Shown here: positions 1 to 64,000 of the stretch, one piece after another
Numbering within the stretch: position 1 is the first letter of the stretch
Layout: each line of letters opens with the position of its first letter
Source of the DNA: Ginglymostoma cirratum
Lineage: Eukaryota
DNA: 64,000 nucleotides
Direction of reading: 5' to 3'
NCBI GenBank assembly: GCA_024137785.1
Contig: JAHRHZ010000027.1
Location: 40,929 to 104,928 of the forward strand
The notes under the pieces: model-generated
The model's database searches: none
Seen by the model: only the letters and a program-made list of their open reading frames with translations
What the model was told of the DNA's origin: nothing
Position numbers and translations under genes: made by a program

Positions 1-210
1 CAAGAAATATTCCTTGTGTTTTGTTATCAGTGATTGATATTCTCCCATTTGCCCAGTTTGTTGTTGCTATAACATGACACTGATGAGTCCATCTGCGACA
101 CCAATATTTAATGTGTGACTGGTACCACCGTGCTTCATAGTGGCAATGTATTGTGATCGCTCTTCCCAAAATTCCCGTAACGTATTTCTCTGCCCATAAA
201 GCACCTGAAA
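1..210 (-). CDS. Receptor gene A, Ig V-domain exon (CD300/pIgR-like); truncated by the window edge
   Basis: Reverse strand after acceptor ttttctcctcag reads (V)SGALWAEKYVTGILGRAITIHCHYEARWYQSHIKYWCRRWTHQCHVIATTNWANGRISITDNKTQGIFL. The B-strand Cys, KYWC and a second C' Cys are typical of CD300/pIgR V domains. Clear paralog of 29881-30195. Confidence 0.88.
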
Positions 211-766
211 CTGAGGAGAAAATATTTCAGAGATTTGGAAATTTCCAAAGAAGTGCTTAATATATACAGCTACATTGTAATCAGCTAAATTCGATCTAGT
301 TTATGATGAAGGTAATAATTAATACAAACACTTATCAGAGCCTCAGAGTGTTCCAGATTCACAGAGTGATGTAAACAGTCTTACCCCACTGGTTGAGTTT
401 TGGGCCAATCTTGAAATTGGGCTTGTGCTACACGCTGTCGGCTCTAACTCCACTGGGTGTGGCATCATCGAAATGTTGCCCTCCTGGAGAGCAGCCTGAA
501 TGACAGGCCTGGATTGGAGTCAGCTGGAGATTAGTGTGAAGGAGGCTACAGGTGCTGAAGGGCCCTTGCTCCAACTGGAGGAGGAAGATTTCATCCAGGG
601 AGGGGAGGGGACCGTGTAGACTCCTTGTGAACTGAGGGGCTGAATTTTCAGTTCTTGAGGAGCAGATACAATTGTAGACTCAGAAAGATTATGAGAGCCC
701 TCAAGGAGGAAAAGAAAAGATTTGAAATCCTTGAAGCGACGGTTTATGAAGATCAAGCTAAACCAT

Positions 767-1104
767 GGACAGCATGGTGGCTCAGTGGTTAGCACTGCAG
801 CCTCACAGTGCCAGGGACCCTGCTCCATTTCCAATCTCAGGCGACTGTGTGTGGAGTTTGCATATTCTCCCTGAGTCTGCGTGGGTTTTCAATGGATCCT
901 CCTGTTTCTGCCCACATTCCAAAGATGCGCAAGTTAGTTGGATTGACCACGAAAAATTGCCATAATGTTCAGGGCTGAGTAGGTTAGGTGCATTAGCCAC
1001 AGGAAATACAGGACCAGAAGGATGCGGGAGGGGAATGGATGCTCTTCGGAGGGTTGTTATGGACAAATGTGCAGTTTCCACACTGTGGGGGATTCTATGA
1101 TCTA
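767..1104 (+). mobile_element. HE1-type tRNA-derived SINE
   Basis: 5' tRNA-like head TGGCTCAGTGGTTAGCACTGCAGCCTCACAG, core GTGTGGAGTTTGCATATTCTCCC, and 3' LINE-like tail GGGATTCTATGATCTATG. Absent from the paralogous site near 30750. Confidence 0.85.
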
Positions 1105-2563
1105 TGGTCAATGTGCAGAACCTTGAGTGCGGTAAAGGCAGGATTATTTGTAATCGCACATTGTTGTCAGTGTAAGGATAGTAAAATATCAGAAGTAATT
1201 TACTGAATGTTAGGGAGATATACTTCATGAGAAAATGTTTAAATTGCTGCCACATTGTGTCCTGGTGTGGAAGAGGGACAGCCTGTTGATGTCTGGGTAG
1301 ACTTTACTTCAAAAGAAATGATTGTGTGGGGAACAATTCAATGATAAAAAGGATTTTAAAATAAAATGAAGTGGTTGAGAGGAAAGGAGAAAGTGAGAAA
1401 AATGGCTGAATTGTTAAAGCTGATGGAAATCACGAATTAGAGTTCTTATTGAAAAGAGGAAGCCTTGAAAGAAAGAGGATTGCTGAACACTCAGAGGCAC
1501 GCTTCAGTTTTCTGTTTGTAAAGTTTCTGCATGAAATTGATGAGTTTGAGCCTCAGTCTCTTGCCGAAAGCTTTCCTGTAACATTTCACTGAGCTATGGC
1601 CCTGGGAATTTTAATATTTTGTGTTTCAGCTTTGCTTGATCATAAATGAAGGGGACGTGGCAATATTGAACAATAATTTTATCGCAGTGTTACATTATAA
1701 TTTATAATTGATTGGCACTAAAGGACATACACAACTTGGTTAAAGTTAAAGACTGAAAGGAAAAAGTCTTCCCATGGGAAGAGAAATATAAACCAACCAT
1801 CGACTTTTGTGCCAGAGTCTCGCAAACAACATTTAATGAACGTTCTATTACAGGGAAAGAAAGGAAAGCAAACCCAAGATGTTTTGATTAATGGCTTACT
1901 ACCACACCAGTTTTCTTTTGGACTAGTTCAAATCATTATGCTGTTTGAGTCACTTTAAAATAAACATGATGCTATCCTTTTTTATTTTATTCATAATTAA
2001 TAATGCACCTGTAAATTATTTGGTAACTATGTCCTGTGCTGTCACAATATTTTGAAAAGAAGATATAACATTTCCTGATGTTGTTCATGTATTTTTACGT
2101 TTTTTCAATTGAACCTCAAAGGCTCCCATATATATTCAGAGATAAACGGAGAAATCAAAGCACACTGTACATCTGTTTTGTGCAGTTTGCTCTTCCTGGA
2201 ACATGTCACTAGCCTCAGACCAGTTTGTGTATTTTGAGGGGTGTCACTCTGCGCTGGATAAAGCTGACCTGGAATTTCATCCACATTTGCTCCCTGCCAT
2301 GGGCACATTGGAAGAATTTGTAGGTTAATGATGAATCTTTTTGGCTCCGTGAGAATGCACACTCCTTTGCACAATGGGCTGGAGAATAAATTGAACTCTC
2401 AGCATTTATCACAGCAATAAAGATGTTCCCTGCTGTGACAACAAAATGTTCCTTTGTGCTTTTACATGTCACCAAATATGTAAACATCTCTATATTGTAT
2501 AAACCAGACAGTAGACTTTGATGAACATTAATTTTTGAATAAATATTTTGGATGGTCACTCAC

Positions 2564-2600
2564 CAGGAATGGAATGAATGAGGAGAATTGAAGTCCACAT
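2564..2600 (-). CDS. Receptor gene A, signal-peptide exon
   Basis: ATG TGG ACT TCA ATT CTC CTC ATT CAT TCC ATT CCT G|gtgagt = MWTSILLIHSIP, phase 1. Splices in frame to the V exon (..PVSGALWA). Homologous position to 35198-35237. Confidence 0.8.
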
Positions 2601-4138
2601 CGTTTTATTCACAAAGATCACTGCTTGATGTCAGTCACACAGCTCTTGAAATAAGTGTGTAATGTGATGTCGACAAGAATGTAAATCAGGTGGAGGATAT
2701 AGGAAGCCAACTTCTGAAATCATGCTGGGTTTCACCTTTGAGAAGATCAAAGGAACTGACACTCTTCACCAACCCTGCTAACCCCCACCCACAATGCTGA
2801 AGGCAGTGCTCCCACCTAATGCTTAATATGAAGGAGAGTCACTGGAGATGTTACCCAGAGACTGAACCAGTGAGGGCCATCGCAATGCTCTGTCTGGGAA
2901 ACAGAAACATTACATTGGGTAAACTCCTGTAGAACACTTGGAAACATTTTGGGGTTATTACTCCAATGTGGATGAAACCCCTCTGCCATCAGGTCACCAG
3001 TGCCTGAGGGTCAGAAATAGAGAGCAGAGAACTGCCAGCCCCTGAATGACATGGACACTGTAGAATCAGCTGGAAAAATATGATGAGATTGAAAAATTAG
3101 ACTCTGTGATGAAACAGTGAATACATCTCGCAGTAAAAAAGTGAAGAATATCTGATCAAATTGTCAGGGATCCTCAAAAGTGACTTGGTCAGTGTCAAAA
3201 TCACATTCTGGTCAATGGGCATCCAGCAGTTTTTAAAAGACCGTTCATCTGAGACGAGCCATGACACGAACCGGACCTGCCACAAAACCCCTCCTTCGTC
3301 AGGATGGACGGCCCATTTGCTCTGGAATGGTGCAGTGATCCATCACAACATGTACATGAGCCTGTCCCAGGAGGTTACCTTCCCAGAGACAGTAATCAAA
3401 GGGCTCGTTCTGAAAATTCTCAGAAATGCCTTGAATGACACAGGGTGCCCCACCCACAATATCCTGATTATTAACAGTGAGGTGGGCTCTAAGAAAACTG
3501 TCCCCTCCCGGTCTTTCCAGAATGTCTCTCCACTGAACATTTCTGTCAGCGGCTGCAGACATATTGCTGCAGGTGACACAGTTCTATCTCTTTAGTGAGC
3601 TGTAGGCATTGGCTGCCAGGACGGTGTTACAATGCCTGTCGGTATGGTTTGTGGTGTCCCAATGGACTTTCTCCACAGGCTCTGGGCTTTTACCAGTGAT
3701 AGAGGAAGCCAGTCCCAGGTGTCTAGCAAGCCCAGGGTAAAGCTGGTGGATTGGCTTTTGGGTCAGAGGAGGATGGTGAGATGAGGCTTGAGATGTGAGA
3801 ATATTTCTTCACCCAGAGAGTGGTGAGCTGATACAATTCTCTGCCATAGATAACATTTCAAGTAAAGACATTGAATGTTTACAAGAAGGAGTTAAATCTA
3901 GTCCATTTGAGCTAAAAGGATCTGTTTGGATTAACATTTGTTGTTTAGCTGTTTGAAGGCCTTTGAAAGCGTAGTGTCATGTACCTGCTGTAAAACTTGG
4001 TGGCATATTACTTGACTCCTGATCTATTTGTCGCAGAGTTCCTAGATAATATTTAAATGTTCTGAGCTGTAGAAAATTTAGCTCTAGTTTACAGGACAGC
4101 TTAATTGATAACTGCTCTTCTGGTTCTTTCTATTAAAG

Positions 4139-4840
4139 TCATAGAGTAAGTCAGGATGGAAACAGGCCCTTCGGCCCAAACTGATCCATGCTGACTATGG
4201 TGACCATTCAGCTAGTTCCAATTGCTGCATTTGATTGCTCTAAATCCTTCCCATCCATGTACCTATCCAAATGTTATTTTTTAAATGTTGCTATTGTGCC
4301 TGTCTCAACATTTTCTCTGGCATTCCATATACGCACCCCTCATGTCCTTTACCCTCTCACCTTCAACATATGAGGTCTAGTTTTCAATTCCTTATTCCTG
4401 GGAAAAATGCTATATGCATTCATTCTATCTATGTCCCTCATCATTTTATATGCATCAATAAGGCCACCTATCATTCGCCTACTTTCCAAGGATTAAAGTC
4501 CTATCCTTTCCAACCACACCCTATAACTCAGGCCTACTGGTCCTGGCAAAATCCTTTTAAATCTTCTTTGCACACTTTCCAGTTTAACTATGTCTTTCCT
4601 ATAACCGGGTGACCAAGACTGTACACAATACTCCAAGTAAAACCTCACCAAAGACTTGTACAACTGTAACACAACGTCCCAACTCCTATACTCAATGCCT
4701 CAACTGATCAATGCCAACATGTTAAATGTCTTCTTCACCGCCCTGTCCACCTGTGATGCTGCTTTCAACGAGCAATGTACTTGTACTCCTCAGTCCCTCT
4801 GTTCCCCAATACTCCTGTGGACCTCACCACTTACTGTATA
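4139..4840 (-). mobile_element. CR1/HER1 LINE 3' fragment
   Basis: Antisense CR1 ORF2 C-terminus and 3' UTR (acaggcccttcggccca..., ...actgtacacaatactcca). Absent at the paralogous position near 37920. Confidence 0.75.
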
Positions 4841-5175
4841 CCCTGTAGATGAATCGATAAAGCTTCTCTCACCTTTCACCTATAAACTATATTTGCTCAG
4901 GCAGGACTCCTATATATTTGTTCATTGTTTCTCTCACCTACATCAGGTGAAGTCCTTTAACTGGACCAGGACCCAAGATGTTAACCTCAACAGTTCTTAT
5001 CCAATGTGTAGACAGAAATAATTAACACTTTGCCTCATTATACATTCAAGGGTTTCTGACACATGTCGCCCTTGAGAATGTTCACACATTTTTGATACTG
5101 TGTCAAACCACAATGAATATCAAAACATGCAACGAATGTGGAAACATCTTTTTCATACCTCATCTTCTCAAAAAT

Positions 5176-5530
5176 GGACAGCCCAGTGTCTCAGTGGTTA
5201 ACACTGCTGCCTCACAGCCACAATGACCTGGGTTCAAGTGAAGCCTTGTCTGACACTGTGCAGTTTGCACATTTACCCCATGTCAGCATGTGTTTCCAGA
5301 GGGTGCTCCAGGTTCGTCTGATACTGCATTGATGTGCAGGTTAGGTAAATTGATCATGATAAATTTCCTATAGTGTTCAGGCTTTGCAGGCTTGGTGCAT
5401 TAGCCATTGGAAATGTGGGACTATAGGAATAGGGTGGAATTCTGGGTCTGTTGGGATACTCTTCATAGAGATGGTGAAGAGCTGATGGGCCAAATATCCT
5501 CTTTCTGCACTGTAGGGATTCTATGATTCT
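5176..5530 (+). mobile_element. HE1-type SINE (diverged)
   Basis: TCTCAGTGGTTAACACTGCTGCCTCACAG head and CTGTAGGGATTCTATGATTCT tail. Confidence 0.8.
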
Positions 5531-6341
5531 CATTCACATTCCTCATTGACCATGATTCTATTTGAGGATTTAATGGACTGGGCCCAAACTGAATGTGTGT
5601 TCATTGAGAATAAGTCTTTCACATGTAGCATACTACAGACAGAAACATTACTGTGAATGAAGTAATTTTGGAATGAAAACTATTTTAAAAAAATTAAAAT
5701 TGAATTTGGCAAAATTTTCTAAATATTCATTGCAATTCAAATTAATTTGGATTTTAACGTTTTGGATAAAATTTCAATTTGTTCCCAGAAAAAGCGTGGA
5801 TTTGCTGCTTTCGAAATACCGTGAGCTGAGAAGCACATTTATTTCTTTCAAAACCTTGCCTTACCAGTCTGTTTGGAAATAAGGCAAGTTGCATTTATAG
5901 AGTACCTTTAAAGATGTAAACCAGGAACAGCGATATGGTTGATTTTAAGTTGAAGTATGGTGGAAGATTCATGACCAGCTGGGATGGCGTGGGAATGGTT
6001 AAGTGTGGAGTAGCAACATGGTGGATGAGGGCTCTGTTGGACAGGGAGATGGATGGGGACAGTGGCTAAGGAAAGGTGATTGTGATGGGGTCAAAGACAA
6101 TGGCTTCAATCTTCAGAATTGTCAGTTGTAATTTTATTGACATTGTGAAAATGCACCGACAGGCACAAGCACAGCAGGTAGGTATGTCAGAGGCAGTCAA
6201 TAAACCGGATCAAAGGATGGAGGAATCAAACAACGCTATCAGTCCCAGGCGGTGTGTCTGGCCGTCCCCTTGGAGAGGTGGGCAGCTGTCACTCAGACTC
6301 AGGCCCAGCTCACTCAGTGTCTGCTGGATATGAGCACGGAC

Positions 6342-6837
6342 TATGGAAAATAAAATGGTGCATACATAGTACAAACGGAGGACGCAAAGTAGATGAGGTA
6401 ATACATAGAAAGATAATACACAGAATATAGAGTGTAGAAAGGTAATTTATAAAATAGATGGAGTGTCCTAGGAAAACATAATGGCAGAAGTTAATCATGA
6501 ATGTAATAATCGAAAAAGCACAATATCTTAGGGTAGAAAACCACTGTGGTTAACAAGTGAAGCAGAAGATGAGCAGCCTTGAAGAGATAACAAAGGCTAA
6601 CATAATTGGTCATACTGATAACTTTGGAAAAACATGATAACTGAGAAAAGCTAACATAATTGGTCATACTGATAACTTTAGAAAAACATGATAATTGAGA
6701 AAAGGTATAAAGAAGAACAGGCCCTGAGGGGTGCGGGCGATCTGAAAATTGCTTTCTGATTGTCACAGCTTTTACTTGCAAATAAAAGTTTACGTTCTTG
6801 AAGACTCCTCTACATCTCCTGGTGATTCTCCACGACA
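6342..6837 (+). repeat. 5' LTR (496 bp; lacks the initial TG present in the 3' LTR)
   Basis: Direct repeat of 14785-15280 with 8 substitutions counted by eye. Ends ...CCACGACA. TATAAA at 6706-6711, AATAAA at 6781-6786. Confidence 0.96.
6596..6711 (+). promoter_or_regulatory. LTR U3 54-bp tandem enhancer-like repeat plus TATA box
   Basis: Two 54-bp units (6596-6649, 6650-6703), each with ATTGG (reverse CCAAT) and two TGATAA GATA motifs. The first unit also has TGGAAAA. TATAAA follows directly. Confidence 0.75.
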
Positions 6838-6841
6838 AATT

Positions 6842-6859
6842 TGGTGCAGCAAGCAGTGT
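6842..6859 (+). promoter_or_regulatory. Primer-binding site, best match tRNA-Ser(UGA)
   Basis: TGGTGCAGCAAGCAGTGT lies 4 nt after the LTR. It matches at 15/18 the complement of the vertebrate tRNA-Ser(UGA) 3' end as recalled (TGGCGCAGCGAGCAGGGT). Two of the mismatches are CpG transitions. Confidence 0.7.
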
Positions 6860-7200
6860 GCGTGAAGGGACCCACCCCGAAAGGGGCAGCGACAAGGCGC
6901 TTCCCGGTCCACTAGGGACTCTCCCGTGACTGACAGAATAAGGATGCACCCAACCAAAATAAGTAAGCGTTTTGCTGTTAATTTGGACTGCATTCTGTTA
7001 AGTCAAGGGGGACCTCGGGGACTCAGAAGTGCGGGAAAATTGCCAAACGGTCCCTCCACCCAAAAAGATCCAAGTAGCGGGTGGTAAATTGTAATTGAAG
7101 GAGACGCAGAGAACTGTTCAAGGAGAACTGCGCAGTGGGGGACGGGATATGTAAGTATAGAACACAGCAACTGGTTGAATTAAAATTCCACGTGGTGTTT

Positions 7201-7345
7201 GTAAGACTCTGCGGATACCGCCCTGGGATGGTAGGGGTCTGTACGGGCAGAACAAGCAGTGTGGTACTGTTTCTAATAATAATAACTGTAAGGTTCTGCG
7301 GATACCGCCCTGGAAAGGTAGGGGTCTGCATGGACAGAACAAGTA
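7201..7345 (+). repeat. ERV leader direct repeats (2 x ~58 bp) with hairpins; candidate packaging signal
   Basis: Units at 7201-7258 and 7288-7345, each with GCGG-ATA-CCGC and CCCT-N8-AGGG stem-loops. Confidence 0.6.
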
Positions 7346-7435
7346 AAAAAAGAATATTCTAGTAATAGTGTGTCTGGACTTGTGTGTAGAATTAAAAGTA
7401 GGACTGACTGATAACTTTCTTGACTGAACTTGACC

Positions 7436-8705
7436 ATGGACAAACGGACTGCAGTTGAAATACTGGTAAAAAATTTCCAATGGCAAAGGATGAGATAGCA
7501 AAAATTTTGGAAAAATGGGGAAAAAGAACTGACAAATTACTAACTAAGTGGCCAAAAGAGGGAACTTTTGATGTAAATATGTGTGAGGAAATGGAATGCT
7601 TAATTAAAAATTACAAACCCAGAGATAAATCTAAGAAAAGGAGTCAGAAAAGGGAAAAGGAAACAGAAATGCTAAAGCTGTTTCAGGAAGAAGGGGAGAA
7701 GCTGAGAAGAGCTTACCAAGCGCCAGTTGTAAGCAGGAGCGCAGCCAAAGAGCAGACTAAACAGCCTGTGGAAACTGAAGGACAGGGAAAGAGCCCGTCC
7801 TTATACCCAAACTTGGAGGAGATGGATAGACCCCCTCCTTACTCTGATGGCGAAAGCACAAAACAGTGTCCAGCAATAAAAGGGACTGTAGAAATAGAAG
7901 GGGAGTTGGAATGGGGGAAAAGTGAAAGAGAAAAGAATGCGTTAAGGGAAAAAAGGGAGATAGAGCAAAAGGCAAGGCAGCAGGAAATAGACGATATACA
8001 GAGTAAACAGCGAGAATTGAGACATGAAATTGATGTGTTACGTGTATTAAGAGAACAGAGGGAGTATGAGGAATATTTGAATCGTACAAGGAGAGTCGAG
8101 CAAAAACGGAGCGGGAAGGAAATGACAGGAAAAGGGAATGTAGAAGAGCAGGTTAGAGGTGAGACTCAAGTACCGCCAGTGAAAAAAGGATGGGAGGAAT
8201 TAGAAATAGAGTCAGAACAGACTCTGAAGACGAATCACAATGTGACAAACATACTAAAGGAAGGAAATCCCAACAGGGAAAAATGTTGCCACTACTAATA
8301 AAAGGGGAAAGACCACCACAGTATATTCCTTGGGGGACCCACTAGCACTGCCAGACAAGGGCCGGAAAACCCCATGCCAGCAATATACATTGTTGGGGGA
8401 ACCCTTCCACAGGTACCCTACCTTGGAAAAAATAAAATTAAACAACAGCCCAGACAGACTTGGGGTCCCCAAGGACAGGGACAAAGGAGTGGAGGATCAA
8501 GGAATATGGCAAGAGGGCAGGTGCAAGGGGGTCAGAAATAATATGTTGGGGGTGTTAACAACCAGGTCACTTTAGGAGGAACTGCCCATACTGGAATTGG
8601 ACCTCCCCATCCCAAAGTGGACCAATGCACAAAGGACCCCTGGCAGCCGCACCACAAACACTTGCAGGTCCGATGGGGCCTGTCAACCCATACGGGATGA
8701 GCTAG
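7436..8705 (+). pseudogene. gag: gag (frameshifted; most of capsid deleted)
   Basis: Kozak accATGg at 7436 is 1 nt out of frame with ORF 7480-8298, consistent with slippage in an A run. Late-domain motifs LYPNL and PPPY, then a coiled coil. Capsid start MLPLLIKGERPPQYIPW at 8283-8333. CCHC knuckle CWGC*QPGHFRRNC at 8544-8585. Terminal TAG at 8703-8705. Confidence 0.88.
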
Positions 8706-11700
8706 GGGTGCCCAGAGAACCCAGATGGGAAGGGACAATACCCCATGATAACAAGGGAGGCCGAGCAGGAACCTATTATACAGGTTAGTTTAGAGGGACG
8801 GTTGACGCCACTAATGATAGACACTGGGGCAACTTACACTTGTGTGCAACCGCAAAATGCCTCCCACCTTCCCATGTCAGGAAAATTTGTTAAAACAATA
8901 GGGTTCTCGGGTAAATCACAGTTAACACGATTTACAGCTCCAGTGAGTTTAAAAATGAAAGGCAGAGAAATATTCTTGCCTATATTAGTGTCTAAAGGAA
9001 CACCAATTAATTTGCTAGGTCGAGATGCTTTACTGAAGTTAGAACTGAGATTAGAATGCACTGAGCAGGAGGTAAGTGTAGAGCAAGCCAGTACTCAGCT
9101 AGTAATGCAGAAAGTAGAAAATGCTAATGTATATTGGATAGGAGACGTTGAGTGCTATATCTGGAACATTTGGGGAAAATGGAAAATAGCAGTGTTAACA
9201 TTAATACCCAAAGCTAAACCACCCAAGTCTGAACTGCATTGTACAGTAATATTTGATGAAACCCAGGATGAAACATTAGAAAGATGCTGGCATGATGCAG
9301 TTGTCACCCAGCAGCATTTGACAAGCAAAGCCATAATAGTAGGACAGCAGGGAGCGGCGTTGCAAATAAGGAAAAATGAATTCCTGGAAAAATGGTACAG
9401 TGTACCAGGAGCCGCACCTCATGTGACATTGTTGGTAAATGAGGGATATCAATCCAAAGATTTAGGCCCCATGATAAAGAAAGCAGAAACAATCAGTGAT
9501 TGGCGAATAACAGAGTCAGGGGTCTGGAAGTCCAGAAGTAATGATTATGTTAAAATTGCAGTATGCATAAACATGATGGGAAATCCAAAAGAGGTCGAAG
9601 TGACTCCCCAACGGTGTATGCCAGTCATAGCTAAAGAAAATGAGCAACAAAGAGATGGACGATTGGATACATTGCCAGTTATGTTATGGTCCCAGCATGA
9701 TACAGATGTGGGGAAAGTGAAGTCAGCAAGTCCGGTAGAAATAAGGTTAAAGAAAGGGGCTATTCCACCTAGAAGGCCACAATATCCCTTAAAACCAGAA
9801 GCGGAGGAAGGTATAGCGGCAACAATACAGGGACTATTGGAAGCAGGAGTACTTAGGGAAACAAGTAGTCCTTGCAACACTTCATTGCTGCCAGTCTTAA
9901 AGGCAGATGGATCAAAATGGAGGCTTGTGCATGATTTAAGAGCGGTAAATGAAGTGGTGGAGGATTGGCCAGCAGTGGTTCCAAATTCTCATATATTGCT
10001 AACCAATGTGCCCCCCCAGGCAGCCTGGTTCTCAGTTGTTGATCTGTGCTCTGCTTTCTTCAGTATTCCGCTGGCACAATATTGCCAGTATTTATTTGCC
10101 TTTACATATAGGGGCCGGCAATATACTTATACTAGAATGCCGCAGGGATTTAAGCATTCACCACATGTTTTCAATCAAGTCCTGAAGGCAGATTTAGAGG
10201 GCATGATGTTGAAAAGTACGATAATTCAATATGTTGATGATCTTCTGGTCTGCTCAGGAAGCCAAGAGCAGTGTGAGCAGGACACTCTTTTCCTCCTAGA
10301 AAAGCTAGCAAGTGGAGGGCATAAGGTCTCCAGAAAGAAGTTACAGTTTTGTAAGCAGCAGGTTGAATATTTGGGTAGATTGATCTCCCAAGGGATCAAG
10401 ATGATTGCCCCAAATCAGATAGAGGCAATCACAAGAGCCCCCAGACCTAAGACGGTGGGACAGATGATGACCTTCTTAGGGATGGCAGGATTTAGTTCAG
10501 ACTGGATAGGGGAATACGCTGAAATTACAGCACCCCTGAGGAGAATAATGAAGGAAGCTGGACACTCACACCTGAAAAATGAGTTAATATGGAATGAGGA
10601 GGCTGCAACAGCCTTTAACACTCTTAAGCAGGCACTACAGTCGGCCCCAGCATTAGCTTTGCCTGACTATGAGAGACCATTTCATCTTTATGTATCCAAC
10701 AGACAGGGAGGATACGCAGCTGCAGTACTCACACAAGAAGCAGGTGTAGGAAGGCCTAAGCAGCCTATTGCATATTATAGTATCCGACTGGATGAAGTAG
10801 TGCAGGGTTATCCACCATGCTATCAGGGATTAGCAGCAGCGCATTTTGCTTATGAGAAAGCGTCCTCGGTGACAATGGGCTACCCTGTTGTTCTACATAC
10901 ACACCATTGAGTAGTAGAGTTGCTCGAGAAAGGACAGTTTGTATTGACACCTGCTAGAATACTAGCATACAGAATGTTATTGACATTCCCAGACATTACT
11001 ATACAGAGATGCAGCACAAGGAATATAGCAGACTATGTCCCATTAGAGCACGACGGGGAGCCACATGACTGTGTCAGGGAAGTAACCACGTTTGCTAAAT
11101 TAAGGGCTGATTTACAGTCTGACCCATTGTCTGACAAAGACAAAAAGATTTTATTTGTAGATGGTTCATGCTATAGGGACTATGACGGGAATCATGCAGG
11201 ATTCTCTGTTGTTATGTATGAACACTCCCAGTTTAAAACCATCAAACTGGAAACTTGCCCGCAATCTTGTTCAGCACAACTGGCTGAAATTAAGGCACTG
11301 ACAGCAGCTTGTGAGTTGATGGAAGGTAAGAAAGCAGACATATACACTGACTCTGCCTATGCTCATGGGGTATGCCACCTATTTGGGGCAGTATGGAAAC
11401 AAAGAGGCTTTAGGAAAAGTAACGGAGATCCCATACAGCACTGTCAGCAGATCGTGGAACTGACAACTGCCATGATGAAACCAAAGGCCCTAGCTGTTAT
11501 TAAATGCCAGGCACATAGGGAAGGGAGTGACATGGTCATAAAAGGCAACCAGGCCGCAGATGAAGCAGCAAGGATGGCCTCTGGCTGCACTTCAGCTGTT
11601 ATTGCACCCCAGGTAAGCTCAGACCCAGAGCCCACCATAGCTGACGTTATTGAAATTCAGAATAAGGCCACCCTACCAGAACAAACATTGTGGAAACAAA

Positions 11701-13071
11701 CGGGGGCCAGGCAGAACCCAGAAGGTGTGTGGAGCACGGAAGAGGGCTTATGGGTTGCACCCACCCCTTTGCTGACAATCCTTATTTCGGAAGCACATGG
11801 GTTAGGTCATTGTGCTAGAGGAGAAATAATGAGGAAGATAAAGAAGGATGGTTTTTGGTCACCCTATTTACAAGCTTCATTGGATTATATGCTGTCGCAA
11901 TGCGAGGTGTGTGCACAAAACAACATTAGAAAGGGAATTACAACCCCAATAGGACACATACCAGTACCTGAAGGACCTTTCAAACATTTGGTAATTGACT
12001 ATGTGGACATGATAAAAACAGTAAGGGGGAAACGATATATGTCGGTAGTGATTGACAGGTTCAGTAGGTGGGTGGAGGCGACTCCATCAAAGGATACAGG
12101 GGCAGGGACAGTAGTGAAGTTTCTAACAAATGAACTTATTCCGCGGTTTGGCATACCTTCAGAGATCAGTTCAGACAATGGGTCCGCTTTCATCCAAAAA
12201 GTGGTCAAGCTGGTACTGCAGGCCTTAAGAATTAAACAAAGGTTTGGATGTGTCTATCATCCACAATCACAAGGTATGGTGGAAAGGATTAATGGAACCT
12301 TAAAAGCTAAACTGAATAAGCTTTGTGCAAGTACTAATCTGAATTGGGTAGATGCACTGCCGTTAGCACTGATGAGTTACCGCATGCAAACTAACCGCAT
12401 GACAAATCTAACTCCGCGTGAAATGCTTACTGGTAGGCCCATGCCGGTACCCAAGTGGAGGGGTCCCTACGAAGGCCCCAGCCTGGAGCAGTTGGAAAGA
12501 GAACTTAAGCAGGATATGCAGCAAATAACTATGGTACACAAGTCTATCTACACACAGGAAAAACAAAAAGAGCCGGTACCTGACAAAGAGGAGGGACCCA
12601 TCCGACCCGGAGATCAGGTATACGTGCGAGTTTTCCGAAGGAAGTGGAACGAGCCAAGACGGGAAGGACCCTTCACAGTGGTCAAGGCGTCACCCACTGC
12701 TATTCAAGTGGAGGGGAGACATACATGGTATCATCTTAATTATTGTACTAGAGCCATTTCACCAGCACAGCCTGACTCCGATGCTGAGGTGAGTACAGGG
12801 GAAGGGTCATCAGCCGCAGCCAGTCCAGACAGACAGGTAGCTGTTTCACCACGGGGGGGATTTTGACCAGTTGGTAAGTGAGATTTTTGGAGATACAGAT
12901 GACTCAGGGTCGGTCGATACGGGATCGGTGGCTGACAGTCCTTCTCCTAATGAACTGGCTGGAGATGGGGTGGGAGAGACAGTTGCCGCTCCCCCAGCCG
13001 GTGCTAGCCCTGCCTACTCATGCGCAGACTTACAAACCATTAATTTGGCAGACTTGGCAGAACTGGCCTGA
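8706..13071 (+). pseudogene. pol: pro-pol: protease, 2H-phosphoesterase-like domain, RT, RNase H, integrase (one premature stop, one C-terminal frameshift)
   Basis: Protease DTG (8820) and LLGRD. HCT (9237) and HVT (9420). RT DLR/MPQG/YVDD (10230). RNase H FVDGS, AEIKAL, YTDSAY, GNQAAD. IN HGLGH..CEVC, D-D-E (IDY/SDNG/MVER) and GPF. ORFs 8745-10910 and 10920-12866 are the same frame, split by TGA at 10908. The tail probably continues in ORF 12871-13071 after a G-run slip near 12855. Confidence 0.95.
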
Positions 13072-14536
13072 TAATGTTAGTTTTGCGAGGACTAAAAGGC
13101 ATAGAGAGACCAGAAGTGTAGAGCCCACTTTCCTAGCATGGGCACGGGCCCGTAACAATTATTGGTATCAATGGGCAAATTATACAGCAGCGATGTTGGC
13201 CAGACAGGATTGTTTCTTATGTGATAAGGCAAATCCATCGTATTTTGTTGTTCCTATGCCTTATAATTCGTCCACTTGCACCCAATGGCGGTTACACCAA
13301 CTTGCCCAATGGCGGCTGCAAAATCCGGGGAGACCATTTGACCCAACTAAATCATTATCATATGAATAGCCCCGGTGTCCGTTTTGGTGTCTGCTCCTTC
13401 AAGCTTCCTCGTTCTACCAACATGATGACACAGGGAGGCGACAACTCCAACAGTGGTGTGGACGCAACTCTCTCTGGTCTACTAGTGAGATTACCCACTC
13501 GTTTCCTATAGCTGATTTTAAAATACGTAAGGGCTTAAGTTTTGAATGTTTCAGATGCAATGGCTCTGCGCCAGTAGGCCACTTTGCGGGACTATGTGGA
13601 AACACCATTGACATTGACGTGTCTACGACTTTTGGCGCTATCCTGCACTCTCAGCAAATCCCGTTAGCAGATACATGGTGGCTATGTGGAAGTGAAGGAG
13701 GGTTACGACCGATACTTCCCTCTGGCTGGGATGGCCTCTGCACTCGAGTGATGCTCCTTCACGAAGTCGTGGTGTCACCCCAAGCCCGACTTGATGCTCT
13801 TTCACAGCTGATCTTACACCGCCCAAAACGGGAGTATGCCCCTGACCCAGCAGTGCGTATTGATAGCATAGGTCAGCCTCGGGGCATCCCCAATGAATTC
13901 AAGGCCCGAAATGAGATCGCTGCAGGGTTTGAATCTCTCCTCCTGCAGGTCGGCATTAGCAAAAATGCTGAATGGATCAACTATATCTATTACAATCAGC
14001 AACGATTTATTAATTACACCAATGATGCCCTCTCAGCCCTGGGGAAACAATTGGATGCAACTACAAAGATGACCTGGCAAAGCAGACAGGTCTTGGACTG
14101 GATGTTAGCTGAAAAAGGGGAAGTTTGTGTAATGTTTGGAGAACACTGTTGTACGTTTATACCCAACAAGACTAGCCCTGGAGGTTCGTTTACAAAAGCG
14201 ATGGATAAGTTGAGGAAACTAAGAGAGGAACTTAAGGACAATGCTGGTTTTGGCCATGAAGGTTTTGACTGGTTGGATAATGCGTTGGGGGCGTGGGGAG
14301 CTTGGTTTGCTAAGATTGGGATTATCATAGGGATTGTGTTGTTGGTTATTGCCTTTGCGTTTTGCTGTGCTTTACCTCTTATTAAGTCTCTTGTAGTGCG
14401 TCTTGCTGCAAGACAACTTTTGGTTGTTCCCACCATCTCGGAACACGTCTCCCCACCGGAAGATGCGCCGCCGCTTCACTATTATGTTCTGACATCTGAT
14501 ACAGTGCAGCAGCCTTGTCTGACCAACGGCATTTGA
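12899..14536 (+). pseudogene. env: env, gamma-type (ERV-Pb/PABLB-like), single in-frame stop at 13367-13369
   Basis: ORFs 12878-13369 and 13619-14536 are the same frame and the sequence between them is open. SU CxxC (CFLC), furin site RPKR, IDSIGQPRGIPNEFKARNEIAAGFES, immunosuppressive-domain-like QSRQVLDWMLAEKG, CX6CC (CVMFGEHCC), and a hydrophobic anchor. Confidence 0.93.
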
Positions 14537-14771
14537 CTCACTCCTGTGTGAGGCACGCGACTAGATTGTACGGGTCACTGGGTCTTTTTTCCTGTCCTAG
14601 TTATTAATGGACAGGTTTTTGGCTCAGGAACTCCAGGAATGGAGAGGGAACCCTTTAAAGCAATTGATCCCTAATTATTGGCTCTGCCCGCTTTTGGGTT
14701 AAATATTCTATTTCTTGAGTATGAGGGATCCCGCTTTATTGTCTTCTTTCTCTGTGAGACCATTAGGTCTC

Positions 14772-14782
14772 AAAGGGGGGAA
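14772..14782 (+). other. Polypurine tract
   Basis: AAAGGGGGGAA immediately before the 3' LTR TGTATGG. Confidence 0.9.
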
Positions 14783-15280
14783 TGTATGGAAAATAAAATG
14801 GTGCATACATAGTACATACGGAGGACGCAAAGTAGATGAGGTAATACATAGAAAGATAATACACAGAATATAGAGTGTAGAAAGGTAATTTATAAAATAG
14901 ATGGAGTGCCCTAGGAAAACATAATGGCAGAAGTTAATCATGAATGTAATAATCGAAAAAGCACAATATCTTAGGGTAGAAAACCACTGTGGCTAACAAG
15001 TGAAGCAGAAGATGAGCAGCCTTGAAGAGATAACAAAGGCTAACATAATTGGTCATACTGATAACTTTGGAAAAACATGATAACTGAGAAAAGCTAACAT
15101 AATTGGTCATACTGATAACTTTAGAAAAACATGATAATTGAGAAAAGGTATAAAGAAGAACAGGCCCTGAGGGGCGCGGGTGATCTGAAAACTGCTTTCT
15201 GATTGTCACAGCTTTTACTTGCAAATAAAAGTTTACGTTCTTGAAGGCTCCTCTACGTCTCCTGGTGATTCTCCACGACA
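14783..15280 (+). repeat. 3' LTR (498 bp, TG...CA)
   Basis: TGTATGG...CCACGACA followed by TSD GGAC. Confidence 0.96.
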
Positions 15281-15769
15281 GGACCAACACTCCATCGCTG
15301 TAGCCATTGGTGCTCAGCATCACTGAGGAAGTGAGAGTGGGACGTGGCTATTGACTTCACTCCAGGTTCCCCTTCCTCTCAGGGAGACAGGATGGTGTCA
15401 GGAGGCACCCATAGAGAGGAGGAGCCTCACAGAAGATCCCTCGATGTTTCCTCTCAGGCAGTGATGTCTGGTCTCTCCATCTCCTCTGTGCCTGTGATGT
15501 CAAGCCATTGCAGAAGTTCCATCCGGTGACACTAAGCCTGAATATGCCCCCCACCCCATTTCATCTGCATCTGGGACATCCTACTCTCTCCACCCAACAT
15601 TCTCCTTCATGGACTGTGTGATTCTCCATATTGCAGCTCGGGGATAGGTATAAACTGCTTTGATCTGAGGAAAATGGCAGCAGAGACCCCTACTGCATTT
15701 GTGTGTCAGAGAGTGGAAGATGACACACAGCTACTCAATTGCTCCTTGAATTGAGCCACTGGGAAGAAC

Positions 15770-18592
15770 ATTCAGGGCAACTGTTGTCCATGTCATTAAA
15801 CTCAGGGCGTGGATAGGTACGTGGGGCTGGATATTATAGCAATTACAGAAACATGACTAGGGGAGGGACAGGATTGACAGCTTAACTTGCCAGGATACAG
15901 GTGCTTTAGGCGGGAGAGAGGTGGAGGAAAGAGGGGAGGGGGAGTTGCATTTTTGAGTAAGGGCAGTGTCACAGCAGTAGTCAGAGATGGAATAACTGAG
16001 GGATCATCCAGTGAGGCTTTGTGGTGGAGCTAAGACAGGACGGTGACGTTATTGGGGTTGTACTGTAGGCCCCAAAATAGTTAACCGGAATTAGAGGAAC
16101 AAATATGCAGTGAGGTTGCGGTGAGTTGCAGGAGAAATAGCGTTGTCATCGTGAGGGGTTTTAATTTTCCTAACATAGACTGGGACCTCCATAGTTTTAA
16201 GGCTGAGATGGGGTGAAATTGTTAAATGTGTTCAGGAAAGTTTCCCCAAGGGTATATAGATGGTCCTATTTGGGAAGCAGCAAGACCCAACCTACTCTTG
16301 GGGAATTGGCCAGGACAGGTGACTGAGGTAACAGTGGGGGAGCACTTTGGGACCAGTGACCACAGTGTTATTAATTTTAAAGAAGTTATGGAGAAGGACA
16401 AAACTAGTCCACAGGTTCAAGTTCGAAAGTGGGGCAAGGCAAATTTGAGTGGAATTAAACAGGAGCTTGCAGGGGTTGATTAGAGCAGTTTGTTTGCAGG
16501 CAAAGAGACCTCTGGCAAGTGGGAGGCCTTTAAAACTGTGACAAGCTAGAGTTCAAGGTCTATATGTTCCTGTGAGGGCGAATGGAAGGTTGGCAGTAGT
16601 TGGGAAGCCTGAATGACAAGAGATATTGACCAGAAAGAAGAGGAGGCATGGCTCAGGAACAGGTAGCTGGGATCAAAGGAATCGTTGGAGCCAAATAGGG
16701 GATACAGGAGTTTACTGAAGAAGGGTGAAAAGGGGACATGAGATAGCTTTGGCTGAGAAGATCTGGGTGAATCCAAAGAGATTCTTTAAATATATTAAAG
16801 GAAAAAGAATAACTAGAAAGACAATAAGATCCCTCAAGGACCAATATGGACATGTATGTGTGGAACTGCAGGAGATGGGTCAGGTCCTCAATGAATATTT
16901 CTCCTCTGTGTTTACCGTGGAGAAAGACATGAAGACTTGGGGGAATTTGGGGAAGTTATTGGCGATATCTTGGGGACAGTCCATATCACAGTAGAGGAGG
17001 TGTTGGAAGTATTAGAATATATGAAGGTAGATAAATCTCCTAGTCCTGATCAGATATATCCAAGAACACTGCAAGAGGCTAGAGGAGAAATTGCACAGGC
17101 CCTGGCTGATATATTTGCATCATCGTTAGCCTCAGGTGAGATCCCGGAAGACTGGAGGGTAGCAAATGTTGTGCCTTAATTCAAGATGGGATGCAAAGAT
17201 ACATCTGGGAATTACAGACCAGTAAACTTAACATGTGTGGTCGGTAAGTTACTTGAGAAGATTCTGAGGGACAAGGCACACGTGCATTTAGAAAGACAGG
17301 GTTTGATTAGGAGTCGTCAGCATGGCTTCATACATGGGATATCATACCTCACAAACTTGTTACAGTTCTTTGATGAAGTAACCAGGAAGTTTGATGGGGG
17401 CAGGGAAATAGTCTATGTGGGTTTCAGCATGGCATTTGATAACGTTCCACATGGTAGGCTGCTCTGGAAGGTTAGATCCAGGGAGAGTTGGCAAATTGGA
17501 TGCACAATTGGCTTGATGACAGGAAGCAGAGAGGAATAGCAGAAGAATGCTTGTTGGACTGAAGGCCTGTGACTACCGGTATGCTTCAGGGTTCAATGCT
17601 GGGCCCATAGCTATTTGTTATCTAAATCAGTGATATTGGATGAGAATGTACAAGGCATGATTAATAAGTTTGTGGATGACACTAAAATGGGCAGTATCGT
17701 GGACAGTGAGGAAGGTTATCAGAAATTGCAGCAGGATCTTTAGCAGCTGGGGAAGTGGTCCAAGAAATGGCAAATAGAGTTTAATATAGATAAGGGTGAG
17801 GTGTTGCATTTTGGAAAATCAAATCAAGGTAGGAGTTTCATGCTGAATGATAGGGCCTTAAGGAACGTGGTGGAACAGAGTGACCTTAGAGTTCAAGTGC
17901 CGGGTCTCTGAAAGTGGACCTGTAGACAGGGCAGTGAAGAAGGCTTTGGGCACGCTGGCCATCATCAGTCAGACCATTGAATATAGAAGTTGGGAAGTTA
18001 TGTTGCTGTTGTGCAGGACATTGGTGAGGCTGCATATGGAGTATTGTGTTCAGTTTTGGTCACCTTGCTATAGGAAGGATGTTATTAAACTGGAAAGAGT
18101 GCCAATGAAATTTACAAGGATGTTGCCAGGACTCAAGGGACTGACATAGAGGGATAGGTTGGACAAGCTAGGACTTTTTTTTATAAAGGGTAGGAGTCTA
18201 AGGAGGGATCACACAGAATTGTATAAAATCATGAGAGGCGTGGATAGGGGGAATGCATTCAGTCTTTTTCTGAGTGTTGGGGAAATATGGACTGGAGGGC
18301 ATCAGTTTAAGGTAAGAGGGGAAAGAATATATGAGAACCTGAGAGGCAACTTTTGTACACAGAGGGTGATATACAGATGGAATGAGCTGCCAGCGGAAGT
18401 GGTTGAGGCGGGTACATTAACAACAGTTAAAAGGCATTTGGACGAATACATGGATAGGAAAGCTTGACAAGGATATGGGCCAAGTGCAGGGAAATGGGAT
18501 TAGTGTGGATGGATATTTTGGGCGGCATGGACCCATTTGGACTGAATGGCCTGTCTCTGTACTGTAGAACCCTAAGACTGTATGACTCTATG
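15770..18592 (+). mobile_element. CR1/HER1 LINE, degenerate ORF2 (APE endonuclease + RT) and 3' UTR
   Basis: Fragments GEHFGTSDH, KSPSPDQIYPR, GNYRPVNLT, QHGF, FWSPCYRKD with many stops and frameshifts. CR1 tail ctgtatgactctatg. Confidence 0.9.
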
Positions 18593-20235
18593 TCCATCAG
18601 AATGTCTGACGTCCTCATTCATATGTAATCTGCACAACCAAAGACATCGAGCTTTATTGTGGGTGGAGCATTCTGGCAGTAAGTCACTGTGATAGACACC
18701 CACCCCCCCGGCTCCCAAAGAAAAGGCTCCCTTGCACATTGCAGTCTATCTCTTCTCAGACCTACAAATCAGTGTGTGAATGTGGCAGCTGAGAATTGCT
18801 GTTTGACACTGATAGCTCTGCAGTGCTTTACAGAAATGCCAAACCCAAGTGGTATTTTAAAATGAGCCTGTCTGATCACATTCGCCTTGTTAACAAGACA
18901 CTGAATGTGAATAATGTTGTGGTCAATGATTGCTTGAGACCATAAGGTGTAATGTTTATTTCTGGACAATGAATGACCTGCCGTTGTAGTGAAATTGAAT
19001 GGCAGTGGTATGACTGAATCAGTGGATGCAGGGTGGATGCAATAGCCCCGACTGGGTTTCAAATTCATAGGATTTCACTGTCTCCCTCCACTCCTCCCAA
19101 AATATTAGATTTCACTGCCTCCCTCCCAAAAATATGAATAACTGACTCCACGTCCACTCTGCAAGTGGTGTCAGCCATTTTGTACAGTTATTGTGCAGTG
19201 ATTGGGTCAGAACTGTCAAGCTTATTTTCATGAATAAGACAGAAATTGCCAGAGAAACTCAGCAGGTCTGACAGCATCTATGGAGAGAAAGCAGAGTTAA
19301 TGTTTTGTGTCTGGTGACCCTTCCTCAGAGCTCTCCGTAGCTGGGAAAAGGTGGTCTACATGCCGCAGATACAGGGAGTGGGTTGTTTGTGTAAGTTACC
19401 GGCAGACTCTACCTGTGATCCAGAATGATCCTTCTTCGTCTCTTTTGTGTTGCTGTCCCTGTGGACCCAATGCTCTTCTACCATCTCACTGTTTCTGTTC
19501 ATTCACTTTCTGTAGCCATTATGTCACTAATTTACCATCAGAGCACAAGTATTTGAGAATTGCAGAGCCCTTATTGGCCCAGAACCTGCTCCACTTTGGA
19601 GCGCCAAAGTGATAGTGATCTAGGAAATTACACCCCCCACCTCCCCAACCTCCCTGTTGCTCTCTGGCACCTCCTATGTTCTGTAGAGCCCCAGAAAGAG
19701 TGACTTGATGCACTATTTCCTCTTTAGAGCTGATGAGATTCAGGTTTCTTTATTTATTAATGAATGTATGGGAGCTGTACATATCAGAAAATAGTGAACA
19801 GGTCACATTGTTAGGACAGTAACAAAGGTTTTTTTTTCTATTCTACAGGTAACAGTATTGTCAGAGTGACATTGACATGGTATGGTGCCATACAGTGAGA
19901 TACCCATCCCCTTTCCTGCTCAGTGCCTCCCACTGTGACAAGCTGCCAGCTTTGAACTCTGTGGTACAATGCAACGCAGCTCACAGAGTCTGGCAGGCTG
20001 CAGTTTACAATGACAGGACTCGGTGTTTAAAAGCAATGTAAAGCACTGAGGCTGGCAGCCTGCAAACAAGTGTCCCCGAGCTCCGAATTCAAGTGGTGTG
20101 AGAGCTGGAGCGAGAGCAGGTCTGATACTGCAGGGAAGGCTGATGGTTTGCTCATAATGACTTGAGTGGATAAAGAGTGGAGGAGGGTTGTCTCCAGGGA
20201 GCGTGAAGGGATGTTGTGGTGAAGACAGATGAAGC

Positions 20236-20542
20236 AGCACGGTGGCTCAGTGGTTAGCACTGCAGCCTCACAACGCAAGGGACCCGGGTTTGATTCCAGC
20301 CCCAGGTGACTGTCTGTGTGGAGTTTGCACATTCTCCCCGTGTCTGCATGGGTTTCCTCTGGGTGCTCCGGTTTCCTCCCACAGTCCAAAGATGTGCAGG
20401 CGAGGTGGATTGGCCATGCCAAATTGTCCATAGTGTTCAGGGGTGTATGGGTTATAGGGGGATGGGTCTAGGTGGGATGATCCAAGGGTTGGTGTGGACT
20501 TGTTGGGCCGATGGGCCTGTTTCCACACTGTAGGGAATCTAA
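20236..20542 (+). mobile_element. HE1-type SINE
   Basis: GCACGGTGGCTCAGTGGTTAGCACTGCAGCCTCAC...GGGTTTGATTCC head and GGCCTGTTTCCACACTGTAGGGA tail. Confidence 0.9.
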
Positions 20543-21137
20543 TGAAAGTCTTGGTGAGGTTTGGGGCAAGCAATCAGTGAGTAGTATCTGCCAGTTAGCT
20601 ACTGTGATTAACACTTTGGGGATTTGCACTGTTTACTTTCTGGGGCGTAGCAGAGAACAATTGGAACTGTTGAATAAATGGAGAGAGCTGGGCTAATAAT
20701 GAAACTTAAATGCATGGAAATGAGATGGCCACAACCCATTGGAGAGAATAATGAATGTTCAATTGAAATGTAAATTTACAGCCAATGACACTAATGCAGA
20801 GCATCTTCACTTTCCCAATTGGTCGAGCTGAGAACATCAGATTCAATGAGGAACTGGAAAGAAACATCAGAAACACTGAGACAGAGGATAACGCCTTATT
20901 TTTCATGTTAGTTTTGATTCGAATTAGGGAAATGGCAACAAGATGAGGATAACTTGTGATGAACTGGAGCTGTGTCTAGATCACACTCCTCCTTCCCCAT
21001 CGCCTATTGCACATGTTCCGGGAAACTAATACAGATCAATACCACTTGTACATGTCTAACATCATTTTATCACAGAGGGTTAATGTTTCTCTGCAGTTGT
21101 GCTGATGTGCAAGTGACAGCAGAAACAGGTTAAGATG

Positions 21138-23692
21138 TTTACTGCTGGGAGTTTTTTATAGGCCTCCGCAAAGTTCCAGGGATGTGGAGGAGAGGATCGG
21201 CAAAACGATTCTGGGCAGGAGTGAAAGGAACAAGGTGGTCATTATGGGAGACTTTAACTTCCCCAACATTGACTGGAAATGCTATAACTCTAGTACGTCG
21301 GATGGGTCAGTTTTTGTCCAATGTGTGCAGGAGGGTTTCCTGACACAGTATGTCGAAGGGCCGACAAGAGGGGAGGCCTCACTGGATCTGGTACTTGGTA
21401 ATGAACCAGGCCAGGTGTTTGATTTAGTGGTAGGTGAGCACTTTGGAGAGAGTGACCATAATTCGGTTACGTTTAGTTTAGCAATGGAAAGGGATAGGAA
21501 CATGCCACTGGGCAAGAGTTATAGATGGGGGAAAGGCAATTATAATGCAATTAGGCAAGACTTAGGAGGGATAGAATGGGGTAGCAAAATGCAGGGGATG
21601 GGGACAATCGAAATGTGGAGCTGGTTTAAGGAACAGATATTACGTGTCCTTGATAGGTATGTCCCTGTCAGGGAGGGAGGAAGTGATAAGGTAAGGGAAC
21701 CTTGGTTTACAAAAGAAATTGTATCTCTTGTTAAGCGGAAGAGGGAGGCTTATGTGACATTGAGACGAGATGGTTCAGATGAGGCGATGGAGAGTTACAG
21801 ATTAGCGAGGAAAGATTTAAACAGAGAGTTAAGAAGAGCAAGGAGGGGACATGAGCAGTCATTAGCAGGTAGAATTAAGGACCACCCTAAAGCTTTCTAT
21901 AGGTATGTGGGGAATAAAAGGATGGCTGGGGTATGAATAGGGCCAGTCAAAGACAGAAGTGGGAAGTTGTGTGTGGACCCTGTGGAGATCGGAGAGGTGC
22001 TAAACAAATATTTCTCATCTGTTTTCATTCAGGAAAAGGAGAATATTGTAGAGGAGAAGACTGAGATACGGGCTATTAGACTTGAAAGGATTGAGGTTAG
22101 TAAGGAGGAGGTGTTATCAATCCTGGAAGGTGTGAAGGTAGATAAATCCCCTGGGCCGGATGGGATTTTTCCGAGGATTTTCTGGGAAGCTAGGGAGGAG
22201 ATGGCGGAGCCTTTGGCCTTGATCTTTGCGTCGTCATTGGCTACAGGTTTAGTACCAGAGGACTGGAGGATTGCAAATGTTGTGCCCTTGTTCAAGAAGG
22301 GCAGTAGAGATGACCCAGGTAATTATAGACCAGTGAGCCTTACATCTGTTGTAGGAAAAGTTTTGGAAAGGATTGTAAGAGATAGGATTTATAATCATCT
22401 ACCAAGCAACAATTTGATTGGAGATAGTCAACATGGATTCGTCAAGGGCAGGTCGTGTCTCACAAACCTCATTGAGTGTTTTGAGAAGGTGACCAAGCAT
22501 GTGGATGAGGGTAGGGCAGTTGACGTGGTGTACATGGACTTCAGTAAAGCCTTTGATAAGGTTCCACATGGTAGGCTATTGGAGAAAATGCGGAGGCATG
22601 GGATTGAGGGAGATTTAGCAGTTTGGATTAGAGACTGGCTTTCTGAAAGAAGCCAAAGAGTGGTGGTTGATGGAAAATATTCAGCCTGGAGTCCAGTTAC
22701 AAGTGGTGTGCCACAAGGATCTGTTTTGGGACCACTGCTGTTTGTCATTTTTTAAATGACTTGGACGCAGACATAGGTGGATGGGTTAGTAAGTCTGCAG
22801 ATGACACGAAAGTCGGTGGAGTGGTGGACAGTGTGGAAGAATGTTGCAGGTTGCAGGGAGACTTGGATAAACTGCAGAATTGGGCTGAAAGGTGGCAAAT
22901 GGAGTTCAATGCAGATAAATGTGAGGTGATGCACTTTGGGAAGAATAATAGGAAGGCAGAATACTGGGTCAATGGAAAGATTCTTGGTAGTGTGGATGTG
23001 CAGAGGGATCTTGGTGTCCAGGTACATAGATCCCTGAAAGTTGCCACCCAGGTTGATAGTGCTGTTAAGAAGGCATACGGTGTGTTAGGTTTCATTGGTA
23101 GAGGGATTGAGTTCCGGAGCCGTGATGTCATGCTGCAGCTGTACAAAACGCTAGTGCGGCCTCACTTGGAATATTGTGTACAGTTCTGGTCACACCATTA
23201 CAGGAAGGATGTGGAAGCATTGGAAAAGGTGCAGAGGAGATTTACCAGGATGTTGCCTGGTCTGGAGCGAAGGTCTTATGAGGAAAGACTGAGGGACTTG
23301 GGTCTGTTCTCATTGGAGAGAAGAAGGCTAAGAGGGGATTTAATAGAGACCTACAAAATGATCAGAGGATTAGATCGGGTGGACAGTGAGAGTCTTTTTC
23401 CTCGGATGATGACGTCGGCTAGTACGAGGGGGCATAGCTGCAAAGTGAGGGGTGATAGATTTAAGACAGATGTCAGAGGCAGGATCTTTACTCAGAGAGT
23501 GGTAAGGGCGTGGAATGTCCTGCCTGCCAATGTAGTTAACTCAGCCACATTAGGGGCATTTAAACAGTCCTTGGATAAGCATATGGATGATGATGGGATA
23601 GTGTAGGGGGACGGGCTTAGATTAGTTCACAGGGCGGCGCAACATCGAGGGCCGAAGGGCCTGTTCTGCGCTGTATTGTTCTATGTTCTATG
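21138..23692 (+). mobile_element. Young 5'-truncated CR1/HER1 LINE
   Basis: Near-continuous ORF2 (21184-21936, 21967-22755, 22761-23606: GDFNFP, ESDH, QHGF, GVPQGSVLGP, ADDTK), (TTCTATG)n tail, and TAAGATG direct repeats at 21131-21137 and 23693-23699. Confidence 0.95.
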
Positions 23693-24606
23693 TAAGATGA
23701 AGGAGTAAAATTAGGCCATTCAGCCCATCAAGTCTGCTCTGCCATTCAAAGAGATCATGGTTGATCTGATAATCTTCAATCCCACTTTCCTGCCCTTTTC
23801 CATAACTTTTGGTTCACCTACCCTCTATCTCAGCCTTGAATGTCATTAATGGCACATTCTCAACAATTCCCTTTGGCAACTAATTCTATAGATTCATAAT
23901 CATCTTCGAGATAAAAATTCAGCTCATCTCGGTCTGAAATGTATGATCCCTTGTTCTGAGATGATACCATCTGGTCCAAGACTCACCCACAACGTGAAAC
24001 ATCCATTCTGCATCTACCCCATCAAGTCCTCGAAGTAGCTTGTGTGTTTCAATCAGCTCACCTTGCATTCTACATTCCAATGGGTACAGGACCAGCCCGA
24101 CTCAAATAGTCCCTCCATACCTGGGATTAGGCTAGAGTTCAGCCTTCATTCCTCCGGAAGACATGGAAGTATTTAAGACCCTCTTCATAAAAGCATTGTA
24201 CAATGTTTTTGAAACAAGGTCATTGAGACTTTTGAGGCAGAACCAGAGCAGGCCATTCAGCCCCTCAAGGCTCCTTTGGCATTCACTTGGATCATACCAG
24301 ATGTTCTACCTGAATGCCATTTTTTCATCACTGCCCCATGTCCTGTGATACATTCGTTACTGAGAAAATTATTGATCTCTGTTTTGTGTAAACTCAAAAC
24401 TGGAGCCTTAGGAACTCTCTGGGATAAAGAGTTCCAACAAATCATTGCTCTGTGAGTGAAAATTCCTGCTTATCTCATTCCCAAATGGCCAACCCACTCT
24501 GCTCAAACTGTGTCTCCTGCTTCAGAAGCATCTCCATCCAGGAACATCTCATTGATGGAGAACTTAGAGCGCTCAGAATTGTTCTTGTAAAGGCCATGAT
24601 ACTCAC

Positions 24607-24697
24607 CTAATGTTTTCTCATACACACTGTGACAGAAACAGAACAAATCACCAGGAGAGCGAAGATCACCCAGCGTATCACATTCCAGACAGCGTAA
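24607..24697 (-). CDS. Gene B transmembrane exon with NxxR motif and stop
   Basis: ttttgctcag|T TAC GCT GTC TGG AAT GTG ATA CGC TGG... = (S)YAVWNVIRWVIFALLVICSVSVTVCMRKH*, followed directly by donor gtgagt. Confidence 0.82.
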
Positions 24698-27600
24698 CTG
24701 AGCAAAATGGAAGAAAGACAAAATCATTTGATGGAAACGAGTCTGCTTCACATTTCAAACATTTATCTGCTGTTTATACTTCAATCTTAGCAGATTGTAG
24801 AAAGGGAAAGTAGCACAGCTCAGGGAGTTCAGTGGGAAAACTGAACTACAGTTTAATTTTTGAATGACATGAGCAATAGATAAAGGTCAGATGAAACAAG
24901 CTTCAATAGCATGTCCTGTAACACTCAGCATGTTGTTACAATTGCGGATTATAGGTTTGAACGGTTGTACATTAGTGGGAGGCACTGCAGTCTGGTGCAA
25001 TACTACAATAATGAGATGTCTCCTCAGTGAGTGAGGAACTCAGAACAGCACCATCACACACTGCTCTTTGCACCTTCGACCAGGCAAGTCTTACTCCGGT
25101 GGAGCCAGAGACATGTTTATCCTCTCCATTTGGGAACAATGTTTAACCCAGGGGATCTGAGGAGGAGGCGCTGACGGAGAATGTAATGCCCCTGTCAGTG
25201 ATACTCCAGGTAGCCTTGGCTCAACAAAACCTGTCCTTTCATTGCTTTGAAAGCTGGAACACTATGAGCTGAGATGAATATTGAAGTATTGAATTTTAAT
25301 GCTGAAAACAGTACTTGAATCTGGGAGGTGGCAAACAGAAAATTGGCACTTTCTATTATGAATTTCCATTTACATAAATGGCAACATTGTAAGGAAGGTA
25401 GCAGAATAGTGTTGTATAAAATTAGCCACCATTTCCATTCTGATGACTCAGAGTGTGAATTTTGAAAATTATTGTAAACCTTTATGCTAAATGACTTGTT
25501 CTCGATTGGAATCAATGCTGATGGAAATGTCGACAATGAAAATGTTCTACCTTTTACTGATAGACTTGGATCCTGAAGATGACCGTGTTCTTGTTGGTGA
25601 TAATGTGGTTGATGCTGTTGAGGAGATGTCACAGGTATATTCCCTTCCTATTGAGACATTAGATAACATTCAGCTTCATCTGAACGTCACTTGCAGACAA
25701 CCAAGAGAACGACCTTCACAAATGGAACCGCAGAATGTGTTGTGAATAATGGATTTGTTTTTCTCTCACTCCCCCTGGTTAGAGAGATGTGGTAGTGACC
25801 TAGTTTGGATATAATTTGTGTTTTGTTTCTCTCCTGGACATTGATGCATCCGTATTCTTATTGAAGCATATGAAAGGCTGAGGTTGGTGGGACTGTATTC
25901 CTGAGATCCCCTTTCTCATCATTTTCAAACATGAAGGGAAGTTTTAGCCGCAGAGCTGGTCACTGCCACTGGGGGCAGTGTATTCACGGCGAATCCAGCA
26001 GCCACTGCTCCGTCCTGTGATATCCTGTCATTACTTGATGAGCTTTCAATGTAATTTGGCATTTTGCCTCTAGTGTGGTATTTATATGTGATGAGGCAGT
26101 CTTTACGTTAGCTCCTGTCCCATGAGGACAAGGCATGGGTATTGTAGAACTGACAAATCAACAGATATCTATAACAGCTTGTGTTCTGAGCTTGTTTTAC
26201 AGCCACAGGCACTTCATGGTCTGAGCTGAAACTGAAGTATTCAGTCACATACAGCAGAACACTTCCATCAGCATGTCATGCTTAATGCGACCCAAACTGA
26301 GATGGAGTCTGACACTATTATTCCCTCAAGTCACATGCTCTGATACAGTGATGACTTTGTCTGTTATCACCATAACACATACAAGCTGTGAAATGTAACA
26401 AAGCTGGAGTGCAACATTTATGCATTTTCTGGAGTTACGTTAATTTTTGTCCATTTTCAAAAACGAATCAATGCTTTGTTCATAATTGTTCAGAAGTCAA
26501 AGAGACGCAAAGTGATGAGGTGCAGTAAATCATGTGACTAAAGAAACTGAAGCAATGAACAGTTTGAATAGCCATGAAATAAATTTGTCAGCCTTAGTGC
26601 CTGNNNNNNNNNNNNNNNNNNNNNNNNNNNNNNNNNNNNNNNNNNNNNNNNNNNNNNNNNNNNNNNNNNNNNNNNNNNNNNNNNNNNNNNNNNNNNNNNN
26701 NNNNNNNNNNNNNNNNNNNNNNNNNNNNNNNNNNNNNNNNNNNNNNNNNNNNNNNNNNNNNNNNNNNNNNNNNNNNNNNNNNNNNNNNNNNNNNNNNNNN
26801 NNNNNNNNNNNNNNNNNNNNNNNNNNNNNNNNNNNNNNNNNNNNNNNNNNNNNNNNNNNNNNNNNNNNNNNNNNNNNNNNNNNNNNNNNNNNNNNNNNNN
26901 NNNNNNNNNNNNNNNNNNNNNNNNNNNNNNNNNNNNNNNNNNNNNNNNNNNNNNNNNNNNNNNNNNNNNNNNNNNNNNNNNNNNNNNNNNNNNNNNNNNN
27001 NNNATATAATTTGTGTTTTGTTTCTCTCCTGGACATTGATGCATCCGTATTCTTATTGAAGCATATGAAAGGCTGAGGTTGGTGGGACTGTATTCCTGAG
27101 ATCCCCTTTCTCATCATTTTCAAACATGAAGGGAAGTTTTAGCCGCAGAGCTGGTCACTGCCACTGGGGGAAGTGTATTCACGGCGAATCCAGCAGCCAC
27201 TGCTCCGTCCTGTGATATCCTGTCATTACTTGATGAGCTTTCAATGTGATTTGGCCTTTTGCTTCTAGTGTGGTATTTATATGTGATGAGGCAGTCTTTA
27301 CGTTAGCTCCTGTCCCATGAGGACAAGGCATGGGTATTGTAGAACTGACAAATCAACAGATATCTATAACAGCTTGTGTTCTGAGCTTGTTTTACAGCCA
27401 CAGGCACTTCATGGTCTGAGCTGAAACTGAAGTATTCAGTCACATACAGCAGAACACTTCCATCAGCATGTCATGCTTAATGCGACCCAAACTGAGATGG
27501 AGTCTGACACTATTATTCCCTCAAGTCACATGCTCTGATACAGTGATGACTTTGTCTGTTATCACCATAACACATACAAGCTGTGAAATGTAACAAAGCT

Positions 27601-30600
27601 GGAGTGCATCATTTATGCATTTTCTGGAGTTACGTTAATTTTTGTCCATTTTCAAAAACGTATCAATGCTTTGTTCATAATTGTTCAGAAGTCAAAGAGA
27701 CGCAAAGTGATGAGGCGCAGTAAATCATGAGACTAACGAAACTGAAGCAACGAACAGTTTGAATAGCCATGAAATAAATTTGTCAGCCTTAGTGCCTGTA
27801 TAAAACTTACTGAAGCTGCTGACCTGTATCATGTAATTCTCTCTGCTCCCCTGGTAACTGACACATCAACGATTTTAGTGGATTTTGTTCCCTGAGTATT
27901 TGAAGCTGTGCAGTAATATTGACGATGTTGATGTGTGAAGGATTGACAATGTAGATCCAGTTTATTGGTGTCAGAGATCTTTGAATCTTGAGATGGGGTC
28001 TTCCCAGACCATGTGTACTGAATGGGGCGGATCTCCGGGCAGACTCACAGGACATTGTCGCTGAGACCCCAGAACATGAGATAATTGGTTGTGATAAAAA
28101 TTGAAGTTCAGAAACAGAGATAGCTTCTTTGGGAAAGCAACAATTGTTGAGAAATCGATTGCAATCCATTCAGGGACAATATTGGGGTTCCTGATACTGA
28201 AGGCTCTTACCCTCTGAGGTGCGAGCTACCGATGTGAACATAGAGGGAGTGAGGGACAAATCCAGACATGCTCCATTTATTTTTAACAAACACCAGCAGA
28301 CAGACCATAACATAGCTTTTCCACAGAAGCTGCCTCCGTTCCTGGGCTTCAATTTCATCACAACCAAATGTTTCATGTTCTGCGGGCTCAGTGACAATCT
28401 CCTGTGTGTCTGCCCAGGGATGCCTCCCTAGTCACTACACATGGTCTGTATAGTGAAAGAGTTACCATGTCAGCCATTGTAACAGAGCAAATCAGCTTTC
28501 CCAATCAGAGCAGCAACAATGATACTGAGGACAATTCATCAAGAATATTATGGTTAACCCCATGGTTAATATTTTGACTTCATCACCGATAGTTAGTCTC
28601 CAATTAAATGGAAATTTTTGTGCCTTAAATCAGAATTTGTCAGAGGGAATTGGGCAATATGACAGCAGAAAATGAGGACAAAGAATTGCCCAACATCAGT
28701 TTGATGCTTTGAATGTTTAGGTGAGAATGTGAATGGATTTGGCTCCAGTTCTGTGCAGGTGAAATAGAATGCTTCAATCACAATCCGAGAAGGTGGGGAG
28801 GGTGTATCTGTACTGCCAGGAAAAATGAAAGGCCATGGAAGAGGAACTTGTGCCAATTGTAATGGTAATCCTTCATCAGAATTCTTTCACAGTGATGTCA
28901 GTTGGCTCCTGGGAAGAGATTAGAAATTGGTGTGGGATTGGAAAACAGCAGGAAAGTGAGTCAAGGAGACTTTGTTAGTTTGAGGCAGGCTTGGCCGAAC
29001 ATGGTAAGAGATTGTGGCAAAACACTGTCTTGAGACCTGGGATAAATCAGTTCAGTATCTCAAGGTTCAAAATCTGTGCCGGATCCACCAGCTCCCACCG
29101 AGCGTCAACACAATCCAGGATGGGGAAAGAGAGTGAAAATTCCCTTAAATGCATGTTGTCCATCAATAAAAAGCAGTTTTAATTTTCAGGGATTATTGGA
29201 GGTGTTGCAATGATTAGGCAGGCTATTGGTAGCATTTTATGCACCTGCTCATTTACCAAGTACATTGCAAACTGTTGGCGTTGTTCAGAACTGATGGTGA
29301 AATAAATGGAGTGCATTTTATCAATTGCAGTTTTCCAGAGCGAGTTAATAAACAACGAGTTTGAATGGACATTCATTTAAAAAGAAATCACATTGTTTGC
29401 TTCACACTTACCGATGCTGTTGGTTTGCACTGTGTAACTGCAGTTCGTCTCTGTTACATTGTTGACTGACACATGAACAATTTCACTGGATTTTGCTCCC
29501 TGAGTATTTGAGGCTGTGCAGTAATATTGATGATGTTGCTGTATGAAGGATTGACAATGTAGATCCAGTTTATTGGTGTCAGAGATCTTTGATTCTTGAG
29601 ATGGGGTCTTCTCAAACCATGTGTAGTGAATGGGGAGGGATCCCCGGGCAGACTCACAAGAGATTGTCACTGAGCCCCCAAAACATGAGACATTTTGTTG
29701 TGATGACAATCTAACTGCAGGAACAGAGACAGCTTCTGTGGGAAAGAAACAATTGTTCAGGAATTCATTGCCATCGAATAATCAAATATCCTCAAAAACT
29801 TTGTCACCTTACTTCCAGGATTAAACATTGATCAGATCTATCAGTGGAGAGTAATAAAAAAAAATCACTGAGATGCATACCTTCAGAAATGTTCAGATAT
29901 ACATTAAACATTAGGTCTAAGCCATATTTCTCAATCCCACAGCTGTACCATCCTGCATCTCCCCATTGAAGATTCTTCATTGTCACAAGAAATATTCCTT
30001 CTGCTTTGTTTTCAGTGATTGATATTCTCCCATTTGGCCAGTTTGTTGCTGCTGTAACATTACACTGACGATTCCATCCGTGACACCAATATTTCACATT
30101 TGACTGGTACCACTCTGCTTCGTAGTGGCAATGTATTGTAATCGCTCTTCCCAAAATTCCTGTTACATGATTCTCTACCCATAAAGCACCTGAAACTGAG
30201 GAGAAAATATCTCAGAAATTTGACTGGAAAGTTTAGCTGAATACAAACAGATGCATTTTAATCAGACACATTCTATTAAGTTTATGATGAGGGTAGTCAT
30301 GAATAAAAACCCTGATCAGAGCCTCAGGGTGTTAAAAATTCACAGGGAATGATCTATTCAGTTGGGATATTTTCTTACCCCACTGCTCGAGCTCTGGGGC
30401 AGTCTTGAAACTGTATTTGTGCTGTATGTTTTGGGCTCTAACTCCACTGTGTGTGGCATCATTGAAATGTTGCCCTCCTGGAGACGAGCCTGAGTGACAG
30501 GCCTGGATTGGAGTCGGATGGGGATTAGTGCGAAGGAGGCTATAGGCGCTGAAGGTGTTTGCTCCAAAAAGAGAAGGAAGGTTTCATCCAGGGAAGAGAG

Positions 30601-33600
30601 AGGATGTGTAGACACATGGTGGGCTCTGGGGCTGAATTTTCAGGTCTTGAAGGGCATATTCAAGAGCTGACCCAGCAGAATGATGAGAAGCCTCAAGTAG
30701 GAAAGGATGACAACTGAAGGTCAACAAGCGACAGTTCACAAAATTGGAGATAGATCGATGTGCATAACATTGACGCAGGATTATTTGTTATCACACATTG
30801 TTGTCAGTGTAAGTATAGTAAAATAACAGAAATAATTTACTGATTACTTCTGGAGAGATGCTTCAAGAGAAAATATTGAATTGTTGCTGCATTGTGCCAG
30901 GGTGGAAGAGGAGCAGCCTGTTGATGAGTGGGTAGACTTTACTTCAATAAATATGAGGCTTGGTGTCATTGGAAGATTAGCCCTTTGTGAGGGGAACAAT
31001 TCTCGACTAAAATAGCAGGAAGGAATTTAAGTGTAAGACGTGCAACATGAGCTGGTTATGCGGATTAGCCATGGTAAATGCCCGATAATGTGCAGGCTAG
31101 GTGGATTGGTCATGGTGAGTACAAGGTTATATGGATAGGGTGGTGGCTGGGTCTGGGTGGGATCTGGGTGGGTCTTCGCTGTGCCAATGCAGACCTGATG
31201 GGCCAAATGGCCCCTTTTCACACTGTAGGGATTCTATTAATCTAAAAATGTTGAGAATGGAAGTGCAGAAGCAAATTTGTGAAAATCTGGCATGAGAAGT
31301 CTTCACAGGGGAGAGAAATTTTTTTCCCTAGGGGAGGGTTTTTCAAGACTAAGGGCCATATTTTTAAGGTCAGAGGGAAAAAGACATGAGAGCCAAATTT
31401 TTTTACACAGAGAGTCGTTCGTGTGTGGAATGAACTCCAGAGGAAGTGATGGGTACGGCTCAGTTATGTTGTGGTGGTGGGTAGAGCATTTATGAATTAG
31501 AAGTCCAAATATTAGAATTTGTTTGTAAAAATAATAGGGGAAAGAGTGCATGGTCCCTTTAAAAAGGGGATGTGCTTTTCTCAACTTGGCTAGAAAGCAA
31601 AATGTCTGCAAGCAGCTGCAGATGCACAGATAGTTCTGAAACTGAAACATATGCAGCAATTGGCTGTGTCGTTGGCAAGCTGGGCTTGTTTTCATGTTAA
31701 GGCAACCAGCTTGAATATCAGCCAATCAATTTAAACCAGATACTTTGTGACTGAAAACCAATTGAATTTAAATCTGATTGGTGTTGACCAATCATTTTGT
31801 AAGAAATTAATAGGTCATCAGGGGCATAAAAGAAGAGGGCATTTGAAAATCGGTGTGAGAGCGAACTGCTGTTAGAAGAGTAAAACTCTGACTCTCACAG
31901 AAATATTTGAACTGTCTGATTAAACACCGTCTAAAAGGTACCACAGCACTCTTAGCTTATATTCCTCACACAAAGATTCAATGAAGGAAGAATTCCTGAC
32001 TGAAGAATAGTGGAAAAGTCACAGAACATTCCAGAAGATGCATCCTGACTGTAGTTTTGACAGTCTAAGTTTTAATTGATTTTTCTTTTATTTTGGTTTA
32101 TATAAGTGGAAGTGTAATTTATTGGAACAGCATAACATCAGAATTTTGTTTTATTCACAAATAGTTAGTAGCTGGGGGAAGGATTGTTCAGTTTGTTAGT
32201 TCTGTTAATTTGATTACTGTTAGAGTTAGATAAATCATTACTTGTTGCTTCTAAAGTGAGTATCAGGGAGTTCATTTCATTTAACCATCCCCTCTGAAAT
32301 AATTACAACATTTAAAAGACAGTTAGATAAGTGTGTAAATAGGAATGTTTGGAGAAATGTAGACCAGGTACAAGCAGGTTGAACTAGCTTAGTTTGGGAT
32401 TATGTTCAGCATGGACTGGTTGGACTGAAGGGTCTATTTCTGTGCTGTATGATGCTATAATCTTGTAACTGTAGATGCTGGAAAGGTGAAATGAAATCAG
32501 AAATTGGTGGAGAAACACAGCAGGTCAGGCAACATCTGTAGAGAGAAATCAGAGTTCACATTTTGGATCCAGTGACCCTTCTTCAGAAACTAAATGTAGC
32601 TAGGAAAATGTTGGTACATATATTTGAGGAAGGGTTGGGGTGTTGCTGAACAATACGTGGAGATGGAGCCCTGACAGAAGGCATTAAAACAGTCGGGCAG
32701 ACAAAAGAATGGGTAAAAATCAGCCTGGGCAAATCAATAACTGACAATAGGGATCATTGGTGGTTGACAATGGGTTATGTCGGTAGCAGCCCATATGATG
32801 ACAAGAACTGGAGTTTGGAGATTGAGGTAAGAACATGGGGGACGGTACTAAGTGCCAGAAACGATTGAACTCAATATTGAATCTTGAAGACTGCAGAATT
32901 CCCAAGCAGAAAATGAAGTGCTGTTCTTTCAGCTTGAACTTTGCTTCACTGGAGCACTGGAGCAAGTACGAGACAGAGATGTTGGTCAGGGAACATGGTT
33001 GTGTGTTGAAATGGCAGACAACAGGAAACTCAGGGTAATTTGTGCAGACAAAATGCACCTGTTCTGCAAAGCGGTCACCCAGTCTACGTTTCATCTCCCC
33101 AGTTGTGAGGAGATCACGTTCTGAGCAGCAAATACTGTGGACTGGGTTGAGTGAAGTGCAGGTAAAGCGCTGCCCCACCTGAAAGGAGTGTCTGGGGCCT
33201 TATATAGTGAGGGGGGGGTAGGAAGCAAACTGTTTGGTGTTATACCTTCTGTGATTGCATGGGAAGGTGTTGTGGGTTTGTGGGAATGTGTTGGGAGTGA
33301 AGGAGAAGTGGACCAGAGTTCTTAGAGGGAGTGGTCTCTTTGGAAGTGTGACAAGGGTAAGGAGGTGAATGAGTCTAATGGTGGCATCCTGCTAAAGGTA
33401 GCGTATATGGTGGCTAATGACCCTCTGGATGTGGATGCTGGTAGGATGGTAGGTGAGGATGAGGGGGCTCTATTGCTGTTGTGGGAGGGAAAAAAGGCGG
33501 TGAGGGCTGAAGTGTGGGAGATGGGACAGACACAGATGAGGGCCTGGTCAACCATGGGGGATCCACCCTGGGGAATCCTCAGTTAGTGTGAAGGTGGATA

Positions 33601-35237
33601 TTTGGGATGTGTCCTTCTTGAAGCTGCCATCGTTGGAACACATTTGTAAGAGGAAGAACAACTGGGAAAATGGAACAGAATCTTTTCAGAAAGTAGGGGG
33701 TCAGGATGTATAGTCAAGGTAACTATGGGTTTGTAGTGGGTAGCAGAGGCTAGCCTATCTCCGGAAATGGAAACAGAAAACAAATCAACTGTCTGCTTTT
33801 GTTATAGAGCCTCAGAAAATAATATTTAATGAATGGCAATTTAGAAATAAAGTGAATAATTACAAAATCAAGATGTTTTCTTTGAAGGCTTATTACCACT
33901 CTGGTATTTTGAACAACTGACTACATAAAAAACTTTGGATTGATGAAAATGAGCTCTCGTTTTGATGATGCTGCTTGTGTCACTATTAAAAAAAAATCAT
34001 ATTGTCATTTCCATTTCATTCTGAATTAATACTGCTGTTCTGAACTATTTGGTAACTATGTCCCATTTTATGATAATATTTTCAAAAGAAAGTATAACAT
34101 CTCTCGACATTGTTCATGTATTTTTACATTTTTGTTCCTTAAAACTTCAAAGACTATGATATTTAGAGGTGCATGGGGCAGACGAAGCACTCGTGTTCTG
34201 CAGCTGGTTCTTCCTGGCATAGGTCACTAGCCTGAAGTTAGTTTCTGCAATGTAAGAGCTGTCACTCGTGTTATGGACCAGACCAGACCCCTCAAAACAT
34301 TTTAAGAATATAGCCTCAACCCTAACTTGTTCATATTTTAAAAGTAGATGTGAAGTGCTATGTTGCAGATGCAATGTAACTGGTCAAACTACTTGACTTT
34401 AAGCAAAATATCACTTATTTAAACACCATAGTAAAAATACAAGCAAAGAAAGAGGAAGCAGAATAATTTACCTATTGGAAAACTTAACCGAATAATAGAA
34501 ACAGGAGCCGTTACTAACCAACCTTTCCAATATAGTAACATTCCATAAACACACCATTTGGCAGAAGGGAAAATTGTCACATATACTTCTCCAATCCAGG
34601 AGGAAAAATCATCAAGAGAAGATACAGAGAGTGTACCAGTCGGGAGACGTTCACCGATACTCCCAATTCTGTTGAGACCCCAATGGCTTCTGCTTAAAAC
34701 TAAACCTAAAAACTACAAACACGAGAGAGCCTGGACTGTGAGACCTGGCCACACCCAGACTGCTTCCATTGTTTCAAGTTTAGAAGAAAAACAAGGCCTC
34801 ACAAATTTGACACAGATACTTCTGCTTTATGATCTCTCTTCAAAACAAAACCGGGACAAAATAATCTTTGAAAGTGACAGCATCGACACACCCTGCATTG
34901 GATAAGGCTGACCTGCAATCTCACCCACTCTTGCTCCTTGCCATGGGTACGTTCGAAGGATTTGCAGTTCGATAATGAACCTGTTTATCAGAATACACAT
35001 TCCATTGCAAAATATGCTGGAGAGTGAATCAAACATTCAGCATCTGTAAAAGCAATAAAGATGTCCCCCACTGTGTCACAAGATATTCATTTGTGCCTTT
35101 ACATATCTCCAAATATTTATATCTCTATTGGATAAACCAGACAGCGGACATCAACAAACATTGATTATCTGAATAAGCAGCTCGAATGGTCACTCACTGG
35201 GAATAAAATGGATGAAGAGAATCAAAGACCACAACAT
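24607..35237 (-). CDS. Receptor gene B: activating-type V-C2-stalk-TM Ig receptor (CD300/pIgR-like V; MDIR-like), ~288 aa
   Basis: Exons 35198-35237, 29881-30195, 29412-29735, 25551-25647 and 24607-24697, all with GT-AG boundaries. Phases 1/1/1/2 are compatible, total 867 nt, open frame ending in TAG. Confidence 0.82.
25551..25647 (-). CDS. Gene B Ser/Thr-rich stalk exon
   Basis: caatag|(G)REYTCDISSTASTTLSPTRTRSSSGSKSISK(S)|gtagaa, phase 1 to 2. Counterpart of 49029-49107. Confidence 0.75.
25809..27798. repeat. 795-bp near-identical direct duplication flanking an N gap (probable haplotype/assembly artefact)
   Basis: 25809-26603 matches 27004-27798 with a few SNP-like differences. Both copies abut the gap 26604-27003. 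Confidence 0.8.
27811..28126 (-). pseudogene. Decayed duplicate C2-domain exon inside gene B
   Basis: Homologous to 29412-29735 (EAISVSELQF..SCESAR). It has a 1-nt deletion in the GSLPI codons and a total length of 316 nt (not 3n). AG and GTAAGT splice sites are retained. Confidence 0.8.
29412..29735 (-). CDS. Gene B Ig C2-type (FCRL-like) exon
   Basis: EAVSVPAVRLSSQQNVSCFGGSVTISCESARGSLPIHYTWFEK...LDLHCQSF..YYCTASN..NCSY. Acceptor ccacag, donor gtaagt, 324 nt. Confidence 0.9.
29881..30195 (-). CDS. Gene B Ig V exon (CD300/pIgR-like)
   Basis: GRAITIHCHYE..KYWCHGWNRQC..GRISITENK..FLVTMKNLQWGDAGWYSCG; 315 nt, phase 1-1. Confidence 0.92.
32490..33780 (-). mobile_element. Penelope-like element fragment (GIY-YIG endonuclease end)
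   Basis: ORF 32720-33178: GEMKRRLGDRFAE..PVVCHFN..KLKEQHFIFCLGILQ..FNIEF. Confidence 0.75.
34269..34888. mobile_element. Probable solo LTR in gene B intron 1
   Basis: ~620-bp TGTT...GACA insert splitting a sequence that is contiguous in the gene A paralog (gtcactctgcgctggataaagctgacc near 2243). Confidence 0.55.
35198..35237 (-). CDS. Gene B signal-peptide exon
   Basis: ATG TTG TGG TCT TTG ATT CTC TTC ATC CAT TTT ATT CCC A|gtgagt = MLWSLILFIHFIP, phase 1. Confidence 0.8.
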
Positions 35238-38200
35238 TTTATTCAAGAGGATCATTTCAATTCTTGATGTCGGTCCCACAGCTCTTGTTTCTCACAGTGC
35301 AGTGCATAATGCAATGTTTACAAACACTGAATGAGGAAGAGGATATGAGAAGACGGATTATAAAACCACAGTAAACTACATGATAACATCTGACACCGAA
35401 GGCATTAGTCTCCTGTCAGCTAAGTTTCAACAGAACAGCTAAATTAATTTTCTTTCCAAGAAAAGAAGGTTATGAAGTCAAGACAATTGTATAGTCAAAA
35501 TCTATGAATAATGGTGACACAAGTATATTGAAATTTCAGGTGAGCGACAATTGGCTCATTCTACCATGTTTAAAAATATCAACATTTAATGACATTAATA
35601 GATTTGTTTTGTGAAAATTTGTTCTGCAATAAGCATCAAAGTTCGACCAATAATTTTGCTTTTTACATAATGTGACTCTTGTTTATTCTGAATAATTATT
35701 CTGTAGGATCTGAACACTTAGATGTACCGGAGAAGGAGAACATTCACATCAACAAATAATGTGGCTATATAGGGCAAAAAAATAAACTCACCTGGCAGAG
35801 AGACAATTCTGGGAGAAGTGAACTGTGATTGAGTAACTGGGAGTGAACTTCAATTCCAAGGTGAGGGTCCCTCTGGTGAACTGCCTGACATGGGGCTTTG
35901 TATTTCCCAGGACGTGGTTGATGAAGAGTGAGTCTGGTGAATCATGCTGGGTTTCACCTTTGAGAAGATCAAAGGGGCTGATACCCTTCACCAACCCTGC
36001 TAACCCCCACCCACAATGCTGAAGGCAGTGCTCCTACCTTAATGCTTGATATGGAAGGAGAGTCACAGGAGATGTTACCCAGAGACTGAACCAGTGAGGA
36101 CCATAGCAATGCTCTGTCTGGGAAATAGAAACAATACATTGGGTAAACTCCTGTAGAACACTTGGAAACATTTTTTGGTTATTAACCCTATGTGGATGAA
36201 ACCCCTCTGCCATGAGGTCACCACTGTCCGAGTGTCAGAAATAGAGAGCAGAGACCTCCAGACTCCGAATGACATAGCCACTGTAGAATCAGCTGGAAAA
36301 TGTGACGAGATTGAAACATTAAATCTTCGACAGCGAGAAAATGTAAGTCTGATTTTGAATGAATGCTGAAGGGCTGGTGAGGATTTAATGAATGCAGGAT
36401 TCCGATGGAACTCATTTGAGAGGTGATCATTCATTGAGTGTAAATTTGTTGCTGCTTGAAAGGCAAGCTGCTCCCATTCACTCCCAGACACGAATGCAAC
36501 TTCTTTTTGCATCTCTTTTCCTGTTGTTTGAACCTGCATCCACTTCCAACAAGTTGAAGGCTTTGCCTCATGTGTTGCTTTCACGCTGTACAATGACAAA
36601 TTGTGTGCTATGTGGATGTGAGGGAAAGATGTGCACTGCCTTCTAGAGGACTGTAAGTTGGAATCATGCTCAGGGCAACAACGCTGTGTTGCTAGTTTCT
36701 TGCAGTTTGTAGTGTCATCTGGCAAATCGTTTCTGGAGTTGAGATTGGATTCTCACTGAAGGTTCACAGGGTACCAACGATGTGCACTCAGAAATGCTTC
36801 TTTCTTCTTTCCTGGTCCCAGCCCGTGTGCTGTGAAGGGCTATTCTTGGCTGGCAGTGATTGACCTGGTACACAGCTGGGCTTTAAATATGGAGTCAGCG
36901 GTGGAAACCTTCATTTCCCTGAGAGGGCTGCCTATGTCAATTCCACTCCGTGAGGAAACAGTGAATGCAGCACTTAGTAACAAAGTGAAGAATATTTGAT
37001 CGAATTGTCAGGGACCCTGTAAAGTGACTTTTTCAATGTCAAAGCCATATCCTGGTAGGCAGGCACTCAGCAGTTTTTAAAAGACCATCCTTCTGAGACA
37101 ATCAATTGCAGGACCTGGACCTGCCACAAAACCCCTCCCTCATCAGGACAGTCATCCCATTTGCTCTGGAATGGAGCAGTGATCCACCACACAGTGTACA
37201 TGAGCCTGTCCCAGGAGGTTACCTTCCCAGGGACAGTAATCAAAGGGCTCGTTCTGAAAACTCTCAGTACAGCCTTGAATGACGCAGAGTGCCCCGCCCT
37301 GTTTACTATATCCTGTTTATTAACAGTGAGGTGAGCTCTAAGAAAACTGTGCCTTCCCTGTCTTTCCAGAATGTCTCTCCACTGAACATTTCTGTCAGCG
37401 GCTGCAGACATATTGCTGCAGGTGACACAGTTCTATCTCTTCAGTGAGCTGTAGGCAATGGCTGCCAGGACGGTGTTACAATGCCTGTAGGTATGGTTTG
37501 TGGTTTCCCAATGGACTTTCTCCACAGGCTCTGGGCTTTTACCAGTGATAGAGGAGGCCAATCCCAAGTGTCTAGCAAGCCCAGGTTAAATTTGGTGGAT
37601 TGGCTTTCGGTTCAGGGGAGGATGATGAAATGAAGCCTGAGATGTGGGCACAATTCTTCACCCAGAGAGTGGTGAGCTGATACAAATCTAGTCTGTTTGG
37701 ACTAAAGGGGTCATTTTTGATTGACAAATATTATTTTGTTGCTTGAAGGCCTTTGGAAGAGTAGTGTAATGTCCCTGCTGTAACACTTCGTGGCACATTC
37801 TATGACTCCTGCGCTATTTGTTGGACAGTTCCTGGACAATATGTAAATGTTCTGAGCTGTAGGAACTTTAGCTCCAATTTATCGCACAGTTTAATTGATA
37901 ACTCCTCTTCTGGCCCTTTAGAATCAACCCTGTAAATTAGTCGAATAAGCTTTTCTCATCTTTCCATTATCATCTTTGTCGTTCATAAACCACATAAAAC
38001 TCAGGCAGGACTCCTATACATCTGTCCGCTGCTTCTTCCATCTGCATCAAATGATGTCCTTTCAATAGACCAGGACCCATGATGTTAGCCTCCAGCAAGT
38101 CCTGCACCAGGGCAGCTCCTCTCCAATGTGCAAAGAAAAGTAACTAACATTTGGTCTCATTGTACATTCATGGGTTTCAATCACACATCCCCTTTGAGCA

Positions 38201-38792
38201 TATTCACACATTTTTTTACAGTGTCAATCTACGTTGAATATCAAAATATGCAATAAACGTGGAAACATTTTCTTCAGATCTCAAATTTTGAATAAAAACA
38301 AAGTTGCTGGAAAATCTCAGCATGTCATGCAGCATCTGTGAAGCAAAAAACAGAGTTAATGTTTTGGGTCCAGTGGCCGTTCCTCATTCTGAGGAACAGT
38401 CACCACACCCGAAACGTTAACTCTGTGATTTTATCAATTCCCAGCATCAGGCACCTCTAACTGATGCTCGCTGTCCTGCCACCATGGCTTGAGATGAGGT
38501 TGACCATGGATGGAGATCTACACATTGGTCCTGTCTCTCCTTCCTTTAAAACACAGTTTGGCCCTGTGCCTGTGGTATTCAGTCAGTTGTGTTGTGCAGT
38601 GGTGAAGTATTTGTGAATCGGAAGGCAGGAAGCTAGAATTTGTTGGTAAAAATGATGGTGGGGAAAAGAGTGATGAGGCTTTTTTGTGCGTAGGGTTTTT
38701 TTTTAGAAAAGTGTGTCTGTGAGTGTATCTGGAGGTTGCTCAGACAGAGAGCCTCAAAAAGTAAAACAAGTGTATCCAAAAAAAAGCCTCTA

Positions 38793-38866
38793 CTACACCG
38801 TGTCAGAAACAGCACAAATCACCAAAAGAATGATAGCCACCCAACATATCACATTCCAGACAGTGG
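38793..38866 (-). pseudogene. Orphan decayed copy of the activating TM exon
   Basis: Reads TVWNVICWVAIILLVICAVSDTV**, aligning to gene B AVWNVIRWVIFALLVICSVSVTVC. The Arg codon CGC has become TGT and no clear acceptor remains. Confidence 0.7.
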
Positions 38867-38905
38867 AAATCAATAATCTCTTCCTCCAATGCTATTCTTA
38901 TTTCA

Positions 38906-39043
38906 GAGATAGTAGGAACTGCCGATGCTAGAGAATCTGAGATAAGAAGGTGGACAGCTGGATGAACACAGCAGGCCAAGCAGCATCAGAGGAGCAGGAA
39001 TGCTCCTCTCTGATGCTGCTTGGCCTGCTGTGTTCATTCAGCT
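38906..39043. mobile_element. Short hairpin (Penelope-terminus-like) element with 14-bp TSD
   Basis: CTATTCTTATTTCA at 38892-38905 and 39044-39057. Internal inverted repeat agctggatgaacacagcaggccaagcagcatcagaggagca. Confidence 0.75.
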
Positions 39044-40499
39044 CTATTCTTATTTCATTCATTTTTTCCTCGAATGGCCTTTAGTCATAATGTCCTGCTT
39101 CAAATTTCTTTTTAAATTTTGGAAACGTGCAGCTTGGACAATCTACTTTAAAATCATCGCTCTCTAACTCTGAATCAAAACATTTCTCATTCGTGTGTAA
39201 GGAGAAGAATGTTAGAACTCATATATATTGATTGATTTACTGTTGGTACATGTACTGAGACACAGTGAAAAGTGTTGTTTTGTGTGCTGTACAGGCAGAT
39301 CGCCCATTCAAAGTGCGTCAGGGCAGCAGAGCACAACACAGCATACAGTGTTACAGTCACACGGAAGGTGCAGAGAGAGAGGTCAACATTAATATTTGAG
39401 ATGTTTGTTCAAAAACCTAATTACAGCGGGAAAGAAGATGTTCTAGAACGTAATCTGACATGTATTCTAACTTTTAGATCTTTTGCCTGATGGAAGAGGG
39501 TGGAAGAAAGTATAACCGGGTTTGGGAGGGGTCTTTGATAATGTTGGCTGCTTTCCTGAGGCAGCAGGAAGTATAGATAGACTCAATGGATGGGAGGCTG
39601 GTTTGTGTGATAGACTGGTCTCTGGTCACAGCTCTCTGTAGTTCCTTGCGGTCTTGGGAAGAGCAGTTGCCATACCACGCTGTGATGTATCTAAACAGGA
39701 TGCTTTCTATGACACTTTTTATTGCAATCTATTGTTCCTCCCTCAGGACCCAAACCACAGCTGGTGACACCAGTCTCTGCACAGTGTGACATCCTCTTTA
39801 ACCACAAAGGGATTTCCCAATTCACTTCCTGCAGGCTCAGTTGTTGCTATGGTCCATGTGACTGCACATACCAACTGTGTTTTGTTCCATGAGGCAGCTG
39901 AGTCAGTGAAGGTTTGCTTTCAACTGCACTGTTCCATTAATATTGGTACAAATATAGGCAATCTTATTATGATACGATCTGCCTGTAGGAAATGCAAAAC
40001 AACACTTCTCACAGGTACTGAGATACAGTGAAAATAACAATAAATAAATTTAAAGAAATTAAAGAAATCAAATAAATAAAGCCTGAAATCAGCACGGAAA
40101 TGGCTCTGAGAGCATGTATAAAAATTATTTCGCTCAGTAGGAGAACTTGCAGCTGTCATGGGTTGCTATGGCTAATTTACGTCAGGAGATATTGAATGTT
40201 GGTTACAGGGCAGGAGGGGTGTGATCTGCGTCATAGGATGTAATACTTTGATGTTGAATTAATTCTCTCATAGCAGCCCTTGCATCTTCAAATTGAAACT
40301 TCATAACTTGTTTCCTTGACCCCTTGTAGATTTATTGAGCTCTAAGGTACACAGGAAAGTGCCTGAGGGTAGCTCATTCTGGATTGTTTTCACTTAATCT
40401 TATCCTTCTGAACCTCCTCAGAACCTCCTCCACAATGTTTCTCACATTCCACCAACATCCTCAATACATCTTTTGCTCCAGCTGCTCCAGCTTTGACAA

Positions 40500-42420
40500 C
40501 CAAACTCAACCATAAGGTCAGAGATGGGGATGTTCACCAAAGCTTGCATAATGTTCAGCATTAGTCACAACTTCTCAGATACTGAAACAGTCCATGTTCA
40601 AATGCGACAAGATCTGGAGAATGTCCAGACTTGGGCTGACAAGTGGCAAGAAACATTTACACCACACAAATGCCAGACAATGACCATCTGTAATAAGAAA
40701 CAATCTGACCACTGTCTCTTGAGATTCAATGCTGCTTCTTTCACTGAATCCCTACTCTTCACATCCAGGGCATTACCATGGACCAGATACTGAACTGCGC
40801 TGACCAGATAAAGTCAGTGGTTAAGGACAGATGCTAGGAGTACTGCAGAGGGTAACTCACCTGTTGACTCCTTGAAGACTGTCTATTATCTACAGGGCAC
40901 AAGTCAGGAGTGTGATAGATACTCTTCACTTGCCTGGATGGGTACAGCTCCAACAATACTCAGCAGGTTTGACACCATTAAGGACAAAGAAGCCTGCTTA
41001 ATTGACATCACATCGACAAGCATCCACTCCTTCCACCATCAATGCTCAGTACCAGCAGTGTGTATAATATACAAGATACACCACTGAAATTCATGTAAGA
41101 TCCTTAGACAGCAACATCCAAACCTATAACCATTTCCATCTAAAAGGATAAGGGTGGTAGATACATAGGAACACCAAAAGCTACAAGTTCTCCTCCAAGC
41201 CACTCACCATCCTGACTTGGAAATATATCGCTGTTTCTTCAGTGTCATTGCATCAAAATCCTTCAGTTCCCTCTGTAAGGGCATTGTGGGTCTGCCTACA
41301 GCACATTGGCTGTAGGAGTCTCCAGTATCTAGGGAAATACATGTTTCTTGATGTCACGTGGGGAGAACTGAATTGGCTGAAGACTTGTAACTGTAATGTT
41401 GTGAACCTTTCGATGAGGCCAAGATGAATCATCTGCTTAGCATTTCTGGCTCAAGATGACTGCAAACTTTTCAGCCACATCTTTTGCACTGGCTTGTTGG
41501 GCTCTTCCATCATTGAAGATGGGGGTATTTGTGGAATGTCCTTCTGCACTATGTTTATAATTGCCCACTGCCATTTATGACTGGCTCTGGCTGAGATTAA
41601 ATCTGATCCATTGTTTGTGGGATTGCAAAGCTCTGTCTATCCCACGTTGCTTGTGCTGTTTGGTACCAATTCCTGCTTGCTAGCTTCATGAGTTGACACC
41701 CCATTTTTAGCCATGCCTGGTCTGCTCCTGGCATGCCCATATGCTCTCTCCTTTGAACTAGTGTTGACCCCTGGCTTGATGGTGGTGGTTAAGTGGGGGA
41801 TATGCTGGGACAAGGGGTTGCAGATTATGCTGGAGTACATTTCTGCTGCCATTGATGGCCCACAGTGCCTCATGGATGACCAGTCTTGAGTTGCTAGACC
41901 TATTCAAAGTCTGTCCTATTCAGCATGGTAATAGTGCCACCCATGATAGAGGTTATTCTCGAGACAGGAAGGTGGGACTTTGCCTGCACAAGGACAGTGC
42001 TGTGGTCACTGTTACTGACGCTATCATGGATAGATGCATCTGCAGCCAGTAGGTTGGTAAGGAGGAGGGCAAGTATGTTATTTTGCTTCTTGCCAGTTCC
42101 CTCAGCACTTGCCCAGATTGAATCGAGCAGGCATGACCCTTAGGACCTGACCAGCTCAATCAATAGTGTTGCTGCTGAGCCTCTCTTGGTGATGGAGATT
42201 GGAATTCCCCACTAAGAGTATAGTTTGCACCCTTGGCAAGCTCAGTGTTTCCTCCACTAGTTGTCCAACATGGAAGTGTACTGATTCATCTGCCAAGGGA
42301 GGACGGTATGTGGCAATCAGCAGGAAGTGTCCTTTCCAATCTTTAATTTGAACCCATGAGACTTCCTGGCATCCAGAGTCAATGTTGAAGACATCCAGGG
42401 CAACTCCCTCCCGACTCTAC
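40500..42420. mobile_element. Old CR1/L2-clade LINE fragments (two pieces in opposite orientation)
   Basis: Plus strand QDLENVQTWADKWQETFTPHKCQTMTI and YSSLAWM at 40524-41087. Antisense endonuclease-region remnants at 41330-42420. Confidence 0.6.
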
Positions 42421-44282
42421 ACAAGTTTTTAAATAGATTTTAATAGATTTTTAGTAGATTTTTTAATTGCAGATTTATTTTATTGAATTCAGTTTCCACC
42501 ACATGCCATGGCAGGGTTCAGACCTGGGTCACCAAAATATTTGCTGAATTTCTGGATTAATTATCAAGAAACAAATACTGCCTGGCCATTGCCTACTCTA
42601 ATATCTGATACCATCTTTTAGATTTTGGTGCTTTATTGTAACAGTTACTTAACACAGAAAATCAGGCAATTGTGAGTAAATTTCCAATAGTTTATTATAT
42701 TCATTAAGAAACAGCAGTTTAGATATGACACATTGACTAATTGGATTTTAAAAAAAGCATACAACACTTGACCAAGCAAATTGACAATGACTGGTCCATG
42801 CATTGTCCTGACAAATTAATAAAAGAACAGTTGTCACATCTTCTTTTAAGGAAAATAAGACACAATGCACTTGTATTTTCTTTCTGTTAGCAAATAGGTC
42901 ACTGTACATCAATGTATGTCATTTCTCATCCGCACAATTGCACCACACTGTGTGTGGAACTGAACAATTTAAAATTAGTTGTCAGAGAAATTCTTTGCAC
43001 GCTCAGAATTGTTTAGCAAATGTTGCACAATTATGGAATCATATCTGATGTTGAATATGATTTTTGACGTTTATCCGAACTGGCACAGACTCCCACCCAG
43101 TACATTGCCTGTTGCAAACAGCTGAAGGGATATACTCTTCATATGATCTGCCATATGTCCTACACACTTAGTAACACACTAACATTGTACTTCATATTCC
43201 ACATTACTCTTTGGCGTAAGAACATTTTTGAAGGAACATTTTTTGACTTGATGGTGGCATTATGCTAGTGATACTTGTCATGAAGTCAGCTCTCTGAACA
43301 AGAGGGGAACCATTCTATTGTTGGGTGGCCTAGTCAGCAAGTTCAACAATTTCCTAGGCCAGCGTAATTACAGAAGTCAGCATCAAATGGTCTGAACAAA
43401 AATTCAAGATTTGTCTTCTCAGGTAAGGAGATAAATTAATTCTCCTTACAAAATGCCCCTGGGTGCATTTAACTTTGGAATTATTTACCCTCAGAGGAAG
43501 GCATTAACTGAGTTCAAGAGAAATGAAAATTGCATGCACTGTGATACCTATCACTGCCAGGTTATAGTCAGCGTAATCCTTGATGCACCATTCACTTTTA
43601 TTGACAGTGGGAGGTGAAAGTGAGTTTTAATGGCAAGAGGCTCATGTCATCCGAAACATGTTTTCTACCTCATGTTACAATTCGGCACACAATGTGCGCG
43701 TAAAATAGACATAGTTACTAAGAGAGTGAGGAGACCTACCAATACAAGTCTTCACCTAACAAAATCTTAGACTGCTTTCCCTTTCATACCAAAGTTCATA
43801 CCTTTGAATAGATCAAACATTTTGCAACCCATTCAGATGTCAGACAGAGGTCTGGGTTAAGCTAAGAGGTGGCATTCCCTCATCGGAATTGAAATGCGAG
43901 CCTGAGTTATTTGACAAAGTCCTGAAGTAAATCCATAATATTCTGCCTTAGAGACTAGAGTTTGATAAACAGCCAAAGCTGACTTCTTAGAGCTGTTATA
44001 TCATGGGGTGATGGGTACACAGTATGATGGGTATGTCCTGAATGTGGTACCACAAGGCTCAACATTGGAACTACTGTGAGATTTTCATTCATCTGAAAGA
44101 ATAGGACTACAAGAATGGATACATTTATTGATGACACCTTGTTGAGAATAGGAGTGGAATTAAAGGTAATAACTGAGATGAAAGAAGAATTAGACAAAAT
44201 AGGTTGTGGATCGTGGTGGACGAAAGTAAATTGCAAAGTAAGAAGAAGCAATGGTCATCACTTATCTACATGAATAGATCTC

Positions 44283-44582
44283 CTAGTACTTACCTTCAGC
44301 ATAAATTGCCATTTCAGATTCTGGCAAATTCTCTACTTTTGGAGTTACGACATTGCTCCCTGGGAGCTGGTTTTGAACCTTGGCATTGCCCCTGGTAACT
44401 GAGTAACTTGTTGTCTCACCACTCCGTGCTGATGACTTCTTTTGAAACTGCAGCTCTGCATATATGACTCCATTTGTATTATTCTTCAAATGGGCAGTTC
44501 CTTCACTCTGTATTCCTCTTGATCTACTTTGCTTGTGCTTTATAGTTGAATATACAATGTTCTCTTCAGCTCCTACCATTTG
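44283..44582 (-). CDS. Gene C cytoplasmic exon with ITIMs
   Basis: ttttgttttag|QMVGAEENIVYSTI...GVIYAEL...MAIYAEGKY*. IVYSTI and VIYAEL fit the I/VxYxxI/L consensus. Confidence 0.85.
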   Translation of the reverse strand, partial: QMVGAEENIVYSTIKHKQSRSRGIQSEGTAHLKNNTNGVIYAELQFQKKSSARSGETTSYSVTRGNAKVQNQLPGSNVVTPKVENLPESEMAIYAEGKY

Positions 44583-47500
44583 CTAAAACAAAACACAAAG
44601 TTGAATTCATTTTTAATTAATCTTAACAGTGATTTGATTTGCAAAGAGGGGAAATCTATTTTCAGATTGTCAGACATTAATTGACAAACTGTTGCAAAGT
44701 TTTATGTTATCTCGCGCTGGAACGAACAACTCGGTCTGATAAGTTCATCCACACGAACCAGTTCACATCGGTCTTCATTTAACCCCAACAATATATTCAT
44801 CGAATCCTTTCTAGCTCAGGTACTTATCCAACTTGCATGTGAAGTGGCAGATCGGCATGATTGCAGTGTAGATCACAGCATATATTTACAAAGGAATACA
44901 CTGACAAACTGAGTGATAGGGAAACATTGTGGCAGATGGGGTTCAATGTAAGCAAGTGTGAGGTGATCCATTTTGGGGTGTACAAGGATTGATTAGGATA
45001 CTTTCTGGATGATATGAAGTCATATATAGTGGATGTCCGAAGAAACTTGAGCCTTCGAATGCATAGATCTTTAAAATGTCAGAAACAGGTACAGAAAATA
45101 ATCAAGGAAGCTAATGGAATTCTGACCTTTATAACCAGAGGACTGGATGATAAGGATGCAGAAGCTGTGCTGCAGTTTTACAAAACCCTACATAGATCCT
45201 ACTGGGAGTACTGTGAGCAGATCTGGAACCACACCATAGGAAGGATATATTGGCTTTGGAGGCAGTACAATGTAGGTTTACAGGAATGCTACCTGGGCTT
45301 CTGGGGTTAAGGTATGAGGAGAGATCATACAAATTATACCTGTTTTCTCTAGAATTTAGAAGGGTAAGGAGTGATCTGATTGAAATCTTCAGGGTATTAA
45401 TAGAACAAGACAGGGTAGATAAGGATTAATTGTTTCCACCAGTTGGGGATTTTTAAACTGGGGCCATTGTCTGAGAATTCGGGCCAGGCCATTCAGGTGA
45501 GCTATTAGAAATCACTCTATGCACAAAGGGTGGGAGATATTTGGAACTCTGTGACTGAAGAAGCCCAAGTGAAGGATGACAACATACAATTCATACAAAA
45601 GGTGTACACCCTAGTGGTGACCAGTGGAAGTAGACATTGGGGGACAGTAGGATTTGGGTTGATCGTCTTTTGTTATTCATAATGTTTTTCTGCTTTTGTG
45701 TCAATACATTGAACTCTTCAGAAACAGGTGGAAATGCAGGTTGGGAAGTGTCAGCAAATCTGAAGTCACGATTAAACGCTTAACAAAGTCTCATTTTAAA
45801 TTGTAAAGACTACTCATCCTCTCTTTCTGCCGATCAATTAGAATATTCAGAGTTAAACCAAACCAAGAGCTAGTTCAGTCAAGTGGCATTGACATATTTA
45901 AGGAGAATCTCAAGAAAAACAAGAGGACAAAAGAAATAGAAGCTTCTGTTGATCGGGTTAGTTAGAGAGGTGATGGGAGGAACCAATCGTTGTGATTGGC
46001 ATGTTTCTGTGCTGTTAGTTCAATATGTAAACCTGAAAAATTACAACATTGCAGTTGAAATATCTGTGATGAGAATGGAGGATATTTTCACAATGGCTAA
46101 ATCGACCACATGTTGCAGCCTTACATTGATTTGGTCTTTTCTTCTTCTTAAATTCTGTGCATGAAGACAGGTCTGACCCACAGCATTGTGGTTTTCACCC
46201 AATGTGCAAAGCAAGAATAAACTTCCTGAATGCACCCTGAGCCAGAACAGGGATTGAACCCCATAACGTTGGTACCAATCTGTGCCAGGTGTCAATTCAA
46301 TCTGGTCCTGCCAACAGCTTCCCTGCCCCCTCCTTGTCCCATCCAGTGGGCCTCAGTTGCTGTGGCAACATAAACATTTACAAGTGTGCGGCATCTATGG
46401 ATCATAATTTCGTCAAGAACTGTGGATCCTGGAGAAGCTCAGCAGGCCTGGCAGATGAAGATAAAGAGACACTGGATTCAAATTGTTAATTCTGCTTTCT
46501 TCCCCCAGATGCTGCCAGACCTGCTGAGTCTCATGTTAGATTTGAACCTGACAAGATCCAGTCCTGCAGAGAATCTGGAAACTCTTTGGGGTTATTAGTC
46601 AATATTTCAATATTGGTCATCTGACTCTCAAACTAACTCACTTGAAGATGAAGTTCTGGTCTTGAATTTGCCTGCAACTGATTACAATTGGATCAAATGC
46701 AAGAAGTTTGGCTCATTAAGTCCTAAGTACTTGCAATTGTAATGTGCTTGTTTCAAAAATGTGAAAAATCAAGGTCTCTAAATTTCAGTTGGACCTAATC
46801 CTTTCCTGTTATTCATTTCTGTCAGGCTAAACCAATGTTGACTTTTACTTCCTCCAGACTCCACCTGTCATTAGCTAGAAATAAAAATCATACTTCTATC
46901 TTTATCTGAACCAGAATGTGCAACAAGTTACGATAGTTTGTTAATTAACGTTTGCTAACTACGATGAACTGCAATCCCTTTTTAATCTGCAGCAAGTTAT
47001 TGACATATAATGAAACGATTGAGGAGAAATTGAAACTCACCCTTGTTGACTTGCCTCAGGTACAAAAACAGTGAAACAGCAAAAACAATGAGCATGGCCC
47101 CCAGTACACCGACCACAATGTAAACAGGACTGCGATATACAGAATAGCAAAGGGTCAGTTCACTGCTCACTGTTGGCTCTTGGGCACTTATTTAAAGAAA
47201 GGAAGCTTGAACATTTATAGAGCATCTTTCATGACCTTTGAATGGCCTTAAGGAAATACCTTTAAATGTTTGTCAGTGTCTGAAACAGGAAATTAAACGC
47301 CTGATTTCTATAGAGAAAAATCCTTGAAGCAGCAATGAGATATGACCAAATAAGAATTGGCAACATCTGCATGAGAGCGCTTCATCTGCTTTCTCCAAAC
47401 AGAAGGCCTGACTTGCTGTGTGCTTCCTGCTCTCTCTATTTCTGTCTATTGTTTCACTTCTCATTTCTATTTTGTTTGATATTTTGCTTTTTTTTACTCT

Positions 47501-50500
47501 GCTACTGCCACTGTAAATTCAAAGGATCAGTTCTGCAGCGTTGATATCAGGCTACAATTTCTGACACTTATTGTCAGCATCTTGGGCAAAGAGCATGGAA
47601 ATGAAAAGTAAATTATGCAAAATGAGCATGTACATCACAAATGAAAATGGAAAGATTGCCTTCAAGCATTGACTTAACATGACACAATGTCCAGCTGCCA
47701 CCAATGAATACCCAGTTGTTCCAGTACTGGCTGACTGTGAATACAGGACACATCATCTCAGAGATATAGAGTCATAGATAAAGTCATTGAGTTGTACGGC
47801 ATGGAAACACACCCTTTAGTCCAACTCATCCGTGCTGACTAGACATATCAATGTGGCACAGTTCCATTTGACCCATTTCCCTGTAAATTCTTCCGATTCA
47901 TATACCCATCCAGATTCCTTTCAAATGTTGTAATTGTTGTACATACTTCCACCACTTCCTCTGGCAGCTCATTCCGTACATGCACCACAATGTTCATGAA
48001 AAAGTCACTGCTCAGGTCCTTTTTAAATCTTTCCTCTCTCACCTTAAACCTATGTCCTCTAGTTCTGGACCCCCCCTACCCTGGGAAAAAGACCTTGGCT
48101 ATTCAGTTATCAACTCCCCTCATGATTTTATAAAGCTTTACAAAGTCAATCCTCAGCCTCTGATGCTCCAGGGAAAAAAGCCCCAGTTTATTCAGTCTCG
48201 CCCGATAACTCAAATCCTCCAGTTCCAGCAACATACTTGTAAATCTTTTTTGCACCGTCTCAACTTTAACACTGTTTTTCCTATAGACACACTGTGCAAT
48301 GCCAATATCTGGAGAATCTATGTGTAAAATCTTGACAACATTACTCACCATCACCTCACGACTTATAGCAGCAAAAAGGACTCATCAAATAACATCATGT
48401 GAACAGACTTCCTGTAAACAGTAGTCCATTCTGCCTTTATAATATATATTTTATTTACTTGGGTGAGGTGGTACATAACAGCATTTAAAAAGCATCTGGA
48501 TGAGTATATGAATAGGTAGGGTTTAGTAGGGATATGGGCCAATTGCTGGCAATTGGGACTGGGTCAGATTGGGCTGTCTGGTCACTGTGGATGAGTTGGA
48601 CCTGAGAATCTGTTTCCATGTTGTATGATTCTATGATTCTATCTGTGACCCTACAGTGTGCTGTGTCTGATATTTATTCACATCACAGTGGGAATACCAT
48701 CAAGAAGAAAGCCTCCTCACTGCAAACTTGACCAAAGTTGCAAGATGTTCCTCCCAAGTGATACCAAGGCTGAGCAGATTTATTAATGTAATTTCTCATT
48801 TTCACCCACAGAAGAGCAACTTTTCCATTAGTTCCACACCGAACTGATAATTGCACATAGCACACTTTGTTAAGAAGCTAATGTAACAGTCAGTCCGGCC
48901 CCATTTCCATTCTGGGATCTACATTGTGAAATAAGAAATAATTTCCTTCATGATTAACAAGATGTTGTTCAAGAGGATTTAATCTCTCATGTGGAAGGTG
49001 TCAAACCCTAACGATGTGATAATTGTACCTTATATCAAGTTGAGGCATGACTTTTGAATTTGTAGTTGTCACCAATACTGATGAAGTTTCAGAACAGTAA
49101 TCAGCTCCTGTTGAAACAAATGAATAACATTCAGATTAACCTCATTTTTACTCTAGTTAACCAAAACAGCAACATTGTCAAATGGAACCTTTAGCTGATA
49201 TAATGGATTTGGAAGGTGTAATCTCTGTGTCATCCCCACAGCCCCACTACCAGGACAATCCCACTCTGAACTGCCAGTGACTAATCTTTCATGGCAGTTT
49301 CTAATTGTTTCCCATATCTCAAGGATGGATGTACAGCATTACCTATTGAGCCTGTCAATGTATTCCAATGCTGACATCCTCTTTAAGTACTTACATCAGG
49401 GCCAGGGCTTGAGCATAAAACTTAATGCTGTCACTCCAGTGCATTGGTGAAGGAGTGCCACAGTGTTGGCAGTGCTTCCTTTGCGATGAGATGTTAAACT
49501 GAGACTTTCTCTGCCAACTCTGCTTGACCCATGGCATTGTCTTGAAGAAGAGTAGGGCAGTTATTCCAAATGTCCTGGACAATATTTATCCCCCAATTCA
49601 AAATGGATTATCTGGTTATTTTCACATTGCTGTCTGTGGGAATTGGCTCGATACAAATTGATTGCTGCATTGCAGGAGTGAGGAAACTTCAACAAGCAAA
49701 GGCGGCTAATGCTTCAAACATCCATTAATTACACTGAGTCACTCGCATTTTAGATAAACTCTCTTACACTCTCTCCTGACATCCTTCATGAAGAGGACAC
49801 AAGAGATGGAGGTAACAATTTCATCTGCTAAAAATAGCTATTTCATCTGTTGAAGACTCGGTCAATGCAAGCACATTTTACCATTCAGGGGTTACTTTAT
49901 CCACGTAGTTGCGATATTTTACAATCCTTTCCAAATTCAACTAATTGATCTTGCTCAGATCTACTGAAAGACCAGATCGAGTAAATTTGGCCAGTTGCAA
50001 TTTTTCAGACTGACTGCAGGAATATAACCTGCAACTAGTTTGCTAGAAATTTTTATTTTGACAAATCAACAATTAAATTGTTTGTTTACAGTATAACTTA
50101 CCGCTGGTGCTGATTTGCACCACATAACTGCAGTACCCCCCTGATCTGTGGATGACTGACACATCAACCTTTTCACTAAGCTTTCCTCCCTGAGTATTTG
50201 ACGCTGTGCAGTAATGTCGATGATGTTGCTGTGTGAAGGATTGACAATGTAGATCCAGTTTACAGGTGTGAGAGATCTTTGAATCTTCAGACGGGGTCTT
50301 TTCATACCATGTGTACTGAATGGGGAGGGATCCGTGGACAGGTTCACAGGAGATTGTCACTGAGCTCCCAGAACATGAGGCATTTGGTGAAGATGATAAA
50401 AATCTAAATATAGAAACAGAGACAGGTTCTGTGGAAACGAAGCAAACATTCAGATACTGCCTGAACAACATTCAAACACTGTTCCTATTTCCAACATTTC

Positions 50501-53500
50501 TACCCCTCATCCAGGGCCTGTATGTTGGAGAATCCCCAACACGTCTCCCTCCCCATGTCTCTCCAACTTCCCAATAATGTGAATTCCCATGTCTACTGGT
50601 ATAACAGAACAGAGGAAGGCTCTAAATCAGGGCAAATGCAATGATACTGAGCATGTGTCAATGTGGAAATCAGGGCCGTTATTTTCTCTCGGTAACAGAT
50701 AGCCAGATTCCAAGCCTTTAGCTGGCTGAATGTTTCATTCCCAAATGGAAAGCTGTTGGAGAGAGCCTTACATTAAAATGGAACAGTAAAAGAGAATAAA
50801 TTGTCAGATACCTGTTGCAACTTTTCATGCCTTAAACAGGGAGTATAAATGTGCTTTGTCCCACTTGACTGCGATTGAAAAGGATACTTTAATTCAAAAA
50901 TTCAGATGGTGATGAGAATTAGCGTTTCTGGGGTTCTGAAACCTCGCAATGTTGCATAAATGGATCTTATGTCAGGTTTACTGGCTACTTCAATGTGCCC
51001 AGGTTCAATATGTTGAAGCCATAATATTTTGAGTTTCATGTTTTCACTGAATTGAATCCTGCCCAATATTAGGGTTAGGGTCAGGGTTAGGGTTAGGTGT
51101 TGGGCTTGGGGTTGGGATTAGGGTTAGGGATAGGATCAGAGCTGTCATTCGGGTTAGGGTTTACTTTACAGCAACCTGCTTTAGACTTAAAGAAGTTTGA
51201 TGCCTGTGAGATGTTCAAATGTGCTTATTTGACTGAGATGAGCACTTTAGTGCAAACAGTAACAGAGTTTATGAAGTTTGATGACTGTTCCATTTGGGTG
51301 AATTGGTGTGGAGTTACATTTTCCCTTTTATCTGTAAAGAGAGTAATCAGAACACATCGGTGACCAGATACATTCTAAGGACAACTCATGGGAGGAGCTA
51401 ACCAGGTTCTCCTTGTGTCCTACAAGTTCTCATGTGCTCACCACAGAATGTGCAATGTTTCAGTGATTGTCCTTCACGTCAGCGGAATTTATAATGTACG
51501 TAATCTAATTTGATCCAGATTGTTTTGCAAGAGGCAATCGTGTGCCTTAGATATAAAGCAATGTGCTATGAAGTAATGTGTAATAATCCAATCTGCTGTT
51601 CGATCGAGGTCAAAGTGATATTCTACGAAAGACAGTGCATGGCCATTCCTCAAAAGTGATATCACTGAGCTAGATTAATACTAGCAAAGATAACAAGGTG
51701 TGGGGCTGGATGAACACAGCAGGTCAAGCAGCATCATAGGAGCAGGAAAACTCGACGTTTCGGGCCTAAACCCTTCAGGGTTTAGATAACACCTTGTTAT
51801 CTCGTATTCTCCAGCATCTGCAGTACCTTTTATCTCTAATACTAGCAAAGAGATTGGTGGCAGGAAATCTGCTGAAAACGTCTCAGAATAATTTATTGTA
51901 ACACATCCCAGAGCCCTATGCCCAACCAGGATGGACTGGTTGGACCGAAGGGTCTGTTTCCATGCTATGTGCGTCTATGACTCTATGGTGCCCCCTGCTG
52001 CTAAAGGGACAAAAGTCACCCTCCATTCACTTAACTCTGTACTCAGTGTTAAATGGCTGCAGGCAGCCAATGGGGAACAGAGGTGTAAACCCTCATAACT
52101 TTTTACCTGGTGGAGGGCAAGGAGGACAAGAATGACAGCACTCCAATTAATCGAATCTGACGTTTTTAGATCACTTGTCTTAGCCTTAAATTTCCAATTC
52201 TTTTAACAAAGCTTTGGGATACCTGCCCTCCCATTGCAAAACCCCTTCACTGCTGCAGGGCATCAGGATAGTGAAGCTATTATGGATCTCTCACAGATAA
52301 AACAAAGAACAAAGAACAAAGAAAATTACAGCACAGGAACAGGCCTTTCGGCCCTCCAAGCCTGCGCCGAACCAGATCATCTATCTAAACCTGTCACCTA
52401 TTTTCCAAGGATCTGTATCCCTCAGTTCCCTGCACATTCATGTATCTGTCTAGATACATCTTAAATGACGCTATCGTGCCCGCCTCTACCACCTCCACTG
52501 GCAACGCGTTCCAGGCACCCACCACCCTCTGTGTGAAGAACTTTCCACGCATATCTCCCTTAAACTTTTCCTCTCTCACCTTGAAATCGTGACCCCTAGT
52601 AATTGAGTACCCCACTCTGGGAAAAAGCTTCTTGCTATCCACCCTGTCTATACCACTCATGATTTTGTAGACCTCAATCAGGTCCCCCCTCAACCTCCAT
52701 CTTTATAATGTAAATAATCATAATCTACTCAACCTCTCTTCATAGCTAGCGCCCTCCATACCAGGTGCCCTCCATACCATCCTGGTGAAACTCCTCTGCA
52801 CCCACTCCAAAGCATCCACATCCTTTTGGTAATATGGCGACCAGAACTGTAAGCAGTATTCCAAACGTGGTCGAACCAAAGTCCTACACAACTGCAACAT
52901 GACCTGCCAACTCATGAACGCAATACCCCGTCCAATGAATGAAAGCATGCCATATGCCTTCTTGACCACTCTATCGACCTGCGTTGCCACCTTCAGGGTA
53001 CAAGGGACCTGAACACCCAGATCTCTCTGTGTATCAATTTTCCCCAGGGCATTTCCATTTACCGTATAGTTCGCTCTTGAATTGGATCTTCGAAAATGTA
53101 TCACCTCACATTTGCCCGGATTGAACTCCGTCTGCCATTTCTCCGCCCAACTCTCCAATCTATCTATACCCTGCTGCATTCTCCGACAGTCCCCTTCGTT
53201 ATCTGCTACTCCACGAATCTTAGTGTCATCTGCAAACTTGCTAATCAGACCAGCTATACCTTCCTCCAAATCATTTATGTATATCACAAACAACAATGGT
53301 CCCAACACGGATCCCTGTGGAACACCGCTGGTCACAGTTCTCCATTTTGAGAAACTCCCTTCCACTGCAACTCTCTGTCTCCTGTTGCCTAGCCAGTTCT
53401 CTATCCATCTAGCTAGTACACCCTGGACCCCATGCAATTTCACTTTCTCCATCAGCCTACCATGGGGAACCTTATCAAATTCCTAACTGAAGTCCATATA

Positions 53501-55722
53501 CATGACATCCACAGCCCTTCCCTCATCTATCAACTTTGTCACTTCCACAAAGAATTCTATCGAGGTGATAAGACATGACCTTCCCTGCACAAAACCATGC
53601 TGCCTATCACTAATAAGCCCATTTTCTTCCAAAGGTAAATAGATCCCATCCGTCAGTATCTTCTCCAGCAGCTTCCCCACCGCTGACGTCAGGCTTACCG
53701 GTCTGCAATTACCTGGATAATCCTTGCTACCCTTCTTAAACAAGGGGACAACATTAGCAATTCTCCAGTCCTCCGGGACCTCACCCGTGCTCAAGGATGC
53801 TGCAAAGATATCTGTTAAGGCCTATTTCCTCTCTCGCTTCCCTCAGTAACCTGGGATAGATCCCATCTGGACCTGGGGTCTTGTCCACCCTAAGGCCTTT
53901 TAGAATACCCAACACTTCCCCCCTCCTTATGCCAATTCGACCTAGAGTAATCAAACATCCATCCTTTACCTCAACATCCGTCATGTCCCTCTCCTTGGTG
54001 AATACCGACGCAAAGTACTCATTAAGAATCTCACTCATTTTCTCTAACTCTTCGCATAAGTTCTCTCCTTTGTCCTTGAGTGGGCCAACCCTTTCTCTAT
54101 TTACCCTCTTGCTCCTTATGTACGAATAAAAGGCTTTGGGATTTTCCTTAACCCTGTTTGCTAATGATATTTCATGACCCCTTTTAGCCCTCTTAACTCC
54201 TCGTTTCAGATTGGTCCTACTTTCCCGATATTTTTCCAAAGCTTTGTCTGTTTTCAGTCACCTAGATGTTATGTATGCTTCCTTTTTCCTCTTTGCTAGT
54301 CTCACAATTTCACCTGTCATCCATGGTTCCCTAATCTTGCCCTTTCTATCCCTCATTTTCACAGGGACATGTCTGTCCTGCACTCTAATCAACCTCTCTT
54401 TAAAAGCCTTCCACATATCAAATGTGGATTTACCGTCAAATAGCTACTCCCAATCCACATTCCCCAGCTCCTGCAAAATTTTGCTATAGTTGGCCTTCCC
54501 CCAATTCAGCACTCTTCCTTTAGGACCACTCTCGTCTTTGTCCATCAGTATTCTAAAACTTATGGAATTGTAATCCCCTAGTGAAACTTCAAACACCTGG
54601 CCGGGCTCATTCCCCATCACCAGGTCCAGTATGGCTCCTTCCCAAGTTGGACTATTTACATACTGCTCTAGAAAACCCTCTTGCATGCTCCTTACAAATT
54701 CTGCTCCGTCTAAACCCCTAACACTAAGTGAATCCCAGTCAATGTTGGGAAAATTAAAATCTCCCATCACCACCACCCTGTTGCTCCTACATCTTTCCAT
54801 AATCCATCTACATATTTGTACTGCTATCTCATGCTCACTATTGGGAGCCCCAACGTTGTTACAGCACCCTTCCGATTTTGGAGCTCTGCCCATATTGACT
54901 CACTGCTCAAGTCCTCCATAGTGTCCTCCTTCAGCACAGCTGTGCTATCCTCTTTGACCAGTAATGTAACTCCTCCACCCCATTACCTCCCTCTTTATCC
55001 CACCTGAAGCATCTATATCCTGGGGTATTTAGTTGCCAATCTTGCCCTTCCCTCAACCAAGTCTCAGCAATAGCAATGACATCATACTCCCAGGTACTAA
55101 TCCAAGCCCTAAGTTCATCTGCCTTAGCTACTACACTTCTTGCATTAAAACAAATGCACCTCAGACCACCTGTCCCTTTGCGTTCATCATCTGCTCTCTG
55201 CCTACGCTTCCCCTTAGTCACACTGACTTCATTATCTCGTTCCTTACAGGCTTTAGTTACTACCTCCTTACTGTCCACTAACCTCCTCATTTGGTTCCCA
55301 TCCCCCTGTCACATTAGTTTAAACCCTCCCAACAACATTAGCAAAAGCACCCCATAGGACATCGATAAAACATCTCAATAGAGAATAATCAATTATATCA
55401 CTGAGAAATATACCATGAGATATTTGTAGGTCTACAGCAGACACTGAAATGTGGGCAGATCGGTCAAAACCACAGCTGTGCCATCCTGCATCTTCTGAGC
55501 GAAGATCTTCCATTGTAACAGAAAATATATTTTGTGTCTTGTTATCTATGATTGACATTCTTCCTCGCTGTTCATGATGGTCAGTTGATTTTACTAAAAC
55601 AGAGCACTGGCGACTCCAAAATTTCATGTATAACTGTGACCATTTGTCATAGTGACATTCTATTGTGATTGCTATTCCCAAAACTCCTGTTACTTTATTT
55701 TTTGCTGACATTACAGTTGAAC
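44283..55722 (-). CDS. Receptor gene C: inhibitory-type V-C2-stalk-TM-ITIM Ig receptor (signal exon not found)
   Basis: Exons 55414-55722, 50102-50428, 49029-49107, 47041-47129, (46849-46874 tentative) and 44283-44582. GT-AG boundaries, compatible phases 1/1/2/1/0, no internal stops. Confidence 0.78.
44880..45550 (+). mobile_element. CR1 LINE 3' fragment
   Basis: Degenerate KCEVIHFG, VLQFYKTL..EYCEQIW remnants. Confidence 0.7.
46849..46874 (-). CDS. Candidate gene C mini-exon (ANDRWSLEE)
   Basis: tttttatttctag|CT AAT GAC AGG TGG AGT CTG GAG GAA|gtaaaa. Supplies the required phase 1 to 0 bridge, but the donor is weak. Confidence 0.45.
47041..47129 (-). CDS. Gene C uncharged transmembrane exon
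   Basis: tatcgcag|(S)PVYIVVGVLGAMLIVFAVSLFLYLRQVNK G|gtgagt. Confidence 0.85.
47770..48285 (-). mobile_element. CR1 LINE 3' fragment
   Basis: VQKRFTSMLLELEDLSYRARLNKLGLFSLE..RNELPEEVVE on the minus strand. Confidence 0.8.
49029..49107 (-). CDS. Gene C stalk exon
   Basis: tttcaacag|(G)ADYCSETSSVLVTTTNSKVMPQLDI(S)|gtacaa, phase 1 to 2. Confidence 0.72.
50102..50428 (-). CDS. Gene C Ig C2-type exon
   Basis: EPVSVSIFRF..ASCSGSSVTISCEPVHGSLPIQYTWYEK..LDLHCQSF..HYCTASN..YCSY; 327 nt, ccacag/gtaagt. Confidence 0.9.
51069..51161 (+). repeat. Degenerate interstitial telomeric (TTAGGG)n tract
   Basis: ttagggttagggtcagggttagggttaggtgttgggc...ttagggttaggg. Confidence 0.75.
51691..51836. mobile_element. 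Short hairpin element with 15-bp TSD
   Basis: TAATACTAGCAAAGA at 51676-51690 and 51837-51851. Confidence 0.8.
52305..55363 (-). mobile_element. CR1/HER1 LINE (end of ORF1 region plus full ORF2, frameshifted) in the gene C V-C2 intron
   Basis: CICFNARSV, IAETW, GDFNFP, QHGF, GVPQGSVLGP, KFADDTK. (TTCTTTG)n tail. GATAAAACA direct repeats at 52296-52304 and 55364-55372. Confidence 0.93.
55414..55722 (-). CDS. Gene C Ig V exon (CD300/pIgR-like, 4-codon deletion in the C strand)
   Basis: GSTVMSAKNKVTGVLGIAITIECHYDK..KFWSRQCSV..RGRMSIIDNKTQNIFSVTMEDLRSEDAGWHSCG; 309 nt. Confidence 0.85.
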
Positions 55723-56899
55723 CTGATAAAACAATGAATCTGTCAAACAGAAAATAACTTCTCAATACTATCAGATTCATTTCATACAAGGGAAGGAACA
55801 AAAGGATAATGGAGACAAATCAATGGCTGAACAGCTGGTTTATTGTTCAGGGATTCAGGTTTTGAACGATTGGAATATCTTTTGGGATAGAAAGGACGTA
55901 ATCAAATAGGATGGGTTTAATCTGAATTGGAAAGGGAGAAATATCTTAGCAGGGAGATTTGCTTGCTCCATTAAGGGAGACTTTTGTGTAATAGACAGGG
56001 TTGAGTGGAGGAATTCTGAGTAGCAGTCTAACTGGAAGGATCGATGAAGCAGGCTCAATGTGAGGACAACATGTCAATTAGAAAAGAAAGACAAGAGACA
56101 GTCAGAGTATGTAGTAACTCTGAAGAACAAAACTACATGGGGTCTTACAGGCAAGGCTGATGAAGGAAAAAACAGAGGTAACGTTTCAGGTCCGGTGACC
56201 CTTCCTCAGAACAGATCTATCAACCTTCATCAGTTGTAAGGAAAATGCCAGAATCTATAATAAAGAATGTGACATTTGGATACTCTGATAAAACTAATTT
56301 AATGGTGTATAGTTGCCAGGAATTTGTGAATGGAGAATTGTGTTTTATCAACTTGTTCGAGTTTTCAGGATGTTACTCACAAAATTCATAAATGGAAGTT
56401 AATGGATGGCGTACATTTGGATTTTGAGAAGGGTTTTGAGAAGGACCCCACAGGAGTTTGATTTTCAAAGTTAAAGCACATGGTATAGGACGTAAAGTAA
56501 TGGCATGGATTGATTATTGGTGAACAGACAGAAAACAGACAGTAGGAATAAATGAAGCATTCTCATGTTGGCAGGCTGTGACTTGTAGGGTACGGCAAGA
56601 ATCAGTAATTGATTTTGAGTTTGTTTCAGTGTGCAATAATGATTTGGTGATAGGGACTAAATTTAACATTTCCAATTTTGCAGATGATACAAACAAATAA
56701 GAATTATGTTATAAAATGCAAAACATCTTCAGGAGGATTTGATAGGCTTAATGATCAGGCAAGAATTTGGCTGATGGAATATAATGTGGATAAATGTGAG
56801 GTTATCCTTTTCGGTAGGAAGAACACGTGCAGAGTATTTTATAAGTAGTGAGGTATTGGAAAGTACAGGGTCAGAGTATGTAGTAACTCTAAAGAACAA

Positions 56900-59800
56900 A
56901 ACTGCAAGGAGTCTTACAGGTAAGGCTGATGAACTACATGTTTACAAACATGGGATTGGGACATCATAGCTATTACAGAAACTTGACTGAGAGAATAAAG
57001 TACAGTAATGTTTATTGTCATGTGCACTTGAGTGATTGCAGTGAAAAGTGTGTAATGTCGCACCATGGCACCAGCTTCGGTACTGGGTACCTAGATACGG
57101 ATAGTTTAAGTATTGTTACAGAATTGAAATGGTGAAAAAAAGACTGGCATGGGAATACAAAGTTTAAAAAGTCCAGAATGAGAATAAAAGGTATCTTTAA
57201 AGTACTCAATTTATGGTCCTTTTCACTGAGTCCGTCCCCACCAGGATTCAGAACACAAGGTAACAAGCATGGGGCTGGATGAGCACAGCAGGTCAAGCAG
57301 CATCATAGGAGCAGGAAAACTTGACGTTTCGGGCCTAAACCCGAAGGGTTTAGGCCCGANNNNNNNNNNNNNNNNNNNNNNNNNNNNNNNNNNNNNNNNN
57401 NNNNNNNNNNNNNNNNNNNNNNNNNNNNNNNNNNNNNNNNNNNNNNNNNNNNNNNNNNNNNNNNNNNNNNNNNNNNNNNNNNNNNNNNNNNNNNNNNNNN
57501 NNNNNNNNNNNNNNNNNNNNNNNNNNNNNNNNNNNNNNNNNNNNNNNNNNNNNNNNNNNNNNNNNNNNNNNNNNNNNNNNNNNNNNNNNNNNNNNNNNNN
57601 NNNNNNNNNNNNNNNNNNNNNNNNNNNNNNNNNNNNNNNNNNNNNNNNNNNNNNNNNNNNNNNNNNNNNNNNNNNNNNNNNNNNNNNNNNNNNNNNNNNN
57701 NNNNNNNNNNNNNNNNNNNNNNNNNNNNNNNNNNNNNNNNNNNNNNNNNNNNNNNNNNNATGCTGCTTGACCTGCTGTGCTCATCCAGCCCCATGCTTGT
57801 TATCTCGGATTCTCCAGCATCTGCAGTACCTTTTACCCCTTCAGAACACAAGGCTTCGCTGCCTCCATGTGCTGTCGTCCCTCCCGGACTCGTCCCATGA
57901 GCCGGCCTGGGCTCGATCTGCCCCCGCTCCAGACTCCGGCCGTGACTCGCTTCCGGGACTTGGTCCACGCTCGCTTTGCTCAAGACGAACAAGACTGGCA
58001 GGTCAATGTGCCAGGTTTTAGATGGTACAGGAAGGACAGGAAAGGAGGCATGAAAGGAGGTTTGGTTGGTTGAGGGGGAGGGGGTGATATTTTTCTTTAA
58101 GGAATACATTACTGCTGTAACTAGGGAAGGCATTGCTGAAAAATCATCCAGTAAAATATATGGGTAGAAATTACAAATAAGAAAGGAACGATCACTTTGA
58201 TGGGGTTGTACTATAGGCCCCCCTACAATAGTAAGAGGGAATGCCATTGTTAACTTGCTCGCCGAGCTGGTAAGTTTGTTTGCAAACATTTTGTCACCAT
58301 ACTAGGTAACACCATCAGTGCGCCTCCAGTGAAGCGTCAGTGTTCTGTCCTGCTGTTAGTTATGTGTCTCTGTTTGCTGGGGTGGGTGTCATCATTTCCG
58401 AGTTTGTTTCTTAGTGGTTCGTATATGGGGTCCAGCTCTACATGTTTGTTAATTGAGTTGTGGTTTGAGTGCCAGGCCTCCAAAAACCTTGAGAAAAAGG
58501 GAAATTGAGAAGTAAATATATTGGGAGATCTCAGGTATATGTAAACATCATAAGGTTGTAATAATGGGGGTATTTTAAATTTCCAAACATTGACTGGGAC
58601 TACCATAGTGTTAAAGGCTTGGATGGTGAAGAATTTGTCAAAAGTGTTCAAGAAAATTTTCTTGAACAATGTGTGGATGCTCCTACTAAAAAAGGAGCAA
58701 AACTAGACCTTCTTTTGGGCAATAAGGCAGGGCAGGTGACTGAAGTAAAAGTGGGGGAACACTTTGGGTCTGGCGATCATAATTCTGTGAGATTCAAAAT
58801 GGTTATGGAAAAGGATAGGCCTTCCATAAAAGTTAAAGTTTTTAATTGAGGAAGGCAAATTTTATTGCTATGAGGCAAGAACTTTCAAAAGTTTATTGGA
58901 GTAGACTGATCACAGATGAAAAGTACATCTGACCTGTTCAGTGGGAAAGTGGGAGGCATTCAAGAGTGGGATGACAAGAAATCAGAGGCATTATATTCGT
59001 GTTATAGTGAAAGGTAAGGCTGGTAAGATTAAGGAACAATGGATGAATAAAGATACTGAGGTTCTTGTCAAGAAGAAAAGAGAATCTTACTTTAGACGTA
59101 GACAACTTAGTTCAATTGAATCTTTTAATCAATACAAAGAGTGTAGGTGTGTCCTTAAGAAAGGAATCAGGAAGGCAAAGAGGGGATAAGAGAAAACAGA
59201 GGCAGATAAGATGAACAATAATCTAAAGAACTTCTACACATTAAGAGCCAGAGGGTAACTAGAGAGAGGGCAGGGCTTCTTTAAGATCAAGGAGGTTGTC
59301 CTTGTGTTGAACCCCAGGAGAAGAGAGAAACTATATGAATATTTTGTATCACTCTTTACTGTGAAGAAAGAAATGGAGTCTAGAGAATGCAGAGAAATAA
59401 ACTTTGATGTTTTAAAAACATTTCATATTACAAAAGAGGAAGTTCAGAAGGTCTTAGAGAATATTAAGGTAGATAAATCTCCGGGACCTGACGTAATATA
59501 TCCCAGAATGTTGTGGGAAGTAAGGGAGGAAATTTTGAGACCCCTTGCAGAAATATTTGATCATCTATAATGATGATTGAGGTGCCTGATGACTGGAGGG
59601 TGGCTAATGTTGTACCTTTGTTTAAAAAAGTCTGTAAGGAGAAATTAGGGATGTAAGATCTGTGAGTTGGATTTCAGTTATGGGTAAGCTGTTGGTGGTG
59701 TTTATAAAAGAGAGGATGTATGGACATTTAACGAGGCAAAAATTGATTGGCGACCATCAGCATGGTTTTGTTTGAGGAAAATTGTGTCTTACAAACTCGA

Positions 59801-61750
59801 TTGAGTTTTTGGAGGAAATTACCAAAAAGATTGATAGCAGGGCAGTATAGATGTTTATTTGGGTTTTGATAAAGCCTTTGATGGGGTGCCACATGGTAGA
59901 CTAATTAGTAAAGTTAGGTCACATGGGATTCAGGGTGAGCTTGCCAATTGGATACATAATTGGCTTAATGGCAGCAGACAGAGAGTAATGGTGAAGGTAC
60001 CACAGTGTGGAGCTGGATGAACACAGCAGGCCAGGCAGCATCAGAGGAGCAGGACAGCTGACGTTTCGGGTTGGGTCCCTTCTCCACACTTTATTATCTC
60101 TGACTCCAGCATCTGCAGTTCTTGCTATCTCAGTAATGTTGGAGGGTTGCTTTTCGGACCGGAAGCCTGTGAACAGCGGAATTCCATAGGGATCAGTTCT
60201 GGGTCCTCTTTTGTTTGTCATTTGTGCAAATGATTTGGATGAGAATATAGAAGGCATGATTAGTAAGTTTATAGATGACGCCAAAATTGTTGGCACAGAA
60301 TAGGAGTCAATGGCCTCATGGTATTATCGCTGGACATTTTTAAGATTCATTAACGGGATGAGGATGTTGCTGGCTAGGCAGTATTTATTGTCCATCCCTC
60401 ATTGCCCAGAGGGCAGTTCAGAGACAACCAGAATGCTCTGGGTCTGGAGTCACATGTAGGCCAGTCCAGGTAAGGATGGCAGTTTCCATCCCTGAAGGAG
60501 ATTAATAAACCAGGTGTGTTTTTTCCTGACAATCAACAATGGATTCATGGTTATTATTAGATTCTTAATTCCAGATATTTTATTGAATTTGAATTCCACC
60601 ATCTTCCTTGGCAGGATTTTGAACCCGGATCCCCAGAATGTTATCCAGTCTCAGGACCAACAGTCTAGTGATAATACCACTCGGTCATTGCCCCCGTTCC
60701 TGTGCCATTGCTAATCCAGAGACCAAGGTAATGTTCAATGGTACCCAGGATCAATCCTGCCGTGGTAGATGGTAGAATTTGAATTCAGTAAATATCTAGA
60801 ATTAAGCCTCTAATGATGCCCATGAACCCATTGTCAATTTTCAGAAATCTCCATCTGGTTCGCAAATGTTCTTCAGGAAAGGAAACTGCTGTCCTTCCCT
60901 GGGCTGGCCTACATGTGACTCCTGATCCAAAGCATTGTCATTGACTCTTAGCTGCCTTGTGGGCAATTAGGGATGGGCAACAAATGCTGGCCCAGCCCCT
61001 GACACCCGCATCCCATGAATGAATTAAAAAAAAAGACAGTGGAGGTTTTCTGAGATTACACAGGGATATTGATCAAATGGGTATCAGAAATAAAAGGAAC
61101 TGCAGATGCTGGAGAATCCGAGATAACAAGGTGTAGAGCTGGATGAACACAGCTGGCCAAGCAGCATCATAGGAGCAGGCAGCTGCTTGGCCTGCTGTTT
61201 GCATCCAGCTCTACACCTTGTTATCTCTTGATCAAATGGGTCACTGGGCTGAAAAATGGCAGATAGAATTCAATCTGAATAAATGCAAGGCATTGCATCT
61301 TGGTGCAACAAAAAGTGTGGAGCTTACACAATTAATGGTAAGGCCGTGGGTACTACTGTAGAACAGAGGGACCGAGGGGTGCAGGTACATAATTCTTTGA
61401 AGTTTGTATCACATATAGACAGGGTGGTTAGAAAGGCTTTTGGCACGCTTGCCTTCATTACTCAGTCCTTTGAGTACAGGAGTTGGGAGGGGAGGTCATG
61501 TTGAGGTTGTACAGGACATTGGCGAGGACACTTCTGGAGGTTGTGTCCAGTTCTGCTCGCCTAATTAAAAGAAGGATATTATCAAGCTGGAGAGGGTTCA
61601 GAAGAGATTTACCAGTTTGTTGCTGGGTATGGAAGGTTTGCGTTACAAACAAAGGCTGGAAAGGCTGGGACTTGTTTCACTGGACTGTAGGAGGTTGAGG
61701 AGATTGAGGAAGTTCATAAACTAACAAGAGGTATCGATAGAGTTAATGCA
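56900..61750 (+). mobile_element. Old CR1 LINE fragmented by nested insertions
   Basis: LDLLLGNKAGQVTEVKVGEHFGSGDH, KSPGPDVIYPR and later RT remnants. Interrupted by hairpin elements (57261-57839, 59998-60131, 61083-61227) and other repeats. Confidence 0.85.
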
Positions 61751-61789
61751 TCTTTGCCTGCAGAGTATGAGATAGAACACATTGGTTAA

Positions 61790-63140
61790 GTTACAGGAGT
61801 ATCTGCCGTGCACGTGGTGAGTGCTCAAGGCATGGTGTATCAGCAAAACCATGCAGAAGCTACGATGATGGATGAATGGACACCACATAACAATTGCCAA
61901 CAGAGATGAACTATCCCAGTGGGGGAACACTTCAGCGGTCAAGGCATTCGTCCTCTGAACTTTTTTTTATTCATTTGTGGGATGTGGGTGTCGCTGGCTG
62001 GGCCAGCATTATTGCCCATCCCTCGTTGCCGTTGAGAAGGTAGTGATGAGCTGCTTTCTTGAACCGCTCCAGTCCTCCTGCTGTGGGTTGACCCACAATG
62101 CTATTAGGGAGGGAATTCCAGAATTTTGACCCAGTGACAGTGAAGAAACGGCAATATATTTCCAAGTCAAGAGTGACTTGGAGCGGAACTTGGAAGTGGT
62201 GGCGTTCCCATATGTCTGATGCCCTTTCCTTCTAGATGGAAGTGGCCATGGGTTTGGAAGGTGCTGTCTGAGGATCTTCAGGTAAACGTCCTCCAAGGTG
62301 AACTTTGGGGTACACAACAATGCAGAGTCTCCGAGCAGAGGCTGATCACCAAGTTCGGTACCTATGAGGACAGACTTAACCGGGATCTTGGGTTCATGTC
62401 ACACTACAGGNNNNNNNNNNNNNNNNNNNNNNNNNNNNNNNNNNNNNNNNNNNNNNNNNNNNNNNNNNNNNNNNNNNNNNNNNNNNNNNNNNNNNNNNNN
62501 NNNNNNNNNNNNNNNNNNNNNNNNNNNNNNNNNNNNNNNNNNNNNNNNNNNNNNNNNNNNNNNNNNNNAAACACGTTCTCTCTTTTTTTCCCCCCACCCC
62601 CGCCATCCCTCACACGTGCATACACACAGATACGCGCATACACACACACACACTCTGCGGTGAATTTCTATTTGCAGATACATTATATTTTGTTCAAAAA
62701 CACACAATTTATACACAATCAGTCATTTAGGCATTTTATAAATTCCTACTTTAGAAAGAAAACCAGTCTGTCTCCAAACCAAAACACAAATACATTCTAA
62801 ACAAGGCCTCACATTTAACGTGCATTGTCTGACCTAAAATGTCACCTCTTCTTTACACTGATAAAACCTTCAGTTCTCTCAGGGCAGTGAATGAAATAAA
62901 TTCAGTGATGTACAAATACATAGTAATCAATTAAAACCTTCTAACTGATTAAAGATTTAACAGCATCTTAGTTTTGTTTAATATATTCTCATCAATTGTG
63001 TGAACCTTTGATCTTATACTGTAAAATTCTGCATTCTGTGTGCTTCTTTCTCACTTCACCTGATGAACGTGCAACGCACTGAAAGCTTGTGTTTTCAAAT
63101 AAACCTGTCGGACTATAGGCTGGTGTCATGTGACTGCAGA
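61790..63140 (+). mobile_element. Penelope-like 3' fragment (interrupted; spans a gap)
   Basis: ETMQKLR..MNGH and PVGEHFSGQGH-like remnants, QQCRVSEQRLITKFGTYEDRLNRDLGFMSHY, and terminal cctgatgaa..gaaagctt..aataaacctg motif. Confidence 0.65.
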
Positions 63141-64000
63141 CAAGGCAATAGAACTACTTGGATTGCACAGAGGGAACTTTGAATGAAGTTCAGGGACAGT
63201 TGGATACAGCTACACTGCGTGGGAAAGGCCATAAGTGATTGGGAGTCAGTGTGATGGACCCACAAGGCTGAGATTTTCGTGGACAGTACAGACAGTGATA
63301 TCACTACATCGCAGGTAAAGAGTGCACTGGCAGAAAGGGAATGGGTGACCAACAGACAGAGTGAAAACACCAGACAGGGAGCACAGGAATACACTGTGAC
63401 CATCTCCCTTTGCCATAGACTTTTCCTTTTGGACACTGCTGGGGAGATGCGTTCTCTGAAGAATGCAGTGACAGCAAAATCCATGGCACCAGGAGCGGCT
63501 CAGCTGCCCGATTGAAGGGAGAGAGGGATTTAGACTCTGGGGGCAAAGGGTCCCATTTTGGAGAAGATGGAATCTGTACAAGTTGGCCGGTTGTGAACCA
63601 GCCAACTAATACCCTACAGGGGTCATTTGACAGCTCTGTGGGTAGAGGATAAAGTAACTGTGTGCCATGACCATGGAACATATGTCATGTCACCTATGGT
63701 TATATTGAACTTTGCTTCCAATGCGAGTTTTTTGAAAGAAAATTGATCAAATCAAAATGACTGCAGATATAAATTTAGTGGATAGGTGGAAAGAGACCCT
63801 GGAAGTTTGTACCCTATAGTATGTCAAGGAAACTTCAAACTAATTGACTTAGAGAGAGTATGAAAAACTGAAATGTATTCACCTTGGAGTTATCTCAGAC
63901 TATGATAGTGACAGGAAAGAATGCAGCAGTCTGGGTGAGAGACCATTTTATTTTGTCTTTCCCTTTCAGTGATACACACAGACAGGAGTTAAGAATGAAC

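What the first reader, a model, noticed from the sequence alone, without database searches (positions are those of the whole stretch)
24607..55722. Adjacent paired activating/inhibitory Ig receptors with shared V+C2 ectodomains in a shark
Seen: genes B and C have homologous V, C2 and stalk exons with identical intron phases but opposite signalling ends. Gene B has TM WNVIRW (NxxR) and a tail of only a few residues. Gene C has a neutral TM plus ITIMs IVYSTI and VIYAEL. A third paralog (A) starts at the left edge. Established: an N-terminal TM Arg in an NxxR context is the FcR-gamma-association motif of LILRA/PIR-A/GPVI/OSCAR/FcaRI, whereas mammalian activating CD300s mostly use a mid-TM Lys with DAP12. 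ITIMs recruit SHP-1/2. Inference: this is a paired-receptor family mixing a CD300/pIgR-type V domain, an FCRL-like C2 domain and a leukocyte-receptor-complex-style TM. It could be an Ig/Fc or pathogen receptor system. It may correspond to the MDIR family described from skate, so novelty must be checked.
Basis: partly seen in the sequence, partly recalled or inferred. Interest (0 to 1): 0.8.

Follow-up and report, generated by a model that had tools for sequence, protein, structure and literature searches.

The report
Shark MDIR activating and inhibitory receptor genes
Two neighbouring shark immune-receptor genes, one built to switch cells on and one to switch them off, are really there, but they belong to the MDIR receptor family already described from skate in 2006, so this is an ordinary new example rather than a new system.

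Summary
Gene B has a leader, a V exon, a C2 exon, a stalk exon and a membrane exon with WNVIRW followed by a stop. Gene C has V, C2, stalk, an uncharged membrane exon and a tail with the ITIMs IVYSTI and VIYAEL. Gene A starts near 2600 and runs off the left edge.

The assembly gap lies inside gene B's intron 3. The 795 bases on each side of it are 98.7% identical direct copies, so it looks like an unmerged contig overlap. No exon or reading frame depends on it.

The V domain resembles pIgR and CD300, and the C2 domain resembles FCRL5. The genes belong to the known elasmobranch MDIR family. They are 53–60% identical to named skate MDIR2, and the membrane exon matches MDIR5. The bamboo shark has the same inhibitory-then-activating neighbours.

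Four qualifications apply:
- B and C are not a matched pair. Their V domains are 45% identical and fall in different old lineages.
- Gene C's 5′ end is not in the window, and its relatives are (V-C2)x2.
- Only W-x-V-x-R-W is conserved in the membrane exon, not NxxR, so the FcRγ inference is weak.
- No RNA support could be obtained.

This scan had already noted the same family at three other places in this genome.

The parts
35198..35237 (-). Gene B leader exon (MLWSLILFIHFIP plus 1 base, phase 1, GTGAGT donor)
   Evidence: matches the leader region of Hemiscyllium and Chiloscyllium relatives
29881..30195 (-). Gene B V-set exon (phase 1/1; a second acceptor lies 6 nt downstream at 30189)
   Evidence: (PF07686 1.5e-9)
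29412..29735 (-). Gene B C2-type Ig exon (phase 1/1, GTAAGT donor)
27841..28157 (-). Dead duplicate of the C2 exon in B intron 3 (1-bp deletion, in-frame stop, no donor)
28318..28448 (+). Inverted partial copy of the C2 exon
27004..27798 (.). 795-nt block starting at the gap, a 98.7% copy of 25809-26603
25809..26603 (.). 795-nt block ending at the gap (probable uncollapsed contig overlap)
25551..25647 (-). Gene B stalk exon, 97 nt, phase 1 in and phase 2 out (G-REYTCD..., Ser/Thr-rich)
   Evidence: 73.5% identical to the stalk of P0009
24607..24697 (-). Gene B membrane exon with WNVIRW; the stop TAG abuts a GTGAGT donor
55414..55722 (-). Gene C V-set exon (phase 1/1; lacks 4 residues including one Cys of the extra disulfide)
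52394..55290 (-). LINE-type reverse-transcriptase insertion in gene C's V-to-C2 intron
50102..50428 (-). Gene C C2 exon (phase 1/1)
49029..49107 (-). Gene C stalk exon, 79 nt, phase 1 in and phase 2 out (G-ADYCSE...)
47041..47129 (-). Gene C uncharged membrane exon (phase 2 in, phase 1 out)
46045..46154 (-). Gene C candidate cytoplasmic exon, 110 nt (phase 1 in, phase 0 out), needed to read the ITIM tail in frame
   Evidence: 53% identical to residues 499-529 of P0153
44283..44582 (-). Gene C tail exon with ITIMs IVYSTI and VIYAEL, ending in a stop
   Evidence: (72% identical to P0153)
38796..38861 (-). Relic activating-type membrane exon (WNVICW, Arg changed to Cys, no acceptor, double stop) between B and C
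2564..2600 (-). Gene A leader exon (MWTSILLIHSIP plus 1 base)
1..210 (-). Gene A V exon, cut by the window edge (75% identical to V_B)

Best explanation
The window holds part of a tandem array of elasmobranch MDIR (modular domain immune-type receptor) genes on the minus strand. Each ectodomain module is a CD300/pIgR-like V exon followed by an FcR-like C2 exon. Both exon types are phase 1/1, so modules can be added, dropped or exchanged.

Gene B is an activating-type member. It has a leader, V, C2, a Ser/Thr-rich stalk with a conserved Cys, and a membrane helix with an Arg near its outer end (WNVIRW). About five residues follow in the cytoplasm. By inference, the Arg pairs with an acidic residue in an ITAM-bearing adaptor chain, which carries the signal.

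Gene C is an inhibitory-type member. It has an uncharged membrane helix and a tail with two canonical ITIMs. By inference, these recruit SHP-type phosphatases once phosphorylated.

Shown here: the exons, the phases, the homology to named MDIRs, and conservation of the neighbouring inhibitory and activating genes in the bamboo shark.

Inferred only: expression, the adaptor, phosphatase recruitment and the ligand.
For: - Exon anatomy and frames.
- Pfam V-set and Ig matches.
- PDB relatives are pIgR/CD300/TREM2 for V and FCRL5/FCRL4 for C2.
- A profile search found 22 representatives with alternating V-C2 architecture. Every one that was looked up or named is from an elasmobranch.
- Named skate MDIR2 and MDIR5 lie inside the family.
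- V_B is 53% and C2_B 60% identical to MDIR2 (1e-38 each), B's membrane exon is 52% identical to MDIR5's (8e-8), and C's tail matches MDIR2's ITIM region (8e-6).
- Chiloscyllium P0198 (299 aa) has gene B's exact layout and ends ...WDVIRW...RKH.
- Chiloscyllium P0153 is colinear with C followed by B.
- W-x-V-x-R-W occurs in 26 of 69 family proteins from sharks and rays.
- The literature describes MDIRs as multigene activating/inhibitory receptors resembling CD300, TREM, FCAR and pIgR: PMC3031540, citing Cannon et al. 2006.
Against: - There is no RNA support. Four runs laid on 24450-30350 gave reads only on the C2 exon. Most were 95-99% alike, which points to paralogues. There was zero depth on the stalk and membrane exons and no splice joints.
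- The one loose end at the C2 donor continues into sequence that is not in the window.
- Gene C has no leader in the window. Its ITIM exon is in frame only through a weakly supported 110-nt exon with a GTAATT donor. Splicing straight to the first acceptor would hit a stop.
- The small conserved cytoplasmic exon ending in ...ETQ that relatives carry was not found.
- The adaptor is unknown. FcRγ was reported absent from shark data in 2014 (PMC4016189).
Confidence: 0.82

Rival explanations
1. B and C are a true paired receptor. On this reading they are a recent activating/inhibitory duplicate pair that keeps the same ligand-binding ectodomain and so gives opposite signals to one ligand, as in KIR2DL/2DS or PIR-A/B.
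For: The genes are adjacent and in the same orientation, with the same exon plan and phases. The C2 exons are 81% identical in DNA with dS of only 0.19.
Against: - The membrane-distal V domains are 45% identical with dS 0.82.
- They sit in different clades, each with 100/99 support and each holding bamboo and epaulette shark orthologues.
- V_C lacks one Cys of the extra disulfide and is an internal domain in all relatives.
- The membrane exons show no DNA similarity.
Confidence: 0.1
2. One or both genes are non-functional array members. B would be silent. C would lack its 5′ exons or be unable to read its ITIM tail in frame. On this reading the 'pair' is a genomic fossil.
For: - There are no reads on B's V, stalk or membrane exons beyond a trace.
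- B's intron holds a dead C2 copy and an inverted fragment.
- A relic membrane exon lies between the genes.
- C has no leader in the window.
- C's conserved small cytoplasmic exon is missing.
- An earlier follow-up on a neighbouring copy found a degenerate anchor (s1-879319).
Against: - All eleven coding exons of B and C are open, with AG/GT boundaries and compatible phases.
- C's 99-codon tail is open and ends at the same position as in relatives.
- B's stop position (…KH) is shared with Chiloscyllium and Hemiscyllium models.
- The tissue of the one informative raw RNA run is unknown and only about a quarter of it was read.
Confidence: 0.25
3. The gene B model is an assembly artefact. The Ig exons to the right of the gap and the stalk and membrane exons to the left of it would then belong to different genes.
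For: A 400-N gap lies between the C2 and stalk exons. The family is a repetitive tandem array, which is prone to misassembly.
Against: - The 795 bases on either side of the gap are direct, 98.7% identical copies that abut it. This indicates overlapping contig ends rather than a missing segment.
- The exon order V-C2-stalk-TM, and the residues across every junction, match single RefSeq models in Chiloscyllium (P0198, and the end of P0153) and Hemiscyllium (P0009).
Confidence: 0.05

Closest known systems
MDIR (modular domain immune-type receptors) of the clearnose skate, Cannon et al. 2006; here MDIR2 (P0174) and MDIR5 (P0157)
   Same: - The same two Ig domain types in the same order: 53% (V) and 60% (C2) identity to MDIR2.
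- The same stalk Cys.
- The same W-x-V-x-R-W membrane segment as MDIR5.
- The same ITIM context (…MYAAVQFQ… against …IYAELQFQ…).
- A multigene family with activating-type and inhibitory-type members.
   Different: - A different species and order (shark rather than skate).
- These are genomic copies rather than cDNAs.
- B's cytoplasmic tail is cut to about five residues, as in bamboo and epaulette sharks, whereas ray and skate forms keep about 20 residues.
RefSeq models in Chiloscyllium plagiosum: 'CMRF35-like molecule 8 isoform X1' (P0198) and LOC122562925 (P0153)
   Same: Probable orthologues. P0198 has gene B's layout. P0153 is colinear with gene C followed by gene B, with 72-81% identity per exon.
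   Different: P0153 is a read-through fusion of two genes. It carries an extra N-terminal V-C2 pair and an 18-residue cytoplasmic segment that are not found in the window.
Mammalian CD300/CMRF35 family and pIgR
   Same: A V-set domain with the extra Cys pair. CLM-1 scores 2.4e-16 and pIgR domains 3.9e-34 (summed). The CD300 family also has activating and inhibitory members.
   Different: CD300 proteins have a single V domain and no C2 domain. pIgR has only V-type domains. Activating CD300s mostly carry a mid-membrane Lys or Glu.
FCRL family and LRC receptors with NxxR membrane segments (LILRA, GPVI, OSCAR, FcαRI, Xenopus XFL)
   Same: The C2 domain's best solved relative is FCRL5. Gene B has N-x-x-R at the outer end of its membrane helix and a very short tail, like FcRγ-associated receptors (PMC2413239, PMC4536121).
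   Different: - FCRL and LRC receptors have no CD300-type V domain.
- The FCRL split leader (30/21 bp) is absent.
- The N is not conserved in the MDIR family.
- The membrane exon shows no demonstrated homology to LRC membrane exons.
Teleost, holostean and coelacanth DICPs
   Same: A multigene family with two Ig domain types (D1, D2) and inhibitory, activating and secreted forms (bioRxiv 10.1101/2021.06.11.448072).
   Different: The relationship was not tested here because no DICP sequence was in hand. The profile search found V-C2 relatives only in elasmobranchs.

Membership tests
MDIR (elasmobranch modular domain immune-type receptors) | Ig ectodomains homologous to those of the named skate MDIR proteins | tested here: met
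   One search returned MDIR2 and MDIR5 among relatives. V_B is 53% and C2_B 60% identical to MDIR2, 1e-38 each.
MDIR (elasmobranch modular domain immune-type receptors) | Modular ectodomain built from different Ig subfamilies in variable numbers | tested here: met
   V and C2 exons are all phase 1/1. Relatives range from VC to VCVCVC and up to 11 domains.
MDIR (elasmobranch modular domain immune-type receptors) | Members with a positively charged membrane residue and members with cytoplasmic ITIMs | tested here: met
   B has WNVIRW plus a stop, and its membrane exon is 52% identical to MDIR5's. C has IVYSTI and VIYAEL, and its tail matches the MDIR2 tail.
MDIR (elasmobranch modular domain immune-type receptors) | Large multigene family | tested here: met
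   The window has three genes, a dead C2 exon and a relic membrane exon. Earlier notes place further copies on both sides of the window.
MDIR (elasmobranch modular domain immune-type receptors) | Transcribed as spliced mRNA | tested here: inconclusive
   One search showed paralogue-like reads on the C2 exon only, with no joints and nothing on the stalk or membrane exons.
Paired receptors in the strict sense (KIR, PIR, LILR-like pairs) | Activating and inhibitory partners share a near-identical ligand-binding ectodomain | tested here: not met
   The V domains are 45% identical with dS 0.82 and lie in separate 100/99 clades.
CD300/CMRF35 | A single V-type Ig domain followed by a stalk; orthology to the CD300 cluster | tested here: not met
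   The V domain is CD300-like, but every copy carries an FcR-like C2 exon after it. Orthology was not tested.
FCRL | Ectodomain of C2/FcR-type domains only, with a split leader (30/21-bp rule, PMC2413239) | tested here: not met
   The first domain is V-set. Leaders are single exons, 40 nt in B and 37 nt in A.
FcRγ-associated receptors with an NxxR membrane segment | Conserved N-x-x-R at the N-terminal end of the membrane helix | tested here: inconclusive
   It is present in B (NVIR). In 26 family members the first position is D, K, T, M, S, E or N, and only W-x-V-x-R-W is invariant.
FcRγ-associated receptors with an NxxR membrane segment | Physical association with the FcRγ chain | not testable with these tools
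   This needs co-expression and co-immunoprecipitation. A 2014 survey reported no FcRγ in shark data (PMC4016189).

The most novel reading that the evidence does not exclude
The W-x-V-x-R-W membrane exon is shared by sharks, skates and rays. It may mark an ancient, still unidentified adaptor partnership in cartilaginous fish. A 2014 survey found no FcRγ, pIgR or FCRL in this lineage. On this reading the MDIR array, with its pIgR-like V and FcR-like C2 modules, would supply the missing Fc or polymeric-Ig receptor functions of elasmobranchs.
Probability: 0.2. Interest if true: 0.6.

Novelty: new member of a known kind. Interest (0 to 1): 0.3.

Why it matters
The value is for annotation and evolution rather than discovery.

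- **Exon-level models.** The report gives clean exon-level models for an activating and an inhibitory MDIR gene in a shark. Automatic names for the family are inconsistent: 'pIgR-like', 'FCRL5', 'CMRF35-like' and 'CXADR-like'. Some RefSeq models fuse neighbouring genes.
- **Conserved arrangement.** The inhibitory-then-activating neighbour arrangement is conserved between shark species.
- **Invariant membrane signature.** The invariant signature is W-x-V-x-R-W, not NxxR.
- **Exon-level mosaicism.** The C2 exons are much younger than the V and membrane exons.

Together these points give concrete constructs for testing which adaptor and which ligands this old receptor family uses.

Tried and rejected
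- **Word search with the V_C open frame:** no hit. The cause is the length window and word limits, not absence of relatives.
- **RNA evidence:** one run search and one read-laying run on gene B. There were no joints and no depth on the stalk or membrane exons. The loose-end continuations are not in the window, so those transcripts come from paralogues.
- **Locus DNA of relatives:** Relatives could be compared only as proteins.
- **Gene C's small cytoplasmic exon (…ETQ in relatives):** not found by splice, frame or motif scans. A candidate at 46642 has the wrong phase.
- **A leader for gene C:** the only candidate (56566..56530) has a poor donor and no similarity to the A and B leaders, so it was rejected.
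- **AlphaFold2 of the bamboo-shark relative P0198 with a 26-row alignment:** mean pLDDT was 52 and the C2 domain did not fold. No fold search was run.
- **The original MDIR paper and a review:** not held in the library. A whole-word 'MDIR' search returned only unrelated acronyms.
- All searches were exon by exon, by reference.
Full report
**What is in the sequence**

Every feature of the finding lies on the minus strand. A six-frame search with the V and C2 open frames found three V exons (at 210..1, 30195..29881 and 55722..55414). It also found two intact C2 exons (29735..29412 and 50428..50102), one frameshifted C2 copy (28157..27841) and one inverted C2 fragment (28318..28448). Pfam calls the V exons V-set (1.5e-9 and 8.5e-9) and the C2 exons Ig_3/Ig_2.

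**Gene models**

Relatives recovered later let me place the small exons.

Gene B has five exons:
- Leader 35237..35198.
- V 30195..29881.
- C2 29735..29412.
- Stalk 25647..25551.
- Membrane exon 24697..24607, whose stop codon abuts a GTGAGT donor.

The intron phases are 1, 1, 1 and 2, and the five exons add up to 867 nt, which is 289 codons.

Gene C has six exons in the window:
- V 55722..55414.
- C2 50428..50102.
- Stalk 49107..49029.
- An uncharged membrane exon 47129..47041.
- A candidate cytoplasmic exon 46154..46045.
- A 99-codon tail 44582..44283.

With one base from an upstream exon, these sum to 1215 nt, which is 405 codons.

Gene A has a leader at 2600..2564, and its V exon is cut by the window edge.

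The joined proteins were never built or searched.

**The assembly gap**

The gap (26604-27003) sits in gene B's intron between the C2 and stalk exons. The 795 bases that end at the gap (25809-26603) and the 795 bases that start at it (27004-27798) are 98.7% identical in the same orientation. This is what two overlapping contig ends look like when they are scaffolded with a gap instead of being merged. An unresolved tandem duplication is the alternative. Either way the flanks are collinear, no exon touches the gap and no reading frame depends on it. I did not try to fill it.

**RNA**

One run search gave two raw RNA runs of the same species label and some contig sets. Laying four runs on 24450-30350 gave 11 reads in the polyA run. 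Ten of them were only 95-99% alike, and nearly all lay on the C2 exon. Depth was zero over the stalk and membrane exons and there were no splice joints.

One contig ends exactly at the C2 donor (29411/29412). It continues into sequence that is absent from the window, so it comes from a paralogue.

The result is neither support nor refutation.

**What the domains resemble**

Against solved structures, the V exon is closest to pIgR domains (3.9e-34, summed over four stretches). Next come CD300f/CLM-1 (2.4e-16), other CD300s, TREM2, TIM-4 and NKp44. The C2 exon is closest to FCRL5 (2e-39 over five stretches) and FCRL4 (2e-5).

**Family membership**

The word search with the V_C open frame was blank, so I ran the exhaustive profile search with the three V exons. 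It returned 3072 hits. Twenty-two of the top 150 representatives carry alternating V and C2 domains. Every one that was looked up or named is a RefSeq or GenBank model from an elasmobranch: Hemiscyllium, Chiloscyllium, Heptranchias, Mustelus, Amblyraja, Leucoraja, Rhinoraja, Mobula, Hemitrygon, Hypanus, Pristis and Narcine. Rhincodon and Scyliorhinus models joined the family in the follow-up search. Their automatic names are inconsistent: pIgR-like, Fc receptor-like 5, CMRF35-like and CXADR-like.

A second word search, started from the thorny-skate member, returned 'Modular domain immune-type receptor 2' and '5' of the clearnose skate inside the same family. Direct comparisons gave:
- V_B is 53% and C2_B 60% identical to MDIR2, 1e-38 each.
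- B's membrane exon is 52% identical to MDIR5's (8e-8).
- C's second ITIM region matches MDIR2's tail (8e-6).

[quoted passage not shown] 2006. That original paper was not available to read. My recollection that it reports one to six modular Ig domains and FcR-homologue similarity is from memory. The family assignment rests on the sequence comparisons above, not on that recollection.

**Orthologues and arrangement**

Chiloscyllium 'CMRF35-like molecule 8 isoform X1' (P0198, 299 aa) has exactly gene B's layout and ends …WDVIRW…RKH. Chiloscyllium LOC122562925 (P0153, 954 aa) is a read-through model. Its parts line up in order with gene C's V, C2, stalk, membrane, cytoplasmic and tail exons, and then with gene B's leader, V, C2, stalk and membrane exons. 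Identity is 72-81% per exon, lower on the short stalk, membrane and cytoplasmic exons. The inhibitory-then-activating neighbour arrangement is therefore older than the split between these sharks.

P0153 and the Hemiscyllium relative P0021 have an extra V-C2 pair in front of the V_C-type domain. Nothing matching that pair, and no credible leader, exists in 55.8-64 kb of the window. Gene C is therefore probably (V-C2)x2, with its first half beyond the window or in a gap.

**Not a matched pair**

V_B and V_C are 45% identical, and V_C lacks four residues including one Cys of the extra disulfide. In a maximum-likelihood tree of V domains:
- V_B falls with the activating-type V domains of whale, bamboo and epaulette sharks (support 100/99).
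- V_C falls with the internal V2 of the inhibitory proteins of bamboo and epaulette sharks (100/99), and then with internal Mustelus domains (100/93).

Synonymous divergence is mosaic: 0.82 for the V exons, 1.2 for the membrane exons, but only 0.19 for the C2 exons, where dN/dS is about 1.1. This suggests exon-level exchange within the array. Outward-facing domains this different make it unlikely that B and C see the same ligand.

**The membrane motif**

Gene B does have N-x-x-R at the outer end of its helix. The literature supports the rule that such membrane segments associate with FcRγ in tetrapods, and this was shown experimentally for Xenopus XFL (PMC2413239, PMC4536121).

Across 26 MDIR-family proteins, however, the invariant pattern is W-x-V-x-R-W. 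The first x is D in B's closest relatives. It is K, T, M, E or N in skates and rays, and S in Heptranchias. The Arg and its position are what is conserved.

A 2014 survey reported no FcRγ, pIgR or FCRL in shark data (PMC4016189). That claim predates current genomes and overlooked the MDIRs, but it means the adaptor cannot be assumed. I keep 'Arg-mediated pairing with an acidic ITAM adaptor' as the likely mechanism and leave the adaptor's identity open.

**Weak points in gene C**

Relatives have a short cytoplasmic exon ending in …ETQ between the membrane and tail exons. I could not find it. The tail is in frame through the 110-nt exon at 46154..46045, which has a counterpart in the bamboo-shark model (53% identity) but only a GTAATT donor. 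It would also be in frame through a second acceptor 10 nt into the tail exon. Splicing the membrane exon straight to the first acceptor would give a stop after five codons. The 99-codon tail is open, ends at the same position as in relatives, and keeps both ITIMs at conserved positions, so I regard it as functional or only recently disabled.

**Other attempts**

- An AlphaFold2 model of P0198 was too poor to use (pLDDT 52).

**Verdict**

This scan had already reached the same family assignment for two other loci of this genome (s1-879319 and s1-879098) and had noted a third (s1-879905). My assignment rests on my own comparisons.

Noticed in passing
window 38796-38861 (-): A relic activating-type membrane exon (VWNVICW…) lies between gene B's leader and gene C's tail. 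It is about 78% identical in DNA to B's membrane exon. The Arg codon has changed to Cys, there is no acceptor AG, and it ends in two stops. It is probably the remnant of a lost activating gene.
   Followed up: partly
window 24478-24724 (-), alternative frame of B's membrane exon and the intron after it: Reading B's membrane exon in another frame and on through its donor gives a peptide (…HSVYEKTLGEYHGLYKNN…). It is 67% identical to the C-terminus of the Hemiscyllium model P0021 ('Fc receptor-like protein 5'). This is either an annotation artefact in that species or a conserved membrane-less isoform.
   Followed up: no
window 6491-15323 (+): An endogenous retrovirus-like element with gag-, pol- and env-like open frames (7480-14536). 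Near-identical flanking blocks at about 6491-6949 and 14934-15323 look like LTRs. It lies between gene A's leader and gene B. It is described only; another reader noted an extra domain in its Pol (s1-879675).
   Followed up: no
relatives P0153 (Chiloscyllium) and P0009 (Hemiscyllium): Both RefSeq models are read-through fusions of two adjacent MDIR genes. Each has a membrane segment, or a tail plus the next gene's leader, in the middle of the protein. Automatic names across the family are mutually inconsistent.
   Followed up: partly
relative P0007 (Narcine bancroftii, 561 aa): This elasmobranch protein has five V-type domains and is annotated pIgR-like. It sits among the top hits. This conflicts with the 2014 statement (PMC4016189) that cartilaginous fish have no pIgR homologue.
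   Followed up: no
window C2 exons 29412-29735 and 50102-50428, compared with the V and membrane exons: Synonymous divergence between B and C is 0.19 for the C2 exons but 0.82 for the V exons and 1.2 for the membrane exons. dN/dS is about 1.1 in C2. This suggests exon-level gene conversion or shuffling within the array.
   Followed up: partly
window C2 exon ends and stalk exons (29430 region with 25640 region; 50120 region with 49100 region): A Cys in …NCSY… at the end of the C2 exon and a Cys in the stalk motif x-Y-x-C-(D/E) are conserved across activating and inhibitory relatives, including MDIR2 and MDIR5. They may form a membrane-proximal loop or an interchain disulfide.
   Followed up: no
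window 57250-57303 and 57760-57813: The second assembly gap (57360-57759) is flanked by a short inverted match (54 nt, 93% identity). This differs from the direct 795-nt overlap at the first gap.
   Followed up: no
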